Part shown: positions 1 to 64,000 of the stretch, one piece after another | Position numbering within the stretch: the stretch's first letter is position 1 | Layout of the letters: each line of letters begins with the position of its first letter | IMG/VR virus record: IMGVR_UViG_2639762957_000001 | Span: 1-64,000 of that record | DNA length: 64,000 nucleotides | Strand: one strand, 5' to 3' | Source of the DNA: a virus | Lineage: Duplodnaviria > Caudoviricetes | Program-made: the position numbers and the translations under genes | The notes under the pieces: generated by a model | Databases searched by the model: none | What the model was told of the DNA's origin: nothing | What the model saw: only the letters and a program-made list of their open reading frames with translations

Positions 1-387
1 TCACTCCTCTTCAGAATCACGCAGTTTGTTATCTTTCAAATCCAGGTATAACGAGATCCACTCTTTGACGAAGTGGACTTCCTGGTCATCCATTTCATCG
101 GTGGCTGCCGTAATGAATTCGACATCGCGGCGGCGCTGGGCGCGGGATGTTTCCCTCTGCTTCTCTGCTGTCGAAGAATCAGCGCCTTCCATAATCCATT
201 TAATGGGGAATCCCAGGTCGGATAAGGACTGCACGACCTCCAGCTTCGGCTTGCGCCGCCCCGTTTCGATGCTGGACAGGTACGCCTGGCTGATGCCAAG
301 CAGATTGGCGAAATCGCACTGGTTCATTCCTTTCGATTTCCGGACGATACGGAACCGGGTGCCAATGCTTTCTTTTTTCTCTTCCAT
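1..387 (-). CDS. XRE-family HTH transcriptional regulator
   Basis: RKSKGMNQCDFANLLGISQAYLSSIETGRRKP HTH_3 signature; divergent from topB. Confidence 0.85.
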   Translation of the reverse strand: MEEKKESIGTRFRIVRKSKGMNQCDFANLLGISQAYLSSIETGRRKPKLEVVQSLSDLGFPIKWIMEGADSSTAEKQRETSRAQRRRDVEFITAATDEMDDQEVHFVKEWISLYLDLKDNKLRDSEEE

Positions 388-472
388 AGTGAAGTCTCCT
401 TTTATCAGACATTGATTATTTTATTTAGAATATCCACAACATTATTTTATCACATATAAAATAAAAAAGGAA

Positions 473-2665
473 GTGTTATTTCATATGACAACGCTTTATA
501 TTGCAGAAAAACCGGATATCGGCAAAGCCATTGCCACGTATTTATGGCCCGACGGCAGTGCCAAACGGGAAAAGAACTATATCGAAAAAGGCGATACTAT
601 CGTAGCCTGGGCTGCCGGGCATATCCTGCGCCAGGCTATGCCCGAAGAATACGATCCGGAATACAAGAGCTGGAACCATTACGAAATATTTCCGAAAGAC
701 TGGAAGCTCCTGCCCTCAGCCGATAAGAAAGACCTCCTGTCAGGCCTGGGAAAGCTCCTCAAGAAAGCCGACGTCGTCATCCATGCCGGTGACCCGGACC
801 GGGAAGGCCAGCTGCTCATCGATGAAATATTGAAATATTACAATTATCACGGAAAAGTTAAACGTCTCCTCATCAATGCCAAAGATGACGTCAGCATGAA
901 ACGGGCCTTCGATTCCATCGAGGACAACGAGAAATACCAGCCGTTGTATGAAGCCGGTCTTGCCCGTGAACGGGCCGACTGGCTCGTCGGCATCAACCTG
1001 AGCCGGGCCTATACCAAGAATGCCCGTAAACACGGCTATGACGCGACATTGAGGGTAGGCCGGGTACTCATTCCTACGCTGGCCCTTGTCGTCCGTCGTG
1101 AGGCCGAAATCAAGGATTTCCACAGTAAGGATTTCTACGAACTCGTCGGCACATTCTTGAAGGACAATATCCCCTTCAAGGCAAAACTCGTTCCAGACGA
1201 TACGCTGGCCGTCGATGAGGAAGGCCGTATCCTTCAGCCGGAAATATTGGAAGCCATCAAGGAAAAAGTCCGGACTGCCAAAGCTATCATCAGTGACATC
1301 GACAGCAAAAAGGGCAGCCGCCAGCCGCCGCTTCCCCATTCCCTCGATACCCTGCAGGTCCTGGCCAACAAGAAATACGACTACTCGCCAAAGAAGGTAC
1401 TTGATATGGTACAGTCCCTTTACGAAAAGAAGTACGTATCCTACCCACGCAGTGACTGCAATTATATCCCCGCATCCCAGAAGGAGGATGCCAGCCGCAT
1501 CATTCCGATGCTGCAGAACTTCGGCCTTCCGGCAGCCGTCATGGCTGATCTGTCTTTAACCTCTAAGGCATGGAATGACAGCAAGGTCACAGCCCATCAT
1601 GCCATCATCCCGACTGGCATCGAACCGCAAGATTTGAGCGATGAAGAAAGTAGAATCTATGAACTGATTGCCACGCGATATTGCTTGCAGTTCTATAAAC
1701 CTTGGACCTTCGAAAAAGTATCTTTCCTGATACAGGCTGCCGGGACTACTTTCAAGGGCAGCGGCACGATCACCAAAGAAAAGGGATTCAAAGCAGTCAG
1801 CGACGACATGGACGACAAGAAAGATAAAGACAACGTTGTCCTGCCAGCTCTCAAGAACGGCGATGAAGTCGCCGTCCGGCAGTATGAAATCCTGAAGAAA
1901 AAGACGAAGCCGCCTCAGCGCTTCACCGAAGGGACCCTCTTGTCCGCTATGACCAATATCTGGAAATTCGTCGCTCCAGACAATCCGAACCGGGATAAGC
2001 TGAAGGAAATCAGTGGCATCGGAACCCCGGCGACACGGGACAGTATCATTTCTGGCCTGCTGATGGCAAAGAGCAAAGGCCACGCCGTTGAACCGTATCT
2101 TTGCAAAAAAGGAAAGGAACTCGTTCCGACGGATACCGGCAAATCCCTCATTTCCATCATTGACCCGTCTCTGACCCAGCCGGACACGACAGCCGTCATG
2201 GAACTGGCCCTGGCTGAAATCGCTCAGGGGAAAGGCAGCTGGCAGAAATACATCGATTCTGTCATCGCCATGGTCGAAGAGAATGTACACAGGGCTGAAA
2301 CCTTTAAATATCCAGCCCCGCCGGCAGGCAAGGATGCCGTCCCCTGCCCTATCTGCCAGGAAGGCCATCTCGTCCGTCATCACAGCAAAGCCAAGGATTT
2401 CGATTTCTGGATCTGCTCCAATGAGGACTGCAAGTCCCCGGTGACAGGTAAGAAAGTCTATTACAGCGACCATGACGGTAAGCCGGTCGTCGCCTTCTGC
2501 CCCCATGATGCCGGCGTCCCGCTGGCCCGGTGGAAAGGGAAATTCGGTTATTTCTGGAAATGTCCGAAATGTAATGCCACTTTCAACGAAAAGGATGGCC
2601 AGCCAGATTTTACGCCGAAAAAGAAAAAAGGCCCGGCAAAACCAAAAAATGGTAGTGCTTATTAA
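473..2665 (+). CDS. topB: DNA topoisomerase III (type IA), mobile-element type, with C-terminal Zn ribbons
   Basis: IAEKP, DPDREGQL, catalytic YPRSD, GIGTPATR motifs; likely start ATG 485. Confidence 0.95.
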   Translation: MLFHMTTLYIAEKPDIGKAIATYLWPDGSAKREKNYIEKGDTIVAWAAGHILRQAMPEEYDPEYKSWNHYEIFPKDWKLLPSADKKDLLSGLGKLLKKADVVIHAGDPDREGQLLIDEILKYYNYHGKVKRLLINAKDDVSMKRAFDSIEDNEKYQPLYEAGLARERADWLVGINLSRAYTKNARKHGYDATLRVGRVLIPTLALVVRREAEIKDFHSKDFYELVGTFLKDNIPFKAKLVPDDTLAVDEEGRILQPEILEAIKEKVRTAKAIISDIDSKKGSRQPPLPHSLDTLQVLANKKYDYSPKKVLDMVQSLYEKKYVSYPRSDCNYIPASQKEDASRIIPMLQNFGLPAAVMADLSLTSKAWNDSKVTAHHAIIPTGIEPQDLSDEESRIYELIATRYCLQFYKPWTFEKVSFLIQAAGTTFKGSGTITKEKGFKAVSDDMDDKKDKDNVVLPALKNGDEVAVRQYEILKKKTKPPQRFTEGTLLSAMTNIWKFVAPDNPNRDKLKEISGIGTPATRDSIISGLLMAKSKGHAVEPYLCKKGKELVPTDTGKSLISIIDPSLTQPDTTAVMELALAEIAQGKGSWQKYIDSVIAMVEENVHRAETFKYPAPPAGKDAVPCPICQEGHLVRHHSKAKDFDFWICSNEDCKSPVTGKKVYYSDHDGKPVVAFCPHDAGVPLARWKGKFGYFWKCPKCNATFNEKDGQPDFTPKKKKGPAKPKNGSAY

Positions 2666-2737
2666 TCCCTAATCGGGCTTATTCATTCCTAATAAGACTG
2701 AATAATGCTTAATAGGTCTTAATAAGCCCTGTTAGGA
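2658..2737. repeat. Phased 10-bp repeat array (CYTAWTARG-N), ~8 units
   Basis: CTTATTAATC/CCTAATCGGG/CTTATTCATT/CCTAATAAGA/CTGAATAATG/CTTAATAGGT/CTTAATAAGC/CCTGTTAGGA. Confidence 0.8.
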
Positions 2738-2750
2738 ACGGATAGCCCTG

Positions 2751-3470
2751 ATGCTTCATCAGAAAGGAGCGATGGATATGTATGATGATGACGATGATAA
2801 GAAAATCGATCATGACGATGCAGCCGAACCAGTCATCCCGGAGGAAGCCGTCCAGCCGGAAAAAGAGGAAGATACTCCAGATGACCCGGAAGAAGAAATG
2901 AGGAAGCCTGAATCCCCCGATTCCGATGAATCCAGCGGAACCAGCCAGGAAGAGGCAAGGGAAGACCCGCAGGAAGAAGATGCTGCCGATGAAACCAGTT
3001 CTCCGGATACCCTGAAACATTTCGACGCCTTGCTGACGCAGTTCAATGAGTCCCTAATCCGGTTCAACGAATCATTAGACCGTTTCAATACATTATCTCA
3101 AAAGATTACGGCAGACCTGCCACAGGTCGTCGATGCCTCGTCAAAACTGGGACAGCACCTGCAAGCCATCGAAGATGCCGTGCAGGAAGAGAATCAGCTC
3201 CGGTCCGACATCCGGCAGTGTACGCACTGGCTGGAAAACACGAACAAACATTATACGGAAATCATGACAGCCATGCCGAATCAGATCTATACTCTTTATC
3301 TGGGACAAGCTAAGAAATATGAAGCAAAATTCCAGAAAACCTTTCATAGCCTCGATGAGATGATCAAAGCTGAAATGGAAGGTGTCAAACCGCCATCAAA
3401 AATTAGTTACCCGGCTATGGCAGTCATGGCTGTCATACAGGCGTTCTTCATCATCTACATGCTTCGATGA
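2751..3470 (+). CDS. Hypothetical protein: acidic N-terminus, coiled coil, C-terminal TM anchor
   Basis: ORF track; RBS AAAGGAG before ATG ~2772; hydrophobic C-terminus. Confidence 0.75.
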   Translation: MLHQKGAMDMYDDDDDKKIDHDDAAEPVIPEEAVQPEKEEDTPDDPEEEMRKPESPDSDESSGTSQEEAREDPQEEDAADETSSPDTLKHFDALLTQFNESLIRFNESLDRFNTLSQKITADLPQVVDASSKLGQHLQAIEDAVQEENQLRSDIRQCTHWLENTNKHYTEIMTAMPNQIYTLYLGQAKKYEAKFQKTFHSLDEMIKAEMEGVKPPSKISYPAMAVMAVIQAFFIIYMLR

Positions 3471-3844
3471 AAGGGGGCTTGGAATTGGAAACAGAAGACA
3501 AGAAACGGCAGCTGCGAAATAAGCAGGATATGTCCTATATCCGGGACAATATGCCGGACATCTGGCATATGATCGTGTCGACCCGCTGCTGTCCCATCCA
3601 TTTAGGACTGCAGAAATACTGCTCCCTGGTCATACCTGATGAAGAAGGCCAGACCTGTGAAGACTGCTGGAGCCAGGCCATCCAGATTGATAATCCCGTG
3701 CTGATTGTCAAGGGCATGTATTACTGTCCTGCCTGCCATAAGCCGCTGACCGTCGTTAAAATCGAGAATGGCCAGCAGCAGTGGCGATGCGATGCCTGCC
3801 ATAAGACATATGTCGTACCGACGGCTACCGCAGAAACACCTTGA
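3467..3844 (+). CDS. Cys-rich Zn-ribbon hypothetical protein
   Basis: CPACH and CDACH pairs; ATGA overlap with upstream gene. Confidence 0.7.
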   Translation: MKGGLELETEDKKRQLRNKQDMSYIRDNMPDIWHMIVSTRCCPIHLGLQKYCSLVIPDEEGQTCEDCWSQAIQIDNPVLIVKGMYYCPACHKPLTVVKIENGQQQWRCDACHKTYVVPTATAETP

Positions 3845-3871
3845 GTATTATGGCTTTTTACCGCTGCTTCA

Positions 3872-3903
3872 CCCCTGCCGGAAATCCGGCAGGGGCTTTT
3901 TTT
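3872..3903 (+). terminator. Intrinsic terminator between convergent units
   Basis: CCCCTGCCGG-AAAT-CCGGCAGGGG followed by T tract. Confidence 0.75.
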
Positions 3904-4171
3904 ATTTGCGGATGACGATTTTCTGCCCCGGCGTCAAGGTGCCGTTTTGGATTTGGTTATCCGATTCAATGGCATAGACGACGGAACGGATGTCTGTACG
4001 GTTGTCGCTGTGCCTGCCGGCGATGTCCCATACGGTATCGCCTTCCTGTACTTCATACGTCATGGTCTGGGCAGGCGGTTCAGCCATACGCTTTTGGATT
4101 TCATCGGCAATGTTGTAATGACTGGTTACGACAACAGCCAATGCGGCGAATAAAAAGATACCGGTCTTCAT
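3902..4171 (-). CDS. TM + LysM protein, YneA-like
   Basis: N-terminal hydrophobic helix; YEVQEGDTVWDIA...LTPGQKIVI LysM motif. Confidence 0.8.
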   Translation of the reverse strand: MKTGIFLFAALAVVVTSHYNIADEIQKRMAEPPAQTMTYEVQEGDTVWDIAGRHSDNRTDIRSVVYAIESDNQIQNGTLTPGQKIVIRK

Positions 4172-4186
4172 GATGTCAGCCCCTTC

Positions 4187-4633
4187 CTACATCGTGCGGA
4201 TAATACCGCCGCCAACGGCTTTGATACCGATATGGCCAAATTCAGATAAATCCGGAGCTGTCGCATTGCAGACATACACGACAGGGAAACCATCTTGAAG
4301 GTCCATCCGGTCAGCTTCCCATTCGTCGCTGTATCGGGAAACATACAGCATGTCATAACATTCCCCAAATTCAAAACTTTCATGAGTCATGTGGTAAACA
4401 TAAATATCCCATTCTTTTTCAATCTGCGCTACCATCTGCTTTTCTTCATCATTAAGCCAGAACAGCGCACCTATCATGTGTTTGCCAAACGGGGAGACAA
4501 TACGTGTGCGGTCACTCCGGTTGAGCCGCCCTTCTTCAATGAAATCCTGTACCGCATTGGGATGCAGGTTCAGCATCTTGATGCGTCGTTCGGCTTCTTT
4601 CTTCATGGCTTCTCTCGTAATCTGTTCATTCAT
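4187..4633 (-). CDS. Hypothetical protein
   Basis: ORF with RBS AAAGGAG, directly downstream of hairpin 1. Confidence 0.75.
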   Translation of the reverse strand: MNEQITREAMKKEAERRIKMLNLHPNAVQDFIEEGRLNRSDRTRIVSPFGKHMIGALFWLNDEEKQMVAQIEKEWDIYVYHMTHESFEFGECYDMLYVSRYSDEWEADRMDLQDGFPVVYVCNATAPDLSEFGHIGIKAVGGGIIRTM

Positions 4634-4674
4634 AGTGAGGACTCCTTTCTCTAATCCTGTTCTCTGAAGGTCCT

Positions 4675-4784
4675 GCCTTCGGCATCTCCCCTTGAACCAC
4701 CATAGGGCTTGACGTCAAGTGAGGAGTCCGCAGGAAGCTCCTTGACGTCAAGCCCTATGGTGGTTATCCTTGCGCCGCGAAGGC
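4675..4784 (+). promoter_or_regulatory. Putative ssDNA (Frpo-like) promoter hairpin 1
   Basis: Long inverted repeat; 3' arm TTGACG(4742)-17-TATCCT(4765); 5' arm mismatched opposite -10; outer stem GCCTTCG/CGAAGGC. Confidence 0.7.
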
Positions 4785-4855
4785 AAAAGATTTCTGCTTT
4801 TTATTAAGGCTTTTTTCGCTGTCATAGGGAACGCTGGCTGCGTTCCCTGGTCATC

Positions 4856-5512
4856 TTAGATGTACCCTCTTTCGCAAAGGCTGACGTATGTTCCGTCTCC
4901 TATGATAATATGGTCAAGGATAGGGATTTCCATTATCTGCCCTTCATCGGCAATGCGCTGGGTTACGGCTATGTCCTCATGGCTTGGTTCAGGATTGCCC
5001 GACGGGTGGTTATGGGCAAGGATAATAGCGGCGGCATTGTAGCGCAGGGCGTATTTCAAAACGTCCCGGCCTTTGGCAATGCTGGCGTTAATAGAACCTT
5101 TGCTAAGGGTCTGCACAGCAATCAGCTGATTCTTTGTTGTAAGGTAGACGGCACGGAATTCTTCTTGCGATAAGAACCGCATGTCTTCCATGAGATACGA
5201 GGCAACATTTTCGGGACTGCTGAAATCGGGGGCATTGAGCTTCACTGACGATTGGCGGATACGTTTCCCCAGTTCGATGGCCGCACATAAGGCCAGGGCG
5301 CTCTTTTCCCCTACGCCGTAAATGGCTTCCAAATCCTGTACACACGTTTCCCCTAAATAATACAGGTTCTGCCGTGGCAGGGATTCCATGACCTTATCAG
5401 CCACTTCAACGGCCGTGCGGTCTTTGACCCGTTTACCGATGATAAGGGAAATCAGTTCGCTATCTGTCAAGGTGTTGCTTCCGTATGTCTTCATTTTTTC
5501 CTGTACCTTCAT
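4856..5512 (-). CDS. radC: RadC/JAB-domain protein
   Basis: ILAHNHPSGNPEPSHED and LDHIIIG motifs. Confidence 0.93.
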   Translation of the reverse strand: MKVQEKMKTYGSNTLTDSELISLIIGKRVKDRTAVEVADKVMESLPRQNLYYLGETCVQDLEAIYGVGEKSALALCAAIELGKRIRQSSVKLNAPDFSSPENVASYLMEDMRFLSQEEFRAVYLTTKNQLIAVQTLSKGSINASIAKGRDVLKYALRYNAAAIILAHNHPSGNPEPSHEDIAVTQRIADEGQIMEIPILDHIIIGDGTYVSLCERGYI

Positions 5513-5547
5513 GATGGACTCCTCCTCGAATGTGTTCCTGTTGTCCA

Positions 5548-5671
5548 GGCTACTCCTGGGATGTCCATCCCAAAACCGGTATGGCCGTCATCCGTCAAGC
5601 GAGGAGTCCCGCAGGGAAGCTCCTTGACGGATGACGATCATGCCGGTTATACTCTTGGCCACCAGGAGGCC
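5548..5671 (+). promoter_or_regulatory. Putative ssDNA promoter hairpin 2
   Basis: TTGACG(5624)-18-TATACT(5648) in 3' arm; conserved GAGGAGTCCC..GGGAAGCTCC loop. Confidence 0.7.
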
Positions 5672-5686
5672 GAGAGTTTTTGACTT

Positions 5687-5746
5687 TTTATTAAGGCTTA
5701 TTCGGACTTAATAAGCCCTAATAGGTCTTATTAAGTCTTCATAGAC
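5687..5746. repeat. Phased 10-bp repeat array (CYTAWTARG-N)
   Basis: TTTATTAAGG/CTTATTCGGA/CTTAATAAGC/CCTAATAGGT/CTTATTAAGT/CTTCATAGAC. Confidence 0.8.
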
Positions 5747-5797
5747 AAAAAAAGAACCACCGCAACAACCGGATGATTGTTGCAGTGGCTCTTGACC

Positions 5798-6052
5798 TCA
5801 TTCATAATGTGTCCAACATGACAGCAGTTTTATTTTTTGTTCATCAATATTCACATTATATACTAATCGATGTTGAATATTGATTCTCAAGGAATACCTG
5901 TTTTTCCATTTAGGTTCTAGTTTTTCAGCATGGTAAAAAGGATTTTCATATAAGCCATTAATGAGTTTCTTTAATTTTCTAACCATAGACGGATATTGTT
6001 TCAACTTCATGTAATCCTTTTGAAATTCTCGTGTATACTCAATTTTATACAT
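5798..6052 (-). CDS. Txe/YoeB-family toxin
   Basis: YSLRINIQHRLVY and CWTHYE motifs. Confidence 0.9.
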   Translation of the reverse strand: MYKIEYTREFQKDYMKLKQYPSMVRKLKKLINGLYENPFYHAEKLEPKWKNRYSLRINIQHRLVYNVNIDEQKIKLLSCWTHYE

Positions 6053-6302
6053 CTGGTATATCCTCTAAGGAAGTAAAAGGGATTCCTTCTTCTTTTTCCG
6101 CACGGTCTAATTTTTCCGCCATGCCAGGTACACCGTATACATGTAGCGTTTCCATTAAAGAATCATAATCGGCCTTGCCTAAAATGACTACATCATCAAG
6201 AGAATCTTTATTCGTAGCAATGACGGGAACACTGTCTTCATTGACTTCCTTGGCAATTTTAAAGAAATCTTTTCTTGCTTTTGTTTGGCTCATGATTTTC
6301 AT
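6045..6302 (-). CDS. Phd/YefM-family antitoxin
   Basis: TKARKDFFKI...DYDSLMETLH; overlaps toxin start. Confidence 0.9.
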   Translation of the reverse strand: MKIMSQTKARKDFFKIAKEVNEDSVPVIATNKDSLDDVVILGKADYDSLMETLHVYGVPGMAEKLDRAEKEEGIPFTSLEDIPDV

Positions 6303-6330
6303 GTTTATCCCCTCCTTAATTTATTTTATC

Positions 6331-6370
6331 ATCCGTGTACATGTACGTCAATAAGTACATGTACACGGAT
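6331..6370. promoter_or_regulatory. TA operator palindrome
   Basis: ATCCGTGTACATGTAC-N8-GTACATGTACACGGAT containing TGTACA cores typical of YefM-family operators. Confidence 0.7.
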
Positions 6371-6376
6371 GTGTTT

Positions 6377-6721
6377 TTAGGCATCTTTTTCTTTCTTTTC
6401 TTTCGGACGTTTCCGTTCACAGAATTCAAAATCTTCTAACAGAATACGCCAGTATTCATGCTTACTGCCTTCGGCATCAGTATAAGAAACGAAATCCATG
6501 TGACCGTCTACCTTGATTTTATCGCCTTTGCTGAAATGGTCTGCAATGACTTCCGCCTTCTTGCCGAAGGCCGTGACCATGAAGAACTGCGGTTCCTTTT
6601 CCTTGGTCTTGAAGTTATAGCGGTTCTCTGCAATCGTGAACAGCGCAATGGCTTTCTGATTTGATGTAAACCGAACTTCTACGTCTTTGACTAAATTACC
6701 CATTACATCAATGTGATTCAT
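6377..6721 (-). CDS. ssb: Single-stranded DNA-binding protein (short, no acidic DIPF tail)
   Basis: MGNLVKDVEVRFT...AFGKKAE..FSKGDKIKVDG OB-fold. Confidence 0.9.
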   Translation of the reverse strand: MNHIDVMGNLVKDVEVRFTSNQKAIALFTIAENRYNFKTKEKEPQFFMVTAFGKKAEVIADHFSKGDKIKVDGHMDFVSYTDAEGSKHEYWRILLEDFEFCERKRPKEKKEKDA

Positions 6722-6766
6722 ACGTCATCTCTCCTTTGCAGTCATAACTGTTTTCCCGAAGGATCT

Positions 6767-6880
6767 GCCTTCGGCATGTATCTCATAACCGCCATGGCAA
6801 TCTGCCGTCAAGCGAGGAGTCCCAGCGGGAAGCTCCTTGACGGCAGATGGTTATGGCGGTTATCCTTGTCATGCGAAGGC
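6767..6880 (+). promoter_or_regulatory. Putative ssDNA promoter hairpin 3 (upstream of ssb)
   Basis: TTGACG(6837)-18-TATCCT(6861); same loop and outer stem as hairpin 1. Confidence 0.7.
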
Positions 6881-6896
6881 TATGGCATTAGTTCTT

Positions 6897-6956
6897 TTTA
6901 TTAAGGCTTTTTAGGTCTTAATAAGCCCTAATAAGTCTTATTAAGGCCAAATAGAG
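6897..6956. repeat. Phased 10-bp repeat array (CYTAWTARG-N)
   Basis: TTTATTAAGG/CTTTTTAGGT/CTTAATAAGC/CCTAATAAGT/CTTATTAAGG. Confidence 0.8.
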
Positions 6957-6998
6957 TCAAAAAAAGGACCCGCATGATGACGGGTCCTTACTAAAACC

Positions 6999-7334
6999 TT
7001 ATTTCAAATGATATTCTCGCAGTAATTTTTCCTGATACTCATTATCCTGCAAGACACGGTCGACTTCTTCTTGCCGTCCTTCCTGCAATAGCTTTTGAAG
7101 CAGGATACTGAGAGCCTGTCTTCCTGTTTTATCCCCGCGTTCCTGACCAATCTTTTCGCCACGTTCCTGGCCAATCTTTTCACCACGTTCCTGCCCTGCT
7201 TTTTCCCGGCTGTAAAGGGCCGAAGCGATGTCGCGCATGGTACGTTCATGTTCCCAATAAGCTGATTTCAGCTTGTTATTCGTGGCAAACTGTTTTTCGT
7301 AATCCATAGCTTCCTTGATAGCTGTATCACTCAT
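6999..7334 (-). CDS. Putative intragenic small protein (RpnS-like antitoxin), in frame within rpn
   Basis: Internal AAGGAGG RBS 8-9 nt before in-frame ATG (MSDTAIKEAM...). Confidence 0.55.
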   Translation of the reverse strand: MSDTAIKEAMDYEKQFATNNKLKSAYWEHERTMRDIASALYSREKAGQERGEKIGQERGEKIGQERGDKTGRQALSILLQKLLQEGRQEEVDRVLQDNEYQEKLLREYHLK

Positions 7335-7934
7335 AGCTAAAGCCCTCCTTTCCTGGTCACTGAAATTAGGTGAGAAATAGGCAATCCATCGTTCTGAACG
7401 TTTCAGCTTCTTGATGTCGCTGATGTGGATTTTCTTGAGTTCGATGAAATGCATTTCCAAATGATTCGTCAAAATATCATGCGTATCATCATTCATGATA
7501 TGATACGTGTTAGCATACGTCTGGTATTGTGGGAACTGGTTGAAATCCAACAGATTGATGGTGATGACTGGACGAAGGTCTGCGTATAAATCGCCCTTTT
7601 CCAGCTCACGGCTGTATATACGTCCCCAGTAATACAAAGAACGATTGACCATGTATTCATCGAGGAGCACTTGTACTTCAACATGTACCCGTGTCCCATC
7701 ACCCATTTCTACCAGGACATCGAGGAAAGAACGTTTCCCATCAATCTGCGGCGGAACGATTTCCTTATCCGAAAAAGTGACCGATGTAAAAGCATTACTT
7801 CCTTCCCGGTTCAGAATAGCATTGATGAAATTCAAAGTCAGCGTCTTCCGCTCTTCTGAGCCTAACAAGGCTTTGAAGAATACATCGTTAAGGCGGTTCA
7901 AATGGATAATATCAGGAATATCAGACGTTGGCAT
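6999..7934 (-). CDS. Rpn-family (PD-(D/E)XK transposase-like) nuclease
   Basis: NDVFFKALLG, LDVLVEMGDGTRVHVEVQ, RSLYYW, HFIEL; C-terminal GQERGEKI repeats; start MPTSD after GGAGAGG. Confidence 0.9.
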   Translation of the reverse strand: MPTSDIPDIIHLNRLNDVFFKALLGSEERKTLTLNFINAILNREGSNAFTSVTFSDKEIVPPQIDGKRSFLDVLVEMGDGTRVHVEVQVLLDEYMVNRSLYYWGRIYSRELEKGDLYADLRPVITINLLDFNQFPQYQTYANTYHIMNDDTHDILTNHLEMHFIELKKIHISDIKKLKRSERWIAYFSPNFSDQERRALAMSDTAIKEAMDYEKQFATNNKLKSAYWEHERTMRDIASALYSREKAGQERGEKIGQERGEKIGQERGDKTGRQALSILLQKLLQEGRQEEVDRVLQDNEYQEKLLREYHLK

Positions 7935-8072
7935 AATAATCACCTCTCCATTAATTTTATCATTGGCCTGTTGCAACGTCAATCAAGACCATCCCGTAAA
8001 AGGACAAGAGTCCATTCTAACTATTACATTCATGATAATCACCCCCGTTTCTTATCATTTCTCAAAGGACCT

Positions 8073-8187
8073 GCCTTCGGCATCGATTTTCAAACGGCAA
8101 GAGGTGTCAGCCGTCAATGGCAGGAGTCCCATCGGGAAGCTCCTTGACGGCTGGCACTTCTTGCAGTTACCCTGGCCGTGCGAAGGC
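8073..8187 (+). promoter_or_regulatory. Putative ssDNA promoter hairpin 4 (upstream of rpn)
   Basis: TTGACG(8144)-18-TACCCT(8168); conserved loop and outer stem. Confidence 0.65.
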
Positions 8188-8201
8188 TGCCTTTTTTCCT
8201 T

Positions 8202-8250
8202 CCTATTAAGGCTTATTAAGACCTAATAGGGCTTATTAGGGCTGAATGAG
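8202..8250. repeat. Phased 10-bp repeat array (CYTAWTARG-N)
   Basis: CCTATTAAGG/CTTATTAAGA/CCTAATAGGG/CTTATTAGGG/CTGAATGAG. Confidence 0.75.
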
Positions 8251-8336
8251 GCAGGAAAAACCGGAACGTGAGATCACGTTCCGGTTTCACTGGGATTTAT
8301 AAAAAAGAGAAAGGAGAGAAAGCAAGTTATTTTGAT

Positions 8337-8684
8337 CTACTGCGGTGTATCGAAAGCAGGAGCAGCCATGTAGTCATAGTTTTCGCTATAGACATGTCGG
8401 GAAGCTTCTTCTTTCATCTTCTGGGCTGTCTGCTGCTGGCAGGCTGCCAGCCATTCCTGCGGGGTATCGAAAGCCGGGGCAGCCAGGTAATCATAGTTTT
8501 CTCTATAGACATGCCGGGAAGCTTCTTCTTTCAGCTTCTGGGCTGTCTGCTGCTGGCTGGCAGCTAACCATTCCTGCGGAGTATCAAATGCCGGAGCAGC
8601 TGCGAAAGCGCCGCCAATGGAAAGGCTCATAGCCATAACGAGTAAACCAGCCATTTTCTTCATGTTCTTTTTCATCATTATCAT
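8337..8684 (-). CDS. Secreted protein with 39-aa tandem repeats
   Basis: Signal peptide ending AFA; AAPAFDTPQ occurs three times; two near-identical 117-bp units. Confidence 0.8.
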   Translation of the reverse strand: MIMMKKNMKKMAGLLVMAMSLSIGGAFAAAPAFDTPQEWLAASQQQTAQKLKEEASRHVYRENYDYLAAPAFDTPQEWLAACQQQTAQKMKEEASRHVYSENYDYMAAPAFDTPQ

Positions 8685-8718
8685 GCACTCCTTTAATTAA
8701 AAGTATAGTAAAGTATAG

Positions 8719-8925
8719 TTACTTCTTGCCATCATCAGGTATGAACAGGAAATCTCTCAATGGCATGTCGAGATATTCCGATAGGATTTGGATGTCCTTC
8801 ACTTTGAGCAGCTCCGGATTCCGTTCCAGTCTTCTATAGGTTTGGACAGTTACCCCCAGGATCTTTGCCATGTCACATTGTCTTTTTCCTCTCAACCTTC
8901 TTGCTTCTGCTAAGGATAACTTCAT
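8719..8925 (-). CDS. Cro-like small HTH protein
   Basis: MKLSLAEARRLRGKRQCDMAKILGVTVQTYRRLE; RBS GGAGGTGAGG. Confidence 0.8.
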   Translation of the reverse strand: MKLSLAEARRLRGKRQCDMAKILGVTVQTYRRLERNPELLKVKDIQILSEYLDMPLRDFLFIPDDGKK

Positions 8926-9083
8926 CGGTTTCCTCACCTCCTGTTGACTATACTTTACCATAGATTGCTATATTTTGCAATAGTAAAAGTATATTTTTCT
9001 ATGTTTTTAGGCAACTTTTTTATACTTCATGTTGAAAAAAATAGATATTAATAGTAATATTTTATATATAAGGAGGTGCTGCT

Positions 9084-9593
9084 ATGACCATCGGCCAAAC
9101 CATCCGGGCTATCCGGCAGGTAAAAGGAATCTCCCAAAAGGAACTGGCAGATATTTGCGGTGTCAGCATGGGTGCCGTTTCTGCCTGGGAACAGGGCCGC
9201 AACGATCCCCGTCCGCGTATTCTGAACAAGATTGCAGAATATTGCCAGATTCCCGTAAATGATCTCCTGCATCCGCCCGAAGACGACATCGTATCCATCG
9301 CCAGTAATGCTACCGGCTCAGGCCGTCAATTTTCTGAAAGGGAAACCAGGCTGATTTATAAATACCGGAAATTGTCTCCCCTTGGCAAAGCTACGGTAAA
9401 TGCTGTCATCCAGGTCCAGCTTGAAGGTATGAAAGAAAAGCCGGCACACGCAGACATTCTCAATGAATCATCCCCATCCGGTTTCTATGCCAATATCAGG
9501 GAATCCAGTCCAGAAATCCAGCAGGAAATGGAACGGTATTTCCATTATTTGAAAGCAAAAGAAGCCGCTAAGGATACAGGAAAGCAGGAATGA
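9084..9593 (+). CDS. XRE-family repressor, divergent from Cro-like gene
   Basis: GISQKELADICGVSMGAVSAWEQGRNDP. Confidence 0.88.
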   Translation: MTIGQTIRAIRQVKGISQKELADICGVSMGAVSAWEQGRNDPRPRILNKIAEYCQIPVNDLLHPPEDDIVSIASNATGSGRQFSERETRLIYKYRKLSPLGKATVNAVIQVQLEGMKEKPAHADILNESSPSGFYANIRESSPEIQQEMERYFHYLKAKEAAKDTGKQE

Positions 9594-9599
9594 TGAAGC

Positions 9600-9659
9600 C
9601 CTATTTGTGCTTATTAGTGCTTAATAAGCCCTATTAGGTCTTATTAAGGCTTATTATGC
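9600..9659. repeat. Phased 10-bp repeat array (CYTAWTARG-N)
   Basis: CCTATTTGTG/CTTATTAGTG/CTTAATAAGC/CCTATTAGGT/CTTATTAAGG/CTTATTATGC. Confidence 0.8.
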
Positions 9660-9688
9660 AGGCTTAGGCGATGCAGCCTTGACACCGC

Positions 9689-9729
9689 AAGAAGCCCCTT
9701 GAGATTCATAGCATCTCAGGGGGCTTCTT
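9689..9729. terminator. Hairpin terminator between convergent genes
   Basis: AAGAAGCCCCTTGAGAT..ATCTCAGGGGGCTTCTT. Confidence 0.65.
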
Positions 9730-9737
9730 ACATTTCA

Positions 9738-10343
9738 TCACCATATATCTATCGTAGCGGGATGGTCATAATCATAGTCGATATGATGGGCATATACGTA
9801 TACTTCGTGAGCCGGGAATTCAGCCTGTATCTGTTCATTCCATTGTTCCAGTTTCTTCAGCAAAGCGTCCGTATCCCTTTCATCCGTATTCAACAACCGT
9901 TGCAGGAACTGGCGGCCTTCTTTCTCTCCGGGGTATTCATTACATTCATCAACAAACTGTAATTCCGGTCTTCTTTTCAAGACATACGGTTCAATATAGG
10001 CGTCGATGCACCAGGCTTCGGTAACAAACGCTTTATGGATGTCGTTGGTCATATACAACCCTGTCCCCAATTCTTCGGCTGTGTAGATATAATGGATATC
10101 ATCATAAGCGGCTACGAGTTCATCCATATATTCATGGCATGGCTTCCACTTCGTTTCTACCTTGAACAGGAAATACTGCCCGGCAGGCTCATCGACTATC
10201 GCCCCGACATGGTCAACCAATATCTCCGTATCCTTATAATGGATAACGGCATGCCCAAGCTTGAGCTGTTCCCAAATCTGTGTCAGCCCTTCATAGTTCT
10301 TTTTCGTCAGAATCGCATAATAAGTCGTACACCAGTTAGCCAT
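9738..10343 (-). CDS. Hypothetical protein, YubB/DUF1281-like
   Basis: MANWC N-terminus plus ETKWKP and YTAEELG motifs; RBS AAAGGA. Confidence 0.6.
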   Translation of the reverse strand: MANWCTTYYAILTKKNYEGLTQIWEQLKLGHAVIHYKDTEILVDHVGAIVDEPAGQYFLFKVETKWKPCHEYMDELVAAYDDIHYIYTAEELGTGLYMTNDIHKAFVTEAWCIDAYIEPYVLKRRPELQFVDECNEYPGEKEGRQFLQRLLNTDERDTDALLKKLEQWNEQIQAEFPAHEVYVYAHHIDYDYDHPATIDIW

Positions 10344-10360
10344 TGAAATCATCCTTTCCC

Positions 10361-10459
10361 TTACATAGTAATCATGAAACCATAGACATAATCCAAAGCC
10401 TTCGTAATCGCATAATGGGATGCAACTACCGTGACCAGATGAGCGACGATGAAGTCCAT
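10361..10459 (-). CDS. Small hydrophobic peptide (32 aa)
   Basis: RBS AAGGAG; MDFIVAHLVTVVASHYAITKALDYVYGFMITM*. Confidence 0.5.
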   Translation of the reverse strand: MDFIVAHLVTVVASHYAITKALDYVYGFMITM

Positions 10460-10483
10460 GTGACCATCTCCTTCCAGCAAACT

Positions 10484-10594
10484 GCCTTCGATGGCTATAC
10501 CCAAACAGGGATGACGCTGATCGTCCAGGAGGAGTCCTGAAAGGAAGCTCCTTGATGGTCAGCGTCATCCCTGTTATCCTCTAAGCCCGAAGGC
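10484..10594 (+). promoter_or_regulatory. Putative ssDNA promoter hairpin 5
   Basis: TTGATG(10552)-17-TATCCT(10575); conserved loop and outer stem. Confidence 0.7.
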
Positions 10595-10661
10595 TTGCCA
10601 TCTTCGCTTTTTATTAAGGCTTTTTAGACGTAAAAAGAGAGCTGTTAAGCTCCCTTTTTGA

Positions 10662-12299
10662 TTACGCGGCTTCCATGTCAATATCTCTCGTCTGGCAGGA
10701 AAGGTTCGTCCGCTTTGAATAATCTGCACAGGCTCGGTTGATTCTGTCTGAGGTGCTGACCTGCTTATTGGCAAAAAGCTTGGCCTGTACGATTCTTTGC
10801 CGCTGGATTTCGAGAAGGGCCATGATATTGCCGTCATCATCGGTTACGACGACAAGCTGATTATATTGGTTCATCCGAGTGGCATAGGACAAAGCACAGT
10901 TCCGTAAGGCCATGGAAATCTTTTTCAGCTCGCTTTTCCGTTCGACGCAATGGAACTGGTAGCCGTCGACAGACTGATGCAATGCCTCGATAATCGTCTT
11001 ATCAATCGGGAAAACGACTTCATGTTCTTCCTGCTTGATAATCGCCACAGACAGCCAGTCATGGAGCTTTTGAAAAGGAACCTTTTCTTTTTCAAAAGCT
11101 TTCAGGGTAATCGCATCAGCCATTTTCCACATATGCAAGGTATCTTCATCCTCTTGGCTCCACGGCCGCCGGATAAAACAGCTTGCCTTGATATGCGGAT
11201 AGCGTGGATAGAAGGTATGGACAAAATCGCAGATTTTATCTATGATATAGCGGTCATCGGTATAGTCAGAATAACCGACATATTGCCCTTTTCGTATCCG
11301 TGCCAAATCGGAAAAGACAGGGAAAGCCAGATACGCTAAATCTGCGGTCGGCAAAGAGAAAGCTTTGACCAGTGGATAGAAGTCTTCATAATGCAGGTGC
11401 TTCCGTACAAATGGCGTGTTCGGAAGTTTCAGTGCTTCAATGAGGGCGGCGTCATAGGTCATTCCCTGTTTCATCCGTGCTTCCATATCACTTTCCCAGT
11501 TGTCCGGCAGTTCCTGGCTCTTCACAGCCTTTTTCAGCCAGTCATGGAACGACAAGTTCCCTTTACCACCATAAGGGACGAGGTCGGCATCCCAGAAACG
11601 CACTTTATGGGCCATGGCCAATACGCTGGCAAATACTTTCAGACGACGATTACTGGAAATGAACAGCCTTTTTTCCTGTAGTCCTATCCTTTTCATGTGG
11701 CGGTTGATAGTAGTACGCATCATCCGCAGTAGAGCCGTCAAAGAAGTCCCTCGCCGGACAATATGGTCAGCGGCGATATACCAAAGGGCCGTCCTTTCCC
11801 TCATCGTGTCAAAGGAACTGATGTATCCCAGCTTTTCTGTCTGGTGTACATTACTCTTGTTTTCATCATACGTCCAGTATACGTCATGGCTTTTCATATC
11901 AAAGACAAACCGTTCCTGCACCTTCTGATAGGCCGCATGATACCGTGCGGCATCAGCTTTGATGGCATCATAGGTCAGACGAAGTTCTAGCTTGTCCTTA
12001 AAATCGACAAGTGTGATACGCATAGCATAAGGCATAGGTTGTGTCTTATCATGATTAAACATGACGGCGTTCCCATGGTGATGATGGCCACATGCAGGGC
12101 AGTAGAATTCATCTTCGTTCAGCCGCCAGTTGAAGTAGGAAACGCTGTTGCATACCGCACAATACGCCTTGTATTCATGGTGTTCAGAATCGTAGGATAT
12201 AAAAGCCGTCGGCGTCCCCTGCTCTTTATAGTTTACGATTTGACTTCCGATAATCAATTCAGCAATCTTCTTCATCGTCGTCACCATCCAATCCGGCAA
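10662..12299 (-). CDS. PcfJ-domain protein with N-terminal Zn ribbon
   Basis: LHDWL...ELKKISMALRNCALSY...IVQAKLFAN; CAVC/CPAC. Confidence 0.75.
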   Translation of the reverse strand: MPDWMVTTMKKIAELIIGSQIVNYKEQGTPTAFISYDSEHHEYKAYCAVCNSVSYFNWRLNEDEFYCPACGHHHHGNAVMFNHDKTQPMPYAMRITLVDFKDKLELRLTYDAIKADAARYHAAYQKVQERFVFDMKSHDVYWTYDENKSNVHQTEKLGYISSFDTMRERTALWYIAADHIVRRGTSLTALLRMMRTTINRHMKRIGLQEKRLFISSNRRLKVFASVLAMAHKVRFWDADLVPYGGKGNLSFHDWLKKAVKSQELPDNWESDMEARMKQGMTYDAALIEALKLPNTPFVRKHLHYEDFYPLVKAFSLPTADLAYLAFPVFSDLARIRKGQYVGYSDYTDDRYIIDKICDFVHTFYPRYPHIKASCFIRRPWSQEDEDTLHMWKMADAITLKAFEKEKVPFQKLHDWLSVAIIKQEEHEVVFPIDKTIIEALHQSVDGYQFHCVERKSELKKISMALRNCALSYATRMNQYNQLVVVTDDDGNIMALLEIQRQRIVQAKLFANKQVSTSDRINRACADYSKRTNLSCQTRDIDMEAA

Positions 12300-12684
12300 A
12301 TAAGCTTCCTTCTTCGGTTTTAGCCTTCTTCAAATCATCTTCAATAGCTTTCTTCTGCGCTTCTTCTTTCTGTCTGGCCGTATTCTTGGCCCTTTCAGCT
12401 TCTTCGGCCTTCTGCTTGGCTTCTTTCTGCGCCTTTTCTTCTGCAAGCAAGGCTTCCTTGTGCTTGTTCAACAACAAGACGGCCATGTTCAAAGCCTTTT
12501 CCTGGGTATCACAGAACGCTTCAAGGAACCTCGTCTTTTCCGGTTCCTGAGAATGTTCCTTGTCGTAGGCAATCAAGTTACGAATGGCCTTGAGGAAATC
12601 CAGTTGCATAGAGAAAGTCTGTTCCATCATGGAAACATTGTTCATATCCGGCATACTATCCCATCCTTTCCAGAAGTCAGACAC
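12259..12684 (-). CDS. Hypothetical coiled-coil protein ending GSLF + acidic tail
   Basis: ORF track; first gene after hairpin 6, likely start MPDMN ~12654. Confidence 0.65.
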   Translation of the reverse strand: MSDFWKGWDSMPDMNNVSMMEQTFSMQLDFLKAIRNLIAYDKEHSQEPEKTRFLEAFCDTQEKALNMAVLLLNKHKEALLAEEKAQKEAKQKAEEAERAKNTARQKEEAQKKAIEDDLKKAKTEEGSLFAGLDGDDDEEDC

Positions 12685-12708
12685 CTAAGCCCTTTTGCTT
12701 CCGGCGCT

Positions 12709-12821
12709 ACCTTCGCTGCCATCAAAAAAGCAGAATACGCCCAGGGCGGCAAGGACGGCATAGCCGTACATTTCATCCTTGTCACCCTGGGCGTATCCTG
12801 CTAACCTGCAGCCGCGAAGGT
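12709..12821 (+). promoter_or_regulatory. Putative ssDNA promoter hairpin 6
   Basis: TTGTCA(12779)-17-TAACCT(12802); outer stem ACCTTCGC/GCGAAGGT; different loop. Confidence 0.6.
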
Positions 12822-12933
12822 GATGCTGTTTATTGCTTCTTATTATGGCTCCCTATTATAGTAAGTTTTTTCAAAAAGCCAATCCACCTCTTTTTTCAAA
12901 GATCTGCAGATTCTCTCCGGTTATATAGTTTCC

Positions 12934-14058
12934 TTATCGGGCATTGCTACGCTGTTGCAAAAACGTCAGATACTGCCGATACTTGCGAAGCATCATGTTC
13001 TTGGCGTACTGCTCCATATATGCGTAGTCAGGCTTGCCGTCTTCATCGATTGGGAGCATGACACGCTCACGCTTGATGCTGTCCTTATTGCCCATGTGAC
13101 CATAATTGTATTTTGAGCACGTCTGCTGAATCATACGTGCCATAAACTCACCTCGAAACAAATTCAAGTCGTTATTTCGCAGCATGAGAATTGAGGAGCC
13201 AGCACCACCACGTCCAAGGAAATCCATTGGCTGATAGAAAGAACTCCCATCGACAGGACTTACTGTGATGCAGTTGCCCGCGTCGAGCTGCTCACCCTCA
13301 CACGTTTTGCAACATTTCATCACACCGTTGTTCATTGCTCCTGACGCAACAAACGGTATGTCCCCCATGTCGTAATCGTCCTTGTTTCTGGCTTTTGGAC
13401 GACTGACTTCAAATAGCTCACCAATCCGAAACTCTTTCCACTCCTTCTCGTCCAGTGCCGGGATATCCTTGTATTCCAGCTGGGAGAGCTGCCCAGCGAC
13501 ATAGTTCCTATACCGCATGAGCATACCCCCCCTCATTTCGGAGGCGTACTGCGCCATGTAGCCGTAGTCAGGCTTGCCGTCATCGTCAACAGGGAGTAGA
13601 AACTGTGAGCGAACCATTCGAGAAGGACGCCATTTTCTGGCGTAGATGAAACAAACCCCTTGTTTACGAATCATTTGAGAGAGAAACAGTGCCTCGTCTT
13701 CGTTCATTTCATGATCACGTAGCGTTAGAGGATTAACGTCATGGGTACATGTAAACTGCTTTGGCTGATAGTAGCTGTACCCAATAGCCGACCCATTGTT
13801 AACTACACAAATAGACCCTTTGTCGAATAATTTGCGTTCAATAGGCTCGTTTGGCCCATAACCGACCTTTGAATTATCCTCAACCGCCTGCATGGTACAA
13901 AAACCTGTGACACCATTGTTAATGCCAGACGCACCAATGAATGGCACCTCTCCTTCAGAACTCATTGGCGGTTTTTTGTTATAAAAGCCATGCCCAATAA
14001 CAAATACACTATTTATTGGAATTCGTTTCCATTCCTTCTCATCAAGACTCTGCATCAT
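12934..14058 (-). CDS. Restriction-modification specificity subunit (BcgIB/HsdS-like, two TRDs)
   Basis: Duplicated LDEKEWK...LPxDxDGKPDYxYMxQY conserved blocks. Confidence 0.85.
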   Translation of the reverse strand: MMQSLDEKEWKRIPINSVFVIGHGFYNKKPPMSSEGEVPFIGASGINNGVTGFCTMQAVEDNSKVGYGPNEPIERKLFDKGSICVVNNGSAIGYSYYQPKQFTCTHDVNPLTLRDHEMNEDEALFLSQMIRKQGVCFIYARKWRPSRMVRSQFLLPVDDDGKPDYGYMAQYASEMRGGMLMRYRNYVAGQLSQLEYKDIPALDEKEWKEFRIGELFEVSRPKARNKDDYDMGDIPFVASGAMNNGVMKCCKTCEGEQLDAGNCITVSPVDGSSFYQPMDFLGRGGAGSSILMLRNNDLNLFRGEFMARMIQQTCSKYNYGHMGNKDSIKRERVMLPIDEDGKPDYAYMEQYAKNMMLRKYRQYLTFLQQRSNAR

Positions 14059-14909
14059 CGTCATCCCCTTCAAACAGGTACTCACGGTTCTGCATGACCA
14101 TCGAGAACTCAAACGTCAGGTAGTCGCCTATGGCCTTCTCGAAGTCGGCATCAGTCGGTATCTCGTCGTTGAAGTAGTAGAAGCTGTGCAGCCACTCGTC
14201 GTCCGGCTGCACCGTGGACTCCACGCAAAATTTCGACGGAGCCTCGACGCACCCGTTCCAGACGTCCAGCAGGTGCTGGCGCTTGTCCTTGGCGGAATCG
14301 CCCTCGACCAGCCCGACGTGCGCCCTCGTCTCATAGCCGTCGTCCCTGAAGTCAATGAACTTGCAGACCTTGTCCTTCGGGTGCGGCTCGTGCGCCGTGA
14401 ACACTGCGATGACGGGATTCACGCCAACGCCGTAGAACGTCTCCGTATTGCAGGTGATAACCCCCTCCAGCGTGTGATGCTTCATGATAGATACTTTGAA
14501 TGCCTTTTCAGCCTTTGACTTTCCTGTCATAGATGACTGCGGAACGATGACAGCAGCCCTCGCACCGATTGTCAGTGAATCTAGTAAATGCTCAATGAAG
14601 GACAACTCATACTGAGACGGATCAGCTTTCGTCCCCTGTGAATAGGGCGGATTCATAAGTCCCACTGTTGCGCCTTTCATCTGTACCTGAGCTGGATTTT
14701 TTGCCAGAAAATCACAACATTCCAAATTGCTGTTGCCGTCACGACGCAAAATCATATTGGCACATGCTACGGCAAACATATTACTTTGCAGCTCATACCC
14801 ATGGAGTTGTTTTTTCTTGATATTCCTGCGTTGCTGATCCGAATCCGCCTTAGATAACATGCGATGCATGGCAGAAATCAAAAAGCCGGCTGTACCACAC
14901 GTTGGGTCT
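14042..14909 (-). pseudogene. BcgIA-like N6-adenine methyltransferase/endonuclease, 3' fragment
   Basis: Begins abruptly at DPTCGTAGFL (motif I); NPPY motif; WLHSFYYFNDEIP. Confidence 0.8.
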
Positions 14910-14973
14910 CAAAGGTGTCTGTATTTGATACAATCGAACGATAGCAGGGATTTTGAACACCCCCGTGTTCACT

Positions 14974-15915
14974 TCAATCGGTGTTGTACTGATTGGCTAT
15001 CTTCTTGAGCAGAAGTGCTTTTTCCATGAACCAGTCAAAGTAGTTTTTATATTCTTTTCTATCAAACGCCGCATCAAGCTCCTTGGTCAAAAGCATACGT
15101 CCATCTTTTTCACCTTCTGACCACTCAATGGAAGCGCCTAATTCCTTTTCTATCGTATCTTGATTATCTTTCAGCTGCCTATACCAATCCTTCCCCTTGG
15201 CAACATACAAGCCCGCTGTCGCCCGATGGCGGGATGTGTTGATTGTAAATTCTACCACCACAGACGATACGCCGGTACTCAGGTTGTACCAATTGGTCGC
15301 GAAAGCCTTTCTGCATGAGAAGCTCTTGCTGAACTTACTGTCTTTATCGAAGGCATAGTCACAGAACTGCTGCCAGAAGTTCAATTGGAATTTCCGCAGC
15401 GGCGTCAGGGTTTCTGCAGCTTTCACCGTTTTTGCCCATTCGTTGGGACGTTCTACAACATTAAACCGTGGTGCTGGCAGCGAATCCCCAATGCGCCAGA
15501 GTTCAATTTCAATCAGGAAAAAACCAATATTTTCATCCGTATGCTGATTCAGCCATCCGATAGCCTGTTTATGCTCATCACGAGCCCTTTTGACAATCCA
15601 GACTATAATTTCAGCGTCTTTCCCTGCCGCATACGTAATGATTTTTCCCAAATGATCATGGTCGGTATCTTCCAGCTGATTCTCGATGATAATCCCACGG
15701 GAACTCCCGCTTTCGCGGGCGTAGATGTCTACACTGAAACTTCCTACTGGAGATTCCGTTTCCTCAAGCTCTAGGTCAATTTCAATGGCATCACTCAGCT
15801 GTTCCAGATTTTCTTTTTGGGCAAGCCATTTTGAAAAATCCTGTTCCTCATGCGGCCAGATAGACCGCAAGTCATCAATCCGTTTCATGCACCCTAGTTT
15901 TTCCATATATGTCAC
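14974..15915 (-). CDS. DUF4268-domain protein with N-terminal PD-(D/E)XK-like domain
   Basis: WPHEEQDFSKWL, VDIYA...IIENQLEDTDHDHLGKIITYA. Confidence 0.75.
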   Translation of the reverse strand: MTYMEKLGCMKRIDDLRSIWPHEEQDFSKWLAQKENLEQLSDAIEIDLELEETESPVGSFSVDIYARESGSSRGIIIENQLEDTDHDHLGKIITYAAGKDAEIIVWIVKRARDEHKQAIGWLNQHTDENIGFFLIEIELWRIGDSLPAPRFNVVERPNEWAKTVKAAETLTPLRKFQLNFWQQFCDYAFDKDSKFSKSFSCRKAFATNWYNLSTGVSSVVVEFTINTSRHRATAGLYVAKGKDWYRQLKDNQDTIEKELGASIEWSEGEKDGRMLLTKELDAAFDRKEYKNYFDWFMEKALLLKKIANQYNTD

Positions 15916-15931
15916 TTCACTTCCCGATGCT

Positions 15932-16252
15932 TTAGAAATGCTTCTCCTCTGCCGCCTTGAAATTATAGACTGGTTTCATCACGTCGATAACGTCCACGGT
16001 GTCACCGATGACATCCAAGATATCGTCAAGGGATTTATAGGCCATAGGAGCTTCGTCGATGGTGCCTTCGTTTACCGATGTCGTATATATGCCTGCCATC
16101 TCCTGCTGGTATTCCTTGAGGGAAAGCTCTTTGATTGCCTGTGTACGGGACATGATGCGGCCTGCGCCGTGCGGGGCAGAGTAATTCCATTCAGCATTGC
16201 CTTTGCCAATGGCCAGGATGCTTCCGTCACGCATGTTGATGGGAATAAGGAG
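15932..16252 (-). pseudogene. rtcB: RtcB RNA ligase, C-terminal fragment
   Basis: LIPINMRDGS...SAPHGAGRIMSR...DEAPMAYK...PVYNFKA; 5' part missing. Confidence 0.85.
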
Positions 16253-16414
16253 TTTCCCAAAGTTAAAGATACCACATCAATCCCACGCGGACTTTTGCTC
16301 AACCGATACAGCCGGAGGGCTGGATAACAAGAAAAGGCGGTATGCGCCCCGTGGAGGGGTAGCGTACCGCCTTTTCTTGTGGGGGTTTCCAAAGGGGGCA
16401 ACGCCCCCATTTGG

Positions 16415-16452
16415 CACACGACTTTGCGAAGCAAAGTGTAGTGTGTTATACG
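16415..16452 (+). other. MOBV (pMV158/Tn4451 RSA-type) oriT
   Basis: CACACG-ACTTTGC-GAA-GCAAAGT-GTAGTGTG/TTATAC matches MOBV inverted repeat and nick consensus. Confidence 0.75.
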
Positions 16453-16899
16453 CTCTGCCGGCGTTGCCGTGAAAATGCCGTTGCCGCCGGGGAGGGCAAG
16501 GGCATTTGACGCGGCAGGAAAGCAGGGCTTTGTTTGGGGCTGGTAAGCCGGAAACAAAGGGCTGATTTCAGCAGCAGACAGGGCGTATTATGAAAGCCCC
16601 CGTCCCTCGTCCTCCGCCCCCGGCCTATGGGACAAAAAGTCCCAAAGCTCTGGACACCGTGACCAGATGTGTGGCCACACTCCGGGAAAAGTAGCAGGAC
16701 GGCAGGAAACCGTCAAGGCTGAAATGAATGGGCTGACGCCCGGCCTTGACCGTTCCCCGCCGCCCCGCTGGATGGGTGGACAAGGTGGCCAATCCCTAAA
16801 AGTGTTTGGCCGCACTCGTTCATTTTGGGGCCTTTCTTCTCCCAAAATTGAAATGGGCGGGAAAGCCCTAAAATGGCTTTCCCGCCTTGATTACCCATT

Positions 16900-16986
16900 A
16901 GCAAAGACGGGCGAGACTGTCAACGGCGGCGCTGAAAGCGCCGTTCATCTTGACCGTTGACTGGCTCGCCTGGCTTTGCTACTGCC
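16900..16986 (+). promoter_or_regulatory. Hairpin with ssDNA-promoter/sso-like architecture near oriT
   Basis: AGCAAAGACGGGCGAGACTGTCAACGG / CCGTTGACTGGCTCGCCTGGCTTTGCT; TTGACT-17-TACTGC. Confidence 0.45.
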
Positions 16987-17030
16987 CGTAAGAGATGGAA
17001 AAACAAGATGGAAAACAAGGTTAAAAATGG

Positions 17031-17060
17031 TTGACAAGTCTATCGGATGTGTGTTATACT
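17031..17060 (+). promoter_or_regulatory. Sigma70 promoter for mef-like gene
   Basis: TTGACA-18-TATACT with TG extension. Confidence 0.7.
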
Positions 17061-17335
17061 GTGCGACAGTTTGAGATTGGAAGGAGGCTTACGTGTGTTA
17101 ATTTGTGTACGCTAATAAGCAATAAAAAGTAGAAGTACCTTTCCACATGATGGTGGGCTTTTTTTGCGTGCGTATGCAAAGGAACACGTAGGTTTGACAC
17201 GAGCAGTCTTTGAACTGTATCGTGGTGTTTTTTCGTGCTTTGTTGTTATGCAGGCGTCTGCCCTCTCTGTGGGACAACGCCTGCTTTTTATTGCAGAAAC
17301 AAAGGAACAATGCAATAAAAAAGGAGGTTCGCATT

Positions 17336-18643
17336 ATGACCCAAAACAACAATTCATGGAGAAAAACTTATTTTACACTTCTTGCCGGACAAGCAATATC
17401 CTTTATTAGCAGCGGTATTTTGCAAATGGCCATTATCTTTTATTTGGTTGCGAAAACTAATTCTGCAATCATATTGACGGCGGCAACACTGATTGGATTT
17501 TTGCCGCAAGCCTGTTTAGGCCCGTTTGCAGGTGCTTTTGTTGACCGGCACAGCCGTAAAAGCGTAATGATTGGTGCGGATTTGATAATTGCCGCCGCTG
17601 GCGGTATTCTGGCGCTGGTGGCGTTTTACATGGAATTGCCCGTATGGTCTATTATGGTTGTCCTGTTAATCCGAAGTGCGGGAACTGCTTTTCATTCTCC
17701 AGCATTCAGCGCAGCAACACCTATGATTGTGCCAAAAGAGGAACTTACAAAATGCGCTGGTTACACGCAGACCATGCAAGCAGTAAGTGCGATTATCAGT
17801 CCAGCTGCCGCAGCGTTTTTATATGCTGTTTGGCCTCTTAATGCAATTATATTGTTAGATATTGTGGGTGCAATCCTTGCCTGTGTGACTGTTGCGATTT
17901 CGTCCATACCAACGCCTGAACTATGTCCAGAAACGAAAAGACAACAGTTTTTACAGGATATGAAAGAGGGGTATGTGGTATTAAAGCAAAACAGGGGCCT
18001 CTTTGCTCTGCTCTGGATTGGTGTAATTTATATGTTCTTTTATATGCCAATCAGTACGCTTTTTCCTCTCATCTGTATGTCATACTTCAAAGGAACACCG
18101 GCCCATGCCTCTGCCGCTGAAATTGCTTTTGCGGTTGGTATGCTGCTTGGCGGAGTCATTCTGAGCATTTGGGGCGGTTTTAAGAAACGGCGGTACACCA
18201 TCGGTCTTTCCGTTCTCCTGATGGGCGTTAGCAATATGCTCTCCGGGCTTTTGCCGCCAGACGCATTTCTTGTCTTTGTTGTGTGCTGTACTGTTATGGG
18301 AATTTCCGCTCCATTTTACGGTGTGCAAAATGCGATTTTTCAAGAAACGGTCAAACCAGAATATCTGGGGAGAGTTTTTTCTCTACTGACAAGCGCCGCT
18401 TCCCTCGCCATGCCGTTTGGCCTTGTCATTTCCGGGCCTCTGGCGGAGCGGCTGGGAGTTGAGAAATGGTTTGTCATTTGCGGAATTGGCATTATCATCG
18501 TTGCGCTTGCCGTATTTTTACTACCCGGTTTGAGAGAGATTGACAATGAGAATGTACCGGGATGCCAACCAGTTGCCGCCCAAGCAGGGACGAAGAAGCA
18601 TCTGTGCGCCCTCGTTCAAGAAAGCTCCGGCAGAGCTGGATGA
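17336..18643 (+). CDS. Mef-family macrolide efflux MFS transporter; C-terminus fused to IS sequence
   Basis: GQAISFISSGILQMAIIFYL, GPFAGAFVDRHSRK, PEYLGRVFSL; RBS AAGGAGG; native stop replaced near 18545. Confidence 0.85.
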   Translation: MTQNNNSWRKTYFTLLAGQAISFISSGILQMAIIFYLVAKTNSAIILTAATLIGFLPQACLGPFAGAFVDRHSRKSVMIGADLIIAAAGGILALVAFYMELPVWSIMVVLLIRSAGTAFHSPAFSAATPMIVPKEELTKCAGYTQTMQAVSAIISPAAAAFLYAVWPLNAIILLDIVGAILACVTVAISSIPTPELCPETKRQQFLQDMKEGYVVLKQNRGLFALLWIGVIYMFFYMPISTLFPLICMSYFKGTPAHASAAEIAFAVGMLLGGVILSIWGGFKKRRYTIGLSVLLMGVSNMLSGLLPPDAFLVFVVCCTVMGISAPFYGVQNAIFQETVKPEYLGRVFSLLTSAASLAMPFGLVISGPLAERLGVEKWFVICGIGIIIVALAVFLLPGLREIDNENVPGCQPVAAQAGTKKHLCALVQESSGRAG

Positions 18644-19772
18644 ACTGAAGGCGATGACAAAGGAAGAACTTATCCAGGAACTAATCAAGGCCAAGATAAC
18701 CGAGGCACGGCTAAAAAAAGGCTACGAGGTGAAGGGGGATGGTACTGTAATTCTGTACGGCAACAAGATTATCAAGTAATCATGGAACTATCCGGAGAAA
18801 TTCCGGTGAAGCTTCTTTGCAAGACAATGGGCATCCAGAGGAGCAGTTTCTACGCTTGGAAAAAACATCTTTCTCAGCCGTCGGGCAAAGAAAAGCGCCT
18901 TTTGAGCAACGTCCTGCTGTTCCAGGAGTACCATTGGAAGTATCCATCGCACGGCTATCGCTGGCTGAACGCCAAGATACGGTTGGACAAAGAGATTGTC
19001 CTGTCCGATCCCTATGCCCACAAATGCTGTAGGATTGCGGGAATCAAGAGCAAATCCAAGCACTACAGGTACAAGAAGGCTGGCGATCCAGCGCGGATAT
19101 TTCCCAACCTGCTCATGTCTGAAATGCAGATCGATGGGCCAATGCAGTGCATCGTGAGTGATATGACCGCTTTTTATGTGAAAGGCATCTACCATGAACT
19201 GACTCTTTATATGGATCTATGGAACAATGAGATTGTCAGTCATTCCCTCTCTGCAAAACGCGGTGATCGCATGACTTACATCAGCGGACTGGAAAATCTG
19301 ATTGAGTGGCAAAAACGGCATCCGGAGCACCAAATGGTTCTCCATTCTGACCAGGGATCGGTCTACGCCTCCAAAGCCTACAACGAGCTATTGCCCATGT
19401 ACGGCATCACCCGATCCATGTCACGTGCCGGGACCCCCACAGACAATGCCGCTATGGAGTCCATCAATGGATGGATCAAGGCGGAGCTGTTCATGGACTT
19501 GCATGTGACCGGCGAGAAACCGGTCAAGGAGGAGGTGGATGACTACATTCTTTTCTTCAATGAACAGAGGCCAGCCTATTCCTTAGGCTACCTGACGCCG
19601 AAGCAGTATCGGGAACGTCACACGCCCATCTGCTGATCTCGTCTGCATTATCGATGGCATGGTTTGTCTAACAAGCTTGAAGGATGTCAGAAAAGTTGAT
19701 GAATCTTGTACATCGATTCGTTTTTTATGCCTGATTTTTTTAGTTTTGTGTCCAATTTTTGTTGACAAGTGC
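18545..19772 (+). mobile_element. IS3-family element, 5'-truncated
   Basis: orfA remnant with A7G slippery site (18713-18720), orfB DDE transposase, right end ...TTGACAAGTGCA. Confidence 0.8.
18782..19636 (+). CDS. IS3-family transposase OrfB
   Basis: HSDQGSVY, SMSRAGTPTDNAAMES motifs. Confidence 0.9.
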   Translation: MELSGEIPVKLLCKTMGIQRSSFYAWKKHLSQPSGKEKRLLSNVLLFQEYHWKYPSHGYRWLNAKIRLDKEIVLSDPYAHKCCRIAGIKSKSKHYRYKKAGDPARIFPNLLMSEMQIDGPMQCIVSDMTAFYVKGIYHELTLYMDLWNNEIVSHSLSAKRGDRMTYISGLENLIEWQKRHPEHQMVLHSDQGSVYASKAYNELLPMYGITRSMSRAGTPTDNAAMESINGWIKAELFMDLHVTGEKPVKEEVDDYILFFNEQRPAYSLGYLTPKQYRERHTPIC

Positions 19773-20339
19773 AAGTGACTGCATCTTTGATTGTATGAAG
19801 TGATGTATTAGTAATGGCAATAAGAGTGCTAATTGCTGATGATCACGCTCTATTGAGCCAATACGACCCGTTGAATTTGGCGGGTCGTTCAACAGATAGT
19901 AGGAGGTTATTATGAAGAAATTTTGTTTTTTGTTTTTGATAATCTGTGGCTTGATGGTTTTCTGCCTTCAGGATTGTCAAGCGCGGCAGAAATTAAATCT
20001 TGCTGATCTGGAAAATAAATATAACGCCGTGATTGGTGTTTACGCCGTTGACATGGAGAATGGAAAAAAAATTTGCTACAAACCTGATACGCGTTTTTCC
20101 TACTGCTCGACAATCAAAGTTTTTACGGCTGCAGAATTGCTAAGACAAAAAAATACCTCCGATTTGAATGAAATTCGTAAGTTTTCGGCGGAAGATATTT
20201 TGTCCTACGCGCCAATCACCAAAGACCATGTTGCTGATGGCATGACGCTGGCGGAAATTTGTTCGGCATCGCTCAGGTGGAGTGACAACACGGCGGCAAA
20301 TTTAATTTTGCAGGAGATCGGCGGCGTGGAAAATTTCAA
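19712..20339 (+). repeat. First copy of duplicated IS-end + aci1 5' block (second copy starts 25322)
   Basis: Near-identical sequence from ATCGATTCG at 19712 and 25322. Confidence 0.9.
19912..20339 (+). pseudogene. aci1: ACI-1 class A beta-lactamase, copy 1, interrupted (continues 25237-25321, then truncated)
   Basis: MKKFCFLFLIICGLMVFCLQDCQA; SxxK and SDN motifs; broken at GGVENF. Confidence 0.9.
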
Positions 20340-20511
20340 TTTGTAACGGAAAGACGAGGGTTCAAGTATTTTATAATACGGTATTAAGAAATTTTCCTCT
20401 TTTCTGCCCTAAATGTAAATTAACGCATATCGTTGATGTTGAAAAACTAGAAATCATAATCAAAAACTCTGAAAAACAAACTTTTTAATTTTGAAAAGGA
20501 AGGATATTTAA

Positions 20512-21501
20512 ATGAAACACTTACCTAAAAGTACACCTACGGAAATATTGAATGACCCATACGGATTTACTTACAAAGAAATGTCGGAAGTAATTGGAGA
20601 GGATAAAGCAAGAGCCTTATATACGGAATTGTATAAACAGCCATTTCACAAAGAAAATCTATCAATATCAACAAAAAAAGTCTATAAAAGTAGCGATACT
20701 GAAAAGTATGTTTATGAATTGAAAGATAACAGGTATATTGAAACGGTTTTTATTAAACGGCGAGATGGTGGGACTGTTTGCGTAAGTACGCAAGTTGGTT
20801 GTTCTGTTGGCTGTATTTTTTGTGAGTCCGGACGCAATGGTTTTGTTCGTAATCTAACACCGTCTGAAATTGTGCAGCAGGTTGTATTGATACGTCAAAA
20901 AGTAAATCGTATCGTTTTTATGGGAATGGGAGAACCTTTATTCAATTACGACAACTTGATTGCAGCAATCCATATTCTTCGAGATAGAAATGGACTTAAC
21001 TTTCCAACCGACGGCATTACCGTATCAACAGTTGGTCCAGTTAATCAATTAAAAAAATTGCGCGAAGAACATCTAAAAATTCAGTTGACAATATCTTTAC
21101 ATGCAGCAACACAGGCTGCGAGAAACTGTATCATTCCTCATATGCACATGTACGCTATTGAAGATGTTGTTAAGCAAGCATTGTCCTATTCTCAAAGGCA
21201 TAATCGAAAAGTGGTATTTGCGTATTTGCTTTTACCAGGTATAAATGACCGTTCCTCAGATATAAGGCAACTTGCAAAATGGTTTAAGGGCAAAAATGTT
21301 ATGATTAACGTGCTGCAATACAACCCGACGAGTAATTCAAAAATTAGAGCACCACAAAAACAAGAAATGGTTGCGTTCAAACATCAATTAGAGCAAACAG
21401 GACTTGAAGTTACCATGAGAGTTTCTCATGGTAGAGAGATTAAAGCAGCTTGTGGACAGTTAGCTAATACATATAATAAAGCCAAAAAACAACAGAAATA
21501 A
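20512..21501 (+). CDS. Cfr/RlmN-family radical SAM 23S rRNA methyltransferase
   Basis: CVSTQVGCSVGCIFC, FMGMGEP, ISLHA, AACGQL. Confidence 0.88.
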   Translation: MKHLPKSTPTEILNDPYGFTYKEMSEVIGEDKARALYTELYKQPFHKENLSISTKKVYKSSDTEKYVYELKDNRYIETVFIKRRDGGTVCVSTQVGCSVGCIFCESGRNGFVRNLTPSEIVQQVVLIRQKVNRIVFMGMGEPLFNYDNLIAAIHILRDRNGLNFPTDGITVSTVGPVNQLKKLREEHLKIQLTISLHAATQAARNCIIPHMHMYAIEDVVKQALSYSQRHNRKVVFAYLLLPGINDRSSDIRQLAKWFKGKNVMINVLQYNPTSNSKIRAPQKQEMVAFKHQLEQTGLEVTMRVSHGREIKAACGQLANTYNKAKKQQK

Positions 21502-22037
21502 TTTAATTAAAAGAGCCAGACGCACAGACGCAGAGCCGATAATATGCAGTTTGAAATACTGCTGTTATCGGCTCTTTTTTGATTTTAATTTGTGCCCCTA
21601 ATAACCATATTGGAGCAAAATCAGAACTGTTGCTTGTCGTTCTTTGATTTCCGCAGCAGCTTTGAAAAATCAAAGCCGCCGTTTCTTTTTATCTTCTAAT
21701 GAAATGACGCGGTATCACTGTTAAAAGCGGCGGCTAAAGGAGGTAGCCGCCATGAAGCACATACCCTATCGACAAAATCCGACGGTCATTGACATATCAA
21801 AAAAAGCCCGACCACCGCCGGGAACCTCTCTACCCTTGACTATGAACTGTCTAATCATCTAAATACTGCTTACAATACCTATACGCCTGTCCGGGCTTTT
21901 CGGACAGGCGTATTTTGCTGCTCAAAAAATTTTTTGAAAAAATTTCAAAAAATCTTCGGCGTTTTTCAAAAACGCCGTATTGCCCCGCGAAAAGGGGGAA
22001 GCACCACCAACTTTCCAACGAGAAAGGAGGTGAGAAT

Positions 22038-22478
22038 GTGGAACCTAATAGCAGGGAGTTTTACAAACAATGTGCTTTTCAGAAGTTTTGTAATACGGTG
22101 CTGCACAATGAAGCGTGTGACGCTCACAGGGAGCTGCACAGGCATAAGGCAAGGGAAGTCACCTTTTCCGATTTGCCCTTAGACGAAGCGCGGCAGCTTC
22201 ATACCTTTGATGAATATTTCAAACGGGAAACCGCCGAAACCGTCTTTGAGAAAGCCGGGAAGAAAATCACGCCGAAGCTGCTTCTTGAAGCAATCCGTAC
22301 TTTGCCGGAAGAAAAGCGCAAAGCCGTACTCCTGTACTATTTCGAGGGAATGAACGACACCGAGATTGCGAAGTTGTTCAATACATCGAGAAGCACGATA
22401 CAGTACAGGCGGACAAGCTCTTTTGAGAAATTAAGAAAATATCTGGAGGAAAATGCTGATGAATGGGACGAATGGTAA
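22038..22478 (+). CDS. Sigma70 region-4 protein (Tn916 Orf7-like)
   Basis: LPEEKRKAVLLYYFEGMNDTEIAKLFNTSRSTIQYRR; GTG start after AAAGGAGG. Confidence 0.85.
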   Translation: MEPNSREFYKQCAFQKFCNTVLHNEACDAHRELHRHKAREVTFSDLPLDEARQLHTFDEYFKRETAETVFEKAGKKITPKLLLEAIRTLPEEKRKAVLLYYFEGMNDTEIAKLFNTSRSTIQYRRTSSFEKLRKYLEENADEWDEW

Positions 22479-22719
22479 CGAACCCGGCTACCCGGAAAAT
22501 GCCCTTGTTCCCTATCCTGTCATTGTGGCAGCGACAAAGGGTGACCCGGACGCCATGAAGATTGTCTTGCAGCATTTTAGCGGCTACATAGCCCGCCTCT
22601 CCATGCGGAAGCTGTACGACGAGCGCGGGAACGTCTATTTCGGCGTAGACCACGACATTCGGGAACGGCTGCAAGCAAAACTGATGATGGCTGTCCTCAC
22701 CTTTAGGACAGAGGAATAA
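22453..22719 (+). CDS. HTH protein (Tn916 Orf8-like)
   Basis: PYPVIVAATKGDPDAMKIVLQHFSGYI. Confidence 0.85.
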   Translation: MLMNGTNGNEPGYPENALVPYPVIVAATKGDPDAMKIVLQHFSGYIARLSMRKLYDERGNVYFGVDHDIRERLQAKLMMAVLTFRTEE

Positions 22720-23196
22720 CCGCAACGGCGGCGGGACGCTTTCTCTCACCCCCTTTTCCGTTCCGCTGTTGACGCGGGTAGCACAGCCATTTTGAACCTT
22801 GAAAAAGAAAGCGGCGCAAGATAACGGCGGCGCAGCATAGGGCAAATCGGATACGTTCCTTTTGCGTCGAGCCATACGGCGGGTGCGCCATGACGCTATC
22901 CGGGCGAGGTTATCACCGCCCGGACAGCCGAGCGACCAACACCGCGCCGGAAAGCAAGTGTAGCGGTTTGCGGGCAACGACACGCAGAATATACAATGAT
23001 ACTTCCTTACAGCCACAGTCCGAGCGTTAAGAGCGTCGCAGGCAATGGGTAGGGCTGCATGAGAACCATGCCGGGGTGAAATTCCCATGAGGTTATGCTA
23101 ATAACCGTCCGATTAAAGCCTTTGTTTTATTGAATAGTGGACTTGCTGCTATTCATAGACTGTATTATATGTTTGCGAAAGAAAGGGGGATTTTCT

Positions 23197-23364
23197 TTGA
23201 CGCAAAACCAAACGCCCGTTACCACAACGGAGCATAAAATCGGAAAAGTTACTTACCTTGTATGTTCGTCTGCAAGTGAACGCGCAACGGACACACTGGA
23301 TAAAAAGATAAAAAAGCTCATTCGCAAAGACATGGAGCTGAACCCCGCAAACGCCCGAAAATAG
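23197..23364 (+). CDS. TnpW-family transposon protein
   Basis: KIGKVTYLV...ATDTLDKKIKKLI. Confidence 0.75.
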   Translation: MTQNQTPVTTTEHKIGKVTYLVCSSASERATDTLDKKIKKLIRKDMELNPANARK

Positions 23365-23419
23365 GGCGTTTCTTCACATTTTATACATGACACAGGCAGC
23401 GGTATGTGGTATAATATAG

Positions 23420-24313
<894 letters not shown>

Positions 24314-24390
24314 CACCGCGGGTTATGTTGCGGTGAATCCGTATTGCATAGCTCGCTTATTGGGCAAGTAATATAATAACGGAGGGAATA

Positions 24391-25224
24391 ATGAATAAAA
24401 TACTTAGATTTAGTGACAGTGAAAAAGTTTTTCAATGTCCTATATGTAAAACAGATTTAAAATTGAAACAAAAAAGTTTATTTTGTTCTAATCATCATTG
24501 TTTCGATATTTCAAAAACGGGTTATGTGAACTTTGCTGTAGGAACAAAATCTTCAAAACATTATAGCAGAGAGACTTTTCAAATTAGGCGGGAGGTTTTA
24601 GAAAAAGGCTATTATTCACATATCCTGAATGAAGTGGTGCAGCTTATAAAAAGCTTTAGCAGCATTGATACAATACTTGATATTGGCTGCGGTGAAGGAT
24701 ATTATTCAAAGCAGATAAAAGAAGTATCAGGTGATAAAGAAATTATTGCATTTGATATTTCTAAAGATGCTGTTCAGCTTGCAGCAAAAAGTGATTTCAG
24801 TAATTCTATCAAATGGTTTGTGGGAAATTTGGAAGAAATGCCCATAAAAGACAAAAGGATAGATTGCATATTAGATATTTTTACTCCTGCTAACTATTCC
24901 GAATTTAACAGAGTTTTGAAAGAAGGCGGTTATGTAATTAAGGTAATTCCGGGAAATGCTCATCTTAAGGAGCTTCGAGAGACGGCAAAAGAACAATTGA
25001 AAAGCAATCAATATTCTAATGCGGCTGTCGTAGATTATTTCCAAAAGAAGTATTCCGTTGTTTATCACAAGAAAGTTTCAGCAACGTATACAATGACATC
25101 CGAGGAAATAAAAACCTTTGCGGATATGACTCCACTACTGTTTTGTGTAAATAAAGATGGAATAGATTTAAAAAAAACAAAAGAAATCACTATTGATGCA
25201 GAGATATTTGCAGGGAAATTATAA
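24391..25224 (+). CDS. RlmA-family 23S rRNA m1G methyltransferase (RlmAII/TlrB/MyrA-like)
   Basis: FQCPIC...CSNHHCFDISKTGYVN Zn finger; LDIGCGEGYY; FDISKDAV; HLKELR. Confidence 0.85.
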   Translation: MNKILRFSDSEKVFQCPICKTDLKLKQKSLFCSNHHCFDISKTGYVNFAVGTKSSKHYSRETFQIRREVLEKGYYSHILNEVVQLIKSFSSIDTILDIGCGEGYYSKQIKEVSGDKEIIAFDISKDAVQLAAKSDFSNSIKWFVGNLEEMPIKDKRIDCILDIFTPANYSEFNRVLKEGGYVIKVIPGNAHLKELRETAKEQLKSNQYSNAAVVDYFQKKYSVVYHKKVSATYTMTSEEIKTFADMTPLLFCVNKDGIDLKKTKEITIDAEIFAGKL

Positions 25225-25521
25225 ATTCAATTTCAAGGTGGCACTTAAAAATATTGGCGACAAAACTACCAAACCTGCGCGAAATGAACCTGAACTTAAT
25301 CTTTTCAATCCAAAAGATAATATCGATTCGTTTTTTATGCCTGATTTTTTTAGTTTTGTGTCCAATTTTTGTTGACAAGTGCAAGTGACTGCATCTTTGA
25401 TTGTATGAAGTGATGTATTAGTAATGGCAATAAGAGTGCTAATTGCTGATGATCACGCTCTATTGAGCCAATACGACCCGTTGAATTTGGCGGGTCGTTC
25501 AACAGATAGTAGGAGGTTATT

Positions 25522-26377
25522 ATGAAGAAATTTTGTTTTTTGTTTTTGATAATCTGTGGCTTGATGGTTTTCTGCCTTCAGGATTGTCAAGCGCGGCAGA
25601 AATTAAATCTTGCTGATCTGGAAAATAAATATAACGCCGTGATTGGTGTTTACGCCGTTGACATGGAGAATGGAAAAAAAATTTAGCTACAAACCTGATA
25701 CGCGTTTTTCCTACTGCTCGACACACAAAGTTTTTACGGCTGCAGAATTGCTAAGACAAAAAAATACCTCCGATTTGAATGAAATTCGTAAGTTTTCGGC
25801 GGAAGATATTTTGTCCTACGCGCCAATCACCAAAGACCATGTTGCTGATGGCATGACGCTGGCGGAAATTTGTTCGGCATCGCTCAGGTGGAGTGACAAC
25901 ACGGCGGCAAATTTAATTTTGCAGGAGATCGGCGGCGTGGAAAATTTCAAGGTGGCACTTAAAAATATTGGCGACAAAACTACCAAACCTGCGCGAAATG
26001 AACCTGAACTTAATCTTTTCAATCCAAAAGATAATCGTGATACTAGCACGCCGAGACAGATGGTAAAAAATTTGCAAGTCTATATATTCGGCGATATTTT
26101 GAGCGACGACAAGAAAAAACTGCTGATTGATTGGATGAGCGACAATTCCATAACCGACACGCTTATCAAGGCAGAAACTCCGCAAGGTTGGAAAGTTATC
26201 GACAAGAGCGGTTCAGGCGATTATGGGGCGCGGAATGATATTGCCGTGATTTATCCGCCCAATCGCAAACCCATTGTCATGGCGATAATGTCGCGCCGCA
26301 CGGAAAAAAATGCAAAATCTGACGACGCTATGATTGCGGAGGCGGCAAAACGAATTTTTGATAATTTAGTATTTTAA
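25522..26377 (+). pseudogene. aci1: ACI-1 beta-lactamase, copy 2, full length but with +1 insertion giving TAG at 25684
   Basis: ATTTAGCTAC vs ATTTGCTAC in copy 1; downstream STHK, SDN, EPELN, DKSG intact. Confidence 0.85.
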
Positions 26378-26520
26378 AGGGGCTTGATAGCATCGGTATT
26401 GCCGATGGGCAGAGAGGGCCATCACGCAAAAATATTTCGCCAAACATTTATATCTCACTCAAACTTCGCACACCTGAAACCCTTACTATTATATCATATT
26501 CCGATTTTCTTCATCAAAAA

Positions 26521-26575
26521 TACGGCAGAGAATCCTGCGTTTCCTCTTGGATTCTCTGCCGTAATCCTTTTTTCC
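26521..26575. terminator. Hairpin terminator
   Basis: TACGGCAGAGAATCC...GGATTCTCTGCCGTA plus T tract. Confidence 0.65.
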
Positions 26576-26578
26576 TGC

Positions 26579-26839
26579 TTATGCTCTGATTTCCGTCCCG
26601 TCCTTGAAGGTCACCCGGATATCGTCTTTGCTGTACACTGTGATGAAATCCACCAGGCTGCCCCACAGCCGGGCATCGAACTCCTTAATGAGATCCTGAT
26701 TCCTAAGCTCCTTGATGAAGCTGTCCATCTGACGGCTCCGGGCCTTGCGATACTGGATGGCTTCACAGGTCTTGTCGTACTGCGTCTTCGCTGCTTCATA
26801 CCGACTGACCAGTTCGTTGTAGTTCCGGTCATAATCATC
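26579..26839 (-). pseudogene. Large serine recombinase C-terminal fragment
   Basis: EFDARLWGSLVDFITVYSKDDIRVTFKDGTEI typical LSR tail. Confidence 0.7.
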
Positions 26840-27442
26840 AAGCGGCTTATCCTGGTCTTTTAAAGTACCATAGGTTCTAAGGTATTCATGAAGTTCCGAT
26901 GCATCTTTTAAAATCTGTTCTGTTGTCTTTTCAAAATCTGTTTCTTCTTCGAGAACGTATCGGGTATAGTATTCATGAATGTTTTGTGGCGAAAAAGAAA
27001 CGAATGACTCTAAGTCTGGTAACATTTTATAGCTTTCCCGATCATCAACCCACAAAGGAGTGATTTCATGATGCTTTTCATTTCCAGAAACACCAACAGC
27101 AAACACCTTCTTGAAGTTACTGCCCTGAGCAATACGTTTGGCATAGAAATAAGCCCCGTTGACAGCATAATCAGTAACGGCTTTTGTATCCATATCAATA
27201 ATTCCGTTTTCTGTCAATTTAATCTGTTTGCTAGTATCGGCTTTATCTTCGACGACTAAAACAAAATCATCAATAACAGCTACGTATTCAGGATACCCAG
27301 CATGTCCTGTACCTCTCTTAGATGCTGTTTTCAATGCCTCATCCAACTCTTTTACAGTAGAACCTTGAGCATCATATTTTATTTCATTCTCTTTAAGCAT
27401 TGATGCAACCCAGATATCCGTATTTACTTCTTTTTTACTCAT
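26840..27442 (-). pseudogene. BcgIA-like RM enzyme, 5' fragment (nuclease domain)
   Basis: ASKRGTGHAGYPEY..VEDKAD..YAVNGAYFYA..ASELHEYLRTYG..DKPL. Confidence 0.75.
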
Positions 27443-27743
27443 GCTTATTCCCCTCTCTATGCTTTTCAATATATTCAAGAGCAGCTAATCTTAAAAAGGC
27501 CGATAAAGATAATCCATAATTTCTGGCTTTTTCCATAAATAAATATTTTTCGCCTTTCGACAAGCTGATAGAAATAGCAGTTCTTTTTTCTTCTTTTTCC
27601 ATAATAGTCTCTCCGAATTTTTGTTCTATATAAATGTCATTTTACCAAAAATTAGTTAATTCTTCAATAATTTTCTAGCAAAGGAAGGAATATCGTGATA
27701 ACCAGCACTTTCATTTAGCAATCGCTAATTAGTTTTGTCAATG

Positions 27744-27780
27744 TAAAAAGCGCTGCTTCGATCGAGGCGGCGCTTTTTTA
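27744..27780. terminator. Bidirectional terminator
   Basis: AAAAAGCGCTGCTTCGATCGAGGCGGCGCTTTTTT. Confidence 0.75.
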
Positions 27781-27787
27781 CTGCTCT

Positions 27788-28285
27788 CTATTCAATCTTG
27801 AATTTTGAAATGCTGTGGATTCGTACCGGCTTCCGGTCATATTCTCCCAGCTCGACATTGCTGAAGGTGATGGTATGCGTTTCTTTCCGGCGTACATCGA
27901 CCAGGTCCTGTACAAAGGTCCGCTGTCCGATACGCATGATATGGGTCACGAGCGGGCAGGCCGTGATGGTCAGGACGGCACGATACATGATGAATTGCCG
28001 TTCTCCCGGATCAAGCTGCATCGAGGAAATCTGGATATGGCCATGGAAGCCGGCTTTCTTGAGGAGACGGGGTACATTGGCCTTGATGGCGGCTACGAGG
28101 TCGCCCTGTTCATGGTTCAGGATGTCGCTATACCGGTCCGTATCGGAACGATAGAACCATTGATGATCCGCATAAATATAGGCATCTTTCCGGTCCGGAT
28201 GTTTCTTCAGCCATTCCTGGCCTTTTTCAATCGTATAGACATTATGCAGCCAGTTGCGGCCATTCGTTACCAGTACATGTTTCAT
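27788..28285 (-). CDS. Hypothetical protein
   Basis: ORF with RBS GGGAG. Confidence 0.7.
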   Translation of the reverse strand: MKHVLVTNGRNWLHNVYTIEKGQEWLKKHPDRKDAYIYADHQWFYRSDTDRYSDILNHEQGDLVAAIKANVPRLLKKAGFHGHIQISSMQLDPGERQFIMYRAVLTITACPLVTHIMRIGQRTFVQDLVDVRRKETHTITFSNVELGEYDRKPVRIHSISKFKIE

Positions 28286-28437
28286 TTCCCATTCTCCCTT
28301 TCATTGATTCATCACATCGCTAAAATTCTATCAGTCTTTTCTCTTCCCGTCTATGGATAACCGCTCCGATTGTGCACAGTCTTGTGTAGTTCCCAGCAGA
28401 GGCAGGAACATCTCACATATAATCTCCTTTCTTATGC

Positions 28438-28950
28438 TCATCTCCATATCACGACATATAGAATCATCATGGCCATACTGTAAAGGCAGACGCCGGTATG
28501 CTCCTTTGCGGAATTGACCCGGAAAAATCGTTTTCCCCATCGCTTCCCTCTCATTTTGTAGTTCGGTACGGTCCCACATAACGCGTCTTCGACGATATGG
28601 AATATCCCTCCGGCTGCAACCAAGGCTATGATGACGGCAATATTAGGAAGCAGCTGGGCTTTGAACGGATTGTATAACAGCGTCGATGTCAGATAATGAA
28701 GGTTCCAGGATATAGGCCGGCCATACATGACAGCTCCGGCCAGGAGCAGGACGACCAGCCAGGGAACGAACCAATGACTCCACTGCCGGTGCTGCCGCTT
28801 ATATTCATAGTCCTTATTGAACTTCCACGGCGGCGTTTCCATCAGGTCAGGCAAGGTAGCCGCCGCAGCGGCTACGATACCATAGACCGGGTTCCCGGTG
28901 ATGACCATGACTGTAAGGCCCGTAACAATCTTATGATTAATCCATTTCAT
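28438..28950 (-). CDS. YdjM/DUF457-like membrane metal-dependent hydrolase
   Basis: H..LPD..HRQWSH..FHIVEDAL pattern, TM segments. Confidence 0.8.
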   Translation of the reverse strand: MKWINHKIVTGLTVMVITGNPVYGIVAAAAATLPDLMETPPWKFNKDYEYKRQHRQWSHWFVPWLVVLLLAGAVMYGRPISWNLHYLTSTLLYNPFKAQLLPNIAVIIALVAAGGIFHIVEDALCGTVPNYKMRGKRWGKRFFRVNSAKEHTGVCLYSMAMMILYVVIWR

Positions 28951-29257
28951 CGGTATCCCCTTCTTGTACGACGTCCAGCAAAATCCGATGTACTTTTTTC
29001 GGATCGGTTGGGTCCGTATCGATCAGATACGGAACGACACAATCTTTCTGCCAGTCCGTGAAGAGATGAGTGCAGAGATGGCCATTGGCCAATTTGACAG
29101 CAGGGCTTCCGAATTCTGTCTTGACTGGTTCAGCCCCTTCCGGAAGCTGCACCGTAATCTCATCCCAGTTATACGGATGCGTCTTCAAAGGCTGCAAGAA
29201 AAACGCTTCCTTATATCCGTATACCTGGTAACATTTATAAATCTTCATCGTATTCAT
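28937..29257 (-). CDS. Hypothetical protein
   Basis: Overlaps neighbours in operon. Confidence 0.65.
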   Translation of the reverse strand: MNTMKIYKCYQVYGYKEAFFLQPLKTHPYNWDEITVQLPEGAEPVKTEFGSPAVKLANGHLCTHLFTDWQKDCVVPYLIDTDPTDPKKVHRILLDVVQEGDTDEMD

Positions 29258-29699
29258 CTATATCTACCCTTTCTTCTTTATTTTGCTTATCCCAGGACTT
29301 CCGTTCCAGCCGGCAGGTCGCCTTTGGGTGTTCGTCCCGATGGTCGATCCACCAGGCAGCCTGAGTCTGCCCTGTATACCAGGCATAGAACTTTCGAGCC
29401 TTCTCTTGCACTTCTGGTGGAAGATTCGTAGCCAGGAAAATCTTTGCTTCTTCAATCCGTTTAGCGCGGATGACTACAGCCCAATCAATCTGTTTCTGAC
29501 TGCCCGTAAGCGTCGGCAGGTTCAGACCTGCCATTTCCTTGATAGCTATTTCGGTTCTCTTTTTGTTTTCATTGGCTTGACAGTTCGGACACAGGCAGTT
29601 CGTTTCCATCCACTTGATTTTCCGGTCACGGTCTGCGCTTTTGCCGTAGATTTGAATAACCCCTGCGTGACCACACGCATAAACAATGTCATATTTCAT
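29235..29699 (-). CDS. Hypothetical phage/ICE protein with Zn-binding N-terminus
   Basis: CGH...CPNC; LPTLTGSQKQIDWA..IR; AAWWIDHR. Confidence 0.75.
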   Translation of the reverse strand: MKYDIVYACGHAGVIQIYGKSADRDRKIKWMETNCLCPNCQANENKKRTEIAIKEMAGLNLPTLTGSQKQIDWAVVIRAKRIEEAKIFLATNLPPEVQEKARKFYAWYTGQTQAAWWIDHRDEHPKATCRLERKSWDKQNKEERVDIDEYDEDL

Positions 29700-29731
29700 A
29701 GTTTATCCCTCCTGTTATTACATTATGCAGG

Positions 29732-29790
29732 CTTAATAGTTCCTAATAGTGTCTAATAGGTCTTAATAATGCTTAATAGTGCTTATGATT
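29732..29790. repeat. Phased 10-bp repeat array (CYTAWTARG-N)
   Basis: CTTAATAGTT/CCTAATAGTG/TCTAATAGGT/CTTAATAATG/CTTAATAGTG. Confidence 0.8.
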
Positions 29791-30147
29791 TTCTCTATAT
29801 CTTGTAGCCGCTTCTAATGCTTTGACGTGGACTTTAGTATAATCGTCGATGATATTTCTGGCATCTTCTAAGTCATCGTCTGTGAAATAATCACGGGGAT
29901 CAAAACTGCCGGTCTTGTCTACACAGTAAAAAAACTTCAAAACGGTGGACATGACCTGGGCTGGATCTTTGACCATGGCTTCACTCTGTCCTAAAGCCGT
30001 CAGGGCCACTTTCCAGTTATCGTCCAGCTTATACCTCATTCGTTGATGTTGCTTTACGTCATAGGCGTAGATGTAGCGGTTCCCGATATAGAAAGTGCGG
30101 TTATCTGTACACACATTGAGTAAAATCTTCCAAGGAGCTTTCATCAT
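29773..30147 (-). CDS. Hypothetical protein
   Basis: ORF with RBS GAGG. Confidence 0.65.
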   Translation of the reverse strand: MMKAPWKILLNVCTDNRTFYIGNRYIYAYDVKQHQRMRYKLDDNWKVALTALGQSEAMVKDPAQVMSTVLKFFYCVDKTGSFDPRDYFTDDDLEDARNIIDDYTKVHVKALEAATRYRENHKHY

Positions 30148-30169
30148 TGCATACCTCTTCTCATAGAAA

Positions 30170-30240
30170 TCTATAGGGTCTAATAGGTCTTAATAGGAAC
30201 GAATAAGCCTTAATAAGTCCTATTAGACCCTATTAGTGTC
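30170..30240. repeat. Phased 10-bp repeat array (CYTAWTARG-N)
   Basis: TCTAATAGGT/CTTAATAGGA/ACGAATAAGC/CTTAATAAGT/CCTATTAGAC/CCTATTAGTG. Confidence 0.8.
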
Positions 30241-30246
30241 TTTTAA

Positions 30247-30645
30247 TCATTTTTTCAGTTCCCAAATTTGGGCGGCCTTTTTCCTGGCTTTAGCTTCTTC
30301 CCGGATAGTGGCTCGTTGAGTCTCTGTACAAGCGTACAGCGGGTCCTTGACATTCATGCGGTAACACCGCTGCGGAAGGCCAGTTCTACGGAGGCCTTTC
30401 CCTTCAAACGCAATGAAGTTCTGGAACGTTCCGTCTTCATAGTAGACCCGGCGGTAGTGGTGGAGCTTCCCGTCCTGGGTACACACGAGTTCCCGGATTG
30501 GTTTTTCCGGTTCTGTGTCTTCAAAGAGCCAGTCTAGACCCTGTAAGAAATCTTGTTTCGTAACTCCTGTATAGGCAGTCCATTCTTCAAATAATGCACA
30601 TCTCCCTCTGAGCACATACTTTTTCCATGTATCAACTTTTGCCAT
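30247..30645 (-). CDS. Hypothetical protein
   Basis: ORF with RBS AAGGAG/GGAGG. Confidence 0.7.
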   Translation of the reverse strand: MAKVDTWKKYVLRGRCALFEEWTAYTGVTKQDFLQGLDWLFEDTEPEKPIRELVCTQDGKLHHYRRVYYEDGTFQNFIAFEGKGLRRTGLPQRCYRMNVKDPLYACTETQRATIREEAKARKKAAQIWELKK

Positions 30646-30668
30646 CCTCCCATTCTCCTTTCTTTATT

Positions 30669-31364
30669 TTACTTAGCCTTGTTGGCTGCTACTGGCGGCC
30701 AGACACGGATTGTATCCGGCACTTCGGCCTGCTTCGGCTGCTTTTTGGATTTCGCCGACTGTATCTGTGTATTCACAGTCCGAGGAGCTTCAGCAGCTTC
30801 GCTTCCAGTATCATACGTTTCATCAGCGTCGTAATCAGCATAGCTGCCGTCGCCGAACTTGTCCCAGATGTCCTGGCGTATCCCTTCGACGGTGTCGACG
30901 TAGTTGATGGTTTCCTCATAGTTCGGGATACCGCCGGCTTCATCGACGGCACCAGGGCCTGCATTGTAGGCGGCTTCTGCGTAGATATAGGGGTCATCCC
31001 AGTCCCGGTAGCGCGACAACATCTGTCCCAGATAAGCGACGCCGCCATAGATGTTATCCTCCTCGTTGTACGGATTGACACCAAGACTGGCTGCCGTGTC
31101 CGGCATGAGCTGGGCAATGCCGATAGCTCCGGCACCGGATACAGCAGAGTTGTCGAAATGGCTTTCTGCTGTAAAAACGGCCGCTGCCAGGATGGGGTCG
31201 ACGTCGTACTCATAGGAAGCATCACAGATGTCCTGGGCAATGATGCCGGCTTCCGGTTCGCTGACATACTGACTGACCTGCTCATAGACCATTTCATCAG
31301 GCGAAGCCGCCTGTACGGTCGTTGTGGCTATAGCCAGCATCAGCAATATTCCTCGTTTCAACAA
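30669..31364 (-). CDS. Secreted lytic transglycosylase (SLT)
   Basis: Signal peptide; AESHF..GAIGIAQLMPDTA..AAYNAGPGAV..ETINYV. Confidence 0.92.
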   Translation of the reverse strand: MLKRGILLMLAIATTTVQAASPDEMVYEQVSQYVSEPEAGIIAQDICDASYEYDVDPILAAAVFTAESHFDNSAVSGAGAIGIAQLMPDTAASLGVNPYNEEDNIYGGVAYLGQMLSRYRDWDDPYIYAEAAYNAGPGAVDEAGGIPNYEETINYVDTVEGIRQDIWDKFGDGSYADYDADETYDTGSEAAEAPRTVNTQIQSAKSKKQPKQAEVPDTIRVWPPVAANKAK

Positions 31365-31414
31365 AGTATCATCTTCCTTTACATGAATCTATGGGGTCTT
31401 TCCTGTTTCCCCCT

Positions 31415-31535
31415 GCGCTTTCCGCTGCGTATAAAAAAGCATAGTGCCGGCCGCGGGCAAGGGCCAGCCGCAGGCGCAGCACTGTTTACCCTTGCCCGCG
31501 GCCGGCACTATGCTAAACTAACAAGGCGGAAGCGC
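31415..31535 (+). promoter_or_regulatory. Putative ssDNA promoter hairpin 7 (upstream of SLT operon)
   Basis: AGCATAGTGCCGGCCGCGGGCAAGGG / CCCTTGCCCGCGGCCGGCACTATGCT; TTGCCC-16-TAAACT; followed by TTTTATTAAGGCTT. Confidence 0.55.
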
Positions 31536-31565
31536 CTCGTTTTTCTTGCTTTTTATTAAGGCTTT

Positions 31566-34352
31566 TCAGGCACGCCGCTCTGTGCTTTGGGATTTTTCCT
31601 GTACTTTTCCCCGTTTCGGCTGGTTTTCGATGGCTTTCTTGATGTCCGGCCGTTCCAGGCTTTCCTTGACGTATTTCTTGTACTTCGGCAGGTAATTCCC
31701 AATCCAGCGCTCAATCGTATCGGCTTTGTACTTCTTAGCCAGTTCGGCTACCATATAATCCGCTTTTTCCTTGTCCGTATGGCAGTAATTGACAATGGCC
31801 TTGGCTTCATACCACGGCATGACCTGTGCGACTTTCCGGCCAATCTTGGGCCGGTGTTCTTCCATGTTTTCCGGCTCGAAGCCGCGCTGGATGACAGCTT
31901 CGATTTCTTCCGGTTTGGGCCGCTCAAATTCGACAGCCGATTCCAGCTGCACCTGGTTATCCGTATATTTCTCAAGGACCCGTAGGCCCTTATTCAAATC
32001 TTTCAGGGCTGTCCGGCCACGGTCATCCAGGTCATCCTTTCCACTGTTGATGAGGTCTTTCGAGAACCGGGCGCTGCCGATCTTCATCTGGCCGTCATAG
32101 TATTCCCGGCTGAGGACAGGGACCTCATCATAAGATACGGTGAGCTTGCGCCAGCCGGAATATTCTACCGGCTTCATGCCGCTCTGTTCATGTGTGAACA
32201 TGTCCCGGTCGTCCTGCATCAGGGCATAGACGAATTGGCGGGCTTCATCGCCCTTGTATGATTCCTTCCCTGCGTCTGTTTCCAGGGATACGGCGAACTT
32301 ATCCTCAAATTCCTGTACATGGTGCTGCTCGATTTCCTTGATGAAGGGTTTTACCGGCAGTGGTTCTTCTTCCATGCCAGGAGCCATGAAATGGCCGTCA
32401 TAGTCAGGAACGAGGGAATGTTTCAGCTCGATGACCAGTCCGTCTCCTTTTCGTCCATAGAATTCCGGTGTCTTCACATCGAGAGCCATTTCACCGTATT
32501 TCCGGCGCACGTCGATTTCATCTGTGATGTGCTCATTGGCTGGTATCCGGTACAGATACGTATCAACCCGGTCTTCAATCTTCTTGTATACCGGGTGGGA
32601 TGACAGATAGCGGCTTTCGCTCTGTAACAGCGGCTCTATAGTCCGTGACAGCTCCAAGTCTGCTTTCTGGTATTCCTGTACCATGAGCCGGGCTTCGGCA
32701 GCTTTCAGCGTTTCCGGGCTGGCTTCCCAGGCTTCCTTGAATTCCTCGCTGCCATTGAACAGCTTCAGCTTCATCCGTTCTGTAATGGCTTCTTCCCGTC
32801 GTACCTCATCGAAAGCCTGTTCCCGCAACGGACGGAGGGCTGCATATTTCAGGCTTTCGGTAAGAGTTCCCTTGTTCCCCGTCTGTAGCAGTCCCTGTTC
32901 CAGGGAAATATTCTGTTTCCAATCCTTGAACTGTACCTTGAAGGCGACTTCCTTCCGGTACTCCGGATTGTCGATGTTCTCGAAGAGACGCCGGTCTTCC
33001 TGTACGATATGGAACAGGACTTTATAAGCGTCATCGCCCTTGAGCTGCGCCCCTTTAGGGATGAGCGTGTCCTTCATCTGGTAGTCCTGTTTCATCGTGA
33101 CTTCCAGCTGCTGCAAGGGGTCTTTCATCATGGCTTCCAGTTCGCGGGCCTGCTGGGCGACCCGTTTCAATTCGGATTTTTCAAAGGCCCCGTTGATTTT
33201 CTGGGACGCCGTATCGCCCCGATAGGCACTCTTGTACAGTATCTTCGTCGTGGCATCGTGTTCGAGATATTCCGTGATCAGGGCGCCATCCTTTATCTTG
33301 TACGGTTTCGTCGCCCCGGCGTGCTGGAGCAGCTTAGTCATAGCATATTCCCGTTCCAGCGCCCGCTGGGCAGGCAGCCGAGCTTCATGCCAGGTGTTCT
33401 CCCCGGCCAGCTTGCGCAGGGCCTTGATGCCTTCCAGTGGGTCCTTGAACAGGGCTTCATCCTTCATTTCGACGCCATTATCTTTCAGCATGGTCTTTAT
33501 CCGGTCCGTGATTTCTTCCGGTGACAGATTCTGTCCTTTTTCATAAGGCGGGATGCCTTCAATGTCTTTGGCGTTATATAGCTTCCACGTGACCAGATGG
33601 TACTTTGCGTCCTTATTGACAAGATATTCAAAGGTTTCCGGCTTGGCCCCTTCCCGGAGTTTCCAGCCAGCCTTGTCAATATCTGTCTTGCACATGTACC
33701 GCGGGTCCGGCTCATCGAGGATCATGGCTTTGAGGTAATTGGCACAGGTCATCTCTTTCTGCACAGGCTGGCCATCCTGGCCAATCTTTATCTGGCAGGG
33801 AATCTTATCCATGCTTTTGAAGAAGGCCCCTGTCTCATGCAGATTGTTTATTAGCTGGTTCTCAATGGTACGGCGCCGGCTCAGGCAGGTCGCTTCTTCA
33901 TTGTCGAAGAATTCCTTCGTCCGTTTGAAACTCCCTTCCTTCCGGGCCTGCCGGGCCGTCTTGTTCCGGTAGCGGACGGCTTTCGTGCGGCTCTGTTCCT
34001 TCTCTGGCGCCCTGCCCATCAGGTCTTCGATACGGTCATAGGCTTCATACCGGGTCTGGATGCCTTCATTCCACATGACCAACATATAAATATCGCCGGA
34101 TTTTCCCGTTTCCCAGTCCTTGAACATGTTGTAGTTCGTGCCGGATGCCGGATTCTCCGAATCGAAGATAGAGAGCTTCCCACGGCCTTTCATGCTGCCA
34201 AACCGGCACTGGTCCGGCGAAAAGAAGCGCCGGCCATAATAGCGGGAACCTGCCGGGGCCTTGCTGTCCTGGGGCAGGTTGCCCATGCAGTATTCCTGGA
34301 TACGGTTCTTATAGTACGCATAATTGCGTTGCTTGTACTTCCGTTTCTTCAT
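31566..34352 (-). CDS. Large multidomain (polyvalent-type) protein with ArdC-N-like domain
   Basis: NYL...DPRYM....GWKLREGAK...LYNAKDIEGIPP; N-terminal DnaG-ZBD-like FKDWETGKSGDIY segment. Confidence 0.6.
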   Translation of the reverse strand: MKKRKYKQRNYAYYKNRIQEYCMGNLPQDSKAPAGSRYYGRRFFSPDQCRFGSMKGRGKLSIFDSENPASGTNYNMFKDWETGKSGDIYMLVMWNEGIQTRYEAYDRIEDLMGRAPEKEQSRTKAVRYRNKTARQARKEGSFKRTKEFFDNEEATCLSRRRTIENQLINNLHETGAFFKSMDKIPCQIKIGQDGQPVQKEMTCANYLKAMILDEPDPRYMCKTDIDKAGWKLREGAKPETFEYLVNKDAKYHLVTWKLYNAKDIEGIPPYEKGQNLSPEEITDRIKTMLKDNGVEMKDEALFKDPLEGIKALRKLAGENTWHEARLPAQRALEREYAMTKLLQHAGATKPYKIKDGALITEYLEHDATTKILYKSAYRGDTASQKINGAFEKSELKRVAQQARELEAMMKDPLQQLEVTMKQDYQMKDTLIPKGAQLKGDDAYKVLFHIVQEDRRLFENIDNPEYRKEVAFKVQFKDWKQNISLEQGLLQTGNKGTLTESLKYAALRPLREQAFDEVRREEAITERMKLKLFNGSEEFKEAWEASPETLKAAEARLMVQEYQKADLELSRTIEPLLQSESRYLSSHPVYKKIEDRVDTYLYRIPANEHITDEIDVRRKYGEMALDVKTPEFYGRKGDGLVIELKHSLVPDYDGHFMAPGMEEEPLPVKPFIKEIEQHHVQEFEDKFAVSLETDAGKESYKGDEARQFVYALMQDDRDMFTHEQSGMKPVEYSGWRKLTVSYDEVPVLSREYYDGQMKIGSARFSKDLINSGKDDLDDRGRTALKDLNKGLRVLEKYTDNQVQLESAVEFERPKPEEIEAVIQRGFEPENMEEHRPKIGRKVAQVMPWYEAKAIVNYCHTDKEKADYMVAELAKKYKADTIERWIGNYLPKYKKYVKESLERPDIKKAIENQPKRGKVQEKSQSTERRA

Positions 34353-34360
34353 GGTCCTCG

Positions 34361-34567
34361 CTACCCTTCATAATCAAAACCACTGTTCTTGTCATCATCA
34401 AGCATCTGCCGGATAGCTGACGGATTGTCCAGTTCCAGTTCCCACGTATCCCGGAAGCTGACGCCGTATTCTTCTTCGGCTGTCATGATTTCCTTGGCTT
34501 CATCCTGGCTGATGCCCATAGCCAGCAGTTCCTTTTCATGTAATTTCTGTACTTCTTCATAACCCAT
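34361..34567 (-). CDS. Small acidic protein
   Basis: RBS GAGGAG; D/E-rich 68 aa. Confidence 0.65.
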   Translation of the reverse strand: MGYEEVQKLHEKELLAMGISQDEAKEIMTAEEEYGVSFRDTWELELDNPSAIRQMLDDDKNSGFDYEG

Positions 34568-34589
34568 AAGTCATTTCTCCTCTCCAGTT

Positions 34590-34697
34590 TCAATGTCTGA
34601 GCGGATTCTGGCCCTGGCATCCTGCTGCCAGCAGCAGGATGACCAGGATCAGGAACAGCGTCGTCGCAATCAAGAAAAACAAATCCAAAACATTCAC
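34590..34697 (-). CDS. Small membrane peptide/lipoprotein (35 aa)
   Basis: GTG overlapping upstream TGA; MNVLDLFFLIATTLFLILVILLLAAGCQGQNPLRH with LAAGC lipobox. Confidence 0.45.
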   Translation of the reverse strand: MNVLDLFFLIATTLFLILVILLLAAGCQGQNPLRH

Positions 34698-35548
34698 CTC
34701 TTGTTATAGCTGCGGGCCAGTGTCCGCTGGCCGTATGTCGTACCGTCACTCCAATGGACTTCATCCCATTTGTCGCGCATCCTTCCCGATGCCCGGAAGA
34801 TACGGTCGGTCTGGGCCAAATCATTGCCGTTGCGGAAATTGACGTTCCAGCAGAAATAGAGATCGTCCCGGCTCCGGTCGCCTGTCCAGGCGTCTTCGCC
34901 GTTATACAGGGCCTGCAGGATACGGCCGTTCTTCTGCTTGAACAGGGCTTCCAGCAGCTTTTCATCGCTGCCTTTCAATACCGCTGGCTCTGCCTTCTTC
35001 CGGCTAGCCGGCTTCTTCTCTTGCTTTACCGCAGGGGCAATACGGGATACCAGTTCATCCAGAACGGCCTGGCCGTTCTGGATCGGCGCATCGAGGATGG
35101 CGTTGCCGGTCACGGTGAAGTACCTGTCCTGTGCATAGACCTCGACGTCATCCGTCCGGATGCCCCGCCGGCCATCTTTAAGGCCATCAGCGGTGATGAT
35201 GATGTGCAGGCCTGTCCCGGACGGACTTTTTTCACAGTATGATTCGAACCGGTCCACCAGTTCCTGTGCATCTTCCCGGATACGGCCGTCATCATCGATG
35301 CAGTGGTCGATGTCGATGCCCACAAAGGGATCATCGGCAGTAAAGACGAAGCCCAGACCGTCGTAGCGATAAGCAGCCCGGCAGGCTTCCGAATACGTCC
35401 CCCACGTAAGGGGATTGTTGACCTGTGCCGGTTTCCCTGTTTTCGGGTCGTAGGGCATCTTCACTTTCTTCACCTTTTTGCCCTGCCGTTTGATGAATGT
35501 CTTCCATACGACCCATTGGGCACATTCCCTCAATGCTCTTGGTATCAT
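34694..35548 (-). CDS. AEP primase-polymerase (NrS-1-like) without helicase
   Basis: QWVVW, GIDIDHC, EKSPSGTGLHI, EVY..RYFTVTG, FRASGRMRDKWD..TYG. Confidence 0.88.
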   Translation of the reverse strand: MIPRALRECAQWVVWKTFIKRQGKKVKKVKMPYDPKTGKPAQVNNPLTWGTYSEACRAAYRYDGLGFVFTADDPFVGIDIDHCIDDDGRIREDAQELVDRFESYCEKSPSGTGLHIIITADGLKDGRRGIRTDDVEVYAQDRYFTVTGNAILDAPIQNGQAVLDELVSRIAPAVKQEKKPASRKKAEPAVLKGSDEKLLEALFKQKNGRILQALYNGEDAWTGDRSRDDLYFCWNVNFRNGNDLAQTDRIFRASGRMRDKWDEVHWSDGTTYGQRTLARSYNKR

Positions 35549-35566
35549 CGTACTGCCTCCTTTACG

Positions 35567-36535
35567 TTAGCGTTCCATACCGCGTGACTTCGCGTTTTCC
35601 TGCGGCCTGCGGACGGTAACACGGCGCTTGGCCGGTGCCTTTTCGACGGTCTTTTCTTCTGCCTTTTCAGCCGTCTTTTCGGTTTCCTGGCGGCGCCATT
35701 TAGCCGGTGTCGCCTTGGACCGGGCGATGGCCTGCTTTTCCTGGGCTTCGGCCCGCTGACGGCTCTGTTCGATTTGGCGGCTCGCTTCGTTCAGCCGGGC
35801 CGTCGTCCTCGACAGGACGCTTTCAACGGCATGATAGGCCTTAGCTTTGATGGCGTTCCGGACCCGGCGCGGCGCTTCGGAAATCGCATGGCACGTATCC
35901 TGTACCGTATGGGATACGGTGTCACGGATTTCTTTGAGAGGGTGCTTCTGGTTCTGCTTGACTGTTTCCTGGAAAACACGGAAGGCTTCGGCCGCTACCA
36001 TGAGCTGTTCTGGTGTCAGCGTTGTCTGGGAAGCTTCCCGCAGGTCTTTGATGGTTTCCTGCATCTGGGCCATCTGGGCCTGCATCCGGCGGTTTGCTTC
36101 GCGCTGCGCTTCCAGTTCCTTCGCATACATCTGGTTCAGCTTCTGGATCTGTTCCTTGAAGGCCTTGCTAGCATCTTCAAAGGAATCCCGTGCCTTTTGG
36201 ATGGCCGTCTGCTTGACAGCCTGCGGCTTTTCCTGTTCATAGGCATCCCGGCAGTCCGACAGGTTCTGGTTGATGGTTTTCTGCTTCTTGGCATGTTCCT
36301 TCCAGACTTCCGGCTGGGAGTGGCCGCAGTCCTGTTCCATCTGCCGGTAGCCTTGCATCTGTGTCGTCATATTCTTGGCGGCATCTTTCACCGGCTTCAG
36401 ATCCTTTTCCGGCACGACCTTTTCCGTCTTTGCCATTTCCTGTGTCGATTCCTGATAGAACTGGGCTTCCCAGGCATCGAGTTCTTCCTGGGAAATTTCT
36501 TCATACATATCCTGGTTCATAATATTCTCCTCCAA
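35567..36535 (-). CDS. Coiled-coil protein with basic C-terminal tail
   Basis: Helical Q/E/K-rich; ends KRRVTVRRPQENAKSRGMER. Confidence 0.75.
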   Translation of the reverse strand: MEENIMNQDMYEEISQEELDAWEAQFYQESTQEMAKTEKVVPEKDLKPVKDAAKNMTTQMQGYRQMEQDCGHSQPEVWKEHAKKQKTINQNLSDCRDAYEQEKPQAVKQTAIQKARDSFEDASKAFKEQIQKLNQMYAKELEAQREANRRMQAQMAQMQETIKDLREASQTTLTPEQLMVAAEAFRVFQETVKQNQKHPLKEIRDTVSHTVQDTCHAISEAPRRVRNAIKAKAYHAVESVLSRTTARLNEASRQIEQSRQRAEAQEKQAIARSKATPAKWRRQETEKTAEKAEEKTVEKAPAKRRVTVRRPQENAKSRGMER

Positions 36536-36967
36536 TTACTGACTAAGCTGTGCTTTTAGAACGCTGGTCATCTGTACGGTTATCGCATGGACGCAGTCCA
36601 GGGCTTCCGCCATGCCGCCGGTATGGACGAGGTATCCGCCCCGGCTGGCGTCCCCTGCCAGGGAGAAACAAATCATCATTTCCGATACCAGCAAGTCCAC
36701 TTGATTCATCAGGCCCTTGGCCAGTGCCTTTACTACTTCCATGCTGCGCATATCCCACGGCAGCCCTGGCCATTCCGGGTGGAACAGCAGCGGCATCGTG
36801 TTCCCTAATGTGCACATGGCTTCTTCCGGTGTCACGTTAGCTGCCATTAAGAAGCGCTTCGGTTCTTGCTTTGGCCTGGCACAGATGACGCAGTTCAGGT
36901 TCATCGAATCGATGTCATTCAGGAAGTCCCCGAACTTTTTCCTTAATTTCATGTCGATTTCGTTCAT
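36536..36967 (-). CDS. Hypothetical protein
   Basis: RBS AAAGGAG; abuts next gene. Confidence 0.7.
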   Translation of the reverse strand: MNEIDMKLRKKFGDFLNDIDSMNLNCVICARPKQEPKRFLMAANVTPEEAMCTLGNTMPLLFHPEWPGLPWDMRSMEVVKALAKGLMNQVDLLVSEMMICFSLAGDASRGGYLVHTGGMAEALDCVHAITVQMTSVLKAQLSQ

Positions 36968-36984
36968 TCAAATCAGCTCCTTTC

Positions 36985-38184
36985 TTATCGGCTTATACCT
37001 TTCGTCTTATCTGTCGTTGTGCGCCGGACGGCGACGCGGCGTTTCCGTTTCGGCTTGTCCGGGATGGTGATGGACCGATGGATGGGCTTGAAATCCCGTT
37101 TCTTCGCCTTTTCCGGCCCTGGCTGAGGCACCGGTTCTACTGTCCTTGCAGCCCTTTCGATAGTGTGCTCATCGGTCTTCGTCTGTACCTTCTGCAGGTC
37201 ACGTTCAATCATGTGGTCCTTGATGTAGTCCGTCATTTTCTGTGCTTCAGCAGCTGCCCGGAAAAGCTCATCCGGATCCTTTTCGATGACCTCGGCCCAG
37301 CTTTGCAGGTAGGCCACATGGTTCTCATAGTGCTCCTTACCTGGGGCTACGCCGTATTCCTGGCCCAGGAACAAGGAAGTCATTTCAGCTCGCAGTTCTT
37401 CCTTAGCGTAAATCGGGCCGCCGAACCCGTCAGACTTTGTGATGCCTTCCCGATTCATCCGGTTTTCAGCCCCCGTAGAATGGGCGATTTCATGGGCTAC
37501 GGTCCCGTAGAAGGCCCCTAACGACTTGAATTCTTCCCTCGGCATGACATGTACACAGTCTTCACTGACCCGGTAGAAATTCTGGTTCTTCTGGTCGAAT
37601 TGGACCTTGGCTTCGCTGTTGGCGATCATGGCTTCCATGGCAGCGTTCCGGTCCTTTTCATCGAGGGTGATGTCATGAGGCCTTTCCGGCGGGATGTTGG
37701 CAATCTGGTCGCCGTTGAAGACGATGTAGCGCCGGACCAGCGGTGGATTCAGCCGTCTTACGGCCGGTTTCATCCGGCCTGTTTCCGGATCGGGTTCCAT
37801 CTTTGGCACCAGCTTCCCCGTCTTCGGGTCCTTTTCCATGAGGGGCTTGGTGTACTGCCAGTATTCAATCGGGATGCCCTTGGCCCCCTTCTTGATGTGA
37901 GGTTGCTTTTCAAAGGGAAGCCCTTCTTTCTGCAAAGATTTGACCTGATTGAACGTAGCCCAGCGGGTATCCTTGAAACCGAATCTGTCGGCAGCGACGG
38001 TGAGCATCATATTGTTGATGCCGTGGTATTTCGTATCCTTGCCCTGCAGGTCGGCTACAAGGTTGCGGTGAGGATGGCCATAATGGCCGCTGTCCCAGAA
38101 AAAGGGCTTGCCCGAACGGATGTCCTCTACGACACGCTTTGCCAGGGCTTCCCGTTCTTCCTGGATTTTCTGTGGTAACGGCAT
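36985..38184 (-). CDS. ardC: ArdC-family antirestriction protein (ssDNA-binding + MPTase)
   Basis: YHGINNMML..DTRWATFNQ..VFNGDQI..HEIAHSTG..YAKEELRAE..YLQSW. Confidence 0.9.
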   Translation of the reverse strand: MPLPQKIQEEREALAKRVVEDIRSGKPFFWDSGHYGHPHRNLVADLQGKDTKYHGINNMMLTVAADRFGFKDTRWATFNQVKSLQKEGLPFEKQPHIKKGAKGIPIEYWQYTKPLMEKDPKTGKLVPKMEPDPETGRMKPAVRRLNPPLVRRYIVFNGDQIANIPPERPHDITLDEKDRNAAMEAMIANSEAKVQFDQKNQNFYRVSEDCVHVMPREEFKSLGAFYGTVAHEIAHSTGAENRMNREGITKSDGFGGPIYAKEELRAEMTSLFLGQEYGVAPGKEHYENHVAYLQSWAEVIEKDPDELFRAAAEAQKMTDYIKDHMIERDLQKVQTKTDEHTIERAARTVEPVPQPGPEKAKKRDFKPIHRSITIPDKPKRKRRVAVRRTTTDKTKGISR

Positions 38185-38199
38185 AAAATCAACTCCCTT

Positions 38200-38334
38200 C
38201 TAACGGACCCGTGCCGCATTATCGGCTTCCGATTCATTTTCCAGTTCCTGCTTTTCTTCATCCGTGAGCAGGTCAGCATCGCGCGGATCCATGCCGCCGT
38301 ACTTTTCTTCAAAACGCATATCTTCTTTTTCCAT
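38200..38334 (-). CDS. Small acidic protein (44 aa)
   Basis: RBS AAGGAG; MEKEDMRFEEKYGGMDPRDADLLTDEEKQELENESEADNAARVR*. Confidence 0.55.
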   Translation of the reverse strand: MEKEDMRFEEKYGGMDPRDADLLTDEEKQELENESEADNAARVR

Positions 38335-38348
38335 ATGGATTCTCCTTC

Positions 38349-38651
38349 CTACAATTTGAAACGGTTCTCGATATTATCCGGATAGAGCCTGTCCATCATC
38401 TCCTCCCGACGTTTCTGGTATTCCGGCTGCTGACTGACTTCCCGGACCAGCTTCTTGCCATAGTGGCTGATGACCCGGTTCAGACTGTACTTCTGCAATA
38501 CCTGGGCTAGTTTCAACGGTGAATACTGCATCCCCGGCATGGCCATGCGCAGGAAACGTATATCTGCCTCGCGCTGCGCTTCTATCCCGGTGATTTCCTG
38601 CCCCTTCATGAAACGCTTATACAGTGCTGCCAAAGACGGCTGTGCCATCAC
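38349..38651 (-). CDS. Hypothetical protein
   Basis: RBS AAAGGAGGG. Confidence 0.7.
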   Translation of the reverse strand: MMAQPSLAALYKRFMKGQEITGIEAQREADIRFLRMAMPGMQYSPLKLAQVLQKYSLNRVISHYGKKLVREVSQQPEYQKRREEMMDRLYPDNIENRFKL

Positions 38652-38880
38652 AATCCCTCCTTTCCCTCTTCATAAAAAGCCTTTTCTAAGATTGGTTCCA
38701 TCCCTTTCTGAAGCCAATGTGAAAAATAATCTTCATGGGAACGTTGCTGCATGGACTCACCTCGATTCTGTTATACCTGTTTTACCTGCTCACAAGCCGT
38801 TTAAACGGCTTTTTGTTTTATCTGTGATTAATGAGCTGTTCGCAGAAAGAAAAGGCCTTACAAGCGATTCTGTGACGATT

Positions 38881-39660
38881 TCAGGACATTTCCCGCTGGC
38901 GTTCCCTGCTTCTGGTGCGTTCCTGCCCTTTGCTCCGCATGACGGTCACATGGCGTTTGCGGCATACAGTGCATTTCTTTTCGTGGTTATCATGGGTGAT
39001 AGCCTTTTCCTCGGTCATGTTTTTCTTCTTGTTCAAGGAATAGGTGATTCCTTTCTTGTCCATGTACCAGCGCAGTGATTCCAGGCGGCCCCGGTACTGC
39101 TGCTGCCAGAATTCCACATCATTCTGGTTGCCGGCACTCATGTCATCCTTGATTTGAGCATCGATATAGCGGAGTTCCCGGCTTTCATCGAGGATGTACT
39201 GCTTTTCATTCTTCGTGAGGCCCGACGCCAGCAACATTTCCTGATCGTCCGTATCGTCGTCATCAAAACCGATTTCCACAGACAGGTCTTCCTTCTTGCC
39301 GTCTTCCTGAATCAAAAGCTGATTTCTGCTGGCCGGTTCCCGTTCGATGTTATATTGCTTCAAGTAAGCATCGAGCTTTTCCAGGCGGTTCCACCACTGC
39401 GTAGCCGCTCTCGTAGCCCCGTAGCGGTTCCCTTTCTCTGTTTCTTCTACAACTCGGCTGTCCAGGTAACGGAGCTTGGCAGCTTCCCGTTCCACATCCT
39501 TTTTGATTTTCCGAAGTGTTGCCAAGGGAGCTACTAAAATGGATTCGGCTTCCCGGCAGTTGTCATGGATGCAGAATGGATAAATCGTCTTTTCCTTTTT
39601 CTGGTCTTCCTTCCATGTTCTTTCTTTTGATTGCATGACTGGCTCCTTCCCTATACACAT
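38881..39660 (-). CDS. Hypothetical protein with basic C-terminal tail
   Basis: Likely start MQSKE; ends RKRHVTVMRSKGQERTRSRERQREMS. Confidence 0.7.
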   Translation of the reverse strand: MCIGKEPVMQSKERTWKEDQKKEKTIYPFCIHDNCREAESILVAPLATLRKIKKDVEREAAKLRYLDSRVVEETEKGNRYGATRAATQWWNRLEKLDAYLKQYNIEREPASRNQLLIQEDGKKEDLSVEIGFDDDDTDDQEMLLASGLTKNEKQYILDESRELRYIDAQIKDDMSAGNQNDVEFWQQQYRGRLESLRWYMDKKGITYSLNKKKNMTEEKAITHDNHEKKCTVCRKRHVTVMRSKGQERTRSRERQREMS

Positions 39661-39697
39661 ACATACTGTGTATATACTCTAATCTCTTAATCTCTAG

Positions 39698-40050
39698 CGT
39701 CACATTGTGCGCACAGTCGCGTCACATTTGGCGCACAATGTGACGCCCTTATAAATGCCTTAATATTGCCATGATTAGCTGTTTTTGAAACACTTTATCG
39801 TACCGATGTTGACACCCCTGTTGATTTCAATAGGCATGACCTGTTGACAGGCTGTTGTCACATTTTTGCACATTTGGCGCACATCGGTGTCACATTTAGC
39901 GCACAATGTGACGCCCCTATAAATGGCTTAATATTGCTACTTCTCACTATTTTTGAAACATTTTATCGTGCCGATGTTGACAGGTATGTTGATTGCATGT
40001 TGATTGCATGTTGACAGGCTGTTGATTTCCTATTCACGAATGTTGACTTT
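39698..40050. repeat. Iteron-like putative replication origin
   Basis: Two ~93-bp direct repeats (39721-39813, 39889-39982) headed by GTCACATT..AATGTGAC palindromes, plus multiple TGTTGA repeats. Confidence 0.7.
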
Positions 40051-40112
40051 TCTGTATTTTTAATCAAAATAAGCCACTTTTAACGAATTTTATTTCACAT
40101 CAATGAATGAAA

Positions 40113-40559
40113 TCATTTTTTCCCTGGCGGTAATGATTTCCGTTGCTGGGCACGCAGCTTTCTCATGCTAGCCCGGCTGGAAGCATTATGGCGTTGTTTT
40201 CGCATCCGCCTGGCACTATCCGTTTCACTGCCTACGAGCATTTCAAAGTGAGTGATATACAGGATTTGCGGTTCAATCCAGGACAGCAGCCCTGCTTTCA
40301 GCAATGTATCAACGCCAACTTTGACAGTCGAGCTAGACATCCTCACCTTGTGGGAAAGGTCTTCCGGCGTATAAGGGACTTCCATATCTCCCAACAGCCG
40401 GACCAGCCTTCCTTCCGTATTCAGTGCGATTTTACACAGTAGGATATACATGGAAAAGTAATTGCCTCCTTCGTCCTGAGTCAGCAGCCATTCGATGGGA
40501 TCGCTTTCCAAGAAATCCTCTGGTAGCTTAATGAAATACCAACGCTTGTTCTTACTCAT
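40113..40559 (-). CDS. Phage replisome-organiser N-terminal domain protein
   Basis: WYFIKLPEDF...GGNYFSMY..L...VPYTPEDL...MLVGSETDSARRMRK. Confidence 0.8.
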   Translation of the reverse strand: MSKNKRWYFIKLPEDFLESDPIEWLLTQDEGGNYFSMYILLCKIALNTEGRLVRLLGDMEVPYTPEDLSHKVRMSSSTVKVGVDTLLKAGLLSWIEPQILYITHFEMLVGSETDSARRMRKQRHNASSRASMRKLRAQQRKSLPPGKK

Positions 40560-40577
40560 AAATACCTTCTTTCACCA

Positions 40578-40790
40578 TTACGCCTGTTCCGTATATGGCG
40601 GAATCGCCTGGTTCGTTGTAATGGAAATATCGTAGTGTTTGGGATGAATCCCACAAGTGACAATATTTTCGGCATCCGAATCGTAGCCGATGTACTGGCC
40701 GGTTTTGTTGTTCCATACCACGTTCGTGAGGACAATCTTCCGCCCGTTGATTTCAAGGTTAATCGTGAACTTCTCAGTCTTTGCTTTCAT
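40578..40790 (-). CDS. Hypothetical protein
   Basis: RBS AAAGGA; in xis-rep operon. Confidence 0.55.
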   Translation of the reverse strand: MKAKTEKFTINLEINGRKIVLTNVVWNNKTGQYIGYDSDAENIVTCGIHPKHYDISITTNQAIPPYTEQA

Positions 40791-41127
40791 TGTCTGTATT
40801 CCTTTCTGCGGCTTTTACAAGTTCGATGATATTCTTCCCTTCAAAGCGTTCTAAAAATGCGTTCAGCGTGAATTTACGCACTCTGGGATAACGTCCAAAA
40901 TAAATAGCTGGCAACATTTTCAACTGAATCAGCTTGTGAATGAATCCCTGTGAGGTTCCCATTTTTTTGGCGACGTCGGGAACCGTAATCAGTTCATCCA
41001 TGCTGTCATAAACGACTTTGACTTTGATGTCTGGAATGTTTGCCATATTGCTCACTTCTTTCTTTTTTATGTGCTTGTCAAATATATAGGATTTTCTATT
41101 GACATTGTTATTCCTTAAAAAAGTCAT
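40774..41127 (-). CDS. Excisionase-like HTH protein
   Basis: LITVPDVAKKMGTSQGFIHKLIQLKMLPAIYFG..RV; likely start MANIPD ~41046. Confidence 0.75.
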   Translation of the reverse strand: MTFLRNNNVNRKSYIFDKHIKKKEVSNMANIPDIKVKVVYDSMDELITVPDVAKKMGTSQGFIHKLIQLKMLPAIYFGRYPRVRKFTLNAFLERFEGKNIIELVKAAERNTDNESKD

Positions 41128-41372
41128 ACGGTTTTCCGTACCTTATGGGTAAAAAAAAGAGCAGATACTTCATCAGCTGTTAAAGGACGATCAATAGCTT
41201 GATTAGCTACCTTATCAATTTCTCGTTGCGTAAAAGGAACCTTATTTCCTAAACGTTCATATACGGCAGTTGTCCCAATACCCAAAAATTTAGAAAAGTT
41301 GCGAATATTGCCAAAGTGTTCAATAATAAACCCCCTCAGCTGCGCATAGTTAAATTCCATATCTTGAACCAT
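41124..41372 (-). CDS. Cro-like repressor (DUF739-like)
   Basis: FNYAQLRGFIIEHFG...PFTQREI...LFF. Confidence 0.8.
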   Translation of the reverse strand: MVQDMEFNYAQLRGFIIEHFGNIRNFSKFLGIGTTAVYERLGNKVPFTQREIDKVANQAIDRPLTADEVSALFFTHKVRKTV

Positions 41373-41396
41373 AATTTTTCCTCCCTTCTACTTTTA

Positions 41397-41503
41397 TACG
41401 GTTTTCCGTAATTAAATTATAAAGCCGTTGCTCTATCTTGTCAACGGTTTTCCGTAAAAAAGTATCATTTACAGTTGTAATTGTTCGTTTTTCCGTATAT
41501 AAT
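41397..41503. promoter_or_regulatory. Divergent promoters with TACGGTTTTCCGTA operators
   Basis: Leftward TTGACA-17-TATAAT (41444-41416), rightward TTGTAA-17-TATAAT (41475-41503); operators at 41397, 41443, 41484 and 41127. Confidence 0.8.
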
Positions 41504-41534
41504 ATAGATAAAGTAATCGATTGGAGGTCGTTAT

Positions 41535-42029
41535 ATGGAGCCAGTTTTGGTTAAACGAATTAAACAAATGATGCAAATTCGCGATATAACACAAGCTGAT
41601 CTTGCTAGAATTACAGGAATTAGGGCATCATCTATTTCGGATTATTTATCTGGAAAATATCAGCCTAAACAAGACAAAATCGCATTGATTGCAGATGCAT
41701 TATCTGTAAATCCTGGATGGCTAATGGGATATGATGAACCCAAAAAGCCTATTTCGTCAAGTATAGTTGAAAAAAAAGAAAATCGGGATTTATTAGCGCA
41801 TTATCAAAAATTATCTGAGCATGAACAAAAAATACTTATAACTATGATAGACAATGGAATTCAAGATTTTACTGTAAAAAATGACGCAGATAATTTAAAG
41901 AAAACCAAAGAGTTAATATCCTTATTCAATCAATTAGATATTGAAGATCAAATTGAGATAAAAGGTGAAATCAAAGGAATGTTAAAAGCTGATAAGTATA
42001 AAGTGAAGTCGAACGACGAGGCAATCTAA
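41535..42029 (+). CDS. CI/ImmR-like XRE repressor
   Basis: ITQADLARITGIRASSISDYLSGKYQPK...VNPGWLMG. Confidence 0.9.
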   Translation: MEPVLVKRIKQMMQIRDITQADLARITGIRASSISDYLSGKYQPKQDKIALIADALSVNPGWLMGYDEPKKPISSSIVEKKENRDLLAHYQKLSEHEQKILITMIDNGIQDFTVKNDADNLKKTKELISLFNQLDIEDQIEIKGEIKGMLKADKYKVKSNDEAI

Positions 42030-42076
42030 TATTTGTTGATTTCAAAGATAAGAAATAACTTAGGAGGCGGCTCATC

Positions 42077-42601
42077 ATGAAATTGAAAAAGATGTTCCTC
42101 GGTCTGGCAGCAACCTGTCTTTTCGCAATCCCATCGGTATTTGCACAGAATTATCTGATGGCAAATCAATTCAAGCTGGGTGGACTTGCTCTCGGAGCTT
42201 CTAAAGGGTATGTCCATACTATATATGGGCAACCAGATAGTACACGGACTCAATATACGGATACACCTTACGGGACAACACGGATTGATTATATCGAAAA
42301 CTATGGCAATTCAGTTTCTATTGATTATGCTGGTCTGGTAGGCCGTTTCCCTATTACAGATGCCAGTGGTGTCTTCATGATCACTGTCACAGCCAATAAC
42401 GGCTGGGCTACGGAACAAGGGGCTACCGTCGGTATGGATGAATCCAAATTACGTGAAATATATGGTGATAACTTCGATACCTTCGTAAATGAGGACGGCA
42501 TCACCTGCTACCAGTATTCAGGGTATCATTCCCCGTACTGCTATGTTTTCGGTATCAAGAATCATAAAGTAGTTTCCATTCTGATGACTAATGGTGAATA
42601 G
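42077..42601 (+). CDS. Secreted protein of unknown function
   Basis: Signal peptide ending VFA. Confidence 0.75.
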   Translation: MKLKKMFLGLAATCLFAIPSVFAQNYLMANQFKLGGLALGASKGYVHTIYGQPDSTRTQYTDTPYGTTRIDYIENYGNSVSIDYAGLVGRFPITDASGVFMITVTANNGWATEQGATVGMDESKLREIYGDNFDTFVNEDGITCYQYSGYHSPYCYVFGIKNHKVVSILMTNGE

Positions 42602-42612
42602 AGGGGTTAATT

Positions 42613-43449
42613 ATGGACACATTTAAAACAATCGTTGAAATCATCATCGCAATTTTAGTCATTCGCTACATCATCCAAAAATATAACGTTCTGGGCTGCT
42701 ACCGGGAACCAGTCCGGAAAACACGGGCCGACATTGACACGTATAAAGACCAGGAACAGGCTACGCTCCAGCGGCTGTACGAAATCGCAGAGCACTTCAG
42801 CCAGCAGGAACGGAACATCCATATGCAGACTACCCTAGCAAATATGTCCCGCAACGGCTCTAATTTCCAGGCTTTGGCAGCTGCTTATCCGGAACTGAAA
42901 TCGAACCAGACGTACCTGTCACTTATGCACAGTGTCGAAAACTTGGAAGGAAGCATCCAAAGCAGCCGTCAGGAATACAATAATGCTGTCGGTCAATATC
43001 AGATGATCCGCAGCCAAATCCCCTATTGCATCCTGGCTCCTCTGTTCGGCTTCAAAGCGGCTGAATATAACATGGGGAAAAATCAGGAAGAAGCCTCCCA
43101 GACAGCCCCGGTTTCCTTCTCTCAGCCAGCTCCGGAACTGACAGCCCCCAGCGAAGTGCTTCCGGAAGCTGAATATCAGTGTCCGAAATGCCATTCCAAA
43201 CTGCAGCAGAAAACGGGTAAGTTCGGAACCTACTGGCGCTGTGAAAATCCACAGTGCAAAGCCGACTTCACCGATAAAGACGGCGAACCGGTTATCATCA
43301 CCTGCCCCGATTGCCATAACGGCTATCTCCATAAACGCACCCTGGGGCACCAGGAATACTGGACCTGCAGTAACTATCCGTCTTGCAAGGCCAAGTATCC
43401 GGCAGATGCATCCTTCATCTTGACGTCACCGACGAAAGGTCATGAATAA
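42613..43449 (+). CDS. LemA-like protein fused to two topoisomerase-type Zn ribbons
   Basis: AYPELKSNQTYLSL...RQEYNNAV..Y...P...A.LFGFK; CPKC..C..C, CPDC..CSNYPSC. Confidence 0.8.
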   Translation: MDTFKTIVEIIIAILVIRYIIQKYNVLGCYREPVRKTRADIDTYKDQEQATLQRLYEIAEHFSQQERNIHMQTTLANMSRNGSNFQALAAAYPELKSNQTYLSLMHSVENLEGSIQSSRQEYNNAVGQYQMIRSQIPYCILAPLFGFKAAEYNMGKNQEEASQTAPVSFSQPAPELTAPSEVLPEAEYQCPKCHSKLQQKTGKFGTYWRCENPQCKADFTDKDGEPVIITCPDCHNGYLHKRTLGHQEYWTCSNYPSCKAKYPADASFILTSPTKGHE

Positions 43450-43487
43450 TATATAGCATAAAAACCGTTTGAAAGGAGCTTGATGAT

Positions 43488-44594
43488 ATGGCTTACCTTC
43501 GCAAACGAGGAGACAAATGGTATTACACCGTATGTTGGACAGACGAAAAAGGGAAACAACATAAATCAGAACGTGTTGGCGGCCTGACCAAAGCAGAATG
43601 TCAAAAAGCCTGGCGCAAAGCGATGGAATCGGTAGACATTACCGGGATTTACCAAAAGCCTTGTGACTACAAAATAGCTGATTGCCTGGAAGCATGGCTA
43701 AAAGCCATCAAAAAAGAATACAAGCAAAACACGCTGGACAATTATTCGTCAACCGTTCATAACCACCTCATTCCGGATTTAGGAGACTACCAGCTGAAAA
43801 GAATAAAGACCTCTATCCTTCAAGATTGGTTGAATCAGCAGCGGGATATATACAGCCGATCGACGGTCAAGGTTTTCTTTGCCGTTTTAAAAAACTTCTT
43901 CCGATGGATAGTCTTGAACCGGCAATATATCGAAAACAATCCAATGGAAAATGTTTCCATCCCCAGATATTTCACATTGCCTAAAAAGACACATGTTTTC
44001 ACATCCGATGAGATGAAGGCCATCCTGGCTCACTTTGGTCCAGAACATCCATTTCATATGCCTATCATGCTGAGTTACTGCTGCGGTATGAGATTAGGAG
44101 AATGTCTGGCCTTGACATGGGATCAAGTCGATTTTGAAAACCGTGTCATAGAAGTCAAATTCAATCAGTACGACAAAAGAAGCCTTCCTCAAAGAACTGC
44201 TCCAAAAAGCGTTGCCTCTATCCGCAAAATTACCTTTGGAAAAAAGCTTTATGATGCCTTGAAGGAAAAACAATGGTTGCAAAAAGAAGCCCGCTTTAAA
44301 GCAGGCCCCTTCTATACAGATTCTAACCTTGTCTGCACAGATGGTTCGGGTGCTTGCATGACTTCAAATAATCTTCGTTTTTTTGGCATGTGGTGCAAAG
44401 AAAAATTTGGTGCAGGATCATTTCACAGCCTTCGCCATACTCATGCCACAATGCTGATTGAAGCCGGTATGGGACTTGACTATGTCAGTAAAAGACTTGG
44501 CCATGCCAGCATGTATACGACAGCTGATATTTATGATGATGTCACCTGCAAAAGAGAAGAAAAAGCCATCGAACTCATGGATAAGATTCTATGA
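43488..44594 (+). CDS. Tyrosine integrase
   Basis: GMRLGECLAL, FHSLRHTHAT, RLGHAS..TADIY. Confidence 0.95.
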   Translation: MAYLRKRGDKWYYTVCWTDEKGKQHKSERVGGLTKAECQKAWRKAMESVDITGIYQKPCDYKIADCLEAWLKAIKKEYKQNTLDNYSSTVHNHLIPDLGDYQLKRIKTSILQDWLNQQRDIYSRSTVKVFFAVLKNFFRWIVLNRQYIENNPMENVSIPRYFTLPKKTHVFTSDEMKAILAHFGPEHPFHMPIMLSYCCGMRLGECLALTWDQVDFENRVIEVKFNQYDKRSLPQRTAPKSVASIRKITFGKKLYDALKEKQWLQKEARFKAGPFYTDSNLVCTDGSGACMTSNNLRFFGMWCKEKFGAGSFHSLRHTHATMLIEAGMGLDYVSKRLGHASMYTTADIYDDVTCKREEKAIELMDKIL

Positions 44595-44663
44595 GATTAT
44601 AATGACTATTTATACAAGGCGCAATTCATGGTTACTTGATAAGCATTTAATAGGAATCCTCGC

Positions 44664-44696
44664 AAAGGAGTTGAAAAAAACAACTTCAACTCCTTT
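44664..44696 (+). terminator. Hairpin after integrase
   Basis: AAAGGAGTTGAA..TTCAACTCCTTT. Confidence 0.6.
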
Positions 44697-44979
44697 GCCG
44701 ATTTCAAAAATTACAAATCGGCAAAATCTCGGCAAATCCCCCTCATCCGCATGGTTGACCAGTTTCTCCTTAACGTTAAATTATCGTAAGTAATAAAACA
44801 TGCGTTTATATAGTCCTATATACGTGTATTATCGTTAGCGTATTTACGCCATTTATTGAGCAATTACTTGATTTTATTTACATATGCTTTTATATGTTTT
44901 TATGCGTCTTTTCCGCAAACAAGGCGGAAAAAAGGACGGAAGTTTTGAGGACGTATATGGTTATGGTAATGATAAAATA

Positions 44980-45010
44980 AAGGCACTCACATTATAACGT
45001 GAGTGCCTTT
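44980..45010 (-). terminator. Late operon terminator
   Basis: AAGGCACTCAC-ATTATAAC-GTGAGTGCCTT. Confidence 0.7.
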
Positions 45011-45013
45011 GAT

Positions 45014-45484
45014 TTATTTTGCGACCAATCCTACGGCAAGGATTCCGGCAGCTATGGCCCAGGTGTCACGCTGCCGTTTTAGCCTGGACTGCTTTTTCGT
45101 CATCTCATTTATTTGACTGGTCAACGTCTGCAAGGATTCGTTCTGCTTCTGCAAGTCGTTGTTGGCTTGCGTCAATGAGCCGTTGGCTGTCTGCAACGAG
45201 TTCTTGGTTTTCAGCAGCTGTTCGTTGGCCGCTGCTAATTGTGTCTGTAACGTCGTCGAGTTGCTGCTCAGCTTGTCTAATTTGCTCTGTAGCTTTGCTA
45301 ATGTTGTCTCTTGCTCTTTTATTATCGTCTGTAATTGACTGTACTGTTCGTTCGACATTACGATTTTCCCGGACGGACTGTTTGTCGTAGTGTCGGCACA
45401 CCATCCAGCTGCCGGCAGCAGCAATAATAAGCAGCAGGATACAAGCAATGATAAGCGTTTTATTTTGTTGGACAATGGCTTCAA
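45014..45484 (-). CDS. Spanin-like coiled-coil protein (signal peptide + C-terminal hydrophobic tail)
   Basis: After endolysin; overlaps 45105-45518 in another frame; own RBS. Confidence 0.6.
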   Translation of the reverse strand: MKPLSNKIKRLSLLVSCCLLLLLPAAGWCADTTTNSPSGKIVMSNEQYSQLQTIIKEQETTLAKLQSKLDKLSSNSTTLQTQLAAANEQLLKTKNSLQTANGSLTQANNDLQKQNESLQTLTSQINEMTKKQSRLKRQRDTWAIAAGILAVGLVAK

Positions 45485-45518
45485 CTTCCTTTCTCTGCGG
45501 CAGATACAATAAGATCAC
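45105..45518 (-). CDS. i-spanin-like protein (N-terminal TM + coiled coil)
   Basis: TLIIACILLLIIAAAGSW TM; RBS AGGAGG. Confidence 0.6.
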   Translation of the reverse strand: MILLYLPQRKEVEAIVQQNKTLIIACILLLIIAAAGSWMVCRHYDKQSVRENRNVERTVQSITDDNKRARDNISKATEQIRQAEQQLDDVTDTISSGQRTAAENQELVADSQRLIDASQQRLAEAERILADVDQSNK

Positions 45519-45521
45519 CTC

Positions 45522-46148
45522 CTACATATACCATTCATTCATATCCAGTCCCTCATCCCAGCCACCAATGTGGGCATTTGATGTGTATTGCCATCCTGCC
45601 AGCGGCAAGTGACAAACTTCCGAGTAATCACACGTTGCATTATATTGGTTGTACCAAATCGGGACATAATCAGCCAGTTCATTCGTCGCAATGTAATCAC
45701 GAAGAGCGTAGTAGCCAGCGTAGATACCAGCCGACTGACCGGCTGCGTTTAACTCTGATATAAATGCGGAGCATCGGCCTGTAGGATCATCAACTCCGGT
45801 TAGCCATTTTACCGGGTTCGTCAGCGTGTTAGGGTCATCTTCAATATCGTACCAAATCCCCAGCGGTGGCGTTTCTCCGCCGAGCAGGTTAAGCATGGCC
45901 TGTGCTTCGCTGCGGGCATCGTCCGGAGTCCATGCGCGGGTATAGCAATATACGCCCCAAGGCAAGCCATGTTTTCGACATTCGCCGATGAAATCATAGA
46001 CGCAAGCCGTCGGAGATTGTCCGTTCAACGCTTTAATGATGACGCCTTCGACGCCAGCATTGACAATATCGTCAAAGTTAATGCCTTCTTGCCAATCAGA
46101 AATATCAACTACTTTCATATGTACGCCTCCTATTCTACGATGTACCAA
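45522..46148 (-). CDS. GH25 endolysin
   Basis: VDISDWQ, WYDIED, GWQYTS, LDMN; likely start MKVVD ~46118. Confidence 0.9.
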
Positions 46149-46579
46149 TCATCACTAAGCATGTCCGCTTGGCTAGCAAGCCAGCCAAGCTGCACGCCCT
46201 GATTGCCCACAAAAGCAATGGCCTTATTGCCCATGGTATTGTGACCTACATTGATTCCTTCCCCCTTGGCGTTAATGTAGCTGACGCTAGTAGCCAATTC
46301 GATGTATTGCCCCTTTCCGTTCCAGTTAGACCGTGCGCAGCGTTCACCATTCTTTACTGCTTGGATAGCTTCGCCGAAAGTCATGCCAGTCGTTTTTACT
46401 TCTTCGTATGTCTTTTTGAAAATATCCGGTTTGCAAGGATACTGTTCCCCCTTAACGCCGGTAATGACGTAATCACCAGCGGAGGCTTTCATGTCCCCTT
46501 CGAGTGTGTGGATTACTTTTTCTTCGTTGGTTCGGTATGCTTCAATAATGACAGGCTTTTTGCGATATTTCATGTACAT
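46130..46579 (-). CDS. Two-domain protein: N-terminal [16 protein letters not shown] domain + Tad2 (DUF2829) domain
   Basis: MTFGEAI...G.R..R.NWNGKG...[13 protein letters not shown] matches Tad2 family pattern. Confidence 0.75.
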
Positions 46580-46585
46580 GTCCTC

Positions 46586-46834
46586 CTAGTCTTTTACGCA
46601 GTAATTTTCCCATTTCTTGTATACGTCGACATAAGTTTCGCCTTTATCGCCATTGTGCGTGACTTCGTAGTACATGCCGTCGGGTACTGTCGTAGATACC
46701 AAGGCTTTCCAGTTCTGCAAAGTCTTGCACCACCAGACGACAAATACGTCATCAAGTGTAATCTGTTTTTTGTCGGTAACATCAACGTGAGAATTAAAAT
46801 AGTCTCTTACAATTTTACGTGCGGTTTCTTGCAT
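46586..46834 (-). CDS. Small phage protein, DUF6275-like
   Basis: DVFVVWWCKTLQNWKALVST...YYEVTHNGDKGETYVDVYKKWEN. Confidence 0.7.
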   Translation of the reverse strand: MQETARKIVRDYFNSHVDVTDKKQITLDDVFVVWWCKTLQNWKALVSTTVPDGMYYEVTHNGDKGETYVDVYKKWENYCVKD

Positions 46835-47141
46835 CGTTCTTTACCTCCTTCGATAAGGGCATCGTCCCTGGCGCCGAGTTGAAGCGCGAGTCCATGCCGT
46901 ACTTAGTCCAGGCTGCTTTTGCCAGTCCCACAATGCCGGCGAGGCCGCCGGCCACGGCAGATACGCCGGACCAGCAACTCATGAGTTCAAACTTTGTACC
47001 ATTTAGTGCATTTGACCAGTACCCGTAAAGCCAGCTACATAAAATCAGGCAAAGAAAAATCATCATGATGACGGACAACATGATGACTAAAGCCAGCCAA
47101 TTTTTCTCTGCCCAATGTCCAAATTGGACAATCTTTTTCAT
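46815..47141 (-). CDS. Holin-like membrane protein
   Basis: Two TM segments; start MKKIVQF. Confidence 0.6.
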   Translation of the reverse strand: MKKIVQFGHWAEKNWLALVIMLSVIMMIFLCLILCSWLYGYWSNALNGTKFELMSCWSGVSAVAGGLAGIVGLAKAAWTKYGMDSRFNSAPGTMPLSKEVKNDARNRT

Positions 47142-47151
47142 AGCATCCCTC

Positions 47152-47391
47152 CTAATGCCGGAAATAATCAACAATAAAAGATATGATACCGCCGATAATG
47201 CCAGCGATGACATACATCGAATTGATGCGATGATGAGCCGAGCGGCCGCGCTGATCTGCGATGATTGCCAGTTCTTTCGTAGCCTGAAATTGCTCTTCTA
47301 ATTTTTTCACCGTATCGAGTGCTTGTTTTGATTGTGCTTCTAAACGGCTCATGCGTTCGAGAACTTCCGTCTGGAAATCATGTTCACTCAT
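47152..47391 (-). CDS. XhlA-like holin/haemolysin
   Basis: ERMSRLEA...SAHHRI + C-terminal TM. Confidence 0.7.
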   Translation of the reverse strand: MSEHDFQTEVLERMSRLEAQSKQALDTVKKLEEQFQATKELAIIADQRGRSAHHRINSMYVIAGIIGGIISFIVDYFRH

Positions 47392-47552
47392 GTATTTGCT
47401 TCCTTCCCTACGCAGTTCCCTTCGGTGTCAATCGTCCATCCCATAGCATCAAGTACCTTGTCAATATCTTCTTTGTACTTAGGGAACCTTGCAATAATGT
47501 TGTTATACATCAGTTTATGTAAGATAATCTGGTACGCTAAATATCTAGCCAT
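47388..47552 (-). CDS. Small phage protein (54 aa)
   Basis: MARYLAYQIILHKLMYNNIIARFPKYKEDIDKVL...; overlaps both neighbours. Confidence 0.6.
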   Translation of the reverse strand: MARYLAYQIILHKLMYNNIIARFPKYKEDIDKVLDAMGWTIDTEGNCVGKEANT

Positions 47553-47952
47553 TTGTAGGAGTCACTCCTTCCATTAAGGTGTTGACAACATCCTCAAGAA
47601 CTGCAATACGTTCATCTAAAGAAGGTGTCTGTGCTACATCTGGTCTTGCTTGTTCTTTCTCTTTTAACTCATCCATAGTTGGTGGGGTATATTCACGTTG
47701 TGCTTTGGCATCAATATAGTCATCAATGGTGGCGATGTAGGAATCATATTCTCTTATGGGATACTTTTTCCATATTTCTTTGCTGTCTGTATCTTGTTTA
47801 ATGACGACGTTAGACTGTTCATTATTGTACCAGACCCGCAACGGCAAGGACTTAATACCACTATCTAACTTAAAATTTCCGACGGTATCCGTATACAGTT
47901 TATCACCATTAATAATCAAAACTTCGCCCTTCTCAACTTGGAAACATTTCAT
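47545..47952 (-). CDS. Tail-fibre-associated (chaperone-like) protein
   Basis: Position after fibre; ends PSLDERIAVLEDVV. Confidence 0.55.
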   Translation of the reverse strand: MKCFQVEKGEVLIINGDKLYTDTVGNFKLDSGIKSLPLRVWYNNEQSNVVIKQDTDSKEIWKKYPIREYDSYIATIDDYIDAKAQREYTPPTMDELKEKEQARPDVAQTPSLDERIAVLEDVVNTLMEGVTPTNG

Positions 47953-47974
47953 TTTATCACCCTTTCTAAAAAAA

Positions 47975-48094
47975 AAATTGCCTCTCGAAGAACTGACGGC
48001 ACATAGTGCTCCAATATCAGCAACGGGTGGTAAGGTGCGCCACGGAAACAGACATCCTTATATCATTATCAACCGTTGGAAGATAACAGATTAA
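47975..48094 (+). pseudogene. Inverted relic of tail-fibre C-terminus
   Basis: LEELTAH...TGG..HGNRHPYIIINRWKITD* parallels EEMPAH...TGNG.AHENRMPYIVVNRWRRTA*. Confidence 0.65.
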
Positions 48095-49176
48095 GCCGTG
48101 CGTCGCCAACGGTTCACGACTATATAAGGCATCCTGTTTTCATGTGCAGTTCCGTTACCAGTGTTATTTATCGTTAAAACGTGATCATGTGAACCATTAA
48201 AATTAACCCAGCGCCGTAAGTAGTTGCCACTTGTAGGGCCATTTTGACTGGCAAAAGATCCGACGGAAAATACCCCGTTTGCCTCAGTTGCGTTGCCCGA
48301 TTCATGTTCAGCAGTTGTAAATGCACCTGTTAAAGATGCGGTTGTTACACTTCCGTCATGAGTATGAGCCGGCATTTCCTCTGTAGTGAGTGGACACTTA
48401 GCCACGCCACCCTTATCACCAAGGTTATAAGTATACTTCGTGCCATTTTCCGTATACGTGCCAGCCGATATAAGTACACGGCCTGCGTCCATCTTGACCC
48501 ATGTCGTACCCGGATATAGTTCATTAGGATCTGTGTCATTGATAAATTCAATAAGTGCCCCAACTGGCAAGAAGGCATTAAGAAGAAAAGAGAAATCCAA
48601 AGAACCTGCATATTCTTTAGCTTGCATTGCCCACCCTTTAGCAGACTTAGTTTTGCCTGTTGTACTAAAACTATCATCTTTCCCATCTGGACTTACAGAG
48701 GACGTGGCCCATTTTTTTGCCAGATTTTCGCTGTTGGCGATGTTTTCTTCGCTTTCGGCGGCGGCACTGGCGCTGTTTCTGGCGTTGGTTTCGCTGAGTT
48801 TGCAGTCGTTTCGGATATGCCACAGGCTATTACAGCGACCTCCGATTTCCTGGAGGATCATGATAATCCAGTCTAGGCTTTTTTCAATGAGTGAAAATGG
48901 TAGTTTTTCTGGAAGATCTGCGTTCTGCTGCTGCGGTGTTTCCCGGATGAGTTTGATGGAATATGGCGCGGCCAGGGGGTCCCCGGCTAAGGGGTACTGG
49001 TATATGTTGCTGACTTTGTCATACTTGAAATTATTCGTAATTCGTGTTTCATAGCCCACATCATTGATGATATACCCGACTATGTCATCGCTATTACGAT
49101 ACTTATAAGGGTACGGAAACGACGTTTGCACGCCGTCTCCTTTGTAGGTAATACTTACTTCCGTTGTCTGAATCAT
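48091..49176 (-). CDS. Tail fibre protein
   Basis: T7-like N-terminal YKGDGVQTSFPYPY; C-terminal PVGA..PGTTW..GRVL..EEMPAH..PYIVVNRWRRTA. Confidence 0.85.
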   Translation of the reverse strand: MIQTTEVSITYKGDGVQTSFPYPYKYRNSDDIVGYIINDVGYETRITNNFKYDKVSNIYQYPLAGDPLAAPYSIKLIRETPQQQNADLPEKLPFSLIEKSLDWIIMILQEIGGRCNSLWHIRNDCKLSETNARNSASAAAESEENIANSENLAKKWATSSVSPDGKDDSFSTTGKTKSAKGWAMQAKEYAGSLDFSFLLNAFLPVGALIEFINDTDPNELYPGTTWVKMDAGRVLISAGTYTENGTKYTYNLGDKGGVAKCPLTTEEMPAHTHDGSVTTASLTGAFTTAEHESGNATEANGVFSVGSFASQNGPTSGNYLRRWVNFNGSHDHVLTINNTGNGTAHENRMPYIVVNRWRRTA

Positions 49177-52100
49177 TTTTTATTCTCCTTTTTCTTTTCA
49201 TTAGCTTTCCGTTTGGCTTCTTGTTGCCGATCCTTCGCCGTTTTATAGCGCCGGTCGAAGATTACGGCGTTGGCCAGGGCGGCCAGGCTGCGGTCGGTGT
49301 CGAAAATACTGAAGCGCATGAGCGCCCAGAAGCCGTCGGTCAATGTGTCCGGCAATCCGACAAAGCGGTTCAAGGCGCGGTTTGCGGCACGGGCTACGTC
49401 GGTGGCGTCCTGGTTTTTGGATGCTGCTGCTTTCGAGGCTTTCATGAGTTCGTCTACAGCAGATACGGCCAGGACATTGCTGCTGTCGTAGTTCGGCAAT
49501 CCGAACATATGATTTCCAATGATTTCGGCCGCATCTCTGACGACGGGGATACCCTGAACAGTGTTGGTCATTAATTTGACGCCCATCTTTTTGAGCAATT
49601 TGTCCAGGTCATCCCCGGAAACGGCCGAGCGGTATAGCTGTTCAAATACGCTGTTCAGGACAATCCAGTACAGCATTGCGTTGAACATGGCCAGGCGATT
49701 GCCCGACTTCCACTTATAGCCCGCGTCGATGAGGGCATTCATGACGGTATTACAGTATGAGTAGAAGGGCGTAATCTGCGCGACGAGTCCATTTTTTCGT
49801 TGCAGTTCGGCCTGGTCTTTTACCATGCCGGAGCCAAGAACGTCGCGGACGGCCTGGTCTGCTTCAAAGAGTGCCTGGTCGCGCATCAGTTTTTCGTCCG
49901 TTTTCCCTGCGTCGATTTGCTGCCGGAGGGATTCGTCATACTGATATTTCCACAAGGCCAGACTGCACATGAGGTCGGTTTCGGTGATAAAGAAGTAGCC
50001 GTAGCGGTTGAGTGCGTCGCGAGCGATACGCGCCTTCTGCCCTGCCCGGCTGGTGTTTTTCGGCATAGTCAGGCGCATTTTCTGCTGCATGTCTTTATCT
50101 ATGGTGTTGATACGGTCCGCCATAAAAGGCGAATGTTCCATGACAAAGCGGCGATTTCGATTGTATGTCGGCGTTCCTTTATAAAATCCAATCCCAAAAT
50201 TCACCATGGCTTTTACTGTATTCCATACCCCAATGCGGTTCATCATCGGCAGGATATTCAAGCCATTCAAGACGGCTGTACTGGTTCGATAGGCCATAAC
50301 CGCAAAGGTCGTGTTACGACGCATGTTTTCCAGCATACGGGATATTTTATCGGTCTTCTGGACATCAGTCTTCCAGCAGTCTTTCGCCCACTGTTTAAGG
50401 GCCTCATAGGTCTTCATACCGTAGTTTTCCTGGACAGCCGCTTCCACGTTCGGATGTGATATTAATTTGTACACATCAGTGACAGCTTCGCGCATACAGA
50501 TATGGTGGATGGCTTCGTTGACCGCTGATGGCCATTCATCCAAGCTCTTATAAAGAATTTGGTTCTTGACTTGTTTTACTCGTTTCTTCGTACCGCCCAT
50601 ACCAATACCCATGGTCGAAGAGCCGGACAGCTTTGTCTTGACAATGTCATCCAGTTCCATTTCATTGGTCCGCGTCGTGAGCTGAGGGTCGTAGACAATC
50701 GGATAGTACCCGCCGCTCACTTTGCGGCCATTGATGGTATACGGTTTCGCCCGGACACGCCCCATGCCAGAGCCGTACAAGCGTTCCTGGACTTTATTCC
50801 GCTCTGGCCAGTATTGTTCCAGCTGGCCCCAGATTGCTTCCAAGAAGTCCAAGTCCTTATTGCTTAAAGCCCGCGAGAAAATATCCTCAATCGTGGCTTC
50901 ATTGGCCTTCTGTGCTTCGTTCTTGACGTGTCGGTTCGCTTCATCAAGGACGCGCTGCCGGCCTTCCTGGTTGCCCCAGTTCAAAGCCATGACGAGGAGC
51001 TGTTCTTTCGTGAACCGTTCGACGCTGCCGACAGCATACAGTTTCTGGCTGCGCATCTTCCGCCACTCCGTATTCGAGTACATATGATAGATCCGCGCAA
51101 ATTCCCGACATGCTTCCTGCTGCATAGTGAGTTCCCGTCGGCTGGCCCGGTCTATAGGCTTATAGATGAATTGCATCCAATCATCACCCATGTTCCGAAG
51201 CAGCGTTTCAATTTTTGTCAGCGATAGCAAAGCGTCGCTGAGCAGTTCTTTTCCCCGGTCTTTGCGGTTCTGGTCGTTCCGGTCTTGTTCGGCATCCCAG
51301 TTTTCCCGGTGTGGCAAAGACTTCGCCAGGCGGGCGGCGGCATCGGAAATGGCGATGACGCTGCCGTCTGTATCGGTAAGGGTATTGGCTTCGTAATCGC
51401 GGCGGGACACTTTATTGATAGCTCTAATGGCTTCGTTAATGTCCCGGAATTGGCCCATGGTTAAATCTTTATCGTATTGGATACGGTCCTTTCCATCGAC
51501 GATAGCACGAATCCAGGGAGCTACTAAGTCGTCCTGCTTCGGTGCCGTATTCTGGCCCGTCGCATAGTCCGGCGACAGGTCCCGATAAATATAGTCCCAG
51601 TTCAGCGGTACCTGGTTTCCTTTATCATCCAACGGTGGCCGGCCGTCTCGGTCAGTCATGCCGAGGTTATAGGCCAGGTGTTGGATGAAGTACCTTGCAT
51701 GAGGTCCCATGCGCACCGGATGGTCGGCACGGCCTAATTGTTTAAGTATCCCTTTGATACCATATATTTCCTGGCCGTTCATATCGAGGGACCCGCTTTC
51801 CCCTGCCATGGCCCGGCGGATATAATCGGCATTATCTTTGGCGGCCCTAGCCATAGCATAGAATTTCTGCGCGTTGGCTTTTTCCATGATAGCCTGTTCA
51901 AAGGAGCCGGCGCTCATGTACTGGTCCGCACGGTGACTGGCTGCTTTTGCTTTCATTTCGTAGTGCCGCCAGACGGTCGCGTCGTTTACTTTCATCGCAT
52001 CCAGTTCCTGCCGGGCCAGCCGCAGGGTTGCCGTATAGGTCCCCTGGACCATGTCGCGTGCCTGGTTGAGTCCGTGGATGACGTCGTTCAGCGAGTCTTT

Positions 52101-55100
52101 TAGTTCTTTGATAGTGTGGTCATTTTCGGCTTTTGTCGCCGCTGCTTTCTCATCCTTTTCGGCCAGGCGTTTCTTGAGGTCTTTAATCTGCTGGTTCTTC
52201 GTCAGGATACTGTCTTTCAGGGCGCCTTTTTGGGCTTCGTTCTTATCGTATTCGACGCCCAGGATTTTTCGCAGCTGTGCGGCAATTTCCGCATCCGTAC
52301 CAGAGACGCTGCCGACTTCCCGCAAAGCCTTTACACATTCGGCGATATAGCCGTTCATTTTGCGGCGCATGGCCGCCGTTTCCAGCTGATTCAAGGCCAT
52401 CTGGCCATTGGTCGAGGCCAGCATTTCGTCCGCTTCCGCGCGGATCATTTCCGGCGTCATGGCCATGTCTTCTTCGTAGGTCTTTCGGACGGAGTCGATG
52501 TAGGCGTCGGTCCGCTCTTCCATGGTGCCGCCGGCGTCTCTTAAAGCTTGCTTGAATTCGGCATCATTTTCATAGCCAAGTTTGGCCAGAATACCGGCGC
52601 GGGCTTCGGGCATGTTGTTGTAGATATTTTCGTACTGGTAAATGGGATTTTCCGCGCACAACTGTTTCTGGTAGCTGATACGCTCTTCTTCTAAGCCCTG
52701 CTGCCGTTCCAGTTCGTCACGCTGCCGGGCTTCTTCTTCGTATTGGGAAAGCAGTTTTTCCTTACATTCTTCTTTAATCTTTTCGGCCCACTTCTTTATC
52801 ATGGCCCCTTCGCTGCCGGAGAGATCCCCGGCAAAGCCTTTGCGGTTCCATGCATCGAGTTCGCGCAGCCGTGCCCAGGCTTCTATTTCATCGTCCGCCG
52901 CCAGCATCCGGTCCATGACGCGGCGCACGTCGTCAGACGGTTCTTTGCCGAGGTTGGTCAAGTCCCGGTAGATACTGATAAGCCACTTCTTGAACCGACG
53001 GAACGGTCCCTGTAATTCTTTGACCGGTGCTTTCCCTTCGGCGATGTAGCGTTCAAAGCCGCGGGCAAAGCGTTCCTGCATCCAGCGTTCCTCTGCTGCC
53101 TTCACTGCGACGGCATCGCCGCTCTTACGGGCACGGCGAATTTCTTTCGCATAGCCGGTAAACTCTTTTTCTAGCGCCGTCCCGGCATATTCCGCTTCCG
53201 CGCCTTTCTGGTAGCCTGCCCAGTTTCGGACGGTCTGTAAGTCATCCAAGAGCTGTTTTGGTGCGCCCTCCTGCGCGGCCATGGATTCCATTTCCGAGAG
53301 CCACAAATGAGCCGACTCGTGGATAAAAGTGGACTGATTGGCCGCGTCCAGCAAGTGCAGCATACCCGTATTGGCATCGTACGCACCGCGCAGAACGCCC
53401 TGGCGGTACGTCTTCTTTGGTGTAATGTACATGACCCCGCCGGTCTTGTTATCTCCAAAGTAAATTCCATAATTAGGTGTCCCGTCAGTGTTGATGTATG
53501 GATGATCTAAGTTATCGTTGACATGCTGCAAAAGATTTCTTATACTGATTGTAGAAGAATCAGTATTAAGTGTTGGCCGGTCCACTTCTCCTGTTTTGGG
53601 GTCGTTTCCGGATGTACCGCTTAATACTGGTTCTTTTTTTGTTGTTACGTCATATGCTCTAAGTTGGGTATATTCCCCTCCTTCTACCTTGTATTTGTTG
53701 GCTTCTTCCTTTACAATTACGCGAACGCCAAAAACATTATTATTTAATTTTACGGCTCCTACAACCCGATATGCTTTTTCTGCTTTTCCATGATAGTCCT
53801 GATGCTCTTCAACCCAAATTCCATTCGTTAAAACATCTGGAATCGCCGATATCATTTCATAGTGAGTCGTCGTCTGCCTATCTTTCCTTCTTTTTTCATC
53901 TCGTGCGTAATCTGATTTGAAATGTTTTATCGAACCCTTGGTAATGATAATCTTTTTGCCCGTGTTTTTGTTGATGTACGGAATATATTCCCCTTTTTTA
54001 TTTTTCTTGGAAACAATATCGTTTTCGACAGTACCAGGCAGTTTCCGACGCAGGTCCCGCCAGTTCATACCGGCATATTTTTCTTTGACAGTAATCACCG
54101 GCGTCGGCGCGTCGAGATTGACGGCAGTATTGGTAATCGGCTGTCCGAATTGGACTTCTTCCGTTTTTCCGCCAATGACGATAGGATGAGCGGCGGCGAA
54201 GTCTTTTGCCGTATAGGCCGTGTCGCCGTAGTCGCGGCGGATCTGCGCCCAGCGTTCAGCCATACGGGCATAAAGGAAGGCGTTTTCTTTGGCTGCCTGG
54301 GAGACGGCAGGGTTGCCCTGGGAGAAAGTTTTGAGGGCTGCCGTATAGACGGCTGCGCCGTCTTTGCTGAATGTCTTACGCAGGGCGTAGTCACTCTTAC
54401 TGAGTTCCTCGAATTTGTCGCCCATGGCTTTCAGCGTTTCATAGCGGGCTTTTGCTGCTTCGACGTTGGCATCCCACTGCGGCAGTAGTTCCGGAGAAGA
54501 AGCTGCCAGTTCGGCCCGTTCATTCTTATACGCTACGTCGAGCATCTGCTCTTTCGTCGCTTTTCCGCCGTATTCTTTATACATGTCACTGTACCAGGGT
54601 TCGTTGTTGCTCATACGATAGCCGCGGCCGGTCTGGACGTTGTCATGGTCGGCCGTGTCGGCAACGATGATAGAGACGCCCTGGGGTTTGTAGGTCCAGT
54701 AATATTTGAAGTTGACTGCGTCTTCGTACTGCTGCCGTGCTTCTTTTAGTGCTTCTTTATACGAGGCTTGCAGATCATAGGGATTCCGATAGACGACGTC
54801 CCGTGCGGCCGCCTGTTCGGCATCGTCGGCGTCGGCAAAATGGTCGGCCATAATCTCTTCGGAAATGGCATCGCTCTTGTTGTTTGCGATATCTTTCAAT
54901 TCCTGCGCCAGTTCGTCCATGCGCTTTTTACGTTCGCGCAGGGCTGCTAAATGTGTGCCGCCCTGGTTCATGGTCGACGCATCCATCAGGGTATCCGTGT
55001 CGAAGGATTCGTCGGCCAGTTGCGCAAAGACGCCCGTTTTGATTTCCAGGTCGGTCCCGTTTTGGATAGCGCTGTCGACGGCGCCCGGCGTGGCCATCCC

Positions 55101-56903
55101 CTTTTCGACGACGTCGTTCAGAACGTTGACGCCTTCCGGTGTACGGGCCAGTTCCTGTGCATCGACGTAAATCGTGCCCATATCGTGCTGGTCGGCCTGT
55201 GCCTGGACAACGTTTTGATAGGTCTGAGGGGACGCTTTCGCCAAATTGTTTTCGCTCTTATTGGCGACGAGGTCTTCAATCATCTGTTTTTCGACGCTGC
55301 GCCGGTACTCTTCCCGCCATGCGTCGACTTTCAGGCCGGCAATAGCGCGCATGGCATTATACTGTCCTACGGCATGGGCACCAGTTCCCAAAGCGCCCAT
55401 GCCCAGAGCGGCCGGCACGGCCTGGACCATGGCGTCGACGGCGTTGTTGAGGACGTCGCCCATGGTATTCCATTTGCCGCGGCCGTGAATTCCGTATTCG
55501 ATGTTTTCGGCCGTGTCGCCGATGACGGACTGGACCGCTTCTTCTGTCAGTTCCGACGCCGTGCCGCGGGCATACTGTTTCGCACCGGCGAGGGCTGCCA
55601 TCTTTGCCAGGGCTAATTTGCCCTGGTCGACAATTTCTTTTTGTGCCGCGGCGTTGCTTAAAATGCTTTTGGCCGCGTCTTTGCCAAAGGCCGCTTTAAT
55701 CGGGCCGTAGCCAAACTCCAGCAAGCCCAATTCGACGGCGCCGTTCAGTGCGCCGACGACGGTACTGTCGGCCAGCATATTGGCACGGCTATATAATGGC
55801 TGCCCGTTGGCGTCCTTCTGGCTGGCCATCTGCCAGTAACGGTCGGCCATGGACTGCTTACTGATTTCCTTGAACAGCCCCGTCCGCAGGCCCCAGGCGG
55901 CCCCAGTCGCGCCCGCTGCGGCGAGGATCCCCGCCGTCCCAATGCCGAGTGTTTCCGGTCCGGCGGCCGCTGCTGCCGGTGCTGCCGTGGCCATGGCAAG
56001 GGCCATGCCTTTTGGTACATATTCCAGCGCCCGCAGGCCCTGGGTACCGTAAATCGTCAGCTGCTGAATGGTATCATAGACAATTTTACCGAGGGCCGTT
56101 GTGGGCCGGTCTTCTTCCTGGTATTCTTTCAAACGCTGCGTGATTTCGTCGACTTCCGGTTTGACGGCTGCCATGTCTTCGCCATTAACGGCCCGCATCT
56201 GTGCGTCATAGAGCTTGACCATATCCGAGCCGGAGTTAAAGGCATCGCCGAAGAGTTCGGCCGCGCTGTCGAAGGCATCGCCAATGCGTTCAAAAATACT
56301 GCGTGTGTCGTTCAGGTCCCGATGATTCCGCAGCGCCAGGGCGGCGCCGACGGGGTTTTCCTGCCTGAATTTTGCTAACTCCGGATAGTATTCGTCGAGC
56401 TTTTGCGGGGACAGCCAGTTGTTGCCGGGAAGGATATCGTTGATGGTTAATAACGTGTCCCGTTCTTTAGCTTCTTTTAATAATTCCTGGTTGTCTATTA
56501 AAAACTGTGGTGTTACCCCTAATTTTTTACTCCATTCCTGCGCGTCTTCTAAGGTGGTTTCTTCCATCTTCATGTTTTGCCAAATGGTATTCAGGGTATT
56601 CCCTATTTCCGGCGCCGGCCCCGCAATATTGCTCGTTGGTACTTTAGGCGGTGCTGGATCCAAACCACCTGTTACGGTTGGCATCGTTAATAAATCAGGA
56701 TACCGTCGTAAATACGGGCGTCTAGAGGCTATTGCTTCCCCTATTTTTTCTTCGTTCTCTGCCCTTTCTTGGGCTTCTCTTTCGTGTCGTGCCTCCGTTT
56801 CTTCTGCCGACGGAGTAATCATTTCCTGCGTCTGTTCTTCGACGGGTTTAATTTTAAAGGCTTCGCTCAAGTCGCCTGACGTATCAAAGGTATAGTCTGC
56901 CAT
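49173..56903 (-). CDS. Giant internal virion/ejection protein, polyvalent type
   Basis: 2576 aa between internal virion genes and fibre; STFIHESAH metallopeptidase-like motif; low-GC internal domain. Confidence 0.8.
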   Translation of the reverse strand: MADYTFDTSGDLSEAFKIKPVEEQTQEMITPSAEETEARHEREAQERAENEEKIGEAIASRRPYLRRYPDLLTMPTVTGGLDPAPPKVPTSNIAGPAPEIGNTLNTIWQNMKMEETTLEDAQEWSKKLGVTPQFLIDNQELLKEAKERDTLLTINDILPGNNWLSPQKLDEYYPELAKFRQENPVGAALALRNHRDLNDTRSIFERIGDAFDSAAELFGDAFNSGSDMVKLYDAQMRAVNGEDMAAVKPEVDEITQRLKEYQEEDRPTTALGKIVYDTIQQLTIYGTQGLRALEYVPKGMALAMATAAPAAAAAGPETLGIGTAGILAAAGATGAAWGLRTGLFKEISKQSMADRYWQMASQKDANGQPLYSRANMLADSTVVGALNGAVELGLLEFGYGPIKAAFGKDAAKSILSNAAAQKEIVDQGKLALAKMAALAGAKQYARGTASELTEEAVQSVIGDTAENIEYGIHGRGKWNTMGDVLNNAVDAMVQAVPAALGMGALGTGAHAVGQYNAMRAIAGLKVDAWREEYRRSVEKQMIEDLVANKSENNLAKASPQTYQNVVQAQADQHDMGTIYVDAQELARTPEGVNVLNDVVEKGMATPGAVDSAIQNGTDLEIKTGVFAQLADESFDTDTLMDASTMNQGGTHLAALRERKKRMDELAQELKDIANNKSDAISEEIMADHFADADDAEQAAARDVVYRNPYDLQASYKEALKEARQQYEDAVNFKYYWTYKPQGVSIIVADTADHDNVQTGRGYRMSNNEPWYSDMYKEYGGKATKEQMLDVAYKNERAELAASSPELLPQWDANVEAAKARYETLKAMGDKFEELSKSDYALRKTFSKDGAAVYTAALKTFSQGNPAVSQAAKENAFLYARMAERWAQIRRDYGDTAYTAKDFAAAHPIVIGGKTEEVQFGQPITNTAVNLDAPTPVITVKEKYAGMNWRDLRRKLPGTVENDIVSKKNKKGEYIPYINKNTGKKIIITKGSIKHFKSDYARDEKRRKDRQTTTHYEMISAIPDVLTNGIWVEEHQDYHGKAEKAYRVVGAVKLNNNVFGVRVIVKEEANKYKVEGGEYTQLRAYDVTTKKEPVLSGTSGNDPKTGEVDRPTLNTDSSTISIRNLLQHVNDNLDHPYINTDGTPNYGIYFGDNKTGGVMYITPKKTYRQGVLRGAYDANTGMLHLLDAANQSTFIHESAHLWLSEMESMAAQEGAPKQLLDDLQTVRNWAGYQKGAEAEYAGTALEKEFTGYAKEIRRARKSGDAVAVKAAEERWMQERFARGFERYIAEGKAPVKELQGPFRRFKKWLISIYRDLTNLGKEPSDDVRRVMDRMLAADDEIEAWARLRELDAWNRKGFAGDLSGSEGAMIKKWAEKIKEECKEKLLSQYEEEARQRDELERQQGLEEERISYQKQLCAENPIYQYENIYNNMPEARAGILAKLGYENDAEFKQALRDAGGTMEERTDAYIDSVRKTYEEDMAMTPEMIRAEADEMLASTNGQMALNQLETAAMRRKMNGYIAECVKALREVGSVSGTDAEIAAQLRKILGVEYDKNEAQKGALKDSILTKNQQIKDLKKRLAEKDEKAAATKAENDHTIKELKDSLNDVIHGLNQARDMVQGTYTATLRLARQELDAMKVNDATVWRHYEMKAKAASHRADQYMSAGSFEQAIMEKANAQKFYAMARAAKDNADYIRRAMAGESGSLDMNGQEIYGIKGILKQLGRADHPVRMGPHARYFIQHLAYNLGMTDRDGRPPLDDKGNQVPLNWDYIYRDLSPDYATGQNTAPKQDDLVAPWIRAIVDGKDRIQYDKDLTMGQFRDINEAIRAINKVSRRDYEANTLTDTDGSVIAISDAAARLAKSLPHRENWDAEQDRNDQNRKDRGKELLSDALLSLTKIETLLRNMGDDWMQFIYKPIDRASRRELTMQQEACREFARIYHMYSNTEWRKMRSQKLYAVGSVERFTKEQLLVMALNWGNQEGRQRVLDEANRHVKNEAQKANEATIEDIFSRALSNKDLDFLEAIWGQLEQYWPERNKVQERLYGSGMGRVRAKPYTINGRKVSGGYYPIVYDPQLTTRTNEMELDDIVKTKLSGSSTMGIGMGGTKKRVKQVKNQILYKSLDEWPSAVNEAIHHICMREAVTDVYKLISHPNVEAAVQENYGMKTYEALKQWAKDCWKTDVQKTDKISRMLENMRRNTTFAVMAYRTSTAVLNGLNILPMMNRIGVWNTVKAMVNFGIGFYKGTPTYNRNRRFVMEHSPFMADRINTIDKDMQQKMRLTMPKNTSRAGQKARIARDALNRYGYFFITETDLMCSLALWKYQYDESLRQQIDAGKTDEKLMRDQALFEADQAVRDVLGSGMVKDQAELQRKNGLVAQITPFYSYCNTVMNALIDAGYKWKSGNRLAMFNAMLYWIVLNSVFEQLYRSAVSGDDLDKLLKKMGVKLMTNTVQGIPVVRDAAEIIGNHMFGLPNYDSSNVLAVSAVDELMKASKAAASKNQDATDVARAANRALNRFVGLPDTLTDGFWALMRFSIFDTDRSLAALANAVIFDRRYKTAKDRQQEAKRKANEKKKENKK

Positions 56904-56911
56904 GGTTCCTC

Positions 56912-59770
56912 CTATATGCCTAGAGTATTCCCCGGTTCAGCGGGGTCAATTTCATTGCCGTTTTCATCTGTCCCATTACCGTTTGCATAATCAATATTAT
57001 TTTCGACATGTTCTGTGACGCTTTCTTCGGCGGCCTCTGCTGCTTCGCTCACTTTTTCGCCGACTTCTCTTAACCCTTCTTCTGTGACCTCTCTTAAGGT
57101 ACGGTTGTCTTTGGACATATCGTATTCTTCCGGCTGATTATCCGGATCTCCTGCTCCTTCTCCTCTGGCTTCTGCTTCTTCTGCTGCTTCTACTACATCG
57201 CGCAGGTTTGCTGTTCCTTCCGCAATTTGTTTTGCATGCCATACGTCTATGTAATATACATTGTGATACCAGTCTTTAACTTCTACATAATCGTTTCCCA
57301 AATTTTCCATAGATATAATGCCGGCCGCACGCAACTGCGATTCTGAATAACCACAGTTTTTACTTGGATCCTGCATTACCGCTTCCACGCCAAATGAAAT
57401 CAACTGATTGTAAGACGGTTCTTCCCCATTATGTTCGGCCCTGTAATTTACTGCTTTTGCTCTGATTAACTGTTGCGTTACTGCCCAGTTTCCTTTGAGT
57501 GATTCTACAGTTATGGTGTTATCCATTGCGCTGGCAATGTTCCCCGGTGTGACATTATACAAAGGGTTAAATTCCCCTGTCCCATTCTGATAATCTTTTT
57601 CTGTCTTGTTTAAAGCCTGTAAATTACTTGGAGATAGATAAATACCATGGCTGGCGCAATAATTGACAATGTCATTGGCCGTCTCTATCCCATCATGTCC
57701 AAACATTGATTTTAAAACTACCATATCCGCGCCGCTAGACCCTACTCTACGGCTGCTCCCGCTTCTTCCGCGGCCTCCTCCATAACTTCCGCCATAGCCA
57801 CCTGCACCGCCTCCAGCACGTATATGAACATACGACGACATGTAGTTCTGCAAAGTTTTGTAAATATATGGGTCGTTCGAGCCGTATTTATCTACAATGG
57901 CCTGGTATTCTTGAGGATCTATTACGCCGCTTCTTTTCAGCTGCAACATTTCTCCATCTGCTTTTTCAATGATTGCGTCTTTTACCTCTCGTTCCTGCCG
58001 CTTCTGTTCAGCGACTAGAGACGTGGCCATGGATTCGGCTTTTTGCAGTTCTTGTTCGTCATAGATGACTTCTGTATGAGCCGTGACACCCTGGGACTTT
58101 TCTAAGCCGCCATGGTAGCCGCCTAAATGGAGATGGTAGCCGCTGCCGGCATCGTGGAAAAGGACCTGATCAAAGGCGCCGGAGTCTTCAAAGGCTTTGC
58201 GGACTTCTTCTGCTTTTTCGGCCGTCGTGCCGTCCGGCAGAACAATGTCCACAGCATCACCGCCGTTCGGCCCAATGATATGTTGACTTGTGGGTCTGCC
58301 GCCGACTTCTGCGTTATGTTCCCGTGTACGGCCGCCGCTGGAAATTTCTGCGCCGTCCGCGACGCCCATTTGATTGAGCATACCGCCGATAATCGGCAGA
58401 GCTTCCCGGAATTCCGGTTTCAGCTGCTGGACCTGTTCGTCGATGTTGGCTCCCTGCGTCGGCAGGTTGTACGGTTGAATTTTGCTGCCGCCGTTGCCGG
58501 ATAAATCCATGCCTTCCAGGGAGTCATAGTTCTTCTTGACGAGTGCTCTATAGTTTTCGGCCGCTTCACCGCTGCCGTTGTAAGCACGGACGCCTTCCCA
58601 TTCGTCGCCGCCGTTTTCTTCGATTTTCTTTTTGAGTACATACGCGCCGGCACGGATATTCTGTTTCGCGTCCGTATTCCAGCCAGGGAATTTATTATCC
58701 AGGTCGTAGGCCTGCGCCGTTTCGTCGGTAATCTGCGCGAAGCCCCCTCCGTCGGCCATGTGCATTCCTTCGATGGTATCGCCGCCGGTTTCTCTCATCC
58801 CGGTTGACAGATAAATTCGTGGGTCAATTCCCTGTTCGTGCGCTGCGTCGATGTACATATCGACGGTCGGGTTGCCCGTACTGGCACTGCCGCTATAAAC
58901 CGTTTTCGTTGCCCCTTGACGGATATATTCGGCCCGCTTCTTCGGGTCGTTCGGATAGAGACGGGCCGCTTCCTTCGCCCGTTCTATCAAGCCGTTGTCG
59001 TGCTTCCGCTGCAAGAGCATGTGACGCATGGACGCCAGTTTGCTGTCATCTACCCAGGGAGAGACTTTTTCTAAAAGCGCGGTTGCCTTGTCAAAGTCCG
59101 AGGCGTTGCCGCTGGCTGTTAAATTCGTGAGTACGGAGTTGACCATAGTCGTGGACTTATCTTTTATGAGGGCGTCCATTTTGTCTTTGCCGTAAATGTT
59201 GCCGTAGACGGCATAGGCCGTGGCAGCAATACGATTCAAGCCTTTGAAAATACCGTCGCTGTCGTTTGTTTCTACGAGATGGTCCGTTTCATTGGTCACG
59301 AAGGTGTTAAATGTATTGTCCCGGTGCTCCAGGTCTTTAGCGTACTGGTATTTCATGACCTGCCCGGCACGACTGACATTGACGTCGTTTGCCATCTTTA
59401 AAAACGTGTCCTGCGCTTTTCGATAGTTCGGCAGCCCGGCCATGGCGTCTTCTCGAATTTTCTTTTCGCCTTCCTGGTACTTATTGACGACGTCCAGGGC
59501 ATTGACGTCCTGCATATTCAATAAGCCTGTATCCGGATTGTTGAGCAAGTCGTTCATGCCCTGTTCGTATTTATTTTTCGCGTCGATGACACTCAAATTG
59601 ATCTGGTCGTCGACGTAGGCCTGCATCTGCTGCTGCACGGCCTGCAAGCCCGTCTGCCAGACTTTCTCCCCGGAGACGTTCGCGCCGTAGGCGTTCGCGT
59701 CTGACGGTGCCTGTACATTGCCGTGAATGGTGTTCGGGTCCACGGCACGGTTATAGCTTTTTATCTGCAT
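56912..59770 (-). CDS. Internal virion protein with lysozyme-like and peptidase M15-like domains
   Basis: RETG..GGFAQI..NIRAGAYVL..RAYNG; SGGRT..HN..VGG..SQH...AVDI...HLHLG. Confidence 0.75.
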   Translation of the reverse strand: MQIKSYNRAVDPNTIHGNVQAPSDANAYGANVSGEKVWQTGLQAVQQQMQAYVDDQINLSVIDAKNKYEQGMNDLLNNPDTGLLNMQDVNALDVVNKYQEGEKKIREDAMAGLPNYRKAQDTFLKMANDVNVSRAGQVMKYQYAKDLEHRDNTFNTFVTNETDHLVETNDSDGIFKGLNRIAATAYAVYGNIYGKDKMDALIKDKSTTMVNSVLTNLTASGNASDFDKATALLEKVSPWVDDSKLASMRHMLLQRKHDNGLIERAKEAARLYPNDPKKRAEYIRQGATKTVYSGSASTGNPTVDMYIDAAHEQGIDPRIYLSTGMRETGGDTIEGMHMADGGGFAQITDETAQAYDLDNKFPGWNTDAKQNIRAGAYVLKKKIEENGGDEWEGVRAYNGSGEAAENYRALVKKNYDSLEGMDLSGNGGSKIQPYNLPTQGANIDEQVQQLKPEFREALPIIGGMLNQMGVADGAEISSGGRTREHNAEVGGRPTSQHIIGPNGGDAVDIVLPDGTTAEKAEEVRKAFEDSGAFDQVLFHDAGSGYHLHLGGYHGGLEKSQGVTAHTEVIYDEQELQKAESMATSLVAEQKRQEREVKDAIIEKADGEMLQLKRSGVIDPQEYQAIVDKYGSNDPYIYKTLQNYMSSYVHIRAGGGAGGYGGSYGGGRGRSGSSRRVGSSGADMVVLKSMFGHDGIETANDIVNYCASHGIYLSPSNLQALNKTEKDYQNGTGEFNPLYNVTPGNIASAMDNTITVESLKGNWAVTQQLIRAKAVNYRAEHNGEEPSYNQLISFGVEAVMQDPSKNCGYSESQLRAAGIISMENLGNDYVEVKDWYHNVYYIDVWHAKQIAEGTANLRDVVEAAEEAEARGEGAGDPDNQPEEYDMSKDNRTLREVTEEGLREVGEKVSEAAEAAEESVTEHVENNIDYANGNGTDENGNEIDPAEPGNTLGI

Positions 59771-59779
59771 AGGGTCCTC

Positions 59780-60523
59780 CTAGTAATACTTTTCGAGATC
59801 GACCGGACGGATAGCCGGTTTACTGTCGTATTTGGCAATCGCTTTATCCAGGTTGACCGGCGTAATCCCGTAGTGGTAAGCCGGCGTAAAGATACCGTTT
59901 TGCTGCTTAAACTGGTTCGTATACGTGTAATGGCCCGTGCCGTGGTAATAGTTCTGCGGCGTAATATCATAGGCTCCGTTGTACGTGTCCGTTTTGGACT
60001 TGCTGCCGGCGCCGTATTCCCGGTGAATACCGTACATGGACGCCGCCGTCCCCAGGATAGTCCCCCAAAGGGCACTCTTTTTCTGTGCCTGTAAATTGGC
60101 AGCGCTGGTTCGATAGGCGTTCGCCTGGTTCTGATAGTTGACTTCGTTCAGATGTTCGGACCATACGTCGTTACGCTGGTTCTGCAAGAGCTGCGCACTA
60201 TCGGCGTTCCAGGCTCCATAGCTGGCCGAGAGGGCATCGAGCGGCGAGCCGCTGAGCTGCAAGCCGCTTGCCCCGGCCTGGGCGGCCGTCTGCCCGGCAG
60301 CGAGTTTCATTCTGTCGTTCAATTTTGACTGCTGCGCTGCATACTGCTCTGCAATCTGTTCCTGTTTTACCTGACTGATCCGGGCGTTCTGTTCGGCCGC
60401 TTTCGCCTGTGCATTATACATGGCCGTCTGTGCATTATACTGCTGCTTTTGCGTGTTATACTGGTTGATTCCCTGAATGGCTGTCAATGCCATCATCCAC
60501 GGCGTGCCGCACATGTTCCCCAC
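59780..60523 (-). CDS. Internal virion protein (T7 gp14-like)
   Basis: MC N-terminus, Q/A-rich, GASGLQLSGSPLD. Confidence 0.7.
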   Translation of the reverse strand: MGNMCGTPWMMALTAIQGINQYNTQKQQYNAQTAMYNAQAKAAEQNARISQVKQEQIAEQYAAQQSKLNDRMKLAAGQTAAQAGASGLQLSGSPLDALSASYGAWNADSAQLLQNQRNDVWSEHLNEVNYQNQANAYRTSAANLQAQKKSALWGTILGTAASMYGIHREYGAGSKSKTDTYNGAYDITPQNYYHGTGHYTYTNQFKQQNGIFTPAYHYGITPVNLDKAIAKYDSKPAIRPVDLEKYY

Positions 60524-60989
60524 TCCCTTCTATGAAAAATAACTGCCAGGACATATCTTTATAGAGAAAGGGCTTCGAGAATTCCGCGCCGAAGGCAGCC
60601 AGCCAGCGACGGGATTTGTCGTTGCTCTGTGTTATCATGTTCCACATTTTCGGATAGCGCCGCTTCCAGCGCGGCAGGATCTGCCGCCCCAGGGCGACGA
60701 AGACTTTACGGTAATGCTGATATAAGTCAAAGCGTGCCACACACCACACAACATGGCCATAGCCGCAAATTACACTGCGGCTGACCCCGAAGAGCAGCAG
60801 CGGCCGGCCGTCGACGTAGGCGATATAGTTGTCGTAATCCACATCGACGGCGAATGTTTCCAGGTCCGTTTCCGTTGCTTTTAGTTCCATATCGTCCCGG
60901 TCCCGCAGGCGTGCTGCCAGCCAGCGGACGTCGGGCAGCAGTTCTTTCGTTATCGGTTTAACCGTTGTATGACTTAACCATTCCCCCAT
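60456..60989 (-). CDS. gp13-like GNAT-fold virion assembly protein
   Basis: LRDRD..EL..LFGV..WN..N..SRRWLAAFGAEF. Confidence 0.7.
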   Translation of the reverse strand: MGEWLSHTTVKPITKELLPDVRWLAARLRDRDDMELKATETDLETFAVDVDYDNYIAYVDGRPLLLFGVSRSVICGYGHVVWCVARFDLYQHYRKVFVALGRQILPRWKRRYPKMWNMITQSNDKSRRWLAAFGAEFSKPFLYKDMSWQLFFIEGSGEHVRHAVDDGIDSHSGNQPV

Positions 60990-63222
60990 CCATGGAGACC
61001 TCCTTGATTATGGCATTGAGTTTAAAGGGGTACGGCTCATCACTCATGATACAAAGGTGGTTGCGCGTATTGGCCCCGATATCAAATAGCGGGACGCTCT
61101 GGGTAAGGTCCCCGCTGAAAAGCGTATAAGCGTTTTCATATTTCAGTTCGTCCATTTTGTCGAAGTTCAGGCCGATTTTCCCGCCGTACGTATCTTCGAC
61201 GCGCAGCGTGACGGCATTAATTTTATGGACGCGGCCCTGGAGCGTGCCTTCGCTCAGGTTGACTTCCATGCCGGGCTGCTCAATCTTCGTCGTATACGGC
61301 AGGCCGGCGATAATGCGGGTATACGTTTCATCGAGATGGACGACGCCGTCGGCCGGTACGGTTTTGTCATCCTGCCGGATACCGTCGCCGACGACGGTTA
61401 CGGTTTTGCCGGCAAGGTGCGGCAGGGAAATCGTATTGCCGCTGCCCGTGACGTAGCTGTCGGCGTACTCGTCCGTCGTGTCGCTCATGACGCGGAAATG
61501 CTCAATATAGCGTTTTTGCTGCCCGTTGACGGTCCGTTCGACAATGGCATAGAGTTCGTCGTTCTCATCGCGCGGAATCGTGCAGATCCACTTGTATTTC
61601 CCGTCGGTCACAAAGTGGGACCAGGCGAATACTTTCTGTTCGCGGATCATCGTAAAGGCCAGCAGGACGCCGTCGTCGCGGACGAAAAATAGGGTCGAGT
61701 CCGGTTCCTGGCAATACGCCGAGGAAATGAGCTTATGGTTCTTTACCAAGTGAGTGGCCAGGATATCCAGTTCGTCGCCATTGTAGTTGTCCGACTCATA
61801 CTGATAGCCCAGGTCCCGGACGGTCGAGCCGGAGCGCTGGACGTGGACGATACGGTTGCCGATATGCTGCGGCAGGCACGTCGACGAGCCGCGCATGGTC
61901 TGGCTCTTCGGGTAGGCTTTCGACGGCGTCAAGACGGAGTCGCCGCTGATGACCCATTCGTTGCCGGATGTAAGAACGACGAGGTCCTGCGACGGGACGA
62001 GGTGCCGGATCTGGTAGGAGTTGCGGACGATGAGGTCCATTTTAATGGCGCTGTCGTCGGTAACGCTGCCGTCGGCCTTCTCGACGGAGAAGTTCGGATA
62101 GTCCCCTGTCTTGCTCATCCAGAGGGAATAGGGGTTCTTCCAGTTCGCCGCAAAGACGAGGCGGTCCTGGAAAAAGCAGGACTGCTGCGGATAGCCGTAA
62201 TAGTTGTTCCACGAGGACAGGGCGTAATCTTTCGTCGCGTCCGTGCTGCCGAACACATCCTTGACGGCGGCCGTAATACTGGTGCCGGAGTTGACAGCCG
62301 TAATCTTTGCCGTGCCGGTGTGGGTATATGGCAGGCGGGTCAAATCAACCGTTAGTTTCGATTCGCTGGCAGCATCATCATTCCACACACTGACAACGAG
62401 GCGCATATAGCAGCCTTCCGTTTCGCTGCCCGATTCGGTATAGTTCTGGTCGTCATTGGACGTATACTTGCGGTATTCCTGCCAGGTCGAGCTGTCTTTT
62501 TCCCGGCGCTGCAAGTGGATTTCGTAATGATGGGTCCCATGAGTAACGATTTTCCACTTTTCGCCGACGTACAATTCGCCCGACGTCCAAGACGTCGTCT
62601 CTTCGCCCCAGGAGCCGGACAGGGTCGCGCTGCCGATTTTCTGGTTGAGTTGGATATAGCCGCCTTCCATGCCGCTGTGAAAGATAGCGGCGTTCGACGT
62701 AATCGTCACGCTGCCCGACGTGCCCGACGGCGTGACCTTATTGTCTTCGACGGCATCCAGCATGGCGTCATAGTAGGGCTGCGTGATCTCCATGTCGATG
62801 AGGTCCCAGCCGTCCGTCTTATGACGCAGGAGCTTTACGGGATACGTGCCGGAGCAAATGTACATGACGTCGCCGGACTGGCTGAATTGCAGCGACGTTG
62901 GCGACGTGAAGGGCGTACTGATTTCCGTCCCCGTGTAGGCGCCGTCCTTCCAAATGCGGATGTACTGGACGCCCACTTCGAGCAGGTAGGCGTCGGTCTC
63001 GGAGTTGTAAAAACTGACCAGAATCGTGTCTTTATCGCTGTATTTCAGTTCGCCTATATACTTGGACCCCTGCCGTCGATAACAGCCGCCATAGGGGCGA
63101 ATAACGGTATTCTCTGCGTTCAGGAGAGCCGACTTATATTGTTCCAGGTCGACGCGGCTGCCGACGGCCGGCGAGATTTCCCCCGTCGTGAATGCCGGCT
63201 GAATGACATAGATATTAGCCAT
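60958..63222 (-). CDS. Tail tubular protein B (nozzle)
   Basis: QPAFTTGEISP..RVDL; GYP...FFQDRLVFA; EQKVFAWSH. Confidence 0.85.
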   Translation of the reverse strand: MANIYVIQPAFTTGEISPAVGSRVDLEQYKSALLNAENTVIRPYGGCYRRQGSKYIGELKYSDKDTILVSFYNSETDAYLLEVGVQYIRIWKDGAYTGTEISTPFTSPTSLQFSQSGDVMYICSGTYPVKLLRHKTDGWDLIDMEITQPYYDAMLDAVEDNKVTPSGTSGSVTITSNAAIFHSGMEGGYIQLNQKIGSATLSGSWGEETTSWTSGELYVGEKWKIVTHGTHHYEIHLQRREKDSSTWQEYRKYTSNDDQNYTESGSETEGCYMRLVVSVWNDDAASESKLTVDLTRLPYTHTGTAKITAVNSGTSITAAVKDVFGSTDATKDYALSSWNNYYGYPQQSCFFQDRLVFAANWKNPYSLWMSKTGDYPNFSVEKADGSVTDDSAIKMDLIVRNSYQIRHLVPSQDLVVLTSGNEWVISGDSVLTPSKAYPKSQTMRGSSTCLPQHIGNRIVHVQRSGSTVRDLGYQYESDNYNGDELDILATHLVKNHKLISSAYCQEPDSTLFFVRDDGVLLAFTMIREQKVFAWSHFVTDGKYKWICTIPRDENDELYAIVERTVNGQQKRYIEHFRVMSDTTDEYADSYVTGSGNTISLPHLAGKTVTVVGDGIRQDDKTVPADGVVHLDETYTRIIAGLPYTTKIEQPGMEVNLSEGTLQGRVHKINAVTLRVEDTYGGKIGLNFDKMDELKYENAYTLFSGDLTQSVPLFDIGANTRNHLCIMSDEPYPFKLNAIIKEVSMDGGMVKSYNG

Positions 63223-63817
63223 GCCGCCACCCCCTGCGCGCTGCAATGTAGCTTGATTCAAACATCGTGTGCGGTTCCATTTCCCGTGCGTCCTGGAGTT
63301 GGGCCTGACTGATAGCGGCCCGGTAGAGCTGGTATTCGTTCTGCGCCTGCTGCGGGTTGCCCGTTAAGCGCATCGCCAGTTTCGACGCCAGCAGATGGGC
63401 AAAGCCCTGTAAAAAGATGACGTCCATCAGTTCCGGGTCCGATACGTCCCAGGTATAGTCGGCGTAGCATTGTTCGCCGTTCGTGACGACGACTTTCGTA
63501 CTGCTGCCGATATTGACGACGTCGAAGCGTTCGTAGACGCGGTCCGCGCCGCTGGCGTCGGATACGACGTTGCGGATCATCAAACATTTATCCGGGTAGC
63601 CGTAGGCGAAGTCCCAGCCCGGCACGTCGACGTCTACTACGGCCAGGCGCTCAACCCGGTGTGCAAACCCCCAGGGAAAAGACCGTAAGCATTCACGGCG
63701 CGTCGGTTCATAGAATAGTTTGCAGGCTCTTGCATTCTCGACCCCTTCTTCCATGTTCTCAATGACGCCCTTGCCAATGTTGGACAAGGCCATGTTACAA
63801 ATGTCTGTATCGGTCAT
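63215..63817 (-). CDS. Tail tubular protein A (adaptor)
   Basis: DICNMALSNIG...ARAC..FY...WGFA...YPDKCL. Confidence 0.85.
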   Translation of the reverse strand: MTDTDICNMALSNIGKGVIENMEEGVENARACKLFYEPTRRECLRSFPWGFAHRVERLAVVDVDVPGWDFAYGYPDKCLMIRNVVSDASGADRVYERFDVVNIGSSTKVVVTNGEQCYADYTWDVSDPELMDVIFLQGFAHLLASKLAMRLTGNPQQAQNEYQLYRAAISQAQLQDAREMEPHTMFESSYIAARRGWRHG

Positions 63818-63864
63818 GTTGGCTCCTTTCTATCATAGAAATGAGGGGCCGCGGCCCCTCTCTT

Positions 63865-63999
63865 CTACAATCTGTTTTTCCGTACCAGGGCGATTAGCTC
63901 TTGCTTTGTCGCGTCGTCCGGATACGCAATGCCGGCGTTTTCCAGTTTGAGTCGCAGCTCATTCGCGTGCAGGTCTTCGAGTCTCCGCTTCGGGCCGGC
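63865..63999 (-). CDS. Partial HeH/LEM-like phage protein (5' end outside window)
   Basis: LEDLHANELRLKLENAGIAYPDDATKQELIALV*. Confidence 0.6.
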   Translation of the reverse strand, partial: AGPKRRLEDLHANELRLKLENAGIAYPDDATKQELIALVRKNRL

Positions 64000-64000
64000 A

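What the first reader, a model, noticed from the sequence alone, without database searches (positions are those of the whole stretch)
4675..31535. Seven-member family of ssDNA-activated (Frpo-like) promoter hairpins drives a modular early programme
Seen: 110-125-nt inverted repeats at 4675, 5548, 6767, 8073, 10484, 12709 and 31415, each directly upstream of a minus-strand gene unit. Stem sequences differ between copies but stay self-complementary (covariation). The 3' arm always carries TTG(A/T/C)NN-16/18-TANNCT on the PLUS strand, the 5' arm is mismatched opposite the -10, and copies 1-5 share a GAGGAGTCC..GGAAGCTCC loop. In dsDNA the genes' own strand has the -35 but generally a poor -10. 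Folded plus-strand ssDNA would give a full promoter with a pre-melted -10 that transcribes leftwards into the genes. Known: this is the logic of F Frpo and IncI1 ssi leading-region promoters. Inference: the plus strand is the transferred strand, oriT lies to the left, and an unusually long (~27 kb with insertion) zygotic programme exists in a Negativicute ICE.
Basis: partly seen in the sequence, partly recalled or inferred. Interest (0 to 1): 0.85.

Follow-up and report, generated by a model that had tools for sequence, protein, structure and literature searches.

The report
Hairpin promoters for incoming single-stranded DNA
Seven DNA hairpins in front of the establishment genes of a conjugative element from a pig-gut Megasphaera-like bacterium look like ready-opened promoters that can work only while the DNA is single-stranded, a device so far shown by experiment only in E. 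coli-type plasmids.

Summary
Exactly seven 116-125-nt hairpins lie at the stated places. They fold far better than shuffles and co-vary with 14 relatives from four other genomes.

Across 21 family members the stems vary. The 3' arm always keeps TTGnnn, 16-18 nt, then [T/C]AnnnT. The gene-sense strand has this pattern in 1 of 21. The helix ends at -12 and A-11 is unpaired in 19 of 21, so the hairpin resembles a pre-melted open promoter complex.

The record is labelled a virus but is chimeric. Bases 1-44.6 kb are syntenic with conjugative elements of Megasphaera massiliensis and a relative. In those elements, type IV secretion genes and a MobA-like relaxase lie beyond the window's left end. Bases 45-85 kb are a separate prophage.

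In 3 of 3 related elements with a recognisable nick-site motif, that motif is on the hairpin-promoter strand and 5' of the hairpins. This fits the plus strand being the transferred strand.

The hairpins are not sequence relatives of F Frpo. Single-strand dependence is untested. RNA contigs and three ordinary promoters show that some units are also expressed otherwise.

Earlier notes of this scan report similar candidates on other DNA. Verdict: a new variant of a known kind.

The parts
4672..4787 (+). Hairpin 1. -35 TTGACG at 4742-4747, 17-nt spacer, -10 TATCCT at 4765-4770. Cap type A.
   Evidence: (102.1 bits)
5551..5670 (+). Hairpin 2. -35 at 5624-5629, 18-nt spacer, -10 TATACT at 5648-5653. 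Cap type A.
   Evidence: (107.5 bits)
6764..6883 (+). Hairpin 3. -35 at 6837-6842, 18-nt spacer, -10 TATCCT at 6861-6866. Cap type A.
   Evidence: (114.9 bits)
8070..8190 (+). Hairpin 4. -35 at 8144-8149, 18-nt spacer, -10 TACCCT at 8168-8173. Cap type A.
   Evidence: (102.4 bits)
10481..10597 (+). Hairpin 5. -35 TTGATG at 10552-10557, 17-nt spacer, -10 TATCCT at 10575-10580. Cap type A.
   Evidence: (94 bits)
12706..12824 (+). Hairpin 6. -35 TTGTCA at 12779-12784, 17-nt spacer, -10 TAACCT at 12802-12807. Cap type B.
   Evidence: (73.4 bits)
31414..31536 (+). Hairpin 7. -35 TTGCCC at 31492-31497, 16-nt spacer, -10 TAAACT at 31514-31519. Cap type B.
   Evidence: (74.3 bits)
3902..4633 (-). Unit 1: a 148-aa protein of no known family (4187-4633) and a LysM protein (3902-4171).
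4856..5512 (-). Unit 2: RadC-like JAB protein.
   Evidence: E 4e-45
5798..6721 (-). Unit 3: SSB (6377-6721), Phd/YefM antitoxin (6045-6302) and YoeB-like toxin (5798-6052).
6999..7982 (-). Unit 4: PD-(D/E)XK nuclease family (PDDEXK_2) protein.
   Evidence: E 3.7e-49
9738..10459 (-). Unit 5: protein of unknown family. It has one sub-threshold Pfam match (DUF1281_C, 17.9 bits against a cut-off of 22.8). The ATG at 10459 follows a ribosome-binding site.
10662..12654 (-). Unit 6: a small protein (12259-12654) and a PcfJ-like protein (10662-12299).
27788..31364 (-). Unit 7: SLT lytic transglycosylase (30669-31364), followed by seven small minus-strand ORFs (six sent to Pfam) down to 27788; one carries a YdjM domain.
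12934..27478 (.). Variable cargo between hairpins 6 and 7, with no hairpin. It holds type I restriction-modification pieces, an insertion-sequence integrase, resistance-like genes and a pemK RNA. It is not shared with the Megasphaera element.
1..3844 (+). Left edge of the ICE part held in the window: an HTH gene (1-387, minus strand), topoisomerase (473-2665), a coiled-coil protein and a zinc-ribbon protein. In relatives, type IV secretion genes and the relaxase follow further left.
31566..44594 (.). Rest of the ICE part: a 928-aa protein, a primase-polymerase-like protein, ArdC, a replisome organiser, HTH proteins, a LemA/zinc-ribbon protein and a tyrosine integrase (43488-44594).

Best explanation
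The seven hairpins are promoters that work on single-stranded DNA.

When the ICE is transferred by conjugation, the plus strand enters the recipient alone and each element folds back on itself. The folded parts then play these roles:
- The 25-28-bp upper stem is the upstream promoter duplex, with the -35 TTG at its top.
- The helix stops at -12.
- The internal loop presents the -10 (TAnnCT) unpaired, like an already melted transcription bubble.
- The 7-8-bp lower stem is the short downstream duplex.

Host sigma-A/sigma-70 RNA polymerase would bind there, use the 5' arm and the DNA to its left as template, and transcribe leftwards into the minus-strand unit behind each hairpin. These units encode RadC, SSB with a toxin-antitoxin pair, a nuclease-family protein, a PcfJ-like protein and a cell-wall hydrolase. 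Complementary-strand synthesis removes the fold and so switches the promoter off.

Shown here: the structures, their covariation, the invariant promoter letters and their strand, the ICE context, and strand polarity relative to a candidate nick site in relatives.

Inferred: polymerase binding, the start site, ssDNA dependence, and the identity of the transferred strand in this very element.
For: 1. All seven fold strongly, and no shuffle folds as well. Pairing is kept by compensatory changes.

2. In the 13-copy alignment the only invariant letters in the 3' arm are CCTTG and TA..CT.

3. Among 21 members from the window and four genomes, the pattern TTGnnn, 16-18 nt, [T/C]AnnnT is present in 21 of 21 on the plus-type strand. 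It is present in 1 of 21 on the gene-sense strand and in 75 of 2000 shuffles. The spacer is 16 nt in 6 members, 17 nt in 9 and 18 nt in 6.

4. The helix ends at -12. A-11 is unpaired in 19 of 21 minimum-energy folds and T-7 in 16 of 21. From established knowledge (recalled), this matches the upstream fork of an open complex.

5. The covariance model scores the 12 training copies from the window and Megasphaera at 71.7-114.9 bits on this strand. Where their reverse strands matched at all, they score 20-42 bits.

6. Each unit is insulated. The order is previous gene, terminator, hairpin, ribosome-binding site, gene.

7. Gene content is that of a conjugative leading or establishment region: SSB, RadC, toxin-antitoxin, PcfJ, ArdC and topoisomerase.

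8. Window 1-44.6 kb is syntenic with ICEs that carry VirB4, two VirB6 copies, VirB9, VirB10, VirB11, a coupling protein and a MobA/MobL relaxase.

9. I examined 5 related loci. Three have a MobA-like relaxase with a TAAnTGCGC motif 115-150 nt upstream of it. This is the core of the MOBQ oriT consensus printed in PMC3832669 (passages). In 3 of those 3 the motif lies on the hairpin-promoter strand, and the hairpins lie 2.3, 2.3 and 27 kb 3' of it. Two of the three elements are close relatives of each other.

10. In plasmid F the leading-region genes likewise point towards oriT.
Against: 1. No experiment exists, and the left part of this ICE, with its oriT, is outside the record.

2. RNA-library contigs of relatives cover several units. 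In run X18, filed as a transcriptome of a single organism, contig depth is 2110 on the SSB/toxin-antitoxin unit against 5 on RadC, and one contig runs through hairpin 5. This suggests transcription outside conjugation and, at one unit, from upstream of the hairpin. Contigs show neither strand nor ends, and an RNA library may hold DNA.

3. Ordinary duplex promoters exist on the gene strand before hairpin 6 (12882-12855), before the nuclease-family gene (7982-7954) and before phd (6351-6323).

4. In duplex DNA the same -35/-10 would fire rightwards, away from the genes. One RNA contig begins at 8182, close to where I reckon that rightward start to be.

5. Counts of G-T pairs do not separate the strands: 32 against 28.

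6. In the G035 element the hairpins lie about 27 kb from the candidate nick, behind the secretion genes, so they are not literally the first DNA in.
Confidence: 0.68

Rival explanations
1. The hairpins act as RNA. Each unit is transcribed from a duplex promoter upstream of the hairpin. The long stem in the 5' untranslated region is then cut, for example by RNase III, or it stabilises the message, as in the early region of phage T7 (recalled).
For: The hairpins sit in the 5'-leader position. The 25-28-bp stems would be good double-strand RNase substrates. A conventional promoter precedes hairpin 6. One RNA contig spans hairpin 5, and most RNA contigs end at or in hairpins.
Against: The invariant letters are a -35/-10 pair on the antisense strand, not on the RNA strand. 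A conserved duplex promoter upstream of the hairpin is found for 1 of 7 units. Each hairpin is preceded closely by a terminator. The model's score is strongly strand-specific.
Confidence: 0.1
2. The elements are ordinary duplex promoters that fire rightwards, making short antisense or insulating transcripts. The complementary 5' arm then serves another purpose.
For: TTGACG, 17/18 nt, TATCCT is a fair duplex promoter (one search lists three of the hairpin promoters). Terminator-like stems with T-runs follow hairpins 2, 4 and 5 on the plus strand. One RNA contig starts at 8182.
Against: No gene or conserved product lies to the right. This reading does not explain 19 co-varying stem pairs, or a helix that ends exactly at -12 with the -10 held unpaired.
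Confidence: 0.07
3. The hairpins are mainly priming sites for complementary-strand synthesis, that is, single-strand origins of the kind in rolling-circle plasmids (recalled). Polymerase would make a short primer rather than a message.
For: Frpo also primes DNA synthesis (PMC12672017 and the bioRxiv preprint 10.64898/2026.01.09.698686; passages). The architecture is the same.
Against: There are seven copies, each placed 40-60 nt before a ribosome-binding site and gene and after a terminator. One or two origins would suffice. This role does not exclude the promoter role.
Confidence: 0.07
4. The hairpins are recombination sites that shuffle gene cassettes, read as folded single strands like integron attC sites (recalled).
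For: The layout is modular. Arms are variable but self-complementary. Related strains differ in sequence at boundaries near the hairpins, seen as loose ends at 4798, 10670, 10842, 12932 and 13041. Two tyrosine integrases lie in the record.
Against: The conserved letters and their spacing are those of a promoter. The region next to AAC/GTT is unpaired rather than paired as in attC. No integron-type integrase lies beside the array.
Confidence: 0.04
5. The promoter works on duplex DNA through cruciform extrusion under supercoiling, as with the early promoters of phage N4 (recalled), so it does not need transfer.
For: The arms are near-perfect palindromes. Units are covered in libraries from bulk cultures.
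Against: The 16-26-nt centres are GC-rich, which is unfavourable for extrusion (general knowledge, recalled). No virion or N4-type polymerase belongs to the ICE. The 2576-aa protein belongs to the neighbouring prophage and has no match in the PDB.
Confidence: 0.04

Closest known systems
Frpo1/Frpo2 (ssiD; class 1 ssDNA promoters, ssp1a/b) of plasmid F, and the ssi elements of ColIb-P9
   Same: A fold-back of the transferred strand forms -35 and -10 in a stem, with mismatches at the -10. Several copies occur per leading region, upstream of ssb, psiB and anti-restriction genes that point towards oriT (PMC11541004, PMC12672017 and PMC8708921, passages).
   Different: There is no sequence relation. 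The model's best hit on 15.5 kb of the F leading region is 12.5 bits at E 0.12 with filters off, and blastn against 72,556 plasmids finds nothing. The F region before ssb, 479 nt when folded whole, forms one hairpin several hundred nt long, against about 115 nt here. The host is a Negativicute ICE with a MOBQ-type relaxase, not an enterobacterial MOBF plasmid. No experiment exists.
Class 2 and class 3 ssDNA promoters of pESBL and F (PMC12672017; ssp2 as a roadblock in bioRxiv 10.64898/2026.01.09.698686)
   Same: These are further, unrelated hairpin classes that drive leading-region operons. pESBL has six operons and F has four (passages). This shows that several sequence classes share one mechanism.
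   Different: I did not see their sequences, because figures and supplements are not held. So I made no direct comparison beyond the model search of the F leading region.
Frpo-like candidates in anti-defence islands (Samuel et al. 2024, PMC11541004)
   Same: That work predicts multiple ssDNA promoters per island, up to seven candidates in one metagenomic island, from hairpin shape and -35/-10 (passages).
   Different: Their sets derive from blast to five enterobacterial elements and to island candidates.
EGeRS1 and EGeRS2 regulatory repeats of pLS20-family plasmids (PMC8708921)
   Same: These are repeated regulatory modules in front of establishment genes in Firmicutes. EGeRS2 combines a promoter with operator sites (passages), which recalls the phased CTTAATAAG repeats here.
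   Different: The authors argue that EGeRS1 is not an ssDNA promoter. It contains no promoter, and the transferred strand of pLS20 is the non-template strand. Here the promoter letters are invariant and the polarity fits.
6S RNA and synthetic bubble or fork-junction templates (recalled)
   Same: A long hairpin with a central bubble that imitates an open promoter.
   Different: Those are RNA or artificial DNA. No Rfam family, 6S included, matches these hairpins.

Membership tests
Frpo/ssi class 1 ssDNA promoters (sequence family) | Sequence or profile similarity to the F and ColIb-P9 elements | tested here: not met
   Model R1 on F positions 52000-67500: best hit 12.5 bits, E 0.12. blastn against PLSDB: no match at E up to 1.
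ssDNA promoters (functional kind) | A stable fold-back of one strand that carries -35 and -10 on the 3' (non-template) arm at promoter spacing | tested here: met
   7 of 7 window copies and 21 of 21 family members carry it. The mirror strand carries it in 1 of 21 and shuffles in 75 of 2000.
ssDNA promoters (functional kind) | The -10 region is mismatched or unpaired in the fold | tested here: met
   A-11 is unpaired in 19 of 21 minimum-energy folds and T-7 in 16 of 21. The helix ends at -12.
ssDNA promoters (functional kind) | The element lies on the transferred strand, 3' of nic, upstream of genes for which that strand is the template | tested here: inconclusive
   Met in 3 of 3 related elements that have a candidate MOBQ nick motif. 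2 further loci had no relaxase in reach. The oriT of the window's own element is outside the record, and no nick has been mapped.
ssDNA promoters (functional kind) | Transcription starts on ssDNA and stops after conversion to duplex | not testable with these tools
   Only contigs of RNA libraries were on hand, and they show neither strand nor ends.
Conjugative leading or establishment region | Establishment and anti-defence genes lie in one orientation beside the transfer genes of a conjugative element | tested here: met
   SSB, RadC, Phd/YoeB, PcfJ, ArdC and topoisomerase are present. Synteny holds with ICEs that carry type IV secretion genes and a MobA-like relaxase.
Any Rfam RNA family | Score at or above the family's gathering threshold | tested here: not met
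   Only pemK at 22993-23090 passes. At the hairpins only chance-level microRNA hits appear.
Integron attC sites | Paired R''/R' boxes (RYYYAAC / GTTRRRY, recalled) at the hairpin base and an integron integrase nearby | tested here: not met
   AAC/GTT is present, but the flanking letters are unpaired and form the internal loop. No integron-type integrase was seen next to the array.

The most novel reading that the evidence does not exclude
The hairpins may belong to a compact, cross-phylum class of ready-opened DNA promoters that sense single-strandedness.

The same 33-nt cap (TCAAGGAG-GAGTCCC-nnn-GGGAAG-CTCCTTGA) tops long hairpins in several places:
- conjugative elements of Bacilli;
- a 1.48-kb IS256-like insertion sequence present in more than 20 copies in a Thiotrichales-like genome, where it lies about 130 nt upstream of the transposase gene on the opposite strand;
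- Planctomycetota and Dehalococcoidia.

In 20 of 35 distinct non-Negativicute copies, a [T/C]AnnnT follows the TTGA at 15-18 nt; the spacing is exactly 16 nt in 19 of the 20. The mirror strand shows this in 1 of 35.

If this reading is right, mobile DNA of many kinds, transposases included, uses one portable module to switch genes on only when its DNA is single-stranded, whether through entry by conjugation or transformation or through replication.
Probability: 0.25. Interest if true: 0.85.

Novelty: new variant of a known kind. Interest (0 to 1): 0.62.

Why it matters
Promoters active on single-stranded DNA explain how conjugative plasmids express anti-defence and establishment genes within seconds of entry. 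By experiment they are known only from IncF and IncI1 plasmids of enterobacteria (passages in PMC12672017 and PMC11541004).

This family has several useful properties:
- It gives a small, sharply defined version of about 115 nt.
- The comparative record singles out the letters that sigma factors read: TTG, A-11 and T-7.
- The helix-to-bubble junction falls where an open complex has it.
- The family sits in ICEs of gut Negativicutes that also carry resistance-like cargo.

The hairpins are short enough to synthesise and test directly. The covariance model can mark the transferred strand and the early genes of unannotated elements. It also flags conjugative DNA that virus predictors mislabel. That happened for this record and for one IMG/VR contig that encodes a coupling protein (L001).

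Tried and rejected
1. Phage reading. The record is a virus record with T7-like virion genes, so I considered N4-type hairpin promoters and T7-type RNase III sites. Synteny then showed that the hairpin region belongs to an ICE and that the phage genes are a separate tandem element. The 2576-aa protein has no PDB match.

2. Rfam. There is no family at gathering or E-value thresholds.

3. Group II intron. One distant copy (L033) lies 160 nt before a group-II-D1D4-3 hit. The IS-borne copies have no intron signal, so I treated L033 as an adjacent element.

4. A likeness of the cap to SRP RNA helix 8 (recalled) found no support in Rfam.

5. G-T wobble counts used to name the folding strand were inconclusive: 32 against 28 in the ICE family and 100 against 87 in the wider set.

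6. A recalled MOBQ nick motif, with up to 2 mismatches allowed, gave nothing convincing in the Megasphaera region or in the record. The Megasphaera relaxase ORF lacks the first 74 profile positions.

7. RNA contigs. Holes in cover and contig depths cannot rank genes, so I use them only as weak hints.

8. Look-ups of earlier findings by sequence and by place returned nothing.

9. Searches of the 'phages' collection with two window stretches found no match. The window's own record may be left out of that collection.

10. The overall count of promoter-like sites in 3800-13000 is not above shuffles: 19 against 16.2 +/- 4.0. The argument therefore rests on position and conservation, not on enrichment.

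11. By eye, 6 of 21 caps close with a C-GNA-G triloop, which I recall as unusually stable in DNA. This is too weak to use.

Full report
**Observation**

Arms are 25-28 nt long and 88-100% complementary, with 16-26 nt between them. They are 7 of the 15 long inverted repeats of the window.

As single-stranded DNA each copy folds at -35.9 to -49.4 kcal/mol, with z -6.3 to -9.4. None of 200 shuffles per copy folds as well.

Two searches find no eighth copy. One is a sliding fold over the whole 87,645-base record. The other is a covariance model built from 13 copies. The model's next-best hit in the window scores 20 bits.

**Anatomy**

From the base upwards, each element has these parts:
- a lower stem of 7-8 bp, mostly CTGCCTTCG with CGAAGGCA;
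- an internal loop of about 12 nt on each side;
- an upper stem of 25-28 bp;
- a small capped tip.

Copies 1-5 share cap A (GGAG-GAGTCC(C)-nnn-(G)GGAAG-CTCC). Copies 6 and 7 share a second cap, B, which recurs in relatives.

On the 3' arm the -35 hexamer sits at the top of the upper stem. The -10 hexamer starts at the last base pair of that stem and runs into the loop.

On the gene (minus) strand the order is the same for each unit: previous gene, intrinsic terminator, a cluster of CTTAATAAG-like repeats, hairpin, ribosome-binding site, start codon.

**Family and conservation**

The Megasphaera massiliensis NP3 element has five copies in syntenic places. A model search of 39 genomes of that family found hits in 4 of them. 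This gave 21 distinct full-length plus-type members.

Pairing is kept while the sequence changes:
- 22 of 27 pairs show compensatory changes among 13 copies.
- On the 24-row alignment, 95.3% of cells pair, against 62.3% in shuffles (0 of 500 reach the observed value) and at most 47.5% when the partner is slid.
- On the same alignment, 23 of 27 pairs have double changes. The alignment was fitted to the model, and three rows are reverse-strand or truncated hits.

Against this variable background, the invariant letters of the 3' arm are CCTTG and TA..CT.

All 21 members carry TTGnnn, 16-18 nt, [T/C]AnnnT. The spacer is 16 nt in 6, 17 nt in 9 and 18 nt in 6. The gene-sense strand carries the pattern in 1 of 21 and mononucleotide shuffles in 75 of 2000.

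The helix ends at -12. A-11 is unpaired in 19 of 21 minimum-energy folds and T-7 in 16 of 21.

TTG, A-11 and T-7 are the letters that sigma-70-type factors read most strictly. A duplex-to-single-strand junction at -12/-11 is that of an open complex. Both statements rest on established knowledge that I recalled.

The model scores the 12 training copies from the window and Megasphaera at 71.7-114.9 bits. Where their reverse strands matched at all, they score 20-42 bits.

**Context**

The record is a virus record of 87,645 bases whose ends fall exactly on gene borders. It is chimeric.

Bases 45-70 kb encode phage functions:
- tail tubular proteins;
- T7 gp14-like and other internal virion proteins;
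- a portal protein and a large terminase subunit;
- a GH25 lysin;
- a 2576-aa polyvalent protein.

A second integrase lies at 83758-84873.

None of these has a homologue in the 80 kb I fetched from M. massiliensis. In contrast, window 1-44,594 is collinear with that genome gene by gene, from the integrase to the topoisomerase.

Beyond the topoisomerase, which is beyond the window's left end, the Megasphaera element carries transfer genes:
- two VirB6/TrbL proteins;
- an SLT/M23 hydrolase;
- a YadA/SLH adhesin;
- VirB4, VirB11, VirB10 and VirB9;
- a VirD4-type coupling protein;
- a MobA/MobL relaxase.

A third species (G035) has the same order in the same orientation as the window:
- relaxase on the minus strand;
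- secretion genes and topoisomerase on the plus strand;
- hairpin-led PD-(D/E)XK, RadC and SSB units on the minus strand;
- then the 928-aa protein, a primase-polymerase-like protein, a replisome organiser and ArdC.

The hairpin-led genes of the window are typical establishment genes: RadC, SSB with Phd/YoeB, a PD-(D/E)XK family protein, a PcfJ-like protein and an SLT hydrolase.

**Polarity**

The G035 relaxase matches the R1162/RSF1010 MobA fragment 2NS6 at E 6e-13.

The motif TAAnTGCGC is the core of the MOBQ oriT consensus NWACCNNTAAGTGCGCCCTYNN printed in PMC3832669 (passages). Its occurrences:
- G035: twice in 120 kb. One copy is in the 380-bp gap just upstream of the relaxase gene, on the plus strand, with an inverted repeat 5' of it.
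- G019:C22: once in 60 kb.
- G026:C6: once in 30 kb.

In G019:C22 and G026:C6 the motif again lies about 120 nt upstream of a MobA-like relaxase gene.

In all three elements the motif is on the same strand as the hairpin promoters. The hairpins lie 3' of it, at 27 kb, 2.3 kb and 2.3 kb.

Two further loci had no relaxase within the stretch fetched. The G019 and G026 elements are close relatives, so these are two independent lineages rather than three.

The relaxase stays on the 5' side of the nick and that strand leaves 5' first (established knowledge, recalled). So the hairpin-promoter strand would be the transferred strand, and it is the template of the hairpin-led genes. Plasmid F shows the same orientation rule: ssb, psiB and their neighbours point towards oriT.

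**Relation to what is known**

Single-strand promoters are established for F and IncI1 plasmids. F has four operons and pESBL has six, and there are three sequence classes. Reported properties include start sites mapped in transconjugants, loss of activity on duplex, priming of the complementary strand, and a roadblock role for ssp2. I saw these as passages in PMC12672017, the bioRxiv preprint 10.64898/2026.01.09.698686, and PMC11541004.

PMC11541004 also predicts Frpo-like candidates widely, up to seven in one island (passages).

The present family is not a sequence relative of these:
- The model finds nothing in 15.5 kb of the F leading region (best hit 12.5 bits).
- blastn against PLSDB finds nothing.
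- The 479-nt F region before ssb folds into one hairpin several hundred nt long, against about 115 nt here.

Two full-text searches found no paper that links ssDNA promoters with ICEs or Negativicutes. Supplementary tables are closed, so a listing there cannot be excluded.

Earlier notes of this scan describe similar candidates on other DNA. I could not match them to this sequence.

**Complications**

- Contigs from four RNA libraries of related strains cover the units, and most break at or in the hairpins.
- In run X18, filed as a transcriptome of a single organism, contig depth is 2110 on the SSB/toxin-antitoxin unit, 899 on the nuclease-family unit and about 5 on units 1 and 2.
- In the same run one contig spans hairpin 5, and another begins at 8182, close to where I reckon the duplex form of promoter 4 would start rightwards.
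- Contigs give no strand, no ends and no reliable level, and DNA can be present in such libraries.
- Even so, the contigs argue that some units are also expressed outside conjugation. This could come from ordinary promoters, found at 12882-12855, 7982-7954 and 6351-6323 on the gene strand. It could also come from single-stranded replication intermediates of the ICE.
- The rightward duplex activity of the -35/-10 is unexplained. Short terminator-like stems with T-runs and the phased CTTAATAAG repeats lie in its path.

**Wider family**

Cap A, exact over 20 specified letters, occurs in several other settings:
- Two IMG/VR contigs. One of them (L001) encodes a coupling protein; no match was found in the other (L002).
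- A Bacilli metagenome-assembled genome contig with four copies and a coupling protein.
- Unexpectedly, hairpins of Thiotrichales-like Gammaproteobacteria, Planctomycetota and Dehalococcoidia.

In one gammaproteobacterial chromosome the hairpin lies inside a 1481-bp IS256-like element with more than 20 copies. It sits about 130 nt upstream of the transposase gene on the opposite strand, which is the same geometry as in the ICE.

Among 35 distinct non-Negativicute copies, 20 have [T/C]AnnnT at 15-18 nt from TTGA, and in 19 of the 20 the spacing is 16 nt. The mirror strand has it in 1 of 35. In these copies, however, A-11 is unpaired in only 6 of the 20. The Bacilli and most Planctomycetota copies lack the pattern. 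Many of the 20 are copies of one IS. This is a lead, not a result.

**Verdict**

It works like Frpo but is not a member of the Frpo sequence family. Confidence is 0.68. The decisive tests are biochemical and simple.

Noticed in passing
window 2658-2726, 4800-4808, 5687-5735, 6897-6945, 8202-8240, 9620-9658, 10610-10618, 30189-30217, 31552-31560: CTTAATAAG-like 9-mers occur 40 times, against 14.0 +/- 3.7 expected. They form clusters phased by exactly 10 or 20 bp, next to the right side of hairpins 1-5 and 7 and at three other intergenic sites. They look like operators or iterons for a DNA-binding protein, and they lie in the path of rightward transcription from the duplex form of the promoters. 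The motif is also present in the Megasphaera element.
   Followed up: partly
window 12934-27478: The cargo between hairpins 6 and 7 holds a type I restriction-modification S subunit and an M fragment, DUF4268, an MFS transporter and an insertion-sequence integrase. It also holds one truncated and one near-full-length class A beta-lactamase-like ORF, a radical SAM protein, a sigma-70 region 4 protein, a serine recombinase and an RlmA-like rRNA methyltransferase. An Rfam pemK RNA lies at 22993-23090. I describe these only.
   Followed up: partly
window 45014-64000 and G000 64001-84873: A separate podophage-like prophage lies in tandem with the ICE. It has a GH25 lysin, a Tad2-like anti-Thoeris domain protein (46130-46579), a tail fibre, a 2576-aa LPD3 polyvalent protein, internal virion proteins, tail tubular A/B, a portal protein, a large terminase, ParB, a PAPS reductase-like protein and its own integrase. 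That integrase is 50% identical to the Megasphaera homologue of the ICE integrase. The virus record is therefore chimeric.
   Followed up: partly
G000 85154-85882 (-) and 86453-87645: An ORF resembles the C-terminal part of the Megasphaera ICE relaxase (54% identity over 243 aa), followed by IS3-like transposase genes. This may be the edge of a second, broken conjugative element to the right of the prophage.
   Followed up: no
L013:3932-5412 and more than 20 other loci of OY820613.1: A 1481-bp IS256-like insertion sequence carries the cap-A hairpin within about 120 nt of its end, upstream of the transposase gene on the opposite strand. In L011 an IS5-like transposase gene lies about 100 nt to the right of the hairpin.
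   Followed up: partly
L033:2700-3084: A cap-A hairpin lies 160 nt upstream of a group-II-D1D4-3 intron hit (82.9 bits). No domain V/VI hit was reported in the 8-kb locus.
   Followed up: no
L064:4671-6476 (Megasphaera massiliensis NP3): The relaxase ORF starts at profile position 75 of MobA_MobL and abuts the VirB9 gene. Compared with G035, the gap that holds the candidate oriT and a 252-aa gene is missing, so this copy of the ICE may be transfer-defective.
   Followed up: no
window 16309-16438 and 16849-16978: Two strong GC-rich hairpin clusters (-45.7 and -49.6 kcal/mol) lie in the cargo region. The second contains TTGAC repeats. The covariance model gives a weak hit at 16671-16792 on the minus strand (20 bits).
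   Followed up: no
window 6330-6371: A perfect 17-bp palindrome overlaps the promoter-like site before phd (6351-6323). It is probably the autoregulation operator of the Phd/YoeB pair.
   Followed up: no
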